The translations under genes and the position numbers were made by a program. This document shows, in pieces, positions 1-64,000 of a stretch of 64,000 nucleotides of DNA. Under the pieces are notes generated by a model that did not search any database, was not told where the DNA came from, and worked only from the letters and a program-made list of their open reading frames with translations. Within the stretch, counting starts at the first letter, position 1, and each line of letters starts with the position of its first letter. Source of the stretch: Octopus sinensis (Eukaryota); contig NC_043012.1 in the NCBI RefSeq assembly GCF_006345805.1, positions 7,936,001 through 8,000,000 of the forward strand, in the 5' to 3' direction.

Positions 1-203
1 TATGCACACACATACACACACACACATATACATACCCTTGCTCTAGTTGGTATGTAAACATTGTAAAAACTGCCTCTTCTCTAAAATTCTCTTCTCTATA
101 AAATTCTTTACTTAGTTTTGTCTACTATGGGCACAGTGTCTATATTAGACTTTCTTATGGATTAGATGTACAGAGTGGCTGTATGTGTGTGTGTATGTAT
201 ATG

Positions 204-249
<46 letters not shown>

Positions 250-684
250 GATGACTGTATTGTGTAAAAAAAATCTTGAACCTATGTATTTTGAGAGAAA
301 GACTGTATATAAAAACTTCAGGAGTATCTTAAAATTTTTTGATATATTATGATCTGAATATATTATATATTCTGATTATATTTAATTAATATATTATATT
401 GAATAATATGTTATTTGTTCAACATTTTGAAACTAAGTTCTTTAGATGAATAGTTAATTATGATCACATAATATTTTGCACTAATTAGTTACTGTTAATT
501 ATGAGTATAATTCCTTGGATTAATTAACCTTGTTAATAGGGATGAACCAATTTCATTTTTAATATTTACAGCTATGCTTCATTGTAATTGTTTTGATTCC
601 CAGGCATCATCAAGTATTTTATTCCCTAATATCTCTGTTATACTGGATTAGATTAAAACTAGTCTCCATTAGTTTTATACTAAA

Positions 685-1099
685 CTAGCAGTATCGCCCG
701 GCATTGCTCGGGTTTGTAAGGGAAATAACTATATAAGCATTTTTAGAGATGTAAAGTATAATAGCCATCTCAATGTGGCTAACCACAAAGGGTTAGATCA
801 GGAGATGAGCAGAAAGTCTCCGTATCTACTTTTTACGTTCTGAGATTTAATAATAAATTTTTAGAGAGTTACTTCCCTTATATATGCCAAAAATGCATTA
901 AAATGGAAAAAAATGATGGTAATTTTTTTTTAAATTGTAGACTCATCATAGACGCGCGCTAATACCCAGAAGGGCTCGATATGAATCACGACTATAAAAT
1001 ACCCGGTTTTGGTTAAACTGCACCACAAAATGTGGGAGTAGTTAGGAATCTAAATTGTAGGAAACAGACAGCACACAACCTCTCTTTTATATATAAAGA
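685..1099 (-). mobile_element. Non-autonomous Helitron-like element
   Basis: On the - strand it starts A|TCTTTATATATAAAA and ends with a subterminal hairpin CCCGAGCAATGCCGGG followed by CTAG|T. These are the TC...CTRR termini and A/T insertion site typical of Helitrons. Confidence 0.65.
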
Positions 1100-1716
1100 T
1101 ACAGTAACTTTCTTATCCACTAGACTACTTAGTTTTCAGCTTGAATCTGATTCAGTACTTCATCATTATCATTTAACATCCATTTTCCATGCTGGCATGA
1201 GTTGGATGGTTTGATAAAATAAAGGTAACATTATCTTCTTCAGTCTTGCTTTAATTGCTAGTTTCCTGGTTTCCATGGCATACAAATTTGCCAGCTGGAT
1301 GGGACGCTGGTATGTTGCAGAATTACTCATTTTTGCCAACTGAGTGGACTGGAGCAACATGAAATGAAGTACTTTGCTCAAGAACACGACTTGTCCTGGA
1401 ATTGAAACCACAGTCTTACAATCATGAGTCCAACACCCTAACCACTTATCCATGAGCCACCTCTTGACAAGAGCTGGTAAGCCAGAGAGCTGCACCAGGC
1501 TCCAATTGTCTGTTTTGGCTTAGCTTCTACAGCTGGTTGCCCTTATTAATGCCAACCACTTTACAGATTATACTGAGAGCTTTTAACATGGTGCCAGCGT
1601 GGGTGCTGTTTATGTGGTGCCTGGAACAAGAACGGCTGATGATGATGTGATTGTAATGTTAGATCCCTTTTTGTTTTTTTACCAGCCTGTCTGAGACCAC
1701 TCTTGGTCCTACTATA

Positions 1717-2010
1717 TCATCATCATCATCGTTTAGCATCCGCTTTCCATGCTAGCATGGGTTGGATGGTTCAACTGGGGTCTGGGAAGCCAGAAGGCTG
1801 CACCAGGCCCAGTTTGATCTGGCAATGTTTCTACGGCTGGATGCCCTTCCTAACACCAACCACTCCGTGAGTGTAGTGGGTGCTTTTTACGTGCCAGATG
1901 AGTCTGGCAAACGGCCACGATCGGATGGTGCTTTTATGTGCCACCGGCACAGGGGCCAGGCGAGGCTGGCAACGGCCACGAACGGATGGTGCTTTTTACG
2001 TGCCAACGGC
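1717..2010 (-). mobile_element. SINE-like repeat family C, (GAT)n tail
   Basis: Shares the GTTAGGAAGGGCATCCAGC...CCCATGCTAGCATGG...GATGATGAT body with copies at ~12686, 14368, 19250, 34780, 38087, 42160, 46305, 46864, 48990, 50876, 55163, 60236 and 61979. Confidence 0.8.
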
Positions 2011-2464
2011 ACCATTTTTCTAAAGTGTTTTAAGTAAAAACCTTCCATCAAAATCTCATGTAAATTTATAACCCAATCACCAATTTAATAAGGAATTATT
2101 AACTAAATTCTCTTTTTTTTTTTTAAATCAGTTAAAACAAAGCCAGTGCATTTCAACAGAGATCTGTTAATAAAATGGCTGAAATATATCTCATTACCAA
2201 AGATCAGGTTCATTTGTTGCTATTAATGACTTATTTCTACCAAATATCTATGTAGGAACAACTTGGATGAAGCTGTCATTTCAATAGAATGCCACCCTTC
2301 CCCCCACCTTCCTTCTCCTTTCTCTGTGGAGTTAACTTTCTCAGCATCTTCTTCATCATCATCATCTGCTAAATTTGTATTTTTTACCATTTCACTTCAT
2401 TTTTATATTGCATGTTTTGCTAAATGTTTATGAATTACTATTTACATGTTGTGTATGTGTGTAC

Positions 2465-2508
<44 letters not shown>

Positions 2509-2686
2509 TGATGTGGTGTACAGATTTTATATATTATGAAAAAGGAGGTAGTCAATATTTTGGGTAATTATTTAGTGCTTTCATCTTGTTTTAGACCTTC
2601 ATCATTCCTGAAGAATCTTTGAAGTGAGATTTAAGTGCCAAATAAATAATTTTGAATACCTCCATTTTCTTTATATATTTATATAT

Positions 2687-2847
2687 TTACACACACACAC
2701 ACACACACAACACACACACACACACACACACATTGTAACCTAATTTATGTGTATGTATGTGTGTGTATATATATGTGTGTGTGTGTGTGTGTGTATGTGT
2801 ATATATATATGTGTGTGTGTGTGTATATATATATGTGTGTGTGTGTG

Positions 2848-2891
<44 letters not shown>

Positions 2892-2941
2892 TGTGTGTGT
2901 GTATATATGTGTGTGTGTATATATATGTGTGTGTGTGTATG

Positions 2942-2976
<35 letters not shown>

Positions 2977-3006
2977 GTATGTATGTATATATAAATATGT
3001 GTGTGT
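2687..3006. repeat. Compound (CA)/(TG)/(TA) microsatellite
   Basis: Directly visible dinucleotide runs; source of several spurious ORFs. Confidence 0.95.
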
Positions 3007-3865
3007 GGATAGATATAATACACTCACGCATGTAATCTATTTTGTGTGTGCAGCAAAAAAAACACCTTCTGTTCTTGTTAGACATTAGGCATTTCTGCAA
3101 ATGGCACTGGTGTGTGCTGGTTCAAGCCATAATGGTAATTGAAAAAATGGTAAACACAGTTAACAACATACTTTTGACTAGAGCAGTGTAGGTGTTGTGT
3201 TTACTGATGATGTGTTTATCAAGAACAGTGAACAAATGGATTTTTTTTTTTTGCCACACCATGCATATATAAATCCATATACATGAATGTGTGTATATAT
3301 ATATATATAGTATTTTAATACTTGCTTCCTCCCTTCCTTTTTCATTGTTCTTTTACCTCCTGTATTTCCAAATCTATGATAATTTTCTAATCCAGGTTAA
3401 CACCAAAGATCGAGGTCTCCAAAATACATTCTTTTTCGTTTACTGTTTCTTCATTTCAAAACTTCTTTGTTTCATTTTTGATTTTTTTTTTTTAATAGAA
3501 TTTCTTTGTTCATTTCTATTTAAATTTCATAAATTTTTTATTCTTAGTTATAATTTTGAAAAAATTAATTTAGTAGCGACCATATATTTTATTTTTCTAT
3601 ATTTGTTTAAATTTGTTTTATTTTTTTTAACGTTTTTTTTTGTTTTGTTTATTAGTTTAGCATCTGCTTAACTAAATGGCTTTTCTAGTCATTATAGTAG
3701 CCATGACACAAGTTCTATATAATACCTCACACAGCCACCGTGTTTTGTCCCACCCCCACCTCCTCACATAGAAGCAGCTTTTTTTCACTGGCCTAAAACT
3801 CTGAGTATATATGTCAACACATTGTCAAGATTTCACCAAATAATAATAATAAAATAATAACTCTT

Positions 3866-4300
3866 TATCTGGGATTTCCCAATCCAAACAGATCAGGTGC
3901 TAGAGTATAACAGACCGGACCTAGTTGTGGTGAACAAGATGCACCACTTGTGCTATCTAGTTGATGTTGCGTACCCCTTTGACCCACAAATCGTCAAGAA
4001 GGAAGGTGAAAAAGTAGATATATACAATCCTCTTAAGTACGAAATAGCCCGGCTATGGAAAATGAAGAAGGTGAAGATAATGCCAATTATTATTGGTTCC
4101 TTGGGGACAGTATAAAAAGGCATCAAGAGGAATATAAAAGGAAATCGGAACAGAGTGCCCGGTAGAATTATTACAAAAGATTTGCCTCCTTGGCACACCC
4201 AGAATAATAAGGAAAGTATTAGATTGTTGAAAAGAACGGATAGCATGGTATTGTAGGCTGCAGGTAGTAAGCCTGCTATGCATGTAAGACTCCAGGAGAT
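3866..4300 (+). mobile_element. 3' fragment of an RLE-endonuclease non-LTR retrotransposon (R4/Dong-like)
   Basis: Translates to WDFPIQTDQVLEYNRPDLVVV...LVDVAYPFD...KYEIARLWK...PIIIGSLG, the RPD..D restriction-like endonuclease C-terminus. It is flanked by (TAA)n-type sequence, the known Dong/R4 target. Confidence 0.75.
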
Positions 4301-5777
4301 AAAAAGAAATAATAATTCTTACTACTATAGACACAAGGCCTGGAACTGGGGGCAGAGTAAGTCAATTACATCAATCCCATTACTTTAACTGGTGCTTATT
4401 TTATCGACCCCCAAAAGGATAAAAGACAAAGTCGACCTTGACGGAATTTGAACTCAGAATGTAAAGACTGACTAAATGCCACTAATAATAATAGTAACAG
4501 CAGTAATCCTTTCTATTAAAGGCACTGGGCCTGAAATTTTGGGGGGAGGGGACTAGTCGATTACATCAACCCCAGTGTTTCACTGGTACTAAATTTATTG
4601 ACCTTGAAAGGATGAATGGCAAAGTTGACCTCAGCAGAATTTGAACTCAGAATGTAGTGATGGGTGAAATACTACAAAGCATTTTGTCCACTGTGCTAAC
4701 AATTTTGATGGCTCAAGAGCTATAATTATAATAATAATAATAATAATCATTCACTATTTCTATATTATTTCACTGGATGTCTACTGTTCCCCACCTACCC
4801 CCTTTTTTTTTTCCTTGATCCCCAGGACTCTTAAAGCCAAGTACCTAGTTTTATTCAGTTCCCAATCATAAGGTCATGAGTTCAATTCCTGCTGGTGTGT
4901 TGTGTTTCACCTTGCTCCAGTCTACTCATCTAGCAAAAATGAGTTGTACCCGTGTTTCAAAGGGCCAGACTCCTCACTTTCTGTGTCACATTAAGGGTAC
5001 TCATTTCTTGGAGTGCTCAGCTACTTTCACATTACTTTCATGAGCAGGCTGCTCCGTTTTGGTTGGATCAACTAGAATCCTCATCGGCCTAACAAATAGA
5101 GTGCCAGTTAAATAACTGGGATCACAACACTCCCTCAAATGAATGCCGGCCAGTTCTAGGGTTCAGGACAGCAGTACAATTAATTTAAAACAATTTAAAA
5201 TAAATAAGCATTACATTTGTCAGAGTAATGCTAAAGTAAGATGTGCCTCCAGCCCTCTCCTTTTCAGTTAAGCTTATTACTATTAAGGTCACCCTATCTT
5301 AATACCCCATTCCTATTGACACAAACTCTAACCTTCATCCCTCCACAATAAAATTAAACTTACTTTAGCAGAACATTATAAATAATACGAGTAAACAAAA
5401 TTACCAATTTTTTCCTTCTTCAACAACCTTAGTGCCTGTGGAAATTCTGCAGTTATTTTGCAAGGTATAAAATTGTTAGAAGCTTTTAGAGAACCATGAA
5501 ATATGTAATTTCTTTTGAAATAGTATTTATTCTTGAGAGTGCCTAAAGTTTACATACATAGGTAGTACTGAAAGCGCAGTCTTAGGAGAGAACACCTTTG
5601 AAAACTACATTCTTTGTTATGAACTTGTTAGCTCTCAAACATTAAAAGTTATCAGTAATTATTTGGACACAATGTAGGAAGAACTATAGGTGAAATGTTC
5701 ATGAGAAAAGACGGCTACTCTTTTCTCAAAATATTTATCAGCCTAGTGTTTTATCAATACTGTAAATACTTGGGTAC

Positions 5778-6233
<456 letters not shown>

Positions 6234-8581
6234 TACAATACATTATGCTTCCGATTTCTTTCCATAATTGAAAAAAAGACGACGACAAAACGTTTTATTC
6301 TCTATAGATTTACAATCGTTTTACTGAATCTTGTCTTGAATAAAGTGAATTTCTCGATGCTTTACTAGTCTGCATACATACGTACATACATGCATATGTG
6401 TGTGTGTATGTATGTGTGTATATTCTAAGTATTCTTAGTTTTAAAATAATGTTAAATTATTTAATTTATATAATTTATTCTCAATGTAAATCTGTTTTTG
6501 TTATATCAAGGGTTGACACTGTGCTCTGAGTTTCACCCCCACCCTCACCCCGGGGTTGGGCTTTTCATGAATGTATAAACAACTATCCACTCTACCCAAT
6601 CTATTGCATTCTGTATCAGATACTGTTTGCACCACATGTAATATATATATATATATCTTTTAATATATTTTTACAACTCTTAACGATAGAGTATATAATT
6701 CTGAGTAGTACAAGTATTAACCGTCACTGCGGTGTGCAATGGAACACATTAGACAAATTGTATATAAATGTCTTAACAGTTTATATATATGTATATATAA
6801 AAACATGTATATATATATATATATATATATATATCTGTATATATATAAAATACCTAATGTACTGGGCCCGTATTTGTGGATAAATTTTGAATCAAATATA
6901 TGCATGTGAATGTATTTACAATCATATATATATTATCTCCTTGTGTATTGGTCAGCTTTGTCTAGCCTTTCATCTTTGCATGGGGAAGTGCCAAAGCTGC
7001 AGGAATGGCTTTGTCTAGCATTCACGTTTTGTTCTTGCATGCAACCTACCGACTTTTACCTCTGTTGGTTGAGGGCCCGAAGAGGGGGTGAAGTGGGGGG
7101 AGGGAAAAAAAACCCTATCTCATTCTGTGTTATTTCTGTTGATGCATTTTGGTATTATCATATTGAGAAAAAGCATGAACACATCATCTTATCACCATAT
7201 TGAGAAAAGCATGAACACCACATCATCTCATTGCCCTGCTCTTATAAATATGAGACCTTGTGTCTAATGCTTCCAAATTTCCTTGCTGCCAATTGTTATT
7301 TTACTATAAATGTTTTGAATGTCACCTCCTTCCCCCCTATATTCTACCTTGCCCCTCCTTGTAATATCACTCCTTTATATTTTATATTGTCTCCACCCAC
7401 TACATTACTATTACTACTGTTCCTTCTATAATGCCCCGCCCCATTTTACCATTAATTACACTTCCGTAATGTACATTATCCTTTGTTTCATTATTAGTGT
7501 TTGTTAACGTCTAACCTTTCTTTATTGCTCCCCCCACTGTTTTACTGTTGTTTCTTAATGATGTATCCTTTTTTTTTTTTTAATATCTCCATCCACTAAC
7601 CTTAATATTGTTCTTGTTATAATTAGCTCTGAAAATTAAATTTCATTATTTTCAATCAAAATTACAAAAGATTATTTATTGATAATATTAATTATTTGTT
7701 TATTCTCATCTGTCTTTTTGATTATGAACCGATAATTCTAAATGCAAGATATATATTGTGTGAGCATATGTGTGTGCGTGCAGTATGTATGTATATGTGT
7801 GCGTGCGGTGTGTATGTATGTATGTATATCTTTTTAGATGATTTTTTTTATTTACTTAACGTTCAGTGTTACATTGTCTCTGTGTGTTATATATTTTGTG
7901 TGTGCACACTTGCATGGAACATTCTGTAGGCTTGTGTGATGTTTACTAAGATTTTGTTGTTGCTGTTGTGTGACCCTTGGTGAGCTCTGGTCAGACAATC
8001 CCAAAGTAGTCGCAGTCAGTGAGCCAGATGACAAGACATTACCCACAAATTCGTCTTCCCAATTATACAGTATTACATCTGTCTTGCCATCAATGCACAG
8101 TTTGATGTGCAGCAATTCACTGCTACCCATTCCAACATGCAGTGATGAATCACGTGGTGAGTACAGTGTAACACAACCTGGACATGTTGCACACTCTCGT
8201 CTTCCCATTTCTGTACACCTGTAGAGTCTGTGGATGGCCTCATTTGAGGTGGGCAAGGTGGAGTGAGTCAATGGAATAGTTGCTGTTTCTCTGCACTTAC
8301 TGGTGGTGGTGTGCATCTCATTGCAGTATTTGGGACCAAAGGCAGTTGTTGCATCTCTTTCTATGAGGTAAGAAACTCCCAAGAGAGGTGAATAGTAGGT
8401 CTTCAGAGATGACCCCACTCCACCTCTGAGGAAAGTGTTTTGGTCCTTAACTTCTTATTCTCTAAGGTGTGTGTGTGGGGGGGGTGTAGGCCACATTCAA
8501 GTCATGACACTTGGGTACTCTGGGTACTCTTCTGCTGATACTTTTTTTATCTACTTGGATACCAGAGACTTGTGCATTTAA

Positions 8582-8800
8582 CCCTTTAGTGTTCAGATTA
8601 TCCTATCAAACATAATGCTTATTGATTCCCATTGATTTGAATTAATCATGCATTATCTCATATCTTCAAGATCTTGATGGTGTAATTACTTAATGTAGAA
8701 TAACATTGTAGGGTAGGTGTGAGAGCCTGGATCTGATCAGTTTGAACATAAAACAGATTAACTATTTTGGCCGGATATGGCCAGTTTAATTACTAAAGGG
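8582..8800. mobile_element. piggyBac-type MITE
   Basis: TTAA|CCCTTTAGT ... ACTAAAGGG|TTAA: CCC/GGG terminal inverted repeats with a TTAA target duplication. Confidence 0.75.
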
Positions 8801-9129
8801 TTAAACTGCTCTAAGATTCCAACACCTTTCTGTTGACTCAGTTTTCAAACTTACACTTAAAGAACAAATAATGTTGGTTGTGAAACATCAACACTATCAC
8901 TATGTGGGTATGTGTGTGTGTCTGTGTATTCTTTGTTTGGCTGAATGAGAGTAGTAGTAGTATTATAAGTGTTCTTGGTTGTTTAAATGTTTGGAGGCGA
9001 TTTATCCATGTGTTAAGCACAAACTGTACTTAGAGATTGTAGCTTACTGATGAAATTAAACTGTGCTCGTTGCATGCCCAGTTGGTCTTTCATTTTTGTT
9101 GTTTTTTTCTTTGTTGTTTTTTTTTTTTT

Positions 9130-9700
9130 GTTTCCTTGTATTGGTAGTGTGTAAACATAGTCTGTGTACAACCAGTTATGATGTGTAGTGCAGTCTTTAT
9201 TGTTCTTGCTACTTCCTTATGGCTTGTTGTGGAGAGGGAGATTGGGTACTCAGGTAGGACTTGTGTAGTGTGTAATAATTTCAATGCATTGTTTGTACAT
9301 CATTACAGTTTTTACCTGTTGACCAAATGTGGTTACCTGTAATTGTGCCAATTGTGTTGGTTTGCTTTCTTTACCATGTCTTCTGTGTGTCAGTGTGTTG
9401 CGAAGGTGTTTCATATGACACCTAGTATTTTTTATCTTTTTTTATTTGTGGCATGTTTACATTGACAAGTGTGATTGATGGCCAGGTGTATTTGGTGTTC
9501 TCAGGTGTTGCTTGTCGGAAGGGATTTGGTAGGGGGGGGTCTTGAAGCTTGTTGTTTTTGTTATGTTGCCAGGCTTCAAAGGGGTTCTGTTTTTAGAGTT
9601 GGAAGAATTGTTCAGCAATGTGTAGAGAATGCTGAACGGTCAGAGAATGTGATGCCATTGCTCATGAGAGACAGGCTGTATGTTTTGTTCAGAGTGTGCG
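9130..9700 (-). mobile_element. Highly degenerate LINE ORF2 remnant
   Basis: The minus strand gives ALHIITGCTQTMFTHYQYKETK, resembling the ALRxITGC motif downstream of LINE RT domains, and a KILGV motif further 5'. Many stops. Confidence 0.4.
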
Positions 9701-9882
9701 GTATTGTGTAAACTCAGGTTGAAGAGAATGGATGAAAAGCCAAACCTCTCTGGTACTTTACCCAGAAAACCTCTACTTCTGGATGTGTTGTTCTTGCAAC
9801 ATACATAGGTTTTGAGGCATAACAGACACTTTTTGCAAGCCAGCATTTTTGTGTTGTTCCTTAAAATGGTATTGAGTATATA

Positions 9883-10115
9883 AGGCGGCGAACTGGCAGA
9901 AACGTTAGCACGCCGGGCAAAATGCTTTGTGGTTATTCGCCTGCCGCTGCGTTCTGAGTTCAAATTCCACCGAGGTCGACTTTGCCTTTCATCCTTTCGG
10001 GGGTCGATTAAATAAGTACCAGTTACGCACTGGGGTCGATATAATCGACTTAATCCGTTTGCCTGTCTTTGTTTGTCCTCTCTGTGTTTAGCCCCTTGTG
10101 GATAGTAAAGAAATA
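9883..10115 (+). mobile_element. SINE family B (Nin-domain-like)
   Basis: GGCGGCGAACTGGCAGAAACGTTAGC head, GAGTTCAAATTCC B-box, and a GCCTTTCATCCTTTCGGGGTCGAT...AAGTACCAG central domain resembling the Nin SINE domain. Many other copies in the window. Confidence 0.8.
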
Positions 10116-10223
10116 GATATTGAGTATTTTTATGTGAGTGAAAAATCAAAGAATGAGGTTGAAGGCTTTACTGATGTCAATCATCATCATCACCATCACT
10201 TTAACATCCACTTTCCTATGCTC

Positions 10224-10339
10224 ATCAGTAGCCGTGAGGTGCAGGCTGCTGTCCGTCTTCTCCTTCCTGGTGAGTTGGCCAAACACGCCCTGTCCCTGAG
10301 GGTACCAAGGCTATCACCAAATACCCTAGCGGCAAGTAA
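10224..10339 (+). pseudogene. H2B: Histone H2B C-terminal pseudogene fragment
   Basis: [24 protein letters not shown] / frameshift at ~10295 / EGTKAITKYPSGK* matches the H2B C-terminus ([37 protein letters not shown]). 5'-truncated. Confidence 0.9.
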
Positions 10340-10567
10340 ACCTGCTTAGTTTCTGTTCATCGAATACAGAACTTATTGAGGCCCATTTTCTACACTCGGA
10401 TGCCCATCCTCTCATCAGTCCTCACCTGTTTCCAACTAAGGCAATATTTACACATGCCAGAAATGCTTTTGCAAAAAAATGGAAATGGATGCCACCTGCA
10501 TGATGATAAAGCTCATTTACAACTATCATGCGATGGCGAGACAAAGACTGACTAACAGACAGACACG

Positions 10568-10606
<39 letters not shown>

Positions 10607-11417
10607 CAACCACACATGCACTTAGTGTCTATGCCATTTGTGTTTGCCTGTAGGCTGCAATTTGGCATGCTGGAGATCACTTCCTCAAGGCACCTAGTGT
10701 TCAAACACCTGACAATGATGGACAGGTGTTTGCTGTCCATGACTTTCAGGTGTTTTAACACCAGTGCTGTGAGACACTAAGCATATACATTAAGTAGACG
10801 TTAAAACAATGATTATATTCATTCAGCAGTAGAAATTAGTTGTGATGTCCCTGCTACCAAACTGTATTGTCTTTTGTTTTTCCCTTGGATAACAATGCTG
10901 GAATGGAGATGGGAGGCCTGTTTGCATGGGCAACTGCTGGTCTTCCATAAACAACCTTGCCCGGACTGACATCTCGGAGGGTAACTTTCTAGCTGCTATC
11001 TCATGTTCATTCATGACCAAAGGGTGTGAGGGTCTTTATATATATATAATATTTATTATTTGAGGGAATAAAATCCAAACTTACAAGGAAAAAGAATTCA
11101 ATTTAGAAATACTAAATTAAATTCCACACAATATAATAAATATATAAAAAATATTAGAAAAAAACCCACGTTTTATCAATTCAAAATGAATAATTAAATT
11201 ACACCATCTAGAAAATTACATATAATAGAAAAGTTAAAATTAAAATAAAAATAAAAAGTAAAGATTAAGTAAATTACCTATTATATACATTTTTATTATT
11301 TTTGTAATTTACTTAATCTTTACTTTTTATTTTAATTTTAACTTGTCTATTATATGTAATTTTCTAGATGGTGTAATTTAATTATTCATTTTGAATTGAT
11401 AAAATGTGTTTTTTTTG

Positions 11418-11470
<53 letters not shown>

Positions 11471-11471
11471 G

Positions 11472-12517
11472 AGGGGGTACTCAATAAAACCAGAATTTTG
11501 CAGTATTATTTTATTCACTTACTTTTACATGTTTACACTTTTGCCTTTGAAGTATTCTCCATTTGAAGCCCTGCATCATTCCAGATGCATTGTCCATTGT
11601 TAGAAGCACTGCTGCTGGAACACATTTTTTTTTCTTCACCTCTTCCACATCTGCAAATTCCTTAGCACCAGCTTTTGTCACCAGTGATGACCTTCAAATA
11701 AAAAAGGTTTGGATCAAATTACAACTGTTCTTTCAGTTCACGACACGCATTCAATCATGACTGCTTTTGATCTAGAGGGAACCACATGTAGTTCTAAACA
11801 TAAAGAGTAAAGACCCCCTTTGGTCATGAATGACCATGGGATTGCACCCAGAAATTCCCCTTGGAAGCACAAGTCCTGACAAGGTTGTTTATGGAAGACC
11901 AACAGTCGCCCATGCATACCAGTCTCTCCTCACCACAACACTGATGTTATCCAAGGCAAAGGCCAATACGTGAGCAAGCGAGGCACGAGTTTTGCTGCCA
12001 CTCTTTTCATTCGCAATTCCTCATTCAAAATAGGAGGAGTTTCAGGACACTGGTCACATCAACAAGTTCGTTGATTCTTCAGCGACAGTCCTCCAACATC
12101 AGTTCATGAATTTCCGTGATGTTTTCGTTCGGGAGGTCAATAGTCGCTCTGAAAAAGGTTGGTCTTCAAGCGACCATTCCTAAAGCATGTAAACCTCTCA
12201 TAGTGTTTCGCTCATGGCATCATCCTTGTAAGCTGTTTGAAGTATGGCAACTGTTTTGGCCACTGTTTTCCCCAGCAGAAAACAGAATTTCATGGAAGCC
12301 CGCTGTTCCTTCATTGCATCCATCACAAAAATCAACGAACAAGGAAGAAGCACTTCAAAAACAAAGATGCACCACGTGGTTGAAGGACTTCGGTCAATCA
12401 ATAGTGTCAGTCATCAGACTTATGCGTGAGAGTCACGTCAGTGGCTCCTAGCAGTGGAAGCCACACATGAGCTTGTCTTATAGAAAATGTTTCTGGTTAA
12501 TTTTGGGTACCCCCTCG
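11472..12517 (-). mobile_element. Mariner (Tc1/mariner) internally deleted relic
   Basis: TIRs TA|TGAGGGGGTACTCAATAAAACCAGAA ... TTCTGGTTAATTTTGGGTACCCCCTCG. The minus-strand peptide EQRASMKFCFLLGKTVAKTVAILQTAYKDDAMS resembles the mariner transposase N-terminal HTH. Confidence 0.8.
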
Positions 12518-12537
12518 TGTATATATATATATATATC

Positions 12538-12592
<55 letters not shown>

Positions 12593-12651
12593 TGTCCCCC
12601 AGAAGCAATTGTCTGCTAGTGATACTGTGATACTATGAAACCACCACCACC

Positions 12652-12685
<34 letters not shown>

Positions 12686-15206
12686 AAAAAGCACCATCTG
12701 AACGTGGCCGTTGCCAGCGCCGCCTTGGCTGGCTTCCGTGCCGGTGGCACGTTAAAAGCTCCATCCAATCATGGCCGATGCCAGACCCCCCTGGCACCTG
12801 TGCAGGTGGCACGTAAAAAGCACCCACTTCACTCGCGGAGTGGTTGGCGTTAGGAAGGGCATCCAGCCGTAGAAACTCTGCCAGATCAGACTGGATCCTG
12901 GTGCAGCCCCTGGCTTCCCAGACCCCGGTCAAACCGTCCAACCCGTGCTAGCATGGAAAACGGACGTTAAACGATGATGATGATGTGTAGCTAAAACTGT
13001 TGGGAGTGTGGTTTGATGAATTGCAACGATCTCCTTAGTTCTGTTAGTCTGAAAGTATTTTCGCTTCTCCAGGCCACTTTGAACAACAAATCAAAATATA
13101 AGGTTGGCATTGTTGTTGCTGTTTAGCCCCAGGTTTTCCTTGACTGAGCAGCTTTATGACCAACTGCATCCCAGCAGGATTAGATTGTCCAGTGTATTGT
13201 ATGTTATTTAAGAATGGTAGGGCATAATTGGAATGCAGTTAGGTCGATATTTCTAGGAGGTTCGGTTGTGTTGGTTTGAAGGGAAGACATGTCTAGTGCT
13301 AAGCCCTTTGTTATTTATTATTCTAATGATGATACATCAACAGTTCACTTTAACAAAGGAGCTTCTATACCAGCAGTTCTCAGATGTGGCTTCCAGGGTC
13401 ACATGTGGCCTTCGAGGATCTTTCTGGCAGCCCCTGACACTCTTCCCTCTATAAATATGATAAATTTTTCTTTAATTGAAATGTTTTACTTTTTTTTTTA
13501 TTGGTGTGGCATCCTGAAAAAAATCCAGGTTTTGGATGTGGCCTGAATAGCAAAATGGTTGAGAACCCACTGCTCTATACAGTGGCTCAACCTACAAGAA
13601 GTAGCTGCCAAATCAACCTCAAATATGTATGTGTTAGATTAAAGACTAAAACAGTACTAAACACGATTAACATCTACTAGAAATTGTAGGATGTAAACAA
13701 ACTAAATAAATACATAAATGTATCTATGCATCTTCTTCATAACTCCTTAGTTTCAAGTTGAAAATTCTAATTCTGTGTCATGTTGTGAGGGGCTGGTTAT
13801 CTTCTTTGTATTAACATCCATCACTAGAGGGAACCACATGTAGTTCTAAACATAAAGAGTAAAGACCCCCTTTGGGTCATGAATGACCATGGGATTGCAC
13901 CCAGAAATTCCCCTCAGAAGCACAAGTCCAGACAAGGTTGTTTATGGAAGACCAACAGTTGCCCATGCATACCAGCCTCTCTTCACCACAACACTGATGT
14001 TATCCAAGGCAAAGGTAAAGGAGACGATACAGCTTGGCACCAGTGATGTCGTAACTCATTTCTACAGCTGAGTGAACTGGAGCAACATGAAATAAAGTGT
14101 CTTGCTCAAGAACACAACACGCAGCCTGGTCTGGGAATCAAACTCAGTACCTCCTTTATTGTGAGCCCGACGCTCTAACCACTGAGCCATACATAATGGT
14201 CATGTCATGGTTGGAACCCCTTAGATCATAGATTTGCTCAGTCTGATTAGCAGTCAGTGAGTTTGATATATTAAGGATTTGCTATTAATGTGACCTGTTG
14301 AGGCAAGTGAAAATCAAATCAAATCAAAATCGATGAACATTAATGGAATTTGTATTTTTGTGGTACCAGTGCCGGTGGCACATAAGAAAACCATCCGAAC
14401 GTAGCCGTAGCCAGTTTCGCATAGACTGGCCTCCGTGCTGTGGGCACATAACAAACACCATCCGATTGTGGCCGTGCCAGCCTCGCCTGGCACCTGTGTC
14501 CGTGGCACATAAAAAAACACCATCTGAGCGTGGCCGTTCGCCAGCCTCGTCTGACACCTGTGTCGGTGGCACATAAAAAGCACCCACTACACTCACAGAG
14601 TGGTTGGCGTTAGGAAGGGCATCCAGCTGTAGAAACACTGCCAGATCTGACTGGCCTGGTGCAGCCTTCGGGCTTCCCAGACCCCAGTTGAACCGTCCAA
14701 CCCATGCTAGCATGCAAAGCGGACGTTAAACGATGATGATGATGATGATGTGTGTGTGTGTGTGTGTGATATTTTAATTATTGTGTCATGTAATTATGAT
14801 TAGTAGTCAGTAAGCATGTGTGTGCGCCCTCTAATAATTAGTAGTCAACTAATGAGAACGTGTGTGGTGTTGTATTTATGATTAAATACTAAGCTGGTCC
14901 TGCAACTACTTTAATCTTATCGAGAAAATGCTGGCGTCAGGATAAATGGTTTTGTAAATTTTCAGGTGTGAATGTATTTGAGATGTGTGTATATAGGGTG
15001 TGTATAGTTTCAATGTGTGGCATGTGTATGTATGTGTACTGTATATACTAGTTATGTGTGTATGTGTGCAACATGTGTACGAGTTGCCTATGACATGTAT
15101 ATGAGTAGGTTTTGTGTATGTGTGTTTAACCAAGTGTTAAAGTGTGTATCTTGTTGCTGTTAATATTAATCAAATATTTTCAATGAATTGTTTTTCATTT
15201 TTTTAG

Positions 15207-15268
15207 CCACCACCTTCGTTACCAAAAGGAAAATTCTCTCCAGAATTCATAGATTTTGTGGATAGATG
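15207..15268 (+). CDS. MAP2K1: MEK1/2-type MAP kinase kinase, internal coding exon (third from last)
   Basis: ttttttag|CCA CCA CCT TCG...GAT AGA TG|gtaagt, 62 nt, PPPSLPKGKFSPEFIDFVDR(C); compare human MEK1 [21 protein letters not shown]. Confidence 0.9.
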
Positions 15269-16064
15269 GTAAGTCACTGTCATCATTGTTGTGATCATCA
15301 TCATCTTTTTTTATTGCCATTCTCCTTACAAGAACTCATTACAGCTGTGTCAAACAAAAGCATCATCTCTATTTGGGGTGGACTTAATAATCTATCACTT
15401 GCTTTACCCCACTGCCACCACTCAACCTAAGGATACCTACAGCAGGGTCCACTCTGTTGTAAGCAGTAGGGCATGGGCCCTGATCTGAAGATAATAGATG
15501 CAGGCATCGCTGTGTGGTAAGAAGTTTGCTTCCCAACCATATGGTTCCGGGTTCGGTCTCACTGTGTGGCACCCTGGACAAGTGTCTTCTTCTATAGCCT
15601 CAGGCTGACTAAAGCTTTGTGAGTGGATTTGATAGATGGAAACTGAAAGAAGCCTGTCATGTGTGCATCTGTTTGTGTCTATGTTTGTCCCCTACAACCA
15701 CTTGGCAACCAGTTTTGGTGTGTTTATCTCCCCCATAACTTAGTGGTTCGGCAAAAGTAACTGATAGAATATATACCGGACTTAAAAATAAAAAAAGTAC
15801 TGGGGTCGATTCATTTGACTAAAAAATCTCCAAGGTGATGCCCCAGCATGGCCACAGTCTCATGGCTGAAACAAGTAAAAAGGTAAAAGATAACCCTGCA
15901 CATATCCTGCAATCAATCTGACCACTCTACGAGGCCCTGGGGAAAGTCTTGAGCATTGCCCTTCCTGGGAAACTGCCCTGCCCCTTAACTCTTTTAAAAG
16001 AGAAAATTATAAATTTAACACTCTATGATGGATGGATCCTATGCATTCACAACAACAACATTAA

Positions 16065-16284
16065 CCCTTTAGTGTTCAGATTACTCTGTTAAATGTAATA
16101 CTTTTTCACTCAAATTGTTTTGAATTAATCAAGCATTATCTTATAGCTTTGAGGTTTCAATGATGTGATTGTTTATTTTTAGAATGTCAATGTAGGTTAG
16201 GTGTGAAAGGCTAGATATCGTCAGTTTGAATATAAAACATATAGAATATTTGGGCCGGATATGGCCGGTTTGAACACTAAAGGG
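16065..16284. mobile_element. piggyBac-type MITE (same family as 8582-8800)
   Basis: TTAA|CCCTTTAGTGTTCA ... TGAACACTAAAGGG|TTAA. Confidence 0.8.
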
Positions 16285-19200
16285 TTAAGTCCTCATTTTT
16301 GCTATTTGATCTAACAGTTGAAAGTTGCATGTTATCATGCCCCAGTGAACACATAAATTTCAATATGATCCTTGCCCTTGATAGCAGGTGATAGTCACTT
16401 TCTCAACAGACCTGCTATTCTACACCCAGTTTAAATTTAGTTTTAGGAACCAACAATGGATCTTGTATGCCTCTACTTGACTTGCTAGAAATAACAAGCT
16501 ACATTCTCCTTCAGATCACATCATATCATCTTAAAAATGTACTCTTAGAAAATCCCAAATTAGGGTTATTTTGGAGATTATTAAAATGAAGGAATGGTCA
16601 TGGCTGGAATATCTTCAATCCTCAACTGATGTTTTAATCATTGACTTTGAATGGATGAAGAGGCTGAGTTGACCCCAATAGAATTTGAACTCAAGAATGC
16701 AGACTGTTGAAACAAATACTGCAAGATGTTCTATAGGTGCATACATAGCTGTGTGGTAAGAACCACAGGGTTCTGGGTTCAGTCCCACTGTGTGGCACCT
16801 GGGCAAGTGTCTTCTGCTATAGCCTCAGGCCGACCAAAGCCTTGTGAGTAGATTTGGTAGGTGGAAACTGAAAGAAGCCTGTCGTGTATATATGTATATG
16901 TCTGTGTTTGTCCCCTCACCATTGCTTGACAACTGATGCTGGTGTGTTTACGTCCCTGTAACATTAGCAGTTTGGCAAAAGATACTGGTAGAATAAGTAC
17001 CAGGTTTACAAAGAATAAGACCTGGGGTTGATTTGTTTGACTGAAGACGGTGCTCCAGCATGGCCGCAGTCAAATGACTGAAACAAGTAAAAGAATAAAA
17101 GAAAAGAATGATGGTCAGCCAACGTTACTCTGCATGGACCATGGGGCCATTTTCCTGCTCTCTCTAGCGTATATATTCCTTCTTGGATGGGATGCCAGTC
17201 CGTCACAGGAATACTCATTTTTACCAGCTGAGTGGACTGGAGCAGCAAGGAATGAAGTGTTGTGCTCAAGAACACAACACATCACCCAGTCCAGGAATGG
17301 AAAGCGTAATCTAATGATCAGGAGTCCAACACCCTAACCTCTAAGCCATGAACCTCCACGGTTCTGTATGCTGTATTTCACCAATTTGCTGTCTTTCTGT
17401 GTTGGGCATCAGATAGCAAAAATTGTTACATCATCATCATCATCCACATATGTATGTCTCCATTCATCCATCACAAGGTCCAGTCCTTGTTGTGATGTGG
17501 TGGCTTATATGCATCAATGACCCTGAGAGCTATGCCAGCAGAACACAAGCTCCTGGAAAGGCTTTTCATGCTGGACAGGTCAAATATGGACCACTTCTTT
17601 CTAAAAGTAAATTCAGTTTCCACTGGGCCAAGACTGCTACCTAGAGGGAAAAAAAAAAGGGGCTAAGATACAAAAGTTTTGATGACAATTCAAAACTAAC
17701 TAGAGCTGGGATATATAGCCCTTCCCTTAGGGAAACTTATAGTGCAGCATAGCAATATCTGAAAGGAAACAAAACATCCTGCATTATATGTTAGGCCCTT
17801 ATCTGAAAACCACAAGTGAGGTGGAAGAGGGGTTTCCCTAAAAATATCTGGAAGTGGGACACTGAGGGAGGGTTCTTGAAAAAGCAGGGATCTAACTGGA
17901 GGGAAGCAGAAAAGGTAGCCCAGAGTAGAGAATATTGGAGAAAAGTTGATGGTCCATGCTCCATAGGGAACAAGGGGCTTTAACCTCTACATCTTCACCC
18001 TTTTTTTCTTTTTACCACATGGGGTAGCTATATGGCTCTTGTACTGCGAGACATTTTTCTTGCCCCCCCTCACCTCTCATCATGTAGCATAAAGCCACCT
18101 CCTTCAGTGGTGGTGGTGAGGGCTTGTCTTGTGAGGTAATTAGTGACCTCACTAGCACTCAGTACACTTTCTATATATAAAGTGGTTGGTGCTAGAAAGG
18201 GCATCTAGTTGTAGAAACCATTCCAAAGCAGACATTGGAGTTTGGTGCAGTCCTCTGGTTCACCAACTCCTATCAGACTGTCCAACCCACAACAGCATGA
18301 AAAATGGACATTAACCCTTTAGCATTTAAACTACCCATATCTGGCCCAAATATTCTACCTGTTTTATGTTCCAACCAGCCAGATTTGACCTCTCATACCT
18401 ACTCTGCAATGTCATTCTAAAAATAGATGATCACATAAAAAGCACACAGTACACTTCTATATATAAAGTGGTTGGTGTTAGAAAGGTCGAAGAAGTGGCT
18501 GTGTGGTAAGTAGCTTGCTTACAAACCACATGGTTCCGGGTTCAGTCCCACTGTGTGGCACCTTGGGCAAGTATCTTCTTCTATAGCCTCGGTCTGACCA
18601 AAACCTTGTAAGTGGATTTGGTAGATGGAAACTGAAAGAAGCCCATCGTATATATGTATGTATGTATGTATGTGTTTGTCCCCCCCCCATCATTGCTTGA
18701 CAACCGATGCTGGTGTGTTTATGTCCCCGTAACTTAGCGGTTTGGCAAAAAATACCAATAGAATAAGTACTAGGCTTACAAAGAATAAGTCCTGGGGTCG
18801 ATTTGCTCGATAAAAGGTGGTGCTCCAGCATGGCCTCAGTCAAATGACTGAAATGAGTAAAAGAGTAAACGAACCCCACATCTGAAATCTCAAAGCTATG
18901 AGATAATGCAGATTAAATGAAAACAATGCTATTAAATAAGCATTACTTTTGACAGAGTAATCTGAATACCAGAGGGTTAAACCGGCCATATCCAGCTCAA
19001 ATATTCCAGCTGTTTTATGTTCAAACCAGCAAGATTCAGCCTCTTGCACCTACCCGACAATGTCATTCTGAAACTAAAGAAACACGCCATTGAAATTTCA
19101 AAGCTACAAGATAATGCATGGTTCATCAAAAACAATTTGAATATATAAGCATTACATTTGACAGAGTAATCTGAATGCTAATGGGTTAAATGATGATGAT

Positions 19201-19788
19201 GATGATCTGTCATAACTTCAGAATTCTCTAAATCAAAGATAAATATACATCATCATCATTATCATTTAACGTCCATTCTCCATGCTAGCATGGGTTGGAT
19301 GGTTCGACCGGGGATCTGGGAAGCCAGAAGGCTGCACCAGGCTCCAGTCTGATCTGGCAGTGTTTCTACAGCTGGATGCCCTTCCTGACGCCAACCACTC
19401 CGTGAGTGTAGTGGATGCTTTTTATGTGCCACCTGCACTGGTGCCAGGCGAGGCTGGCATCGGCCACGATTCGGATGGTGCATTTTACGTGCCACCGGCA
19501 CGGAAGCCAGTCAAGGCGGCACTGGCATCGGCCACGATTCGGATAGCGCTTTTTACAACTACAACAATTGTAGTTTGTTTTGTAGAGTGAAAATACAATA
19601 TATAAAAAAAACACGCGTGTGCACACACATTAAGGTGGTAAATTAGTAAAATTATTAACATGGTACAGGCATTGTTCCGGGTTCAGTCCCACTGCATAGC
19701 ATCTCGGGCAAGTGCCTTCTACTGTAGCCTTGGGCCAACCAGAGCCTTGTGAGTGGATTTGGTGGATGGAAACTGAAAGAAGCTCATC

Positions 19789-19822
<34 letters not shown>

Positions 19823-20739
19823 TTGTGTCCCCCCCCCCACTGCTTGACAACTGGTGTTGGGGTGATTACTTCCTTGTAACTTAGCAGTTCGGCAAAAGAT
19901 ACTGATAGAATAAGTACTAGGCTTAAAATATATAATCCCTGGGTTGAATTTGTTTGACTAAAAACCCTCAAGGTCATGCTCCAGCATGGCTGCAGTCAAA
20001 TGGCCGAAACAAATGAAAGATATAAGAACATTAAGAGAGAACATTTTGCAGTATTTGTTTCCACATTCTGCATTCTTGAGTTCAAATTCCATTGGTGGGG
20101 GCCTACCTTGCCTTCTCATCCTTTGAATGAATTCCAATATTTTAAATCTGGGTTTGTCCCCGTTAATGGGGTTGGGCAGATCTACCTCACTCTAACAGTA
20201 ACTGCTCTCACAGAATCTCGCCATCTTGCCTAGTTTTGGGCACCCTCCTTCCTCAAGCCAACCCTCCCAATCTCCCCCTCCACCCGTCCCCTTCATGTTT
20301 TCTTAGGTCGACTTCACTTTCGCAGTTCATTCACTTTAAACTCAAGCACTCTGCAGGAGTGGCTGTGTGGTAAGTAGCTTGCTTACCAACCACATGGTTC
20401 TGGGTTCGGACCCACTGCGTGGTACCTTGGGCAAGTGCCTTCTGCTATAGCCTTGGGCCGACCAAAGCCTTGTGAGTGGATTTAGTAGATGGAAACCGAA
20501 AGAAGCCCATCGTATATATGTATATATATATATGTTTGTCCCCCCAACATTGCCTGACAACTGATGCTGGTGTGTTTATGTCCTCGTAACTTAGCGGTTC
20601 GTCAAAAGAGACTGATAGAATAAGTACTAGGTTTACAAAGAATAAGTCCTGGGGTTGATTTGTTCAACTAAAGGCGGTGCTCCAGCATGGCCGCAGTCAA
20701 ATGACTGAAACAAGTAAAAGAGTGAAGAGTCAGAGTATC

Positions 20740-20960
20740 CTTCCTCAGCACATGTCCATACCACTGCACTCCATTTGCCCTTGCCAGCTGTTCCACTGAT
20801 TCCTCCAACCACAGCATCCCCATCAAGTTCTCAGCCTTTCTTCTTATCCAATAGTTTCACACCACCCATAGCTCTCTTGATCCTTCTCAAAATTGTCATT
20901 TCGCTTTCCCTCAGACTCCATGTCTCACTCCCTTACAGCATTGCAGATCTCATGCAACTC
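20740..20960 (-). mobile_element. RTE LINE remnant
   Basis: The minus strand encodes CMRSAML*GSETWSLRESE...RAM, the YGxETW-type motif downstream of RTE reverse transcriptase. Confidence 0.55.
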
Positions 20961-21212
20961 CAATAAACCCTTCCTTTCAGAGACAATAATTGAAGTACCA
21001 GTCCAGTGATATCATAGGCATTCTAGCCATGACCATCCTTTCATTTTAACCATTTTGTTACCATATTTCTGTTGATACGCTCTGTGTTTCTTTCAATTAA
21101 TTTTAAATATAAGAGTTTAGTAAAATAACTTTGTTATTATTAAGCTAGTGTTAGGCACCACTAATTGTGACTAAGATTTTAATTCAGAACTTTTGAAAAC
21201 AAGACATTTTTA

Positions 21213-21646
21213 GGATCTTTTCCGTTTGAACGGCAGTTTTTTCTAGCGGTGTCAGCTGAAATTGTCACCCATAATTATGACCCTAGTATTGATCTGTTGC
21301 ATTTCAATCTATTTTAGAGTTATGGTTAGTTAGGGTAAGGGGTGGGTGGAAGGGTATCTTTTTTTCTTCACAAATGTAAATAAACCCAATCTGTTTGTTA
21401 AACGAGGGACATATTCATACGGCACAGAAAGTTTTCACCTCAATAGATGGTCATTGATTGGTTGAAATTGCCGAAATGTAAGAAATTGAAGAAAAAACAA
21501 CAAATATCTTACAAACTATAGAATTTTCTCAATAAAGCCAAGAGAAAAAGATGATTTATAAACACATTCTACCAGTATACGAAGTTTAAAATTTTTTAGT
21601 TACCTAGAAATTATGTTAAAAACTGCCGTTCAAACCGAAAAGATCC
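21213..21646. mobile_element. MITE with ~28-bp TIRs and 8-bp TSD (Merlin/hAT-type)
   Basis: CATTTTTA|GGATCTTTTCCGTTTGAACGGCAGTTTTT ... AAAAACTGCCGTTCAAACCGAAAAGATCC|CATTTTTA. Confidence 0.85.
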
Positions 21647-22295
21647 CATTTTTACTTCCGAGGTGGTTTCAGGTGGGTTGGTAACCCTTATCTAGGACCA
21701 CATTTTCTAATAATTGAACTGCAAGACTTGGTGGTGTTTTGTATCTGTTACCTCCCCTCTTACTGCATGCATTGCTCTAGCATGGCCACACTCAGTCCCG
21801 TATCTGGAATCGGTACAGGCACATGTAACAGTTTGTTAATACATGTCAATGTTTAGTTGCATTTTGTCTGTCTTTACATTTTGAGTTCAAATACCTCCAA
21901 GGTTGACTTTGCCTATCATCCTTTTGGGGTTGATAAAATAAGTACCAGCTGAGCACTGGGGGTCAATGTAATTGACTTAATGTAATTGCCGAAATTGCTG
22001 GCTTTGTGTCAAAATTTGAAAACAATATGTTTAAAGTTAATCAACGCAAAATAAGATCAAATGAGTAGAGAGATCAAATGAACAGAGAGGAAATAGAATC
22101 ATATGGTAGAAGGGTGAGGATAGTGGGAGGTGATTTTATTGAAATGCACAGCTATGAACTGGGTTCAATCCCAGATCATTAGTGACAAAATGATTTTATA
22201 ATTATGAATTTATTAATAAGTGTTACTTAGTTTTTTTTAAATCTTTTTTTAATGAAGTTTTGTTTATTTTTATTTTTTTCACTTCTTTTTTAAAG

Positions 22296-22341
22296 CTTGA
22301 AGAAAAATCCATCAGAAAGGGCAGATTTACAGTCACTGAAG
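22296..22341 (+). CDS. MAP2K1: MEK1/2-type MAP kinase kinase, penultimate coding exon
   Basis: ttttaaag|C TTG AAG AAA AAT CCA...CTG AAG|gtaaat, 46 nt, in phase with the previous exon. (C)LKKNPSERADLQSLK; compare human CLIKNPAERADLKQLM (kinase subdomain XI Arg). Confidence 0.92.
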
Positions 22342-22349
22342 GTAAATAA

Positions 22350-22810
22350 TTCTTTCTCTCTCTATCTATTTCTCTGTTTGTCTATCTGTCTCTCAACCTG
22401 TCTGTGTGTCATTCCACCTCTCTCTGTATCTGTCTGTCTATCTACCTATCTGTTTATCTATTTGTGTGTCAATCTACCTCTCTCTCTACCTCTTTGTCTA
22501 TATACCTACCTATCTATCAATCTATTTGTGTGCCTGTCTGTCTATCTGTCTACTTATCTATCAATCTGTCTGTCTGTCTGTCTACATACCTATCTATCAA
22601 TCTGTCTGTCTGTCTGTCTACCTATCTATCAATCTGTCTGTCTACCTATCTATCAATCTGTCTGTCTACCTATCTATCAATCTGTCTGTCTACCTATCTA
22701 TCAATCTGTCTGTCTACCTATCTATCAATCTGTCTATCTGTCTACCTACCTATCTATCAATCTGTCTCTGTCTACCTAGCTATCAATCTATTTGTGTGTC
22801 TATCTATTTC
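22350..22810. repeat. Compound (CTAT/CTGT/CTAC)n repeat with a 24-bp higher-order unit
   Basis: TCTATCAATCTGTCTGTCTACCTA is reiterated several times between ~22600 and 22760. Confidence 0.9.
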
Positions 22811-23387
22811 ATATATGTGCATCATTGTTATTAACATCATCATGTTTTAACGTCCATCTTCTATGCTGGCATGGGTTGGATGATTTGACAGATTTAAACA
22901 GCCTAAGGACTGCATCTTGCTCCAATATCTGTTATGACAAATGTTTCGACAGCTGTTTCTGCAGTGTGAAGTCACTCTTTCTTTTGTGGCACCAGCACCA
23001 GTGAGGTTGCCATGCAGTTTGCATGACTTAAGATTTCTTCTGACAGTAGAGAGGGAAGTGGTTTTAAGCTAGGATATGAGAAGTTAAAAGTATGAACAGG
23101 TTTTCTGCTACAGAGGAATTACATGGCTACTCACACTGGGTGGGAGTAACTGAGGCAGAGCTAAAGTAGCAGTGATGAGGTATTGGGATGCCTCTCATGC
23201 AGATACCTCGGTTTACCTCTCATACGAATACTTTGGGTTACTTCGTATAAACACCTCGGGTTGCCTCTGATGTAGGCGCCTTATTATGGCTGTGTTATCC
23301 GCAGATTGGGTGGCCTCTACTATAAGTAACTTACTCTGGTTCTGCTCTGGACAGTTGGTAATTTCAATGTACAATATATATATATAT

Positions 23388-23645
23388 ATCCGCTCAGTCG
23401 AAGTTGACTCTTGGTTACTCCATGGATCAGTGTCCTCCAGTCAGTTCATCCTGGGTCGCTTCTTTCAGATTGGCTATGTCCATTCCGGTATCATTCTTGA
23501 TGGTGTCAAACCAGCGGGTTCTTGGTCGGCCTCTTCCTTTCTTGCCACTGACCATTCCGAGCATGATGTCCTTCTCCAGGGATTTTCTCCGCATAATACG
23601 ACCAAAATATGCCAATCAATGCTTGGTGATCCTAGCTTCTAAAGT
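23388..23645 (-). mobile_element. RTE (BovB-like) LINE 3' end
   Basis: LAYFGRIMRRKSLEKDIMLGMVSGKKGRGRPRTRWFD, followed by the characteristic CATGGAGTAACCAAGAGTC...CGACTGAGC 3' terminus. Confidence 0.85.
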
Positions 23646-23866
23646 AATTGTTGTAATTGTATATTTATCTTCAGTTAAAAGAATGCTGGATTTATGATTG
23701 TTCGTCATCTTTTTCATATCTTTCTTCTTCTTCTGGGTGCTTTTTATGTGGCACCAGCATTAATTTGTAAGGTCACCGAGTAACTCACAAAACCAGACCC
23801 ATCAACTGAGTAGAGTGATGTATTGAGGGAAGTGGCTTAATGCCAAGTGATACATAGCTACCCTAG

Positions 23867-24250
23867 TGGAGGCGCAATGGCCCAGTGGTTAGGGCAGCGG
23901 ACTGGTGGTCATAGGATCGTGGTTTCGATTCCCAGACCGGGCATTGTGAGTGTTTATTGAGCGAAAACACCTAAAAGCTCCACGAGGCTCCGCAGGGGAT
24001 GGTGGTGATCCCTGCTGTACTCTTTCACCACAACTTTCTCTCAATCTTACTTCCTGTTTCTGTTGTACCTGTATTTCAAAGGGCCGGCCTTGTCACTCTC
24101 TGTGTCACGCTGAATATCCCCGAGAACTACGTTAAGGGTGCACGTGCCTGTGGAGTGCTCATCCACTTACACGTTAATTTCACGAGCAGGCTGTTCCGTT
24201 GATTCGGATCAACCGGAACCCTCATCGTCATAACCGACGGAGTGCTTCCA
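23867..24250 (+). mobile_element. tRNA-derived SINE family D
   Basis: GTGGAGGCGCAATGGCCCAGTGGTTAGGGCAGCGGAC...GGTTTCGATTCC with A and B boxes. Related copies at 27447, 27779 and 36011. Confidence 0.8.
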
Positions 24251-24664
24251 TCCACATAGCTACCCTATTAGGTAAAGAGAGAAAATAGTGAAAATGTCTG
24301 GGGATAATCTCAAGTGACAAGGAAGGTGACTATGAGAGAAGTGGTACAGAATATTGGGTTTGCAAAAATTTGATGGATAGACGTGGTAATAGGTTAGTCC
24401 ACATTACTCTGTAAGGAGCATAGGGTTGGCTTCCCGGTTTTTCTGGCATGTATATTCCTCCCTGGATGGGATGCTGGTCTGTCACAGAATTACTCATTTT
24501 TTTTCCCACTCGAGTGAACTGGAACAATGTGAAATGAAGTGTTTTGCTCAAGAACACAATGCATTGCCTGGTTCAGGAAAGGAAACTGCAATCTTATGAT
24601 CATGAGTCCAGCACCCTAACCATTAAGCCATTTGCCTTCACTAGAGTGCAGAAAATGGTGAGGC

Positions 24665-25377
24665 CAGTTGAGGGTGTGGTTGGCCGTGGGTATCAGTTGA
24701 GGGTGTGGTTGGCCGTGGGTATCAGTTGAGGGTGTGGTTGGCTGTGGGTATCAGTTGAGGGTGTGGTTGGCTGTGGGTATCAGTTGAGGGTGTGGTTGGC
24801 TGTGGGTATCAGTTGAGGGTGTGGTTGGCTGTGGGTATCAGTTGAGGGTGTGGTTGGCTGTGGGTATCAGTTGAGGGTTGTGTGGTGGCTGTGGGTATCA
24901 GTTGAGGGTGTGGTTGGCTGTGGGTATCAGTTGAGGGTGTGGTTGGCTGTGGGTATCAGTTGAGGGTGTGGTTGGCTGTGGGTATCAGTTGAGGTGGTGG
25001 TTGGCTGTGGGTATCAGTTGAGGGTGTGGTGGCTGTGGGTATCAGTTGAGGGTGTGTTGGCTGTGGGTATCAGTTGAGGGTGTGTTGTGGTTGGCTGTGG
25101 GTATCAGTTGAGGGTGTGGTTGGCTGTGGGTATCAGTGAGGGTGTGTGTGGTTGGCTGTGGGTATCAGTTGAGGGTGTGGTTGGCTGTGGGTATCAGTTG
25201 AGGGTGTGGTTGGCTGTGGGTATCAGTTGAGGGTGTGGTTGGCTGTGGGTATCAGTTGAGGGTGTGGTTGGCTGTGGGTATCAGTTGAGGGTGTGGTTGG
25301 CTGTGGGTATCAGTTGAGGGTGTGGTTGGCCGTGGGTATCAGTTGAGGGTGTGGTTGGCTGTGGGTATCAGTTGAGG
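24665..25377 (+). repeat. 29-bp G-rich minisatellite, ~24 copies
   Basis: Unit CAGTTGAGGGTGTGGTTGGCTGTGGGTAT, in tandem and nearly homogeneous. Confidence 0.97.
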
Positions 25378-25540
25378 TGGTGGTGTGGGGGAGGAAAGAG
25401 GATTAGGTCAGAGGTGTTTAGTAAATATTTTGTGTGATTCAACCCTCCAAAAAGTCTAAAATTTTTCTTCTTCCTTTGTTCTCAGTCTTATATTGTTTTT
25501 TTTTCTATTTTTTTTTTTCCAATTCTTCTCTGGACTTTAG

Positions 25541-25636
25541 GACCATCCATTTGTGAGGAAAGCCGAGGCAGAACCTATTGATGTCGGATATTGGTTATGT
25601 AAAGTGATGGGCATGGATCCGGAACAACAAGGCTGA
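25541..25636 (+). CDS. MAP2K1: MEK1/2-type MAP kinase kinase, last coding exon
   Basis: Polypyrimidine tract...ctttag|GAC CAT CCA TTT...GGC TGA; DHPFVRKAEAEPIDVGYWLCKVMGMDPEQQG*; compare human [25 protein letters not shown]. Confidence 0.9.
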   Translation, partial: DHPFVRKAEAEPIDVGYWLCKVMGMDPEQQG

Positions 25637-26322
25637 AGGCTGTTTTGATTTCTTCTTCTCTCCCCTCTCTCTCTTCTTGGGCAAGGATGGAACTGAATGC
25701 AGCAGCAGTAGCAACAGCAGGGTCTGGTGTTGACTGTAGCAGCAGCAGCAGTGACAGTGGTGGTGGTGATGGTGGTGGTGGTGATGGTGGTGGTGGTGGT
25801 AGATATTGTAGTTAAAGTTATAGTCGTAGTAGAAAGAAGTATTAGTAGCAGCTATCATGATGATGATGATGGTGGTGGTGGTGGTGGTGGTGGTAGTAGT
25901 AGTTGTGGGGGTCAGTGAAAGGTAAGGATGAGCAATATGGAAACAACAACAACAATAGCTACAACTCCTGAAACTGTTTGGTAAACCACTCAGGAATTCC
26001 TAATGGTTTTTGTGGTTTGTGGGTGCAGCAGGTCACATGACCTGTGCCTCACCCAACATGGAGTTTTTTTTTTTTTTGTTTCTTTCTCTCTCTCTCTCTC
26101 TCTTCTCTCGTCTTCTACCTGAGATCAATATCTGAGACTCTCCTTGCTGTAATAATAATAATTATAATAATAGTAGTAGTAGTAACATCAACAACAATAA
26201 TAATGATTAGGTAAAAAAAAATGAATAAATAAATAAAAAATATATAGATAGACAAATAGAAATGGATGTATTATCTGAAGAGATATTGAACTGGTCACTA
26301 CAAATCTAAGGGAGACAGTCGC

Positions 26323-26353
<31 letters not shown>

Positions 26354-26845
26354 GAGTAAGTGAGGTGTTGGCCATCATCAACACGGGACTACAAACGGCG
26401 CCATGCTGCAATTGTGAACACTGCTTGCATTTGCATCATCATCATCACTACCACCATGGCGATGACCATTATCAGCACCACCATCACCATAGCTGCTGCC
26501 ACTACTAGCACTGGCACCAGCACCACTACTACTACTGCCACAAATACCACTAACATGACCACAAACACCACTTATAGTGATCACTTTGGAGTTCATCCTC
26601 CGTCAACAAAGTCAACCAAAAGCCCAAACATAGACGATTATTTGTTTTTTTGTTTTTTTTTTCTTTAGGAAATATTTGACACTCTTTCTGAACGTGGGTC
26701 AACCCCCCTCCATTTCTCTCTAAATATTTTCATTTTTTTCTTCATCTCTTCTTCCTCTCCATTTCAGCCAATCAAATTTTGTCTGTTCATGTATACGAGA
26801 AATGAATACATATATATATATTATATATATATTATATATATATAT

Positions 26846-26879
<34 letters not shown>

Positions 26880-26883
26880 ATAT

Positions 26884-26943
<60 letters not shown>

Positions 26944-27409
26944 TATGTCTGTGTAAGCATGAGTGAGTATAGACATTGATATGCAAGTGTTGTGTGCATG
27001 CATACACCCAATCATTAGCTCAACGCATTAATGAGACATAAAAAGCACACACACACATAAAGGTGTGTGTATTTGCGCACACACAAATAGAAACAAAAAT
27101 GTTGTACACTAAGAAGAAGCATTCTTGTCCCAGTAATGGTTTCTCTCCAGTCTGTGAATTACCAGCTTTCCTTTCCTCCAGTTCACCTCTCTACTTTTAG
27201 GCTGTAAGAATTCTTCAGGCATCATGGCTTTTCGAATTATTGCCTTACCCGACCAGCAGCCGTGCTGCATGCACATCGGCATGCGTATATATTTAATATT
27301 TACACAGACACACACACACACACATTTTCTTAGGTGGCTTTATGGGCAATAAAGTTTATCTGGGGTGTGTGATTATCTGTACCTAGTTGAAACTGCATGT
27401 ATATATATA

Positions 27410-27446
<37 letters not shown>

Positions 27447-27449
<3 letters not shown>

Positions 27450-28075
27450 GAGGCACAATGGCCCAGTGGTTAGGGCAGCGGACTCGCGGTCGTAGGATCG
27501 CGGTTTCGATTCCCAGACCAGGCGTTGTGAGTGTTTATTGAGCGAAAACACCTTAAAAAAAAAAAGCTCCACGAGGCTCTGGCAGGGGGTGGTGATCCCT
27601 GCTGTACTCTTTTACCACTTTCTTCTGTTGGCCTGCTCGCTTAGCCAGCGGGGTGGCGTCATTCGAAGGCTAAAACAATGCGAACGCTTTGTGACCAGCG
27701 ATGTGTAACTACATCTGATGGACTGGTTGGTCACGTGATCACGTGATATATATATTATATATATAATATATATATATAGTGGAGGCGCAATGGCCCAGTG
27801 GTTAGGGCAGCGGACTCGCGGTCGTAGGATCGCGGTTTCGATTCCCAGACCAGGCGTTGTGAGTGTTTATTGAGCGAAAACACCTTAAAAAAAAAAGCTC
27901 CACGAGGCTCTGGCAGGGGGTGGTGATCCCTGCTGTACTCTTTTACCACTCTTTCTTCTGTTGGCCTGCTCGCTTAGCCAGCGGGGTGGCGTCATTCGAA
28001 GGCTAAAACAATGCGAACGCTTTGTGACCAGCGATGTGTAACTACATCTGATGGACTGGTCGGTCAAGTGATCAT

Positions 28076-28078
<3 letters not shown>
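27447..28078 (+). mobile_element. Two tandem near-identical SINE family D copies
   Basis: 27447-27747 and 27779-28078 are almost identical and are separated and flanked by (TA)n. Confidence 0.85.
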
Positions 28079-28120
<42 letters not shown>

Positions 28121-30904
28121 GTATATAAGATTTAAAAATTGCATAGAAGGATGACAAAAGAGCACAATGAGAATTCACACCAAGACATAGGCATGTTCTT
28201 TCCTCATTAGTTATTGTCCAAAAAGTCATAACATTTTCACACCTTTAACGATAATATTGTTCATTTTGGTAGTTTCAAAATCAAAAAGTTGCTGGGAATA
28301 AATGAGCAAATGTAAAGGACAGTGACTAAAGCAAACACGATACAGGAGGTAGTTGGTACAACTATAAATATACATACAGAAGAAAGGCCTTACAGCTATG
28401 AGACGGTAGATATATATTTAGATGTGTATGTGTAAGTAAAAATCCAACTTGGTTTTGTTGACGGTCTTCTACTTTTGATTTCTAGACTAATTTTCTTTGT
28501 TAGTTTCTATGGACAGTGGGTGGTGGAATTTGATGGAGTTTGGGACAGAAGAAACTAAAACGCCATTCATGGTATTTAGCTATGTTCTTCCATATGTTCT
28601 GTTTGAGGGTTGACGTTGTTTTTGTTCCTTCCTGATTGAATATAAGAAAATTAAAAAAAAAAGTTTAAGCACCTTTCATGCATGGGATCTGGGGATTGAA
28701 TTTATTCAAAATCCTATATTTGCCACCTGACTTTACTCGCGAATCAAAAGAAAAAAAAAAAAAAGACCAAACACCATTGTAGCTGTGTGCTTATGTTAGG
28801 AATTGTTTTGATGTAATCCTTGATTTCAGAAATCTGTGCACTCTTAGAAGCCAGGATCTCCAGCTGAAGAATGAAACGAAATGTGTGTGTTTGTGTGTCC
28901 AACAAGACTGGTGTTGATATTTTAATGATTGCCTGTGCTCATCCTGGTGTTACGAGTTTGGAGATCTGGAAATGTTTGTAACAGTTGATTGCGGGTAGTG
29001 AAAGGGTGGAAGGAAGGACTAGTGGACTGTACACAAATTATCACTAACAATAACAAAGAAATTAGACGGAAATTATTAAATAAAATATCGTTTCAAAAGT
29101 TGGATTTTTCTTAGTTTGTAAGTAATATGTTATATTTTATATAGTGTGTATATATGTTTGTTAGAGTATGTATGTATGTGTGTGTGTGTGTGTGTTGAAA
29201 ACTGCAAAAATACTTTCTATCATATATAGAATTGTAAAAGAAAAGAGGTGAGCTCACACATATAGCCATGTGTGTTTGTATATATATATGTATGTGTGTG
29301 TATGCTATGTGTGTGATTGGGGGAAAGAACTGGATTAGATCCAGCTCTCCTTTGACTTAAATACTCTGCTTCTAATTTGTTTGGTTGGTTTTGGCGGAGA
29401 AGAGAAGAAAAAGATCCGTTTTTTTTTTTTTTTTTCCTCTCCTTAATCTAGTTACGATCATTCAGCCCTCTTCGCCCCCAACCGCCACCACATCTTCCAT
29501 CACCACCAACACTGCCGCCGCCACAATGACCACCACCACTGAGTAATTCTGCCTCTACCTATCTACTTGACCTTCACCCCCACTCCGGCCCCTTCCCCCC
29601 CACCAAATCATGTTCCTACCTCTTCGCCTGTATGTATAATAGTAGTTGTATGACAACTGTTCTACTGTGATACAGAGACATTCATCCCATTCTCTTTTCT
29701 AAACTTCATAACTCTTTGACTATCACTCTTTTCTCTCTCTTTCACTCCTGTTATCTGTCTGTCTCTCACACACACACACACACACACGCATATAATCCGA
29801 CAGCCACAGCTGTTGGACTGTTTTGAACTCGTTAAAGGTAATTTTTACCAAGTTCTTTTATTTTCATTGCCTTTATTTTATTTTATTTTTTTTTTGAAAA
29901 TCATTTCACTCGAATTCACTTGACTTGACTCGACTCACTTCCACTCTGCTCCACTCCACTGACATTTCACTTCAATCAGTGTTGTTAATCCGATCTAATC
30001 TAATCTAATTTAATCCTTCTTCTTCCTTCAATCACTTATTTGGCTGTTTCTCGAGAAAGACAAGACTGTAAGAATATTACATTTAATTTTATTGTTTCCT
30101 CAAATTTCCTTTTTAATCCAAAAGGCAAAATTGCAACTATTTTAAGAAAAATAAATACACAAATAAATAAATAAATAAATAAATTCTTGAATATTTTATA
30201 GTATTATGTTGAAAAGCCCAAAATCTTGTCCTCACCCCTGCTACAAACCCTGATTCCACTTCTCATTTATAATAGAATATAATTGTCCAGAATGCTTCTA
30301 GTCAGACCAGCTGGACTCCAGTTCCACATCAACCATTCTCTTTCTTTTCCATTGAAACAATCTCCCTTCCCCCTTACTCCCATCATTTTTAATAAATTTT
30401 TCATTTTTTTTCCAGCCATTAATTGCATTTTGTTTATTCTTATTTATTTTTTTTTTCTCTCTTTTTAAATGAAAATAAAATTTTCTCGCTAATCTATTTT
30501 TTATTGAAATCCTTGATTAAATTTTGATTCTTTTCTCACCTCTGCCATTTTCACCATCATCATCATCATCAAACATGTTTTTTTAAAAACCTTGTTCACC
30601 CTGTTTCAATATATTCTTGCCCTAAATCTATATTTTTCTCAATATTATTGTTATCGTAATCAAGAAGGTGGAATAGCAGAATTGATTGAGCAGCATAAAC
30701 AAAAAAATTTTTTTTAAATGCCTTGTTGTATTTAGTGCTGTTCTTTTATGGGTCTGAATCCCGCTGGGTATCGATTTTACTTTGCACCCTTCTGGAATTG
30801 ATAAAATACCTGTCATTTACTGGGGCTGAGTCAATCAATTGTATCCATCCCTCCAAACTTGTGGCCTTCTGCCAATGTTAGAACAATCTTAATTGTTGTT
30901 GTTG

Positions 30905-30945
<41 letters not shown>

Positions 30946-30947
<2 letters not shown>

Positions 30948-32610
30948 GGTGGCGAGCTGGTAGAATCGTTAGCACGCTGGGCAAAATGCTTAGCAGTATT
31001 TCGTCTGGCCTTACGTTCTGAGTTCAAATTCTACTGAGGTCGACTTTGCCTTTCATACTTTCGGGGGTTGATAATTTAAGTACCAGCTGTGTACTGGAGT
31101 TGATCTAATCGACTGCCACCCACTTCCCCCCAAAATTTCAGGCTTGTGCCTATAGCAGAAAGGATTATAATTATTTATTAAGGTGTCGAGCTGACAGAAT
31201 CGTTAGCGTGCTGGATGAAATGCTTAGCAGTATTCCACCTGTCACTACGTTCTGAGTTCAAATTCTGCTGAGGTTGACCTTGCCTTTTATCCTTTCGGGG
31301 TTGATAAATTAAGTACCAGTGAAACACTGGGGTCAGTGTAATTGATTAGTCTCCTCCCAACAAATTTGAGGCCTTGTGCCTCCAGTAGAAAGAATTATTA
31401 TTATTATTGAGTTCAAATTCCACCAAGGTCAACTTTGCTATTCATCCATTCAGGGTCAATAAAATAAGATCTCTCTTGCCCAAAATTTCAGGCCTTGTGC
31501 CCCTATAGTAGATTATCATTAAGGCAGTGTGCTGGCAGAATTGTTATTACGCTGGACAAAATTCTTAATAATATTTTGCCTGTCCTTACGTTCTGAGTTC
31601 AAATTCCTCTAAGGTTGACATTACTTTTCATTCTTTTCATTCTTTTGAGGTCAGTTAAATAAGTACTAGTTAAGCACTGGGAGGGCCAATGTAATTGACT
31701 TGCTCTCTCCTTCCCTTAAAATTCCAGGTCTTCTGTTTATAGTAAAGGTTATTATTCTTTAAGGCAGTAGCTGGCAGAATTGTTAGCATGCCAGGCACAA
31801 CGCTTAGTGGCGCTTCATCCATCATAACATTCTGAGTTCAAATTCTGCCGAGGTCGACTTTGCCTTTCATCCTTTCGGAGTCAATAAAATTAGTACCAGT
31901 TACGCACTGGGGTCAATGTAATTGACTTAATCCCTTCCTTCAAATTTGAGGTCTTGTGCTTCCAGTGGAAAGGGTTATTATTTATTGTTATTAAGGCAGC
32001 AAGCTGGCAGAATCATTAGCACGTTGGTCAGAATGCTTAGCGGTATTTCGCCCGTTGCTACATTCTGAGTTCAAATTCCGCCGAGATCAACTTTGCCTCG
32101 CATCCTTTCGGGGTTGATAAATTAAGTACCAGTTACGCACTGGGGTCGATGTAATTGACTCAATTTCCTCCCCCAAGCTGCCCTTGTGGCAAAAATTTGA
32201 AATCATCATCATCATTATTTAGGTGGTGAGCTGGCAGAATCGTTAGCGTGCTGGACGAAATGCTTAATGGTATTTTGCTCATTGCTACATTTTGAGTTCA
32301 AATTCCGCCAAGATCAACTTTGCCCCTCATCCTTTCGGGGTCGATAAAATAAGTACCAGTTACGCACTGGGGTCGATGTAATTGACTATCCCCATCCTTG
32401 AGATTTCAGGCCTTGTGCCTATAGTAGAAAATATTATTAAGGTGGCAGAATGCTTAGCTGCACTTTTTCTGACTCATTACATTCCGAGTTCAAATCCTGG
32501 CGAGGTCAACTTTACCTTTCATCCTTACAAAATAGAGTACAACTGAAGTACTGGGATCAATACAATCAACTAACCCCCTTTGCCCTAAAATTTCTGGCTT
32601 TGTACCTTAA
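30946..32610 (+). mobile_element. Head-to-tail array of ~8 SINE family B copies
   Basis: Heads at ~30946, 31180, 31409 (truncated), 31521, 31761, 31993, 32221 and 32439, each separated by (TTA)n-type tails. Confidence 0.85.
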
Positions 32611-35600
32611 GTAGAAAGAATTCGTTGACATTGTGTCAGAATTTGAAACCATCTTATAATAATTCTGCTTTGTTCCTCTATTACTTAACCTGTCTGTAAT
32701 TCTTCGACGTGATTAGTTGAAGGGGAGAGAGGAGGGGGGATTGAGGGGTGGTGATGAGTAAAATGTGTAATTCCTTTTTTTTTTTTAACTAAGTTTCTCT
32801 CCTCTATTACTTAACCCATCTGTAACGCTTTGCCTCTCATTCCTTACTGGGCATTTATAAGTACTAGGGGCAGTTTAACCAATCAACTCCCCTCCCCCCC
32901 TTTTTTTTTTCTACCTGTGCCTATGTTAGAAAAAAATTATAGTTATTTCCATCAGGCTGGTGGAGCAACAGACAAAATACCTTGTGGTATTTAGTTGTGT
33001 GTTGATGTTGTGAGTTCAAATCCTGGCAAAGTCAAATTAGCTTTAAATTTAATTTTCTAGCTTAAGGAAGTAAATTACCAGTTATGTAATGGGGGAATGA
33101 TTTCATAAATTTGACCCAATTATTCTTTTTTTTTTTTTTTTCTTTTAAGGCGCACATGGTTCTAGGTTCAATCCCACTGTATGGCACTTTGGGCGAGTGT
33201 CATCTACTATAGTTTCATGTTGACCACAGTCTTGATTAGATCTGATAGATGGAAACTGAAAGAAGCCCATTGTATGTATATATGTATATATATATATATA
33301 TATGTGTGTGTGTCTGTGTTTGTCCCCCACCATTGCTTGATAACCGGTGTTGGTGTGTTTACATCCCAGTAGCTTAGCGGTTCAGTGTAAGAGACCAATA
33401 GAATAAGTACTAGCTTAAAAAAGTATTAGGGTTGATTTGTTTGACTAAAAAGTCTTCGGAGTAGTGCTTCAGCATGGCTGCAGTAATGACTGAAACAGAT
33501 AAAACAAATATAAAAAAAACAAAAAAAAACAAAGTACAGCTTTGTATCTAAGTAATCCTTATTTTTATTAACAGTAATATATTGAGGGCTGAATACAATT
33601 GATTCCACTTGCTCCTTTCTACAACATTCGTAATCTCACAAATACCAGAAATTTTTTTTTTTTTTTTAATAGGAAAGCATTGGACTAGCAGAATCATTAG
33701 GATATCAAAACAAAATACCTTGTAGTATTTATTCCGGCTCTTAAGATTCTGAGTTCAAATCCCACCAAGGTTGACATTGCTTTTTCATCCCTCCACGATT
33801 GATAAAATAAAGCACCAGTTGTGTACTGGGGATGATGTAGTCAACCTATCCCTTCCTCTATCAAATTTGGGGCCTTGTGCCTATGTAAAATAACCTTTAT
33901 TGTTCAGAGGGTGTGGTAGACAGCGTATTGTTGGAGCAATAGATAAAATATCTTGTGTGGGGTGTTTTTTTATGACGCTTCTTGTTCTGAGTTCAATTTT
34001 GCCTTTCGTCCTTCCGAGATCAATAGGATAACCAGTCAAGCACTGGGAGTTAAATTAATCGACTGCGCTGTCCTCGGATATTTCTGGCCTTGTGCAGAGC
34101 AAGAAAGAAAATGCCTTCTGCTATATACTTATATATCTTTATGTTCTAAATTAAAATCCTATCGCAGGTGACCTGACCTGACCTTGCCTTTCATCCTTCT
34201 AGGGTTGATGAAATATAGTTAGCCCAGTCGAACCCAAGGGCGGGGATTGGGGACTTGTACGAAACGACCACATTGCTCGCCCACCCACCCCAAATATGAG
34301 GCCTCGCACCAACATTAGAGATTTATGTTACTATTTTTGCTTTCTTTCTTTGCCCTTTTAAAAAGGAAAGAGACAATCTCAATAAGTTGTATTTTCAAGT
34401 GTCTGTCTGTCTGTCCATCTATCTGTGTGGCTCATCAAGCCGCAAAAATAAATTAAAAAGAAAATTTAAACACAAACCTACAACAAAAATATCCAATTTT
34501 ATTTATCATCATCATTGCTATGCCATGGAATAAGGGAATATTTTAATGGTTTCTTTTTTTTTTCCTTTCCTCTTCCTTCTTTGTCTCATGTAAAACTTTG
34601 GAATAAACAATTAAAATATCAAAGCTTAATGAGTTTATTTGTTTATTTATGTAAAATTTTGGTAGGAAAAATTAACAATGATTGCAGATTTTCAACAGGC
34701 CAATCATGATTCCCTGTATTTCTAAAGCAAAAATAAGGGAGTGTTTGTAACTTGGTACAAAACAAATATTACAAAGAGGTCATTGCCTGTACCGCCTGAC
34801 TGGCCCCCGTGCCGGTGGCATGTAAAAAATACCCACTACACTCTTGGAGTGGTTGGCGTTAGGAAGGGCATCCAGCTGTAGAAACTCTGCCAGATCAAGA
34901 CTGGAGCCTGGTGCCAGCCCTCAGTCAAAACCGTCCAACCCATGCTAGCATGGAAAACGGACGTTAAATGATGATGATGATGACTTCATTAAAAAAAAAC
35001 AGGTTTTGTTTCTACTTTACCAATTTTCTTGCTGATACACACACGTACAATACATACATTACATATTATGACTGCATGTGTGTGTATATATAATGTACAA
35101 TTCCATTATTGGTAGGATCAACAAACAAAAATACTCCCTCCAGTGAGAGAGATATATATACCATTTAATTTTGAACTACTATTAGTTATATTGTGGAAGG
35201 CGCGTGGCTCAGTGGTTAGAGCGTCGAGCTTACGATCGTGAGGCTGTGAGCTCGAATCCCGGACCGGGCTGCGTGTTGTGTTCTTGAGCAAGACACTTCA
35301 TTTCACGTTGCTCCAGTTCACTCAGCTGTAGAAATGAGTTGTGACATCACAGGTGTCAAGCTGTATCGGCCCTTGCCTTTCCCTTGGACAACATCGGTGA
35401 CATGGAGAGGGGAGGCCGGTATGCATGGGCGACTGCTGGTCTTCTATAAAAAAAAAAAAAACAACCTTGCCCAGACTTGTGCCTCAGATGGTAACTATCT
35501 AGGTGCAAACCCATGGTCAGTGTCTGACCGAAGGGGGTCACCACCACCACATTAGTTACATTGCACAAAAATCAGTCAAACTTGTGTGGCGTACTGGGTG

Positions 35601-37968
35601 TTTCCAAGCAGAGGCTATAAGACTGTTTAAATTTAAATACAGCATCTTCTCAGGTCAAAGATTTGAGCAAAGTCAACTCCAACTCTGGGACCAACTTCAT
35701 GCAAGCATGAAGGCACACTGGCAAAATGCTGTTCCTCTAAATGGAAACCTTACTTGTCATTGTGGATTTGTGGCACAAAGCAAAGCAGGCCTTGCTGTCC
35801 ACCCAAGAAAGCACACAGTAAATGATCCACAAGCACTCAAGCAAACTGAGTCCTCAACTTGTTACCTTTGCCAAAAGATTTGCAAGGCACCAGCAGGTCT
35901 TGAGATATTTGTGTCCATAAAACATGATTGATGCTTTATTTTACAGAAATTTCATTTGTCGTTCACGACAAGGGAATCCATCATCACACTCACACGCATA
36001 TATATATAGGGTGGAGGCACAATGGCCCAGTGGCTAGGGCAGCGGATTTGCGGTTTTGATTCCCAGACTGGGCATTGTGAGTGTTTATTGAGTGAAAACA
36101 CCTAAAGCACCATGAGGCTCCGGCAGGGGTTGGTGGCGATCCCTGCTGTACTCTTTCGCCACAACTTTCTTCTGTTGACCTGCTCGCTTAGCCAGCGGGA
36201 TGGCGTCATTTGAAGGCTAAAACAATGTGAAGCGCATTGTGACCAGTGATGTGTAGCAACATCTGATAGCATGGTCAGTTACGGTGACAGTGATGTATAT
36301 AGGAGGTTATGAGAGGCAATGGTGTCAGGTAATGCTGAATAAGTGCCATAGACAGACAATAGTTAACAGGTTCGGTGATTATGTGAATAAGGGGTTCAAT
36401 GTTGGTCATATGTCAGCGTGTGTATATAATTTTTTTTCCATAATGAGATAAAAAACCAAGATTGTAGAACATTTATAGATAGATCTTACAGCTGTTTCCA
36501 GGATATAATAAATATCCTGGAAACAGGATACCTTCTATCTATAAATGTTCTAAAATCTACACAGCCTTGGTTTTTTATCTCATTACAGAAAAAAAAACAT
36601 ATATATATATATATATATATACCTATTTTCTCATGAATATCTTTTATCATTTACTTGTTGCAGTCATTAGACTGCGACCATACTGGAGCACCATCTCGGA
36701 GAATTTTTAGCTGAACAAATCAATCCCATTAGTTAGCACTTTTTAAAGTCTGGTACTTATTCTATTGGTGTTTTTTGCTGAACTGCTAAGTTACAGGGAA
36801 GTAAAAATTGTATCAGGACAATTACCCCTCCCCCATAAGACAATTACCCTCTTTCTAATATATTAAGAAGTCTTAAATGATCATGTGTTGTCCTTGGGGT
36901 TGGGGGTAAATGTCCTAAACCCTTAAAACACCAACACTAGTTGTCAAGCAGTGGTGGAGGACTAACAGACATTCATGCACAGATATACATATATACAATG
37001 GGCTTTTGGGGGTTTCTGTCTCCCTAATCCACAGTCAAGGCTTTGGTTGGCCCAAGTCTACATTTGAAGGCACTTGTCCAAGATGCCATGCAGTTGAAAA
37101 GCAAATTGCTGAAGTTCTTTATGTTGGATTTCCTGTTTCATCTCTCGGTATTTATTCTGACTTCTTGCATTTTGAGATCAAATCCAAGCAAATTTGACTT
37201 TGCCTTTCATCCTCTTGAGGATTGATTGCCAACCACAGTCTGACAGATTGGTGGAACAATGAGTGTGGAGACTAGAAACCTTGTGGGGTTTGTTCCATCT
37301 CCCCATATTTTGAGTCAGATTTTGTGTAAGCGCAGTAAAAACGGTTTTGTTGACCAGCAAGTCCATCACGGTGAGTGAGACAAATTCTTGAAGCAACGGC
37401 CAGCACCGAAAAGATGGAGCTGAGTAGAGACAAAAGAGGGAGAGAGTGTGGGGAGGGGGTTCTTTAGTTGGACAGACATACCATAGGGAACGAATGGAAA
37501 TTTAGTACATCATTATCATTTACTTTCAGCTTATCATGTTGGCATGGGTTGGACAGTTTGACATGTCAAAACAGACAATTGGAGCCTGGTGCAGCTCCTG
37601 ACAAACTCTCCAACCCATGCCAGCATGGAAAACAGGCGTTAAATGACGATGATGATGATGGTGGTTTGTTAGTAGTTTAAGCAAAAATATTGATTCTATT
37701 GATTTCTTATCTTTTATTTGTTTCAGTTATTAGACTGTGGCCATGCTGGGGCATTGCCTTGAAGAAATTTTACTTGAAGGAATCGTCCCCAATACTTATT
37801 TTAAGTCTGATACTTATTCTACTGGTCTCTTTTGCTGAACTGCTATGTTATAGGAACATAAACACACAGACACCAATTGTCAAGCAGTGGTGGGAAAGAA
37901 ACACAGACATACACACATAAAAAAAGGGCTTCTTTCAGTTTCCGTCCACAAAATTTGTAAAATTATGT

Positions 37969-38053
37969 TTCATCTGATGATTATAGTTTTTTTGTAATGG
38001 AGTAAGGTTCTCATTCTTCTACTAAAAAATGTGTAAGAAACAGCTGTAATGAG
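37969..38053 (+). ncRNA. Type I hammerhead ribozyme motif, intact core
   Basis: TTCAT CTGATGA TTATA...TGTAA GAAAC AGCT GTA ATGAG. Stem I TTCAT/ATGAG, core CUGAUGA, long stem II, GAAA, palindromic mini stem III ACAGCUGU, GUA cleavage triplet (cut after 38048). Confidence 0.7.
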
Positions 38054-40510
38054 CTGACAATTATCCATCATCTGTTATTATTTATTTCATCATCATCATC
38101 GTTTAACGTCCACTTTCCATGCTAGCATTGGTTGGATGATTTCACTGAAGACTGGTGAACCAGATGGCTGCACCAGGCTCCAATCTGATCTGACAGAAGG
38201 GCATACAGCTGGATGCTCTTCCTAATGCACATAAAAAGCAGCATTCAAGCGTGGTCGATGCCAGTACCGCCTGACTGGCCCTCATGCTGGTGGCATATGA
38301 AAAGCACCCACTACACTCTCGGAGTGTTTGGTATTAGGAAGGGGATCCAGCTGTAGAAACATTGCCAGATCAGATTGGAGCCTGGTACAGCCTTCTGGCT
38401 TGCTAGTCCTCGTTCAAACCGTCCAACCCATGCCAGCATGGAAAGCAAATGTTAAGCAACGGTGGTGATGATGGATATAGATATATATGTATGTGAATTA
38501 TTTCTTTTTGTGGGGGAACAATGCAACAAAAGCAGCCTTTGAATTTTTTATACAAAGTGTATTCTTACTCAATATCTGCATCTAATTTACAGCTTAATCT
38601 GCTTCAAGTTTCAATGTTCCAAAGTAGAATTATTTCATGTTCTCCCAAGGCTTCTAAGTTCTTATAATGTCAACACAGACACAAATACAATTGCACTTAC
38701 AAGGCATTGGTTAACGCAGGCCTATTAGAGAAGATACTTGCTCAACATGCAGCATGATGTGGTGGTGGGGACACCCCAAATAATGTGGTTGTCAAGCAAA
38801 CATCTAAACTGCACAGCCATTCCTGGGAATAACAAAATTATGACTGATATGTTTTTCAAGACTCACAAAAGCCTTGAAATATGGGGTTTCCAGAGTCTAA
38901 ATATTTTAAATATTAAGGCACAGGAGTGGCTGTGTGGTAAGTAGCTTGCTTATCAACCACATGGTTGCGGGTTCAGTCCCACTGCGTGGCACCTTGGGCA
39001 AGTGTCTTCTACTATAGCCCCGGGCCGACCAATGCCTTGTGAGTGGATTTGGTAGGCGGAAACTGAAAGAAGCCTGTCGTATATATGTATATATATGTAT
39101 ATGTGTATGTGTGTGTCTGTGTTTGTCCCCCTAGCATTGCATGACAACCGATGCTGGTGTTTTTACGTCCCCGTCATTTAGCGGTTCGGCAAAAGTGACC
39201 GATAGAATAAGTACTGGGCTTACAAAGAATAAGCCCCGGGGTCGATTTGCTCGACTAAAGGTGGTGCTCCAGCATGGCCGCAGTCAAATGACTGAAACAA
39301 GTAAAAGAGTAAAAGAGTTCCCCTCATATCAAGATACCCTTTGCAGTATGAAGAGGTACATCGCTTGAAAACCACTTTCCTACTGTTTTACAAAAATGGG
39401 GTGTCATATGGGATAATGTGGTACTACATATACAGTGAAGGGGCGTGGCTTAGTGGCTAGAGGTATTCAGCTCACGACTGTTAGGTTGTGAGTTCAGTTC
39501 CTGGTGATGCATTGCAAGACATTTTATTTCACGTTGCTCCAATCCACTCAAATGGCAAAAATGAGTAACACCTGTAATTCAAAAGACCAACCTTAACACA
39601 TTCTGTATCGTGTTAAAATCTCCCTGAGAACTATGTTAAGGGACTGCATGTCTGTGGAGCACTCATCCATTTGCATGTTAATTTCATGAGTAGACAGTTC
39701 TGTTGGTTGGATCAACTGGAAACCTCGTCATTGTAACTGACAGACTGCTAGTTACCTATATAGTGTTTAACTAGGAGACAGGATGGTCACATGTGGAAAA
39801 CCTTTAATCGTAAGTCAGCCCAATCATGGTTCACTTGGAGGTTAAACAACTGTCTCCAATCCTGTTAGTTTGGGAAAAGAAGTGCTGTGATGCTATGATG
39901 TTGCAAAACCCTTGGTCAATAATGATCAAACATACCTCTGTTCAATGATGTTCCAGATAAGACCATTCTTTGGTCTTCTGACAAGTGTAATTCGAATGAG
40001 ATGTGACTGCTATTTCTAGCAAGCCATCAACCACAAAACGTTTCTACTGCTGTCCCCAGTTTTTTTTTTTTTTTTAAATTTTATATTTTTATTTAGTCAT
40101 AAATAAGGTGAAATCACATGGCCTAGTGGTTAGCATGTTCCTTTCACAATTGTGGAAACAGTTTCGATTTCCAGACTAGGTGGTGTATTTTGTTCTTGAG
40201 AAAATACTTCCTTCTATGCTGCTCCAGTCCACTCAGAAGTAAAGGAGTTCCAGGAAGATCTGGTGAGTTAATCCCTGTGATGGACTACCATCCTATCCAA
40301 GGGGAATGTGATCTTTGTCATTTATACACCATGGAAGCCAAGTAACTGACTGCATGAGTCCTAGGACTTGAAACAGTATTTAATTACATAAATTAGGACA
40401 GCAGCACATAGTTGTGGCTGACGATATAACTATGAAACTAAAAGTGGAACCCACTTGTCAGTCAGGCAGACTGAGCCAGGCACAATAAAACAGCAAGTTG
40501 AGATGTTTAG

Positions 40511-40810
40511 TTCTTCACTCCTGCTCCAGAGCATCGGCTGCGGGGTCATTCCGAAAAGCTCTACCTGCGACGATTTCATCTCAATCGAAGGAGAGGAGCT
40601 TTCTCCGTCTGGGTTGCGGATCCGTGGAACAAGCTGCCAGACGAGATGGTGAAGATGCCGACGACCGCTTTGTTCAAAGTCTCCCTTGACCTCAAGTGGC
40701 CTGAGCTCTTTACATGAACACCACCCTGTACTTAACTCCATGTCCCCTTACATAGCCTTGCTTTTTGCTTTTGAGCCAAAAAATTAACTAACTAACTAAC
40801 TAACTTAACT
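40511..40810 (+). mobile_element. CR1-type LINE 3' end with (AACT)n tail
   Basis: The frame from 40511 reads FFTPAPEHRLRGHSEKLYLRRFHLNRRRGAFSVWVADPWNKLPDEMV...FKVSLD...* (the RGH..KL / FS..V..WN.LP motif of the CR1 ORF2 end), then a short UTR and TAAC repeats. Confidence 0.8.
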
Positions 40811-40811
40811 A

Positions 40812-41220
40812 GGCGCAGGAGTGGCTGTGTGGTAAGTAGCTTGCTAACCAACCACATGGTTGCGGGTTCAGTCCCACTGCATGGCATCTTGGGCAAGTGT
40901 CTTCTGCTATAGCCCCGGGCCGACCAATGCCTTGTGAGTGGATTTGGTAGACGGAAACTGAAAGAAGCCTGTCGTATATATGTATATATATATATATATA
41001 TATGCGTGTGTGTATATGTTTGTGTGTCTGTGTTTGTCCCCTTAGCATTGCTTGACAACTGATGCTGGTGTGTTTACGTCCCCGTCACTTAGCGGTTCGG
41101 CAAAAGAGACCGATAGAATAAGTACTGGGCTTACAAAGAATAAGTCCCGGGGTCGATTTGCTCGACTAAAGGCGGTGCTCCAGCATGGCCGCAGTCAAAT
41201 GACTGAAACAAGTAAAAGAG
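40812..41220 (+). mobile_element. Full-length SINE family A with 19-bp TSD
   Basis: Flanked by TAACTAACTAACTTAACTA at 40793-40811 and 41221-41239. Confidence 0.9.
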
Positions 41221-42384
41221 TAACTAACTAACTTAACTAACATAACAGAGTGGGTGTTAGCAATGAGGTTTTTTGAAATCTTTCATGCAACAGTCAACAG
41301 CCCTGCTGCTCATGCCTGCAGTGGTCCTACAGTTCATGCTCACTTACTCAAGACACCAAAGATGCAGGTTTTAGGAAAGAAAGGAAAAAAGAAAAACAAC
41401 AGGTTGAAAAAAAAACAAAACACAAACAAAAATAAACTGGAAGAATAAAAGCAAATTTCATTTTTTGTTTGTTGTTTTTTTTTAACTAAAACATGTATAC
41501 ATTGATGGGATGTCAAGGTGAAGTTCTTTAAGAAATGGTAAAGTTTGATTTGGTTTATTCACAAAAGAAAAAAAAAAAACAGTAGGCACAAAAGATTTGA
41601 ACAGGAAATCTGAATTATCCTCCTCATCACCCATCCCTAAACACAAGCAAGTTTCAATGATAGGCTTGTAAAATTGTTAAAATTTCGTTTTTAATTAAAA
41701 AAAAAAAATGAGTAAAAATCTCAACTGCTTTTGATTTATATAATCTTATGTGTTTGTGTGTGTATATTATATACACCTATCTATATATATATTACATATG
41801 TATGCTTGTGTGTGTATATTACATACACCTATCTATATATATATATTACATAGGTATGCATGTGTGTGTGTGTGTGTGTGTTTATGCAATGAGTATAAGC
41901 AATAATATGAAAGCCACAAAGACAATTGAGAGATGTTGGCTGGAGATTAAGGACAAATTTAACTCCATTTTAATCAGTCTGAAGTGGGATACAGACACTA
42001 GGTTTAATCTGTAGGAAGATCCTAAGACAAACACTTAGACAAATATATGAATGTACAGATAAACCACACATAGACACACACACGTGTGTATATATATATG
42101 TATATATATATAGACAGAAACTAAAAGAAGTTCCCTATCATATATATACATATATATATATCATCATCATCGTTTAACGTCCGTTCTCCATGCTAGCATG
42201 GGTTGGACGGTTCGACCGGGGATCTGAGAAGCCAGAAGGCTGCACCAGGCTCCAGTCTTATCTGCCAGCTGTAGAAACATTGCCAGATAAGACTGGAGCC
42301 TGGTGCAGCCTTCTGGCTTCCCAGATCCCCAGTCGAACTGTCCAACCCATGCTAGCATGGAGAACGGACGTTAGACGATGATGA

Positions 42385-42423
<39 letters not shown>

Positions 42424-43659
42424 AGGGAACTTCTTTTAGTTTCTGTCTACCAAATCCACTCACAAGGCTTTGGTTACATATACATACACACATATAAAAT
42501 ATACAAAGATATACACACAAACACACATATTTATATATACATGTATGTACATATACATGTATATGTGCACAGCCATTCTATGGTTTCACTTTGCTTTTAG
42601 CTGATTTTTTTTTTTCATTCTATGTCAACCACCAGAAACACCAACACTTCTACATTGGTTTTTTCCATTTCACTTCTTCCATAGTGATGTAGGCCACCAC
42701 TCTAAATTAACAATTGACTTGGGTTTTTTTTCTTTCTTTGCGTGTGTGGTAAATCTTTTTCAAGAATGAGTTAATTATCATTTCAAATAACAAAAAAGAG
42801 AGACTTCTTCACTGGAAATGTAAATTGGAAACAATGGCAGAAACTGCAAAATCATTTAATATGAATAAAGTAACTGTCTGAACAATTAAAAAGAAACCAA
42901 GAGAAAAATCAAAGCCGGTTTAACCAGTGGTTTTTTCCAACTACATTAAAACATAAACATACACTACACCTGTATAGGAGGAATACAGAGACAATGGAAA
43001 AAAGGTTTGTTATTTTATGCAGAAGATAATGCTGAAGTTATAACTGTATATATCTGTATAGTTACCAAATCCACTCACAAGGCTACAGTAGAAGACACTT
43101 GCCAAAGGTGCCACGCAGTGGGTCCGAACCCAGAACCATGTGGTTGGTTAGCAAGCTACTTACAACACAGCCACTCCTGAGCTTGCTAACCAACCACATG
43201 GTTCTGGGTTCAAACCCACTGCGTGGCACCTTTGGCAAGTGTCTTCTACTGTAGCCTTGGGCTGACCAAAGCCTTGTGAGTGGATTTGGTAACTATATAT
43301 ATATATATACATATATTTAAAAATGCATACACACAGATGATTATATTTATTATTCCTATTATTTCATCATTTCAATAAATAATTCCATAAATTTTGTTGT
43401 TGCTTTAGTGCTTTCTTTTTTATCTACTTCATTTCACACAATTTCAATTTGCACAGTGGTTCACAGGGCAACAGTATACATATTATATATATATATATAT
43501 ACCAGATTTTAAAGTGTATAAGGAACCCTCTAATTCTTGGAGCTTACAATTTGGAAAAAAGGTTTTGTAAGGGATTATAATACTATCCAAGTATAAGAAA
43601 CTCCCATATTTTTTGACAAAAAATATATTCCTTATATATGTTAAAATACGGTGTGTGAT

Positions 43660-43703
<44 letters not shown>

Positions 43704-45457
43704 CACACGCTTCTTATGCTTCAACAACATCCTCGGATATTTCTCTCTCGGTTTTATATATATGTATGTGTGTATATATGTGTGTGTATGTATGTATGTG
43801 TATGAATGTATGTGTATATATATATATATATATATCATACTCTTTTACTCCTTTACTTGTTTCAGTCATATGACTGTGGCCATGCTGGAGCACCGCCTTT
43901 AGTTGAGCAAATCAACCCCAGGACTTATTCTTTGTAAGCCTAGTGCTTATTCTATCAGTCTCTTTTACTGAACTGCTAAGTTACAGGGATGTAAACACAC
44001 CAGCATCGGTTGTCAAGCGATGTTGGGGGGACAAACACAGACACACACACATATACATATATACGACGGGCTTTTTTCAGTTTTCGTCTACCAAATCCAC
44101 TCACAAGGCTTTGGCTGGCCCGAGGTTATAGTAGAAGACACTTACCCAAGGTGCCACACAGTGGGACTGAACCTGGAACCATGCGGTTGTAAGCAAGCCA
44201 CTCCTGTGCCTATATATATATATTATACATTTTGCAAATATATGTGTATATATTCCAAATGGAGTTGATAAGATTTACAACCTTCTATGTCAATAAACCA
44301 CTACTGTTCCTAAAAGTTGTTTTTATACACTCTATGGACTGCTCAAAGCTAACTTCCTACACATTTACATATTACTATATATATATATATATATATATAC
44401 TATTCACACACACAAACATATATATATATATATTCTTATGACATTCTGTTTAGTGGGTTGCTAATACTCCTTGTCTTTTTTTTTTGTTTTGATTACCTAG
44501 CTGTTCTATCATCTGTGCAGCATCCTGCCCTGAAATGATTGAGCTAATTCCAATATTAACATATCCAAGTATTCCTAGTTTCCATAGAAGAAATAATTAC
44601 CTGTTCCTCTCATCAAAGACCTATAAACCCAATCGCACTTTATATTCATCAAAATAAGAAATTCCTGTCCCTTTTTAAACCTCGAAAAATTTCACTACTG
44701 GTGATAATGATAATGATGATGATGACAATAATAATAATAATTGGCACAAGGCCAGCAATTTTGAAGCGGGGTTCAGTCCATTAAATCAACCTCAACAATG
44801 GTAACTGACCCCAAAAGGATGAATGACAAAGTTGACTTCTGCAAGATTTGAACTCAGAAGACAAAGAACTGGCGCAAATAACAAATGAATTTTGTCGAAT
44901 GTCTGCCTACCCACCACCCTAGTAATAATAATAATAATAATAATAATCCTTTCTACTGAAGGCACAGGGCCTGAAATTTTGGGGGAAGGGGAAAGTCGAT
45001 TACATCACCCCCAATACACAACTGGTACTTATTTTATCAACTCCGAAAGGATGAAAGGTAAGCTGACCTCGGCTAAGCATTTTGCCCAGCATGTTAACGA
45101 TTCTGCTTGCTCGCTGCTTTAAGAATAATATAATAATAATAATAATAATCCTTTCTACTGAAGGCACAGGGCCTGAAATTTTGGGGGAAGGGGAAAGTCG
45201 ATTACATCACCCCCAATACACAACTGGTACTTATTTTATCAACTCCGAAAGGATGAAAGGTAAAGCTGACCTCGGCTAAGCATTTTGCCCAGCATGTTAA
45301 CGATTCTGCTTGCTCGCTGCTTTAAGAATAATAATAATAATAATAATAACAACAACAACTGTAGTAATCATAAAAATAATGGTAATGATAATAATAATAA
45401 TAATGATGACAATGAAGAAAATGTGATGAAATTTAAAAAAAATAAAATAAATGGAAT

Positions 45458-46067
45458 TTAATTACATATTTTCTTAGGAGGACTTTCTAATTGCTCACAC
45501 TCCTCTTCTTCATTAGTTCCTTCATTTGAAATGAGGGTAGCGAGTCGTTTATTTACAGGTGGAATGCAGTTTTCATTTGAATCTTCAGTATCAGTCAAAT
45601 CTGGATCGTCCTCTGTCAACTGCACCACGTCTTTCTTATCCTCTTCTGTTTTGATAGCTATAGGCACTGGATCTTCGGAGTCTTCAGTTTCCGTCTTCTC
45701 ACACTTGACTGCATCTGTAGACTCAGCTTTTGCAGAATTGGCGAGTTTCTCGCGATACACGTCTCGTCTGGATTTCTTACGCTTCAACAACATCCTCGGA
45801 CATTTCTCTCTCGGTTTCGTATTTACAGACTTCAGAACGAAAGAGAAGCCGGAGTACTCTGGTATGTCAACATCGAGTAGCTGGCAGACTCCCTTCATCA
45901 CTCTGTCGACATATGCATTGATGCGTAAGTCACAAAGACGATCGAGTGGCGTTGGCTGTAGGTTAACGAGAATGAGTTTACCTCCGTTTTTCTTTGTTAA
46001 AACAGGGATACGTCCACTTGGTTTAATCTGTAAGGAGGTGCCAAGACAAACGCTCAAATCTGCAAGT
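45458..46067 (-). CDS. SIRT6: NAD-dependent deacylase sirtuin-6, coding exon 6 (last)
   Basis: tttcag|A CTT GCA GAT TTG AGC...; LADLSVCLGTSLQIKPSG...LILVNLQPT...DLRINAYVDRVM (sirtuin GTSL and VNLQ motifs), then an acidic tail and TAA at 45458. 610 nt. Confidence 0.95.
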
Positions 46068-48667
46068 CTGAAATAAACGAAAACAATAAGATACTTAAAA
46101 AATAAAAAAGAGAAAAAAAAAAGAATATCTTTAGCACCATTTAAAGGAACTTAGTAAAAGCAAAGAAAAACCCAAAGATTTGATGAAAGGAGAAAATATC
46201 AATCCTTTAGTTTCCACATTTCTACTGAAATACACTGACTTTGTTGCAATTAATTTAGAAAATAACTAAGAATTTAGTAAAATAATTTTACCATCATTAC
46301 CAGGCAAGGTTGGCAACGGCCACGAACGGATGGTGGCACGTAAAAAGCACCATCCATTCGTGGCCGTTGCCAGCCTCGCCTGGCCCCCGTGCCGGTGGCA
46401 CATAAAAACCACCATCCGATCATGGCCGTTTGCCAGACTCATCTGGCACGTAAAAAGCACCCACTACGCTCACGGAGTGGTTGGCGTTAGGAAGGGCATC
46501 CAGCCGTAGAAACATTGCCAGATCAGACTGGACCTGGTGCAGCCTTCTGGCTTCCCAGACCCCAGTTGACTTGTCCAACCCATGCTAGCATGGGAAGCGG
46601 ACGCTAAACGATGATGATGATGATTAAGTTAGTGTTTGCAATGTAAATTAACAGTGAAATTTTTATTCAAGGGTTTAATTTAGATCCCTTTAAACCTGGT
46701 CTCAGGAGGGGAGTATCAAAAGGGTTAAGACAAATATGATGGAAAGACCAGGAAGCTAAATCACATGACTAGGATAATGTACTGCCAATGTAGGTTGGTA
46801 TTAAAAGGGTTAAACTACACAGAGTTAAAAATCACTGAAATAGTAGCACTGTCTGTAAACTCTTCATCATCATCATCATCATTTAGCGTCCACTTTCCAT
46901 GCTAGCATGGGTTGGACGGTTCAACTGGGGTCTGTGAAGCCAGAAGGCTGCACCAGGCCCAGTCTGACATTGCAGTGTTTCTACGGCTGGATGCCCTTCC
47001 TAATGCCAACCACTCCGTGAGTGTCGTGGGTGCTTTTTACGTGCCACCCACACAGGTGCCAGACGGGGCTGGCAAACGGCCACAATTGGATGGTGCTTTT
47101 TACGTGCCACCGGCACGGGGGCCAGGCAAGGCTGGCAACAGCCACTATCGGATGGTGCTTTTTATGTGACACCGGCACGGAGGCCATTCGGGGCGGCGCT
47201 GGCAATGGACACGGTCGGGTGGTGCTTTTTACGTGCCACCGGCATGGGGACCAGGCGAGGCTAGGGTGTTCTGGTCATTTACCAAGAGACTTTTGCTTAC
47301 TTTGCAGAAACCTCCCATCAAAAACACCTTAACCAAAATATTGGTTTCAAATTTTGGTAGAAACTCAGCAAGTTCAGAAGAAGGAGAAGTTAATTAGATC
47401 AACCCCCCAGTGCTCAACTGGTACTTATTTTATCAACCATGAATGGATGAAAGGCAAAGTCAGCCTCAGCAGACTTTTGTCTGTCTTTACACTCTGAGCT
47501 CAAATTCTGCTAAGCATTTTGTCCAACATGCTAACAATTCTGTTAGCTTGCCACCGTCCTTAACCAAAATATTGATTATTTACATTGGTAGAATAAGACT
47601 GGATTTAGGAAGAGTAGTGGAGCTGACACCGATACTTTACTTTTCAATCCTGGAACGATGATTGGCAAAGTTGATCACACTGGAATTTGAAGTCCACAGA
47701 ATATATATTGCAAGACTATATAAAGGTGATGGGGTAGGCTCCACTGGTCAACTGACCATTCATATACGTAGAAACCTGGACATGTTTTTTTTCTTCAATA
47801 AAACAGGAAGTTGCTCTTCTCTCTATGCTACCAATGTTCAACAAAGAAAAAGGCCTCCAGCTTAGGATGATATAGGTAGGCATCAGTGTTGTTAGAATGC
47901 AAACAGCCAGAATAGATGTTCCAAGGAATCTTACCTGATGCTCTTACAGTTCTGTGCTAAACCATTGTCTTTGGATTTATACTTTTTTTAGTGACCCCCC
48001 AAAAGGATAAAAGCAAAGTTGACCAAAATAGGATTTGAACTCAAACACAGAAATTTGGGGCAAATAGCAAGAGAGGTATTTGATCCTCTGTTCTAATGAC
48101 TCTACCAATTTACAGTCTTTGAAATTTATAAGACTCAAACTAAACACTGCCATCAGCAATTTGTGTGAGGAGCACAGAAGACACAAGAGAATGGGGGAGA
48201 GACATCACAGAGTGGGTGATAGGAGGAGGAGGAGACATAACAATTAATCAAAAGAGAGAGAGAGAGAGTATGGAGTGAGTGATGAGAGGAGAATGTATTG
48301 AAATGAGAGAATGGGAAGATGATGAATATCAAAGAGGAAGATCAGAGGCACTTCAGAATAAGTGATGAGTAGAGGAGAGACACAGAAAAGGTGATGGGAG
48401 GAGGAGAGATATTATATGTCCTGTCTTTTACTTGTTCAATCATTGGATTGCAGCCATGATGGGACAACACCTTGAAGAATTTTTAGGTAAATGAATTGAC
48501 TCCAGTACTTTTTTTTTTCCGTTTTTCAAGTTAGATACTTAGTCTAACAATCACTTTTTGCTGAACTGCTAAGCTACAGGGGATGTAAATATAGCAACAC
48601 TGGTTGTCAAGCAGTAGGGGGTACACAAACACACACAAATATATATGTGCGTGCTTGTGTGTGTGTG

Positions 48668-48872
48668 CGAGCCATGTACAGGGACGCTATTAGTAAGGTG
48701 AGGGTTGGCAATGAGTACAGTGAAGAATTCCGGGTAGAGGTAGGGGTCCACCAAGGTTCAGTCCTCAGCCCCCTCCTATTTATCATAGTTCTCCAGGCAA
48801 TAACAGAGGAATTCAAGACAGGATGCCCCTGGGAGCTCCTCTATGCTGATGACCTTGCTCTAATTGCCAAGT
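48668..48872 (+). mobile_element. RTE-type reverse transcriptase fragment
   Basis: MYRDAISKVRVGNEYSEEFRVEVGVHQGSVLSPLLFIIVL...LLYADDLALIA (QGSVLSP and YADD motifs). Confidence 0.9.
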
Positions 48873-48886
48873 CACTATATATATAT

Positions 48887-48933
<47 letters not shown>

Positions 48934-49795
48934 TTGAGGAGACCTATTGAGTCAAGTACATCAACATCAAAAATCAAATGGAAATTGTATTTGTGATACC
49001 TGTGCCGGTGGCACATAAAATGTACCATCCGAACATGGCCGATGCCAGCGCTGTCTTGACTGGTTTCCGTGCTGGTGGCACGTAAAAAGCACCAACCAAT
49101 CGTGGCCGGTGGCACATAAAAAGCACCCACTACACTCACGGAGGGGTTGGTGCTAGGAAGGGCATCCAACTGTAGAAACACTGCCAGATCAGACTGGAGC
49201 CTGGTGCAGCCTCCTGGCTTCCCAGACCCCGGTCGAACCGTCCAACCCATGCTAGCATGGAAAACAGACGTTAAGCGATGATGATATATATATACACACA
49301 CATAGTGGGTTTCTTTCAGTTTCTGTCTACCAAATCCACTCACAAGGCTTTGGTCAGCCCAAGGCTATAGTAGAAGACACTTGCCTGAGGTGTCATGCAG
49401 TGGGACTGAACCCGGAGCCATGTGGTTTGGAAGCGAGCTCCTTACCACACAGCCATGCTTCAGAGAATGAAAATAATGAGGAAGAGAGACATGTAATAGA
49501 CAACAAGAGGAAGAGAGGTTGGCGTAACAGGTGGAGGGCAGAATACATCTAGCAATGTTCATGGGGGTGGTGGTGGTAGCAAAGACAGGGAAATAAGAGA
49601 GCATTTTCTGTGAGTGAGAATTTGGAGCATGATGGTAGAAATTCCTTGCTATTCAATAACTTTTGGATGTGGTCTAGGATGTTTTTTTAATTTTTTTTAG
49701 CGTTATTATTGCCAATGTCTTTGGTCATTCAAAGAATTTAGCAACAAAAACTATTCAAGATTTAGTGATTAAGAATTTTTTTGAAAATGGATTAC

Positions 49796-49876
49796 TTTGC
49801 TTCCGTGTTGGCAGTTTCGAGATCATCTTCAGGTAAATTATCTTCCCAGTCCAATATTGTGTCAGTCAATTGGCCC
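49796..49876 (-). CDS. SIRT6: SIRT6 coding exon 5
   Basis: tttcag|G GGC CAA TTG ACT GAC ACA ATA TTG GAC TGG GAA GAT...GCA AA|gtaatc; (R)GQLTDTILDWEDNLPEDDLETANTEA(K). DTILDWED is SIRT6-specific. 81 nt, phase 2/2. Confidence 0.95.
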
Positions 49877-51607
49877 CTGAAATAATAATAATAATAATAT
49901 GATTTCTTTTATTAGCTACATGGGACAAAGACATGGAGGACAATATCGAAGGATGAGTTACAGAACACAAAAAAAAAAACAAAAACAAAAAATACAAAAA
50001 CAGGTAGGGTTTACATCGATGAAAGAGAGATACTATCACATTAATGGGTATAAGAGAGGATATATAATAGATATTAGAGAAATAAATAAATAGAATCTCC
50101 AATGGTGGGGCAGTCCACTTTGGGTATTCTGGGGGTAAACACCATGCAAAAACCTCCAGATTACTCTGCTATCCCCAAGGCATGGGAAAGTGCCCTCTTC
50201 CAGTTTCTTTCCTCCTGCTTGGAAAAGCATATTCAGGGTCAGTCAATTTGGTCTCCTTAGTCTTGCCACTGTCAATCACCTTTTCATAAGCATACTAAAT
50301 GGCAGCACCTCCCTCTCTATCCTAACCTTCCTCTTCAAATGATATTTGAAGAAATTGAGGTGGACTTGGCCAGATAGGGAAATGCCTGTCTTCAAACCTT
50401 TCATATCTGTCCACCACATAGCCTCTCTTGCTACAGACACAGTTTCTGATCTTTTGTCTTGGTATAAAAGATGGGCTACAGCAAATATTCTGCTCAATAC
50501 CACAAATTTGCTTGTTAGTCGCTTGACCTCAACCAGTTGAGCATGTCCCTAAGTGGCTGACGATATGTGCATCTCTGATCATGAGCAGACGTAGCAGAGG
50601 AGCATCTTAGCAATGTGTTGAGAGGAATTCTTTGAGATTTGAATAATTCCCACCGTTTTTGTTCATCATCCTTATTCAGGGACCTCTTGAGCTGGATGGG
50701 CTACTGGACCTGAAGAAAATTCTAACCGGACCCCACCTATGAAGTCCCCATGTTGTGTACATATGGTTGTGATGCTTCTGCCTGTTGTAGTCTTATCAGA
50801 TGGGTAGTTATGATGGGTGTATTAGGCTTCGTATATTTGCACCCTAGTGTCACTTTGATAGCATGAGCTGCTCCCATCATCATCATCGTTTAACGTCTGT
50901 TTTCCATGCTAGCATGGGTTGGACGGTTCGACTGGGGAGCCAGAAGGCCTCACCAGGCTCCAGTCTGATCTGGCAGTGTTTCTACAGATGGATGCCCTTC
51001 CTAACGCTAACCACTCCGTGAGTGTAGTGGGTGCTTTTTATGTGCCACCGGCACAGGGGCCAGAGGAGGCTGGTAATGGCCACGATTGGTTGGTACTTTT
51101 TACATGCCACCGGCACAGAAGCCAGTCAAGGCGGTGCTGGCATCAGCCACATTCGGATGGTGCTTTTTTTTATGTGCCACTGGCATGGGAATCACAATCA
51201 CAACCTCCGCTCAACCCTCATCTTGATGTTGATGTACCTGACTCAATAGGTCTCCTCAAGCACAGCAGGTCGCCCTATGATCCAAGGTACTTCTGAATGG
51301 GCTGTGGCCTGCTATGCGAAACTGGTGCAGGATACAGCTGTGAACCCACCCTACCTGCCGGGTCCTCGCAGTCACAGCACATCTCCAGAGGTCTCAGTCC
51401 TTCATCATTGCCTCTGCGAGGCCATACATATATATACATGTGTGTGTATTGTGTCTGTGTTTGTTCTTCCCCACCACCGACGCTTAGAAACGGATATGTG
51501 TGTGTGTGTATATATATATATGTATGCTTTTCAAAATGTGACCTCGTGTGTACCGTTGGCGATTTTTTTCCCCTGTCTTCCCTTCTCTGGATCTTTCCTT
51601 CTCCTAT

Positions 51608-51642
51608 GTTTCCGACGAAGAGCTCCGCTCGAAACGTTAAGC
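51608..51642 (+). ncRNA. Minimal hammerhead-like motif, core variant CCGACGA
   Basis: GTTT CCGACGA A GAGC tcc GCTC GAAAC GT T AAGC inside a ~190-bp insert between (TA)n runs; U4 is replaced by C. Confidence 0.5.
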
Positions 51643-51758
51643 CCTCCTTCTTTCCTGAGCGTTCAATAATACTATATCTGTTCCACGTCCTCACGTTGTT
51701 GTGTTTTTTTGTGCTTTCTCGTTTGGATTAACTATATATATATGTATGTATATATATT

Positions 51759-51803
<45 letters not shown>

Positions 51804-52433
51804 GCAGAAAAATGGTTTTAAATTTCGGCACAAGACCAGCAATTTTAGGGAGAAGGGGCTAGTTGATTAGATCGACCCCAGTTCTTGGAACTGAAGAATG
51901 CCGCTTATATGATGGTGACACTAGTTTATGAGTGCATATCAACTAATGATGTAAACATCACTGACAAAAAAAAAAGTGTTTCTCAAACTAATATATCTTG
52001 TGATATTTGTTCTGCACCTAGTTACATAAGACTCCCTTGCCCCCATTTCACTGCCAAAATACAAAGAACCAGAGACTGACCGTTGGTAACATTCCCCACC
52101 AAAAAACAAAACAAAAAAACCAGTAACCAACAGCACTAAGTCACCGTTTGCCATGAGTGTGTCAAGGGAGATAATCTGCTCAGTCTCATGGTTTTATCTC
52201 AAGCCACCAATGAGGTTATATATCGCTAAGTTTTCTTAAATATATTCTAAATTAATAAAAAATATTATCCATCCCCCCACCAAAGGTCTGTATGTAAGCA
52301 ATATTGAAATCCTATATTTCCTCCTATCCTCATCGATTGTCTGGGTATATAAAATTTTACATTTACACGAAATGTTTAGTATATGATGTTTGTGCATATA
52401 CATTTGTAGCATAGGAGATTGAAATGATAATCT

Positions 52434-52844
52434 GGATCTTTTCGGTTTGAACGGCAGTTTTTTCTAGCGGTGTCATATGAAATTGTCACCCATAATTATG
52501 ACCCTAATATCGAACTATTGCATGTCAATCTGTTTTAGGGTCAGGGTTAGGGGGAAGGGTATTTTTTTTTCTTCACAAATATAAATAAACCCAATCTGTT
52601 TCTTAAACGAGGGACATATTCATACGGCACAGAATGGTATTTACCTCAATACACGTCATTGATTGGTTGAAATAGCAGAAATTGAAGAAAAAAAACAACA
52701 AATATCTTACAAACTATAGAATTTTCTCAATAAAGCCAAGAGAAAAAGATGTTTTATAAACACATTCTACCAGTATGTGAAGTTTAAAATTTTTTAGTTA
52801 TCTAGAAATTATGTTAAAAATTTCCGTTCAAACCCAAAAGATCC
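52434..52844. mobile_element. Second copy of the GGATCTTTTC MITE with 8-bp TSD
   Basis: GATAATCT|GGATCTTTTCGGTTTGAACGG ... CCGTTCAAACCCAAAAGATCC|GATAATCT; the interior is homologous to 21213-21646. Confidence 0.85.
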
Positions 52845-52999
52845 GATAATCTTTATGAAAACGTTGTTTAGCTTTCATAATTTACTACTGTGCTGCAAAT
52901 ATTCCATATCAATTACATTTATTTAAGTTTTGTAATGATACAGAGCTACAACATCCCTTTGAATCTACCTTTAAAAATTGCTCCTCTCTCTCTCTCTTT

Positions 53000-53790
53000 C
53001 TGTTCTTGCTTGATGGGTCTGGGGTCATCCCAGATTAGCAATCTCAGAGGCACCATTGTGCATAGAGCTGATCAGGTTCACCAGTGCCCCCACCCCCACC
53101 CCGCCAATGTTGGCGATCCCATGCCAGCTCTTCTGCATCCTCCAAGGTGATGTTGAGTCTTTGGAGATCTTCTTTAACCATGTCCAGCCACCTGGAGTGG
53201 GGCCTGCGATAGGGATTCTTCCAGCCTGCAGCTGCTGTTGAACAAGACTAAGGCACTGTTACGATGATGTATCTTCAGCTCTTCGTTTGAAATGCAATGG
53301 TACCATCTGATGTTCTCGATGGTCCTCGGGGCTCTGCTATTGAGGTCATTGATCCTCTTTGCCAGGGTCTTTATGAGGTGGGGGGGACATGTTTCTGCTC
53401 CATAGAGGAAAGCTGAGGACCGATGCGTTGTCTTCGGGGAGATAGAACAGTGGCACCAAAGGGGTTTCTATCGGGAGTACATAACATTGGCACCCAGAGC
53501 ACATCTGTGGTTAATCTCTGGGGTCAGGTCTCCATCTTTGGTGAATGTGGTGCCCAGGTAGATGAAGGAGTGGACAAACTCCAAGATGCTGGGGCCAATA
53601 TGCATCACTACCATCATGCATCAGCTTGGTCTTCGCCCAACTCCCCTGAAGGCCATGCTTTGCTGATTTCTCTCGGTATATGGTCAGTGCGTCCCTGAGC
53701 AGGTCAACTGAGTTGCTGAATAGGGTGGCATCATCTGCATACTCTAGATCAGTAAGGAGGTAATTCCCAAATTTATTCACCTTACTTCGA
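53000..53790 (-). mobile_element. Degenerate RTE-type LINE fragment
   Basis: LLTDLEYADDATLFS...LRDALTIY on the minus strand, followed by frameshifted downstream ORF2 sequence. Confidence 0.75.
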
Positions 53791-54009
53791 GCTGTGCGAA
53801 TTATACTGGACTGACTTGGTGCCTCAACTCAAGTACCTAATTCAACTGAATCTGAATTATTTCTTAACTCGCCATACATGTATATGTACATACATACATA
53901 TATATATATATATATAAAATATTATTAGAGACAAAACCACTATTTTGCAAAACAAACAAGGAAAGACTTAATCAATACATAAAATTTTAATAAATAGTCA
54001 AAAAAACCG

Positions 54010-54052
54010 CCACTACAATTGTTTCTTGTCTTGATCGACAATCTTCAGGTGG
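54010..54052 (-). ncRNA. Type I minimal hammerhead ribozyme, intact core, sense to SIRT6 pre-mRNA
   Basis: The reverse complement reads CCAC CUGAAGA UUGUC gaucaa GACAA GAAAC aauu GUA GUGG. Confidence 0.8.
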
Positions 54053-54115
54053 ACTGCCAATAATTCAGTTTCAAATTATGAAGAATACATAATTTGAAAC
54101 TGAATTATTGGAAGT

Positions 54116-54158
54116 CCACCTGAAGATTGTCGATCAAGACAAGAAACAATTGTAGTGG
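54116..54158 (+). ncRNA. Type I minimal hammerhead ribozyme, intact core
   Basis: CCAC CTGAAGA TTGTC gatcaa GACAA GAAAC aatt GTA GTGG. Stem I 4 bp, stem II 5 bp, palindromic stem III ACAATTGT, GUA triplet (cut after 54154). Confidence 0.8.
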
Positions 54159-54244
54159 CGGTTTTTTTGACTATTTATTAAAATTTTATGTATTGATTAA
54201 GTCTTTCCTTGTTTGTTTTGCAAAATAGTGGTTTGTCTCTAATA

Positions 54245-54281
<37 letters not shown>

Positions 54282-54645
54282 AATAATATTAGGGTAATAA
54301 GAATTATAGAAATTATTATTATCAGTGGCCTAGCACAAAAGAAATAGTCAATAGACTATACATTATCCACATAAAAATATCGCTGCTATTTCTAGCAGGT
54401 CAAGTAATTAACTCGCCTGCAAATTACATGCTACATTCTTTATGGAAAGAAAGAAAGATACACTCAACACTGTATTCTTCAATTTACAGAAAGACAAGGT
54501 GATCATGGCGGGAATATCTTTGATTATAGGTCTGCTGAATGAGAACCTAGGACCTACGTTTGGTTAACTCCTGCCCACCCCTGTTGTAATCACACATGCA
54601 CACAAAAGATAACATAATCCAAGAGGGTACAGCAATGACATTTAC

Positions 54646-54731
54646 CTGCAAATTCCTCTCATTTTCATCTGTAAACAATAATCACCTGTATGTTTCAAAC
54701 CCATTGTTGGTACTGACGACTCACTGATGTA
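54646..54731 (-). CDS. SIRT6: SIRT6 coding exon 4
   Basis: ttttcag|TAC ATC AGT...ATT TGC AG|gtaaat; YISESSVPTMGLKHTGDYCLQMKMRGIC(R), containing the second pair of Zn-binding Cys. 86 nt. Confidence 0.93.
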
Positions 54732-54764
54732 CTGAAAAACAATAATAACAACAACAATAACAAT

Positions 54765-55930
54765 CCTTTCTAGTATAGGCGCAAAGCCAGAAATTTGGGG
54801 GAGGGGGATAGACGATTACATTGAACCCCAATACTCGACTGGTACTTAATTTATTGACCCTAAAAGGAAGAAAGGCAAAGTCGACCTTGGCAGAATTTGA
54901 ACTCAGAACATAGCAATGAGCAAAATACCGCTAAGCATTCTGTCCAGCGTACTAACGATTCTGCCAGCTCACTACCTTAACAACAACAACACCAACATCA
55001 CAAATAACAACAACAACAATCCTTTCTACTATAGGCACAAAGCCTGAATTTTGTGGGGAGTGGAGGACAGTTGATCACCTCGGCCCCAGTACTCAACTGG
55101 TACTTAATTTATCAACCCGGAAAGGATAAAAGGCAAAGTTGATCTCGGTGGAATTTGAATTCAGGTGGCACGTAAAAAGCACCATCCGAATCGTGGCCGA
55201 AGCCAGTGCCGCCTCGACTGGCTTCCATGCTGGTGGCACGTAAAATGCACCAATCTGACCATGGCCGACCCCAGCCTCGCCTGGCACCAGTGCAGGTGGC
55301 ACGTAAAAAGCACCCACTACACTCACGGAGTGGTTGGCGTTAGGAAGGGCATCCAGCTGTAGAAACATTGCCAGAAAAGACCGGAGCCTGGTGCAGCCTT
55401 CTAGCTTCCCAGATCCCCGGTCGAACCGTATAACCCATGCTAGCATGGAGAACGGACGTTAAATGATGATGAATGTAGCGGCAGATGAAATACTGCTAAG
55501 CATTTTGCCTGGCATGCTAACGATTCTGCCAGCTCGCTGCCTTGATAATAATAATGATTTCAAATTTTTCCACAAGGGCAGCAAGTTTGGGGGGGAGGGT
55601 ATGAGTCAGTTACATCGACCCCAGTGTTCAACTGGTACTTAATTTATCAACCCCGAAAGGATGAAAGGTAAAAAATCGACCGTGGCAGAATTTGAACCTC
55701 AGAACATAGTGGCAGACGAAATACTGCTAAGCATTTCGTCCAGTGTGCTAACGTTTCTGCCAGCTTGCTGCCTTAATAATAATAATAATAATAATAATAA
55801 CAACAATGAGCTCAAATTTTGCCACAAGGGCAGCCATTTTAGGGGAGGAGATGAGTTGATTACATCAACCCTAGTGTTCAACTGGTACTTATTTTATCGA
55901 CCCTGAACAGATGAAAGGCAAAGTTGACCT
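54765..55930 (-). mobile_element. Cluster of SINE family B copies with a nested family C copy (SIRT6 intron 3)
   Basis: Repeated ACTGGTACTTAATTTATC...GAAAGGATGAAAGGCAAAGT...GAATTTGAACTCAGAA blocks; a family C copy at 55163-55472 interrupts one of them. Confidence 0.8.
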
Positions 55931-56026
55931 CAAACAACAACAACAACAACAATAATAATAAGCATGGCTGCAGTCTAATGACTAAAACAACTAAAAGAAA
56001 TAAAAGAAACAAATAAAAGCTTTTAC

Positions 56027-56154
56027 CTGGATATAACATTTATCGCATTCCTCAACGAACATATTACCATGAAGCTCAGCAAGTCGATTGCGTGGAAACC
56101 CTGAACGTAAATGCAGACCATCAATATTCTGGCTGATCACAAAATGGACAAAGC
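56027..56154 (-). CDS. SIRT6: SIRT6 coding exon 3
   Basis: ttgcag|GC TTT GTC...ATC CAG|gtaaaa; [42 protein letters not shown] (QNIDGLH, catalytic His in ELHGN, CxxC). 128 nt. Confidence 0.97.
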
Positions 56155-56200
56155 CTGCAAAAAAAAGAAAGAAAGAAAATAGAAACAAAAATGTTTTACA

Positions 56201-56674
56201 GTTTTATATTTAAGAGATGAGGAATTATTTGTATTATTTACATTATTTACATTTGACAGATATTTGTCCTCATCTTGTTTATTGTTAACACAATGTTTTG
56301 GCTGATATACCCTCAAGCCTTCTTCAGGTGTCTTGGGGAAATTTCGAACCTGGGTTCTCATTCCTAAGGTATTTTTTGATGTTATTATTATTGTTCAGGT
56401 CACTGCTTGGAATCGAACTTAGAATCTTGGGGTTAGTAGCCTGCGCTCTTAACCACTAAGCCATATGCCTGCAGGCTACTAACCCCAAGATTCCGAGTTC
56501 GATTCCAAGCAGTGACCTGAACAATAATAATAACATCGAAAAATACCTTAGGAATGAGAACCCAAGTTCCAAATTTCCCCAAGACACCTGAAGAATGCTG
56601 GAGGGTATATCAGCCGAAACATTGTGTTAACAACAAACAAGATGAGGAAAAATATCTATTGAATGTAAATAATG
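56201..56674. mobile_element. Fold-back element: tRNA-like head plus hammerhead-like motif, with an inverted partial copy
   Basis: Arms 56241-56444 and 56471-56674. Minus-strand head GGCATATGGCTTAGTGGTTAAGAGCG...AGTTCGATTCC with A and B boxes. Hammerhead-like motifs at 56288-56331 (-) and 56584-56627 (+). Confidence 0.75.
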
Positions 56675-56821
56675 CAAAAATGTTTTACTTAAAACATAAA
56701 GTTTGTCTACTTTATAACTTTTACAATGGTTTTCTCTTTTAATTCTTAATAAACGATTATCATCATCAGCTTATTTTTAAGAATAAATTTATTAAAGGAA
56801 TGGAAAATTCTAAAGCCTTAC

Positions 56822-56929
56822 CAGCTTTCTCAAGAGCCACCAGGGCCATGTGTGTTAGAGTTGGTTTGGCACTTTCGAATGTTATATCAACTTTAGGTTC
56901 CTCTCCACGCATTTCCAGTGTCCAGACTC
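56822..56929 (-). CDS. SIRT6: SIRT6 coding exon 2
   Basis: aaacag|GA GTC TGG ACA...AAA GCT G|gtaagg; (G)[35 protein letters not shown](G). 108 nt, phase 1/1. Confidence 0.96.
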
Positions 56930-59900
56930 CTGTTTCAAGAGAACCAAGAAGTCATTAATTATTGTCATGTACAACATACAACTACCATGACTTACCTTTA
57001 TTCATCACTAACTTAAAAGCTGCATTCCATGTAGACTTTTAAGCTAGCTCCTGTGGGGGGCTAATTGGGCCTGTGGCCCCAAATTAAGGCAACTTAAATA
57101 GCATGACTATAATATGTCTATAATGACTATATGCGCCAGTGGTGTTTGATTAAGGTTAAGAGTGGATGAGAATTAATTCTGCAATGCAATCATTCTATTC
57201 TTCCAATCCCAAGTTGATTTCCAACTGTTGGCCAATTTGCCCCAGAAGTTCTGAGATCGAAGTAAAATTAATGAAGCGAACGTCATTTATCTCCCCCTTG
57301 ATTTCTGACATCATCTGAAAAACACCAACCAAGATGGTGTGAATCAGCCAAGCTTTACCTGCTAGAAATAGCAACCCAAATGCTTTTAAATCAGATCCCA
57401 ATGCTGGATGTTCAAGAACCAAAGGAAAGGCAGATTATCAATCCTGGGATTATCCTGATTCCAAAAAGGTATAATGTGATTATGTAGAGCGAATGTAGAC
57501 TGAGATGCAGGGTCCCAGACGGACAGACAGAATTTCACTTTTATTCTTATAGATTTAATGTCTACCTTCCATGCTGATATGGTTTGGACAGTTTGACAGG
57601 AAACAATGGGTCCCAGGACCACATCGTGCTCAAGTGCCAACTTTAGCATGGTTTTTATGGCTGGACGCCCTTCATAAAGCCAACTACTTTATAGCATGTA
57701 CTGAGTGATTTTTCTGTGGCACCAGCACCAGTGAGGTCACCATGCAGCCTGCAATATTAAGTAAGATTCCCTGTGACTGAGAGGGAGTTGCTCACTTAAC
57801 AGAAGAGAATGAGTAAGTGACTGGGATGGAGCTGGAAACAGATAGAAGTAATGGTGATGAGGCTTCAGGGTGGACGCTCAAGCTATGAAGTAGAGGTCAG
57901 AGGAGTAGAGCAGAAAATGTGGGTGTAAGGGAAAGTAGGTGATGGTTTAGGGAATGAATATAATGATGAACAGATGTAGGAGGGGTAGGTGACAGCTGTA
58001 GAAAATGGGTAGGTTTGAGGAGCAGATGTAGCGAACAGGTTGTTCTGTGAAAGTATTCCTGATAGAACTTTTTCACTTCTATCAGTTGGAATGGTAACTT
58101 TTTCTACAGCATCATAAATTTAAACCAAGAGTTTTGATTCTATCAGCAGCTTTAAATCGTTTATCTTTTCCTTGTTTCAGTCATGAGACGATGGCCATGC
58201 TGGGAGGCACCACCTTCAAGGATTCCAGTACTTTGTTTTTGAACCTGGTGCTATCGGACTCTTTTGCTTAACTGCTAAATTACAGGGATGTAAACACACC
58301 AACACCGGTTGTTAAGTGGTGGTGAGGGACAAACACAGACACAAAGGTACATACATATATACATACGATGGGCTTCTTTCAGTTTCTTATTTCTTTATTG
58401 CCCACAAGGGGCTAAACATAGAGGGAACAAACAAGGACAGACAAAGGGATTAAGTCAATTACATCGACCCAATCGAAAGGATGAAAGTCAACCTCAGTGG
58501 AATTTGAACTCAGAACGTAACAGCAGACGAAATACCGTTAAGCATTTCGCCCAGTGTGCTAACGTTTCTGCCAGCTTTGCGCCTTTCAGTTTCTGCCTAC
58601 CAAATCCATTTACAAAACTTTGGTCAGCCTGAGCCCAAAATAGAAGGTACTGTTCAGTGGATGTGAAACTGAAACCATATGGTAGGGAAGCAAACTTTTT
58701 ACCACACAGTCATGTCTGCACCTTAAATACACTTCATCACTGGACTCTCCATGAAAATGGAACATCACTGTACTGATTACACGGAACAAGTATAGAACGT
58801 AGGGTGATAGCTGGGATGTATAGTGTTGAGATGAACATATGAATACATGAAATGAAGTGTGAACCAAGAGATGTTGCAGTCATTTTGTTGCTAAACCTGT
58901 TTTATATATTATACAAGCAGGATTGATTAGAAACTTTACAGACTGCACTGGGTGCTTTTCGTGGCATTGGCAATAGTGAGATCACCAAGTAATTTATAAG
59001 ACAAGATTCTTCAACCGAAGTAGGTGTGGAATTAAGAGAGGCAGGTTTGTGCTAGGTGTTGAGAAGTTAAAGCATGATAGGAGGACAAGAGAAGGTGTCA
59101 TGCTACAGAAGAGAGATGCACGGCTACTCCAGCAGGAAAGGGAGGAATGAGATGGTGTTGACAGGGCATATCCTGAAGGTACCAGAAAGTGGAGGGTGGC
59201 GAGCTGGCAGAAACGTTAGCACGCCGGGTGAAATGCTTAGTGGTATTTTGTCTGCTGTTATGTTCTGAGTTCAAATTCCGCTGAGGTCGACTTTGCCTTT
59301 CATCCTTTCGGGGTCGATAAATTAAGTACCAGTTATGCACTGGGGTCGATGTAATCGACTTAATTCCTTTGTCTGTCCTTGTTTGTCCCCTCTATGTTTA
59401 GTCCCTTGTGGGCAATAAAGAAAAAAGGAAGTGGATACAAAGAGGATAGAAAAAGAGAGAGTTGGGTGGGTGGGTAAGTTTGTGAGAGTGTGAAAGGAGA
59501 GTGACAGACAAGAGAGGATGTGAGAAGTGAATGCAGTATAGATGGAGGTGCAGGCAATGGTGAACCTTAGTTTGGTGGACTGTAAGGAAAATAGGCGTTA
59601 AGTCAAGGAGGAGGAGGAGGAAGTGATGGGTGGTAATATATAAAAAAAGGGGGGAAGGTAGAAAGTAGCAGTGTAATAAAACCATAGAGGAAAAATAGGA
59701 AAATGAGGTGGTGAATTGTGGGGAGGAGAGAGAGAAGGATGCATAGTGACAGAGATCAGAAGTATATTGGAGTACATAAAAAAGGGGTGTAGCACACTAA
59801 TAGCAGACACAAGAGGGAGTTCAGGGGAAATACAGTGGGGAAGGATGATGATGCGAGTGCAGGAGGGATGGCAAGGTGAGAGGTTCCAAAAAATAGATGC

Positions 59901-60632
59901 CTTTCGGACATGAATGACCACAGGATTGCACCAAGAAAGTTACCCTCCAAGGCACAAGTCCGGGCAAGGTTGTTGATGGAAGACCAGCAGTCGCCCATGC
60001 ATACCAGCCTCCTCTCTCCATGCCACTGATGTTGTCCAAGGGAATGGCAAAGGATGATTCAACTTGGCACCAGTGATGTCACAACTCACTTCTGCAGCTG
60101 AGCAAACTGAAGCAACATGAAATAAAGAACACAACACACAGCCCAGTCTGGAGCTCTAACTCACAACCTCATGATTGTGAGCCCAACACTCTAACCACTG
60201 AGCCATGTGCTTTCACAGTTACAAATAGGGGAGTCATCATCATCATCATCATCATCGTTTAGCGTCTGCTTTCCATGATAGCATGGGTTGGACGGTTCAA
60301 CTGGGGTCTGTGAAGCCAGAAGGCTACACCAGGCCCAGTCTGATCTGGCAGTGTTTCTACGGCTGGATGCCCTTCCTAACGCCAACCACTCCGTGAGTGT
60401 AGTGGGTGCTTTTTACGTGCCACCGGCACAGGTGCCAGACGAGTCTGGCAAACGGCCACGATCGGATGGTGCTTTTTATGTGCCACTGGCACGGGGGCCA
60501 GGCGAGGCTGGCAAACGGCCACAATTGGATGGTGCTTTTTATGTGCCACCGTCACGGGGGCCAAGCAAGGCTGGCAACGGCCACGAAAGGATGGTGCTTT
60601 TTACGTGCCACCGGAGTGCAAAACATATTTAC

Positions 60633-60837
60633 CTTTAGGTCCCCTGAAGTCTGGAATGCCAGCAGATGTACTAATACCGGCACCAGTATGGAATACAACA
60701 TGCTTGCTTTCTCGTATCAACGTGGTAAGTTGTAAGATTTTCTCTTCCACTTCAGCATCGGTATCGAACTTTTCTGGAATTCCACATTTTCCTTTATTCG
60801 CATATTGGGACAGTCCAGCAGCATAATTGACCGACAT
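60633..60837 (-). CDS. SIRT6: SIRT6 coding exon 1
   Basis: [22 protein letters not shown]...[22 protein letters not shown], the SIRT6 N-terminus plus the GAGISTS/IPDFRG motif. Donor AAA G|gtaaat. A likely acceptor (ttgcag) at 60857-60858 lies 19 nt upstream of the ATG. Confidence 0.97.
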
Positions 60838-61893
60838 AGAGAGTTCCTAAGTATTCCTGCAACAGAAACAGTGAATATAAAGATTATGTAGGACAAAAAT
60901 GGTAAAAAAAAAAAAAAAAAAAAAGTAAATAATACTGAATTCCAACATCAACACAAAAAAAAAAAACAAAATTTGCTGGTTTCACATGAAAAGCACCCAG
61001 TACACCCTGTAAAGTGGTTGGCATTAGGAAAAGCATCCACCCATAAAAACCCTGTCAAAATAGAAAATTGGAGCCTGGTGTGGTCCTCGGCCTTACCAGC
61101 TCCTGTCAAACCATCCAAACCCATGCTGGATGTTAAATGATGAATTATGGTTAACTCTTTTTCCCCCCAAGTAATGTCAACTGGCCCTCATATTGCACTG
61201 CTTTTTGGATAGTTAACATAGCTCTCAGCTGGTGTACAGACTTCACATATTTAAGTTTATGTATCACAAGTAGTGAACATTAATATCATTTTATCACTGG
61301 TTTGCTACATTTCCAAAACACACACACACACACATATACATATATATATATTTTTTTTACTACCCACAAGGGGCTAAACATAGAGGGGACAAACAAGGAC
61401 AGACAAAGGGGTTAAGTCGATTACATCAACCCAGTGCGAAACTGGTACTTTATTTATCGATCCCGAGAGGATGAAAGGCAAAGTCGACCTCGGCAGAATT
61501 TGAACTCAGAACGTAACGATAGACGAAATACTGCTAAGCATTTAGCCCGGCGCGCTAACGTTTCTGCCAGCTCGCCGCCTCTATATACATATATATACAT
61601 ATATATAGTGTAGTGGTTACAGTGTTGGGGTTGCAACCATTGAGACTGTGGTTTCAATTACTGAACATGGTGACACATTGTATTCTTGAACAAGTCACTT
61701 CATCCCACATTGCTTCAGCATATCCAGCTGTCGCATCCTTCCAAGTTCAGCTGGATGAAGAGTGGAAAGACCAAAAAGGACTGTTTGCTCATGACTACAA
61801 AGGCATCAGAAAAGAAAAAAAAAATCAGCAAAAGCATGGTACATACAACTAGATCATACTTGCTTGACTGCAAGTAACAGTTACAGTTTTATG

Positions 61894-61935
<42 letters not shown>

Positions 61936-62799
61936 ATAATAATATATATATATATATATATGTATGTGTGTATGTGTATCATCATCATCGTTTAACGTCC
62001 GTTTTCCGCGCTAGCACGGGTTGGACGGTTCGACCGGGGTCTGGGAAGCCAGGGACTGCACCAGGCTCCAGTCTGATCTGGCAGTGTTTCTACAGCTGGA
62101 TGCCCTTCCTAACGCCAACCACTCCGCGAGTGTATAATAATAATAATAATAATATATATATATATATATAAACACACACATAAGCACATATGTGCAAAAC
62201 AAGGTGGAAAAAATAGTACTTGAATACCAAGGGCAGAGTAAAATACTATTTTATTAAAGCCAAATAAATCTTCAGAAACCGTTACTCAAGGTTTCACACA
62301 ATCATTCACTGGACAGTTGTGATAATACAGAGTCTGAATAATCACAACTGTCTGATGGCAGCCACATGAAACTCTGAGTAACAGTTTGTAAGGTCATTTT
62401 TCAGAGACTGGGACTCTGAGCCATATATACACTCCGACACAAATCAGGATCATGACATACAACCACACTGCATCACAATTATTTTTTCTTCAACAGTACT
62501 TGTTCTGTTGAACATTATCCCAAAACTAATCAAAGAAAAAATAAAGGTCCCACAAATTTCAAACGATATCTGGATAAATTTCTTGAAGGCATACTCGACA
62601 AGCCACATCTTAACAAGGCTCTGGGAGCACAAAACTTGACATAAAAATACGACATATAAACCCATGTAGTAGACCTACAAACATGCAATTTTTAGCAAAC
62701 TCTAGCAAGATGAATGACCAGGTGTACAAGGCTCCCTCTTTGATTCCCTAAATTAATATTATATGTGCTGCAAAGGTGTCACACTAATAATGCTGTCTG

Positions 62800-63900
62800 C
62801 ACGATTTGAATTGATGACTTCATCGAATAGAGCTTTGATGTTTATTTAAATTAGCCCCACAAATACAGACCTAAGTACGGTCTTTTGACCGACTTTCTCT
62901 CAACTAAATACTTTGTCTGAACAATAAACTGGTGGAGTCGTTAGAATGTTGGACAAAATGCATTGCGGTTATTTGTTTTATATAGTGCGATGTTCCAATG
63001 TAGCCAAAGTCAATTTTGTCTTTCGTTATTCCAGTGTTGATGAAATGAATTAGCTGGCGAACCGCGATAGATTGATGGAATTGTTAAAACATTGGACATT
63101 AAAACCTTGCAGAGGTCAAGGACGTTTTAATTATGAACATCTGAAGCAGCCTTTTATATATATATACACACACACACACACGATTAGTTCTAGAAGAAAA
63201 AATAGATTTGACAAAGTTATTGGCGACAGGATAAAGGTGCTTAATTAAAAGCTCAAGTGATGCGATTTGAGAATGAACTCGTAACATTTCGAACTGTAAG
63301 AATAAGACGAACCAATGTTTACTCCATAGCAATAATTGTTTCGATCCCAAAATACTACAACAACAATAAACAATGCGATGATTAAAAATGACAAAAGACA
63401 AAATAAAGAGATCATTCTCTTTGTTAGGATTTCCAAACAAACACTCACTCTTTCCAAAAAACCCCAAATTTGACAAGTTCTGTTGAACTAGATTGAAAGC
63501 AAAAAAAATAATTAAAAACTATTTTTTTCCCCTCCACCGACACTATCAGGGATTTTGGAAGAATTGCCATATTTTGTTATAAAACATTAACTCGACAAGA
63601 ATATAATAATTTAAAGGAAAAATAAAACGGAATAAGTAGAGAAATACATTTTAAGAGCAAACAAAAAACAGAAGATTGTTGAAAACGAAGAGCACCGAGT
63701 TTATAAAATAAAAAAACTCTACATAACTATTTAATATTTATATCAATTTATAATATTGCTGAGGGTTATTAGTTAATTAATTAATTACTTTAATTAAAAT
63801 ATTAAATCGTTTGTTTTGTTATTGTATAATTCTAAAATAATGTTAAGGTAAATTGATCGACGACAATTATATCGAGTTAATTAAAAACGTGTAGGTGGTT
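62800..63900 (-). promoter_or_regulatory. Candidate SIRT6 promoter / non-coding first exon region
   Basis: Repeat-poor and visibly richer in CpG than its surroundings. A strong minus-strand donor GA|GTGAGT lies at 63448-63443, and an acceptor before the ATG exon implies an upstream UTR exon. Confidence 0.3.
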
Positions 63901-64000
63901 AAGACAAAGTGAAGTGGATACAGGTACACACACGTATATGTTTATATATATACGCGTTGTATATATATATATATATATATATATATTTGCATACATCAAT

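What the first reader, a model, noticed from the sequence alone, without database searches (positions are those of the whole stretch)
36431..62387. Concentration of hammerhead-bearing fold-back retroelements of several unrelated families around SIRT6
Seen: six loci (36.5, 38.0, 51.6, 54.1, 56.4 and 62.3 kb) carry minimal hammerhead motifs with different stems but the same core and tiny, mostly palindromic stem III. Four are in head-to-head inverted repeats, and several sit in (TA)n. Established: Penelope-like elements carry such minimal, dimer-dependent hammerheads in their pLTRs and often leave inverted partial pLTRs. Inference: a diverse, largely unannotated population of non-autonomous Penelope/retrozyme-like elements that seeds long dsRNA in introns of an animal group known for heavy A-to-I editing.
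Basis: partly seen in the sequence, partly recalled or inferred. Interest (0 to 1): 0.75.

Follow-up and report, generated by a model that had tools for sequence, protein, structure and literature searches.

The report
Penelope retrotransposon stumps with hammerhead motifs
The six motifs are short end-pieces of six unrelated families of jumping genes, five traced to protein-coding Penelope-type parents; they are about as dense beside SIRT6 as on the neighbouring DNA and likely cannot cut the host RNA, but one piece lacks its parent's intron, so it was likely copied from spliced messenger RNA.

Summary
The six loci are real but are not a SIRT6-specific cluster, and they are not retrozymes. Each is a short 3'-end stump of a different high-copy family. 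Family copies carry a minimal type I hammerhead; in the window only 38.0 and 54.1 kb keep an intact core. 51.6 kb has a family-wide U4C change, 56.4 and 62.3 kb are decayed, and 36.5 kb has lost CUGANGA. Five of six families run co-linearly into Penelope-like RT/GIY-YIG frames (three Hydra-type, one Poseidon-type, one Neptune-type). The adjacent 80 kb holds 5 copies of the same families against 6 in the window. The fold-backs bury their own ribozyme and are predicted to give intronic dsRNA, as neighbouring SINE pairs do; editing was not tested. Most informative: the 54.1 kb palindrome is two spliced copies of the parent's leader (1449 spliced against 627 unspliced exact junction matches), with a tail on exactly one arm in 24 of 25 pairs. 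This fits copying of sense mRNA from two internal start sites. The 56.4 kb family has a tRNA-like head right after the ORF stop. The scan noted both features before on other DNA of this genome.

The parts
36305..36592 (.). Family D stump (Hydra-type PLE), head-to-head. The minus arm carries the optional tail (about 36305-36430); the inversion turns inside hammerhead stem II.
   Evidence: parent GIY-YIG frame in L392, L393, L395, L398, L401, L402, L405
36482..36515 (-). 3' half only of the hammerhead (stem II strand, GAAA, palindromic stem III, GUA, stem I strand); CUGANGA is missing, so this is not a ribozyme
37954..38085 (+). Family E stump (Hydra-type PLE), single arm, next to a SINE
   Evidence: parent GIY-YIG frame in L217, L220
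37969..38053 (+). Minimal type I hammerhead motif with intact core, long loop II and 8-nt palindromic stem III
51531..51732 (+). Family B stump (Neptune-type PLE), single arm in (TA)n, antisense to SIRT6 in the intron 49877-54644
   Evidence: parent endonuclease frame co-linear in L527, L535
51608..51642 (+). Minimal hammerhead motif with family-wide U4C core change and ACGT stem III
53917..54250 (.). Family A (young Hydra-type PLE) palindrome in (TA)n: two spliced leader copies head-to-head, arms 53934-54080 and 54088-54234, 99% complementary, in a SIRT6 intron
54106..54107 (+). Exon-exon junction where the parent holds a GT-AG intron of about 1.8 kb; mirrored at 54062/54061 on the minus arm
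54116..54158 (+). Intact minimal hammerhead motif, right arm
54010..54052 (-). Intact minimal hammerhead motif, left arm; sense to SIRT6 but predicted to be buried in the hairpin
56206..56678 (.). Family C (Poseidon-type PLE) head-to-head stump, arms 56237-56444 and 56471-56678, tail on the left arm only; fills most of the 669-nt SIRT6 intron 56152-56820
   Evidence: parent RT and GIY-YIG frame in L243, L257, L262, L264, L266, L267
56398..56469 (-). tRNA-like head with A-box and B-box-like motifs; in parent copies it follows the ORF stop codon directly
   Evidence: not called by ARAGORN; box consensus recalled
56583..56628 (+). Decayed minimal hammerhead (stem III no longer palindromic); the mirror copy at 56287-56332 on the minus strand has also lost G12
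62178..62387 (.). Family F old head-to-head stump with two decayed hammerhead cores (62306-62312 minus, 62352-62358 plus); no parent ORF found
45458..60857 (-). SIRT6 coding span; exons 60857-60632, 56928-56821, 56151-56027, 54731-54645, about 49876-49797 and 46067-45465 or beyond; the first, non-coding exon was not located

Best explanation
The six loci are short, 5'-truncated terminal-repeat stumps of six unrelated high-copy retroelement families, five of which run into protein-coding Penelope-like parents, and they are likely passive insertions that do not cut the SIRT6 RNA. Shown: each family's copies carry a minimal type I hammerhead near a fixed 3' end; the parents are arranged as ORF, 3' UTR, hammerhead-bearing pseudo-LTR, next ORF; head-to-head pairs carry the optional tail on one arm and never on both; the 54.1 kb arms lack the parent's GT-AG intron and stop at a shared 5' point. 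Inferred: the element's GIY-YIG endonuclease cuts AT-rich DNA and both ends prime reverse transcription on the element's RNA at two internal sites just past the hammerhead (pLTR end and tail end). When the template is the spliced mRNA, only its short leader lies upstream of those sites, so the product is a hammerhead-bearing stump; two such cDNAs joined at their 5' ends give the palindrome. Long, intron-holding copies would come from unspliced read-through RNA of tandem arrays. In the host pre-mRNA the palindromes are predicted to fold into long hairpins that bury the ribozyme and could be ADAR substrates as a by-product.
For: Descriptor hits far above shuffles. Family motif tables. Parent frames: A, tandem units of about 7.4 kb with acceptor+HHR, end, tail, ATG, RT, EN in order; B; C; D; E. 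Clade motifs (against section 11 of PMC8557442). Exact junction counts 1449 spliced and 627 unspliced, controls 0 and 0. 227 spliced arms reach the A of TCACTT with a non-template base before it, against 24 that continue four bases upstream. Tail on exactly one arm in 24 of 25 family A pairs and 19 of 24 family C pairs, never on both. Two internal RT start sites and extension of both strands are shown in vitro for an anole PLE (PMC11167929, parts 1-2 of 4). Folding gives P 0.000 for hammerhead stem I in the 54.1 kb hairpin, while two isolated copies cofold as a double hammerhead at -24.0 kcal/mol against -8.2 for one. Flanking density is similar to the window's.
Against: Family F was not linked to any ORF. 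Splicing was shown only for family A, from DNA alone; no RNA evidence for the element's spliced mRNA was obtained. The G before the start point (66 of the first 100 listed arms, my tally) may be a cap trace, but 4 of 7 such cases in held loci can equally come from the other arm. The window's own 54.1 kb pair has no tail on either arm. The region is richer in these families than 200 kb sampled from the seven largest contigs (3 copies; P 0.0005 at that rate), although the families were chosen from the window. Pfam did not recognise the family A, B or D frames; they were assigned by motifs and by pairwise or database homology.
Confidence: 0.85

Rival explanations
1. The stumps are non-autonomous retrozyme-like or SINE-like elements that spread from their own short RNAs using Penelope enzymes in trans. 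This is most plausible for family C (tRNA-like Pol III head), for the 190-nt form of family B and for unlinked family F.
For: 10 of 30 3'-anchored family C copies have the A-box as their most upstream marker and only 3 of 30 extend past the head. Family B copies pile up at one 5' point. No parent was found for F. Retrozymes are proposed to derive from PLE pLTRs (bioRxiv 10.64898/2026.07.22.740005, part 1 of 5).
Against: B and C sequences are co-linear with RT/EN frames in other copies. None of the six window loci is a tandem monomer array. 17 of 30 family C copies start inside or after the head. No short subfamily with its own diagnostic changes was shown.
Confidence: 0.2
2. Head-to-head arms arise by self-priming (snap-back) at small palindromes, on an antisense template, as proposed for rotifer PLEs.
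For: Family C inversions often turn at a small hairpin at the tRNA head, and family D inversions turn inside stem II. Proposed in PMC3846280 (passages).
Against: Family A arms are spliced, which needs a sense transcript. The arms differ at the 3' end by the tail in 24 of 25 pairs. Some pairs have untemplated spacers between the arms.
Confidence: 0.15
3. The hairpins and ribozymes are co-opted regulators of SIRT6, for example editing-controlled cleavage or splicing switches, and were retained there by selection.
For: Two near-perfect hairpins lie in SIRT6 introns; one fills most of a 669-nt intron and ends 54 nt before the acceptor. Octopus shows very high hyper-editing (PMC5625713, passages).
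Against: Of the SIRT6-sense motifs only one has an intact core, and it is buried. Family A is young (97-99% identity among top copies) with over a thousand junction matches. Similar density lies outside the gene. Ordinary SINE fold-backs sit alongside.
Confidence: 0.05
4. The motifs are chance matches in AT-rich repeat DNA.
For: No Rfam hammerhead hit; three of six window copies fail the descriptor.
Against: Shuffles give 0.01 strict hits. The genome-wide core pattern gives 21,903 matches against 2,154 for the reversed control. Six unrelated stem sets close round the same core.
Confidence: 0.01

Closest known systems
[quoted passage not shown]
   Same: Short stem I, palindromic stem III, an extra base after A9 in families B, C and D, many unrelated families per genome, mostly single truncated copies, some pairs on opposite strands, and an intron ending near helix I (D. 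virilis).
   Different: Octopus-type host not covered in the parts read; families B, D and F commonly carry U4C; family E has a very long loop II; intron-less genomic copies are not described in the parts read.
Hydra clade of C-terminal EN+ PLEs (Craig et al. 2021, PMC8557442; section 11 and passages read)
   Same: Family A has an RxKWK motif, DKT, the CxCX5C linker, CxxC before the conserved E and CxH after the N; D and E have the linker and CxH; (TA)n targets; inverted 5' copy; tail on one end.
   Different: Family A units are about 7.4 kb with a 1.8-kb intron, against under 3 kb described; no tree was built here.
Poseidon PLE of Anolis (PAc; Frangieh et al. 2024, PMC11167929; parts 1-2 of 4 read)
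   Same: Hammerhead at the pLTR-ORF boundary, two 3' end points separated by a tail, AT-rich targets; family C has DKG and a linker-less GIY-YIG end.
   Different: Family C carries a tRNA-like head between the ORF stop and the hammerhead; none is described for PAc in the parts read.
Penelope of Drosophila virilis (Schostak et al. 2008, PMC2377424, passages) and rotifer Penelopes (Arkhipova et al. 2013, PMC3846280, passages)
   Same: Internal promoter with Inr-like start and a 5' intron in the pLTR; inverted pLTR with optional tail.
   Different: Those passages stress intron retention and suggest an antisense or unspliced template; here spliced junction matches outnumber unspliced ones 1449 to 627.
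Metazoan non-LTR retrozymes (PMC7229834, passages; bioRxiv 10.64898/2026.07.22.740005, part 1 of 5)
   Same: Type I hammerhead in short, repeated, non-coding DNA.
   Different: Retrozymes are tandem 170-400-nt monomers without a coding parent; the six loci are single or inverted stumps, five of them with coding parents.

Membership tests
Minimal type I hammerhead (PLE type) | Core CUGANGA...GAAA with stems I and II and an NUH site | tested here: met
   Met at 38.0 kb and on both arms at 54.1 kb, and in family copies of A, C, D, E, F
Minimal type I hammerhead (PLE type) | Intact core in the window copies at 36.5, 51.6, 56.4 and 62.3 kb | tested here: not met
   Core missing (36.5), U4C (51.6), stem III decayed and G12 lost on one arm (56.4), both cores changed (62.3):
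Minimal type I hammerhead (PLE type) | Palindromic stem III that allows a dimer fold | tested here: met
   Family motifs; the cofold of two family A motifs gives the double-hammerhead structure
Minimal type I hammerhead (PLE type) | Self-cleavage | not testable with these tools
   Needs in vitro transcription; U4C is reported to lower activity considerably in vitro (PMC3088659, passage)
EN+ Penelope-like elements | Single ORF with RT and C-terminal GIY-YIG, co-linear with the hammerhead end (families A, B, C, D, E) | tested here: met
   A; B; C; D; E. For D and E only the endonuclease end was reached.
EN+ Penelope-like elements | Coding parent for family F | tested here: inconclusive
   No shared upstream sequence or ORF in 64 fetched loci; few of them extend past the hammerhead
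EN+ Penelope-like elements | Tandem pLTR-ORF-pLTR units, 5' truncation, inverted 5' copy, tail on one end | tested here: met
Hydra clade | RWK, DKT, CxCX5C linker, CxxC and CxH around the EN end | tested here: met
   All in family A; linker and CxH in D and E
Hydra clade | Placement in the clade by RT phylogeny | not tested
   No reference proteins were held; clade names rest on motifs
Penelope/Poseidon (family C) and Neptune (family B) | DKG with no linker (C); CX2-5CxxC linker before GIY-YIG (B) | tested here: met
   C; B. Motif-level only, from the passages
Non-LTR retrozymes | Tandem 170-400-nt monomers, each with a hammerhead | tested here: not met
   None of the six loci is a tandem array
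Non-LTR retrozymes | No coding capacity in the family | tested here: not met
   Five of six families have coding parents
Non-LTR retrozymes | Circular RNA intermediates | not testable with these tools
   No suitable raw reads were offered
tRNA-derived SINE (family C short copies) | Pol III head at the 5' end of a non-coding element with its own lineage | tested here: inconclusive
   Head present and a frequent 5' limit (10 of 30), but also embedded in ORF-bearing copies

The most novel reading that the evidence does not exclude
Octopus-type genomes hold thousands of head-to-head Penelope stumps that are twin cDNAs of the element's spliced, capped mRNA leader, primed from the two ends of one DNA cut at two internal start sites. 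That would overturn the antisense-template explanation of PLE inversions and intron retention, make short hammerhead palindromes an obligatory by-product of PLE replication, and make PLEs a standing source of perfect intronic dsRNA for ADAR; one such family may use a captured tRNA promoter.
Probability: 0.55. Interest if true: 0.62.

Novelty: new member of a known kind. Interest (0 to 1): 0.36.

Why it matters
As posed, the finding is what a Penelope-rich animal genome looks like: the core pattern alone has about 20,000 matches above control in this assembly, so several motifs near one gene need no special cause. The value lies in the insertion anatomy. How Penelope-like elements keep their introns and make head-to-head inversions is open in the passages read (PMC8557442, PMC3846280). 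A young family with over a thousand spliced-junction matches and a strict one-arm tail rule gives a natural record against which the two-start-site mechanism seen in vitro can be tested. It also gives exact, short, perfect hairpins in known introns, suitable for a direct editing test.

Tried and rejected
Rfam scan: no hammerhead family among 114 matches, only miRNA-hairpin and low-complexity noise. ARAGORN: no tRNA in the window. A YRKPT frame beside a family C copy (L081) proved to be chance. Pfam missed the family A, B and D frames, and PDB sequence search missed the family A RT. I first called families A, D and E Neptune-like; the motif test moved them to Hydra. A parent for family F was sought by two DNA searches and one acceptor-like pattern (4 matches), without an ORF. 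Candidate exons near 37.2 and 40.4 kb gave no Pfam or homologue hit, so a second host gene for the 36.5 and 38.0 kb loci is not shown. Sequencing runs: no RNA holder listed; only contigs guessed to be RNA were offered. They show the spliced SIRT6 mRNA but cannot show editing or cleavage ends. Splicing of the family A intron in RNA stays untested. The background sample is small: 200 kb from contigs C1-C7 and 80 kb of flank. Apparent compensatory changes in family F stem II were not counted as covariation, because double CpG decay gives the same pattern. Lunse, Weinberg and Breaker (RNA Biol, doi 10.1080/15476286.2016.1251002) is not held and may cover cephalopod motifs. Paper searches for prior description were made; in their listings and in the passages read I found no report of spliced PLE leader copies or of a tRNA head in a coding PLE. 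No supplements were opened, and Repbase and Dfam entries could not be checked.
Full report
Observation. The six places hold hammerhead-derived sequence. A descriptor requiring CUGANGA, stem II, GAAA, a palindromic stem III, an NUH site and stem I found 3 hits at 2 loci (37969-38053 plus; 54116-54158 plus and 54052-54010 minus) against a mean of 0.01 in 100 local dinucleotide shuffles. With one core mismatch it found 5 against 0.24, adding 51608-51642 and one chance-like hit at 15.2 kb. The 36.5, 56.4 and 62.3 kb copies failed it. Rfam gave no hammerhead among 114 matches. Four loci are head-to-head inverted repeats: 147-nt arms at 99% (54.1 kb), 208-nt arms at 93% (56.4 kb) and shorter, decayed arms at 36.5 and 62.3 kb.

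Host. The gene is SIRT6 on the minus strand (best PDB hits all sirtuin-6, E 5e-26). Contigs of two runs guessed to be RNA join its exons: 60857-60632, 56928-56821, 56151-56027, 54731-54645, about 49876-49797 and 46067-45465. So 51.6 and 54.1 kb lie in one intron and 56.4 kb fills most of a 669-nt intron. 62.3 kb is upstream of the first coding exon; the non-coding first exon was not located. 36.5 and 38.0 kb lie more than 7 kb beyond the stop codon, and no second host gene was shown. The genome is 2.72 Gb; an octopus host is inferred from a named homologue.

Families. Each locus belongs to its own repeat family, with 582 (A, 54.1), 3648 (B, 51.6), 2713 (C, 56.4), 1828 (D, 36.5), 615 (E, 38.0) and 1836 (F, 62.3) first-look candidates, which are not copy numbers. 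Family copies show a full minimal hammerhead with unrelated stems around one core. In held loci the core read CTGANGA in 70 of 70 motif rows for A and 41 of 48 for C. For B it read CCGANGA in 36 of 50. D gave 14 CTGANGA and 15 CCGANGA among 52 rows and E gave 20 CTGANGA among 42, both totals including spurious regex matches; F is too decayed to tally well. CCA variants beside CCG and CTG suggest that C4 is ancestral in B, D and F and decays through CpG loss (inference). U4C is reported to lower activity considerably in vitro (PMC3088659, passage). The 36.5 kb copy lost CUGANGA because its inversion turns in stem II.

Parents. Walking upstream linked five of six families to Penelope-like frames. 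A: tandem units of about 7.4 kb in the order acceptor, hammerhead, end, tail, ATG, RT (YRDD), GIY-YIG, 3' UTR, donor; its endonuclease matches that of E (E 4e-14), and a database homologue carries Pfam GIY-YIG. C: an RT and GIY-YIG frame whose stop codon directly precedes the tRNA-like head. D and E: GIY-YIG ends upstream on the same strand. B: two copies co-linear from a GIY-YIG end to the hammerhead about 1.1 kb downstream, and an RT frame in a third copy that overlaps them. By the motif list of Craig et al. (PMC8557442, section 11) A, D and E are Hydra-type, C is Poseidon-type and B has the Neptune-type linker; no tree was built. F was not linked.

The spliced palindrome. Long family A copies hold a GT-AG intron of about 1.8 kb that ends 13 bases before the core; both window arms have the exact exon-exon join. 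Exact patterns gave 1449 spliced and 627 unspliced junctions, with reversed controls 0 and 0. Of 30 loci picked by the 3' end alone, 18 were spliced, 7 held the intron and 5 were too short or variant to be called by the script (one is the window and two overlap). Of the first 100 listed spliced matches, 60 form 30 head-to-head pairs within 55 bases. 227 spliced arms reach the A of an Inr-like TCACTT with a non-template base before it, and only 24 continue four bases upstream. That base is G in 66, T in 20 and A in 14 of the first 100 (my tally); a cap trace is possible, but 4 of 7 G cases in held loci are ambiguous. The tail lay on exactly one arm in 24 of 25 family A pairs and 19 of 24 family C pairs, never on both; the window's A pair has none, and its C and D pairs have one.

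Mechanism. For the anole PLE, both target strands are cut and extended, and reverse transcription starts at two internal sites that define the tail; hammerhead cleavage was not needed for insertion in vitro (PMC11167929, parts 1-2 of 4). I infer that on a spliced mRNA such starts can only copy the short leader, that two such cDNAs joined at their 5' ends give the palindrome, and that intron-holding copies come from unspliced read-through of tandem arrays. The alternative in print, self-priming on an antisense template (PMC3846280, passages), does not explain spliced arms, although small hairpins at the turning points of C and D suggest they help to join the arms. For family C, 10 of 30 3'-anchored copies have the A-box as their most upstream marker, 17 start later and 3 extend past the head; a Pol III start there is plausible and untested.

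Effect on the host. In the SIRT6-sense RNA the 54.1 and 56.4 kb elements fold into hairpins with 166 and 200 long-range pairs at p>0.9, and hammerhead stem I has probability 0.000 at 54.1 kb. The SIRT6-sense motifs at 56.4 and 62.3 kb have broken cores, and 51.6 kb is antisense. Two free family A motifs cofold as a double hammerhead (-24.0 against -8.2 kcal/mol for one), but a second accessible sense copy is absent here. Cleavage of the host RNA is therefore unlikely. Within 44443-60857 the two PLE palindromes cover 830 bases, and other inverted pairs cover 778 (gap up to 2 kb) or 2732 (any gap) of 16,415. SINE fold-backs without hammerheads lie at 42.1, 43.1 and 46.4 kb. Editing was not tested; palindromic repeats in frog and Penelope in lizard are reported as heavily edited, and octopus as rich in dsRNA (PMC5625713, passages).

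Concentration. CTGANGA-N(8-36)-GAAACGTH has 21,903 matches against 2,154 for the control. The six families gave 6 copies in the window, 5 in 80 kb of flank and 3 in 200 kb from contigs C1-C7; the strict descriptor gave 3 hits (2 loci), 2 and 0. P for 6 or more in 64 kb is 0.21 at the flank rate and 0.0005 at the distant rate; for the 26-kb span, chosen after the fact, it is 0.006 at the flank rate. The families were chosen from the window, which inflates its count. The fair reading is a regionally rich chromosome segment, not a SIRT6 feature; the samples are small.

Known and new. Cervera and de la Pena (PMC4209133, parts 1-2 of 4) already describe massive, heterogeneous minimal hammerheads as truncated PLE ends, some in opposite-strand pairs. 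Active Penelope families are catalogued in Octopus vulgaris without mention of ribozymes (PMC13282606, part 1 of 3 and passages). Retrozymes (PMC7229834, passages) do not fit. The finding is thus a new member of a known kind. My searches showed no paper on spliced PLE leader copies or tRNA-headed coding PLEs, but Lunse et al. could not be read and repeat databases were not available. Earlier notes of this scan report both features on other DNA of this genome; I had recorded both before looking, and took the Hydra label, the cap idea and the twin-cDNA idea from them as leads, which I then tested as described.

Verdict. Observation partly confirmed, interpretation partly supported, interest 0.36.

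Noticed in passing
window 42140-42408, 43078-43259, 46444-47046, 38087-38471: Head-to-head or near-adjacent inverted copies of ordinary SINE-type repeats without hammerheads (128-nt arms at 95%, 80-nt arms at 98%, 185-nt arms at 91%, 109-nt arms at 78%). The first two sit in TA-rich flanks and resemble the Penelope insertion footprint.
   Followed up: partly
L129:2834-3133 (minus) and downstream: A further PLE family with a GIY-YIG end and its own hammerhead about 1 kb downstream, adjacent to a family E fold-back.
   Followed up: no
G000:C1, e.g. 257510-258667, 399015-400170, 4791456-4792605: Hammerhead cores repeating every 555-560 bases in tandem and inverted arrays; these look like true retrozymes, a different family from the six here.
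   Followed up: no
L302:6569-8362, L308:5988-7400: The family A ORF has a long asparagine-rich stretch between RT and endonuclease, as described for rotifer Penelopes (PMC3846280 passage).
   Followed up: no
L305:2700-5680, L307: The family A donor region is duplicated in about 0.8-1 kb internal repeats, giving up to four alternative donors before one acceptor.
   Followed up: no
families B, D, F (held loci): CCG, CTG and CCA variants at core positions 3-5 suggest an ancestral U4C core that CpG decay converts into a canonical-looking one.
   Followed up: partly
window 24578-25493 and 27417-28111: A 29-nt minisatellite of about 25 copies, and a 333-nt tandem duplication of a tRNA-headed repeat in (TA)n at 97% identity.
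   Followed up: no
window 45506-45507: Two adjacent T>C differences (A>G on the SIRT6 strand) in one contig of one run, in the last coding exon; could be editing or an allele.
   Followed up: no
window 7852-8454, 37178-37501, 40430-40747 (minus): Open frames that look like exons of a second minus-strand gene, with no Pfam hit; the one searched had no homologue.
   Followed up: partly
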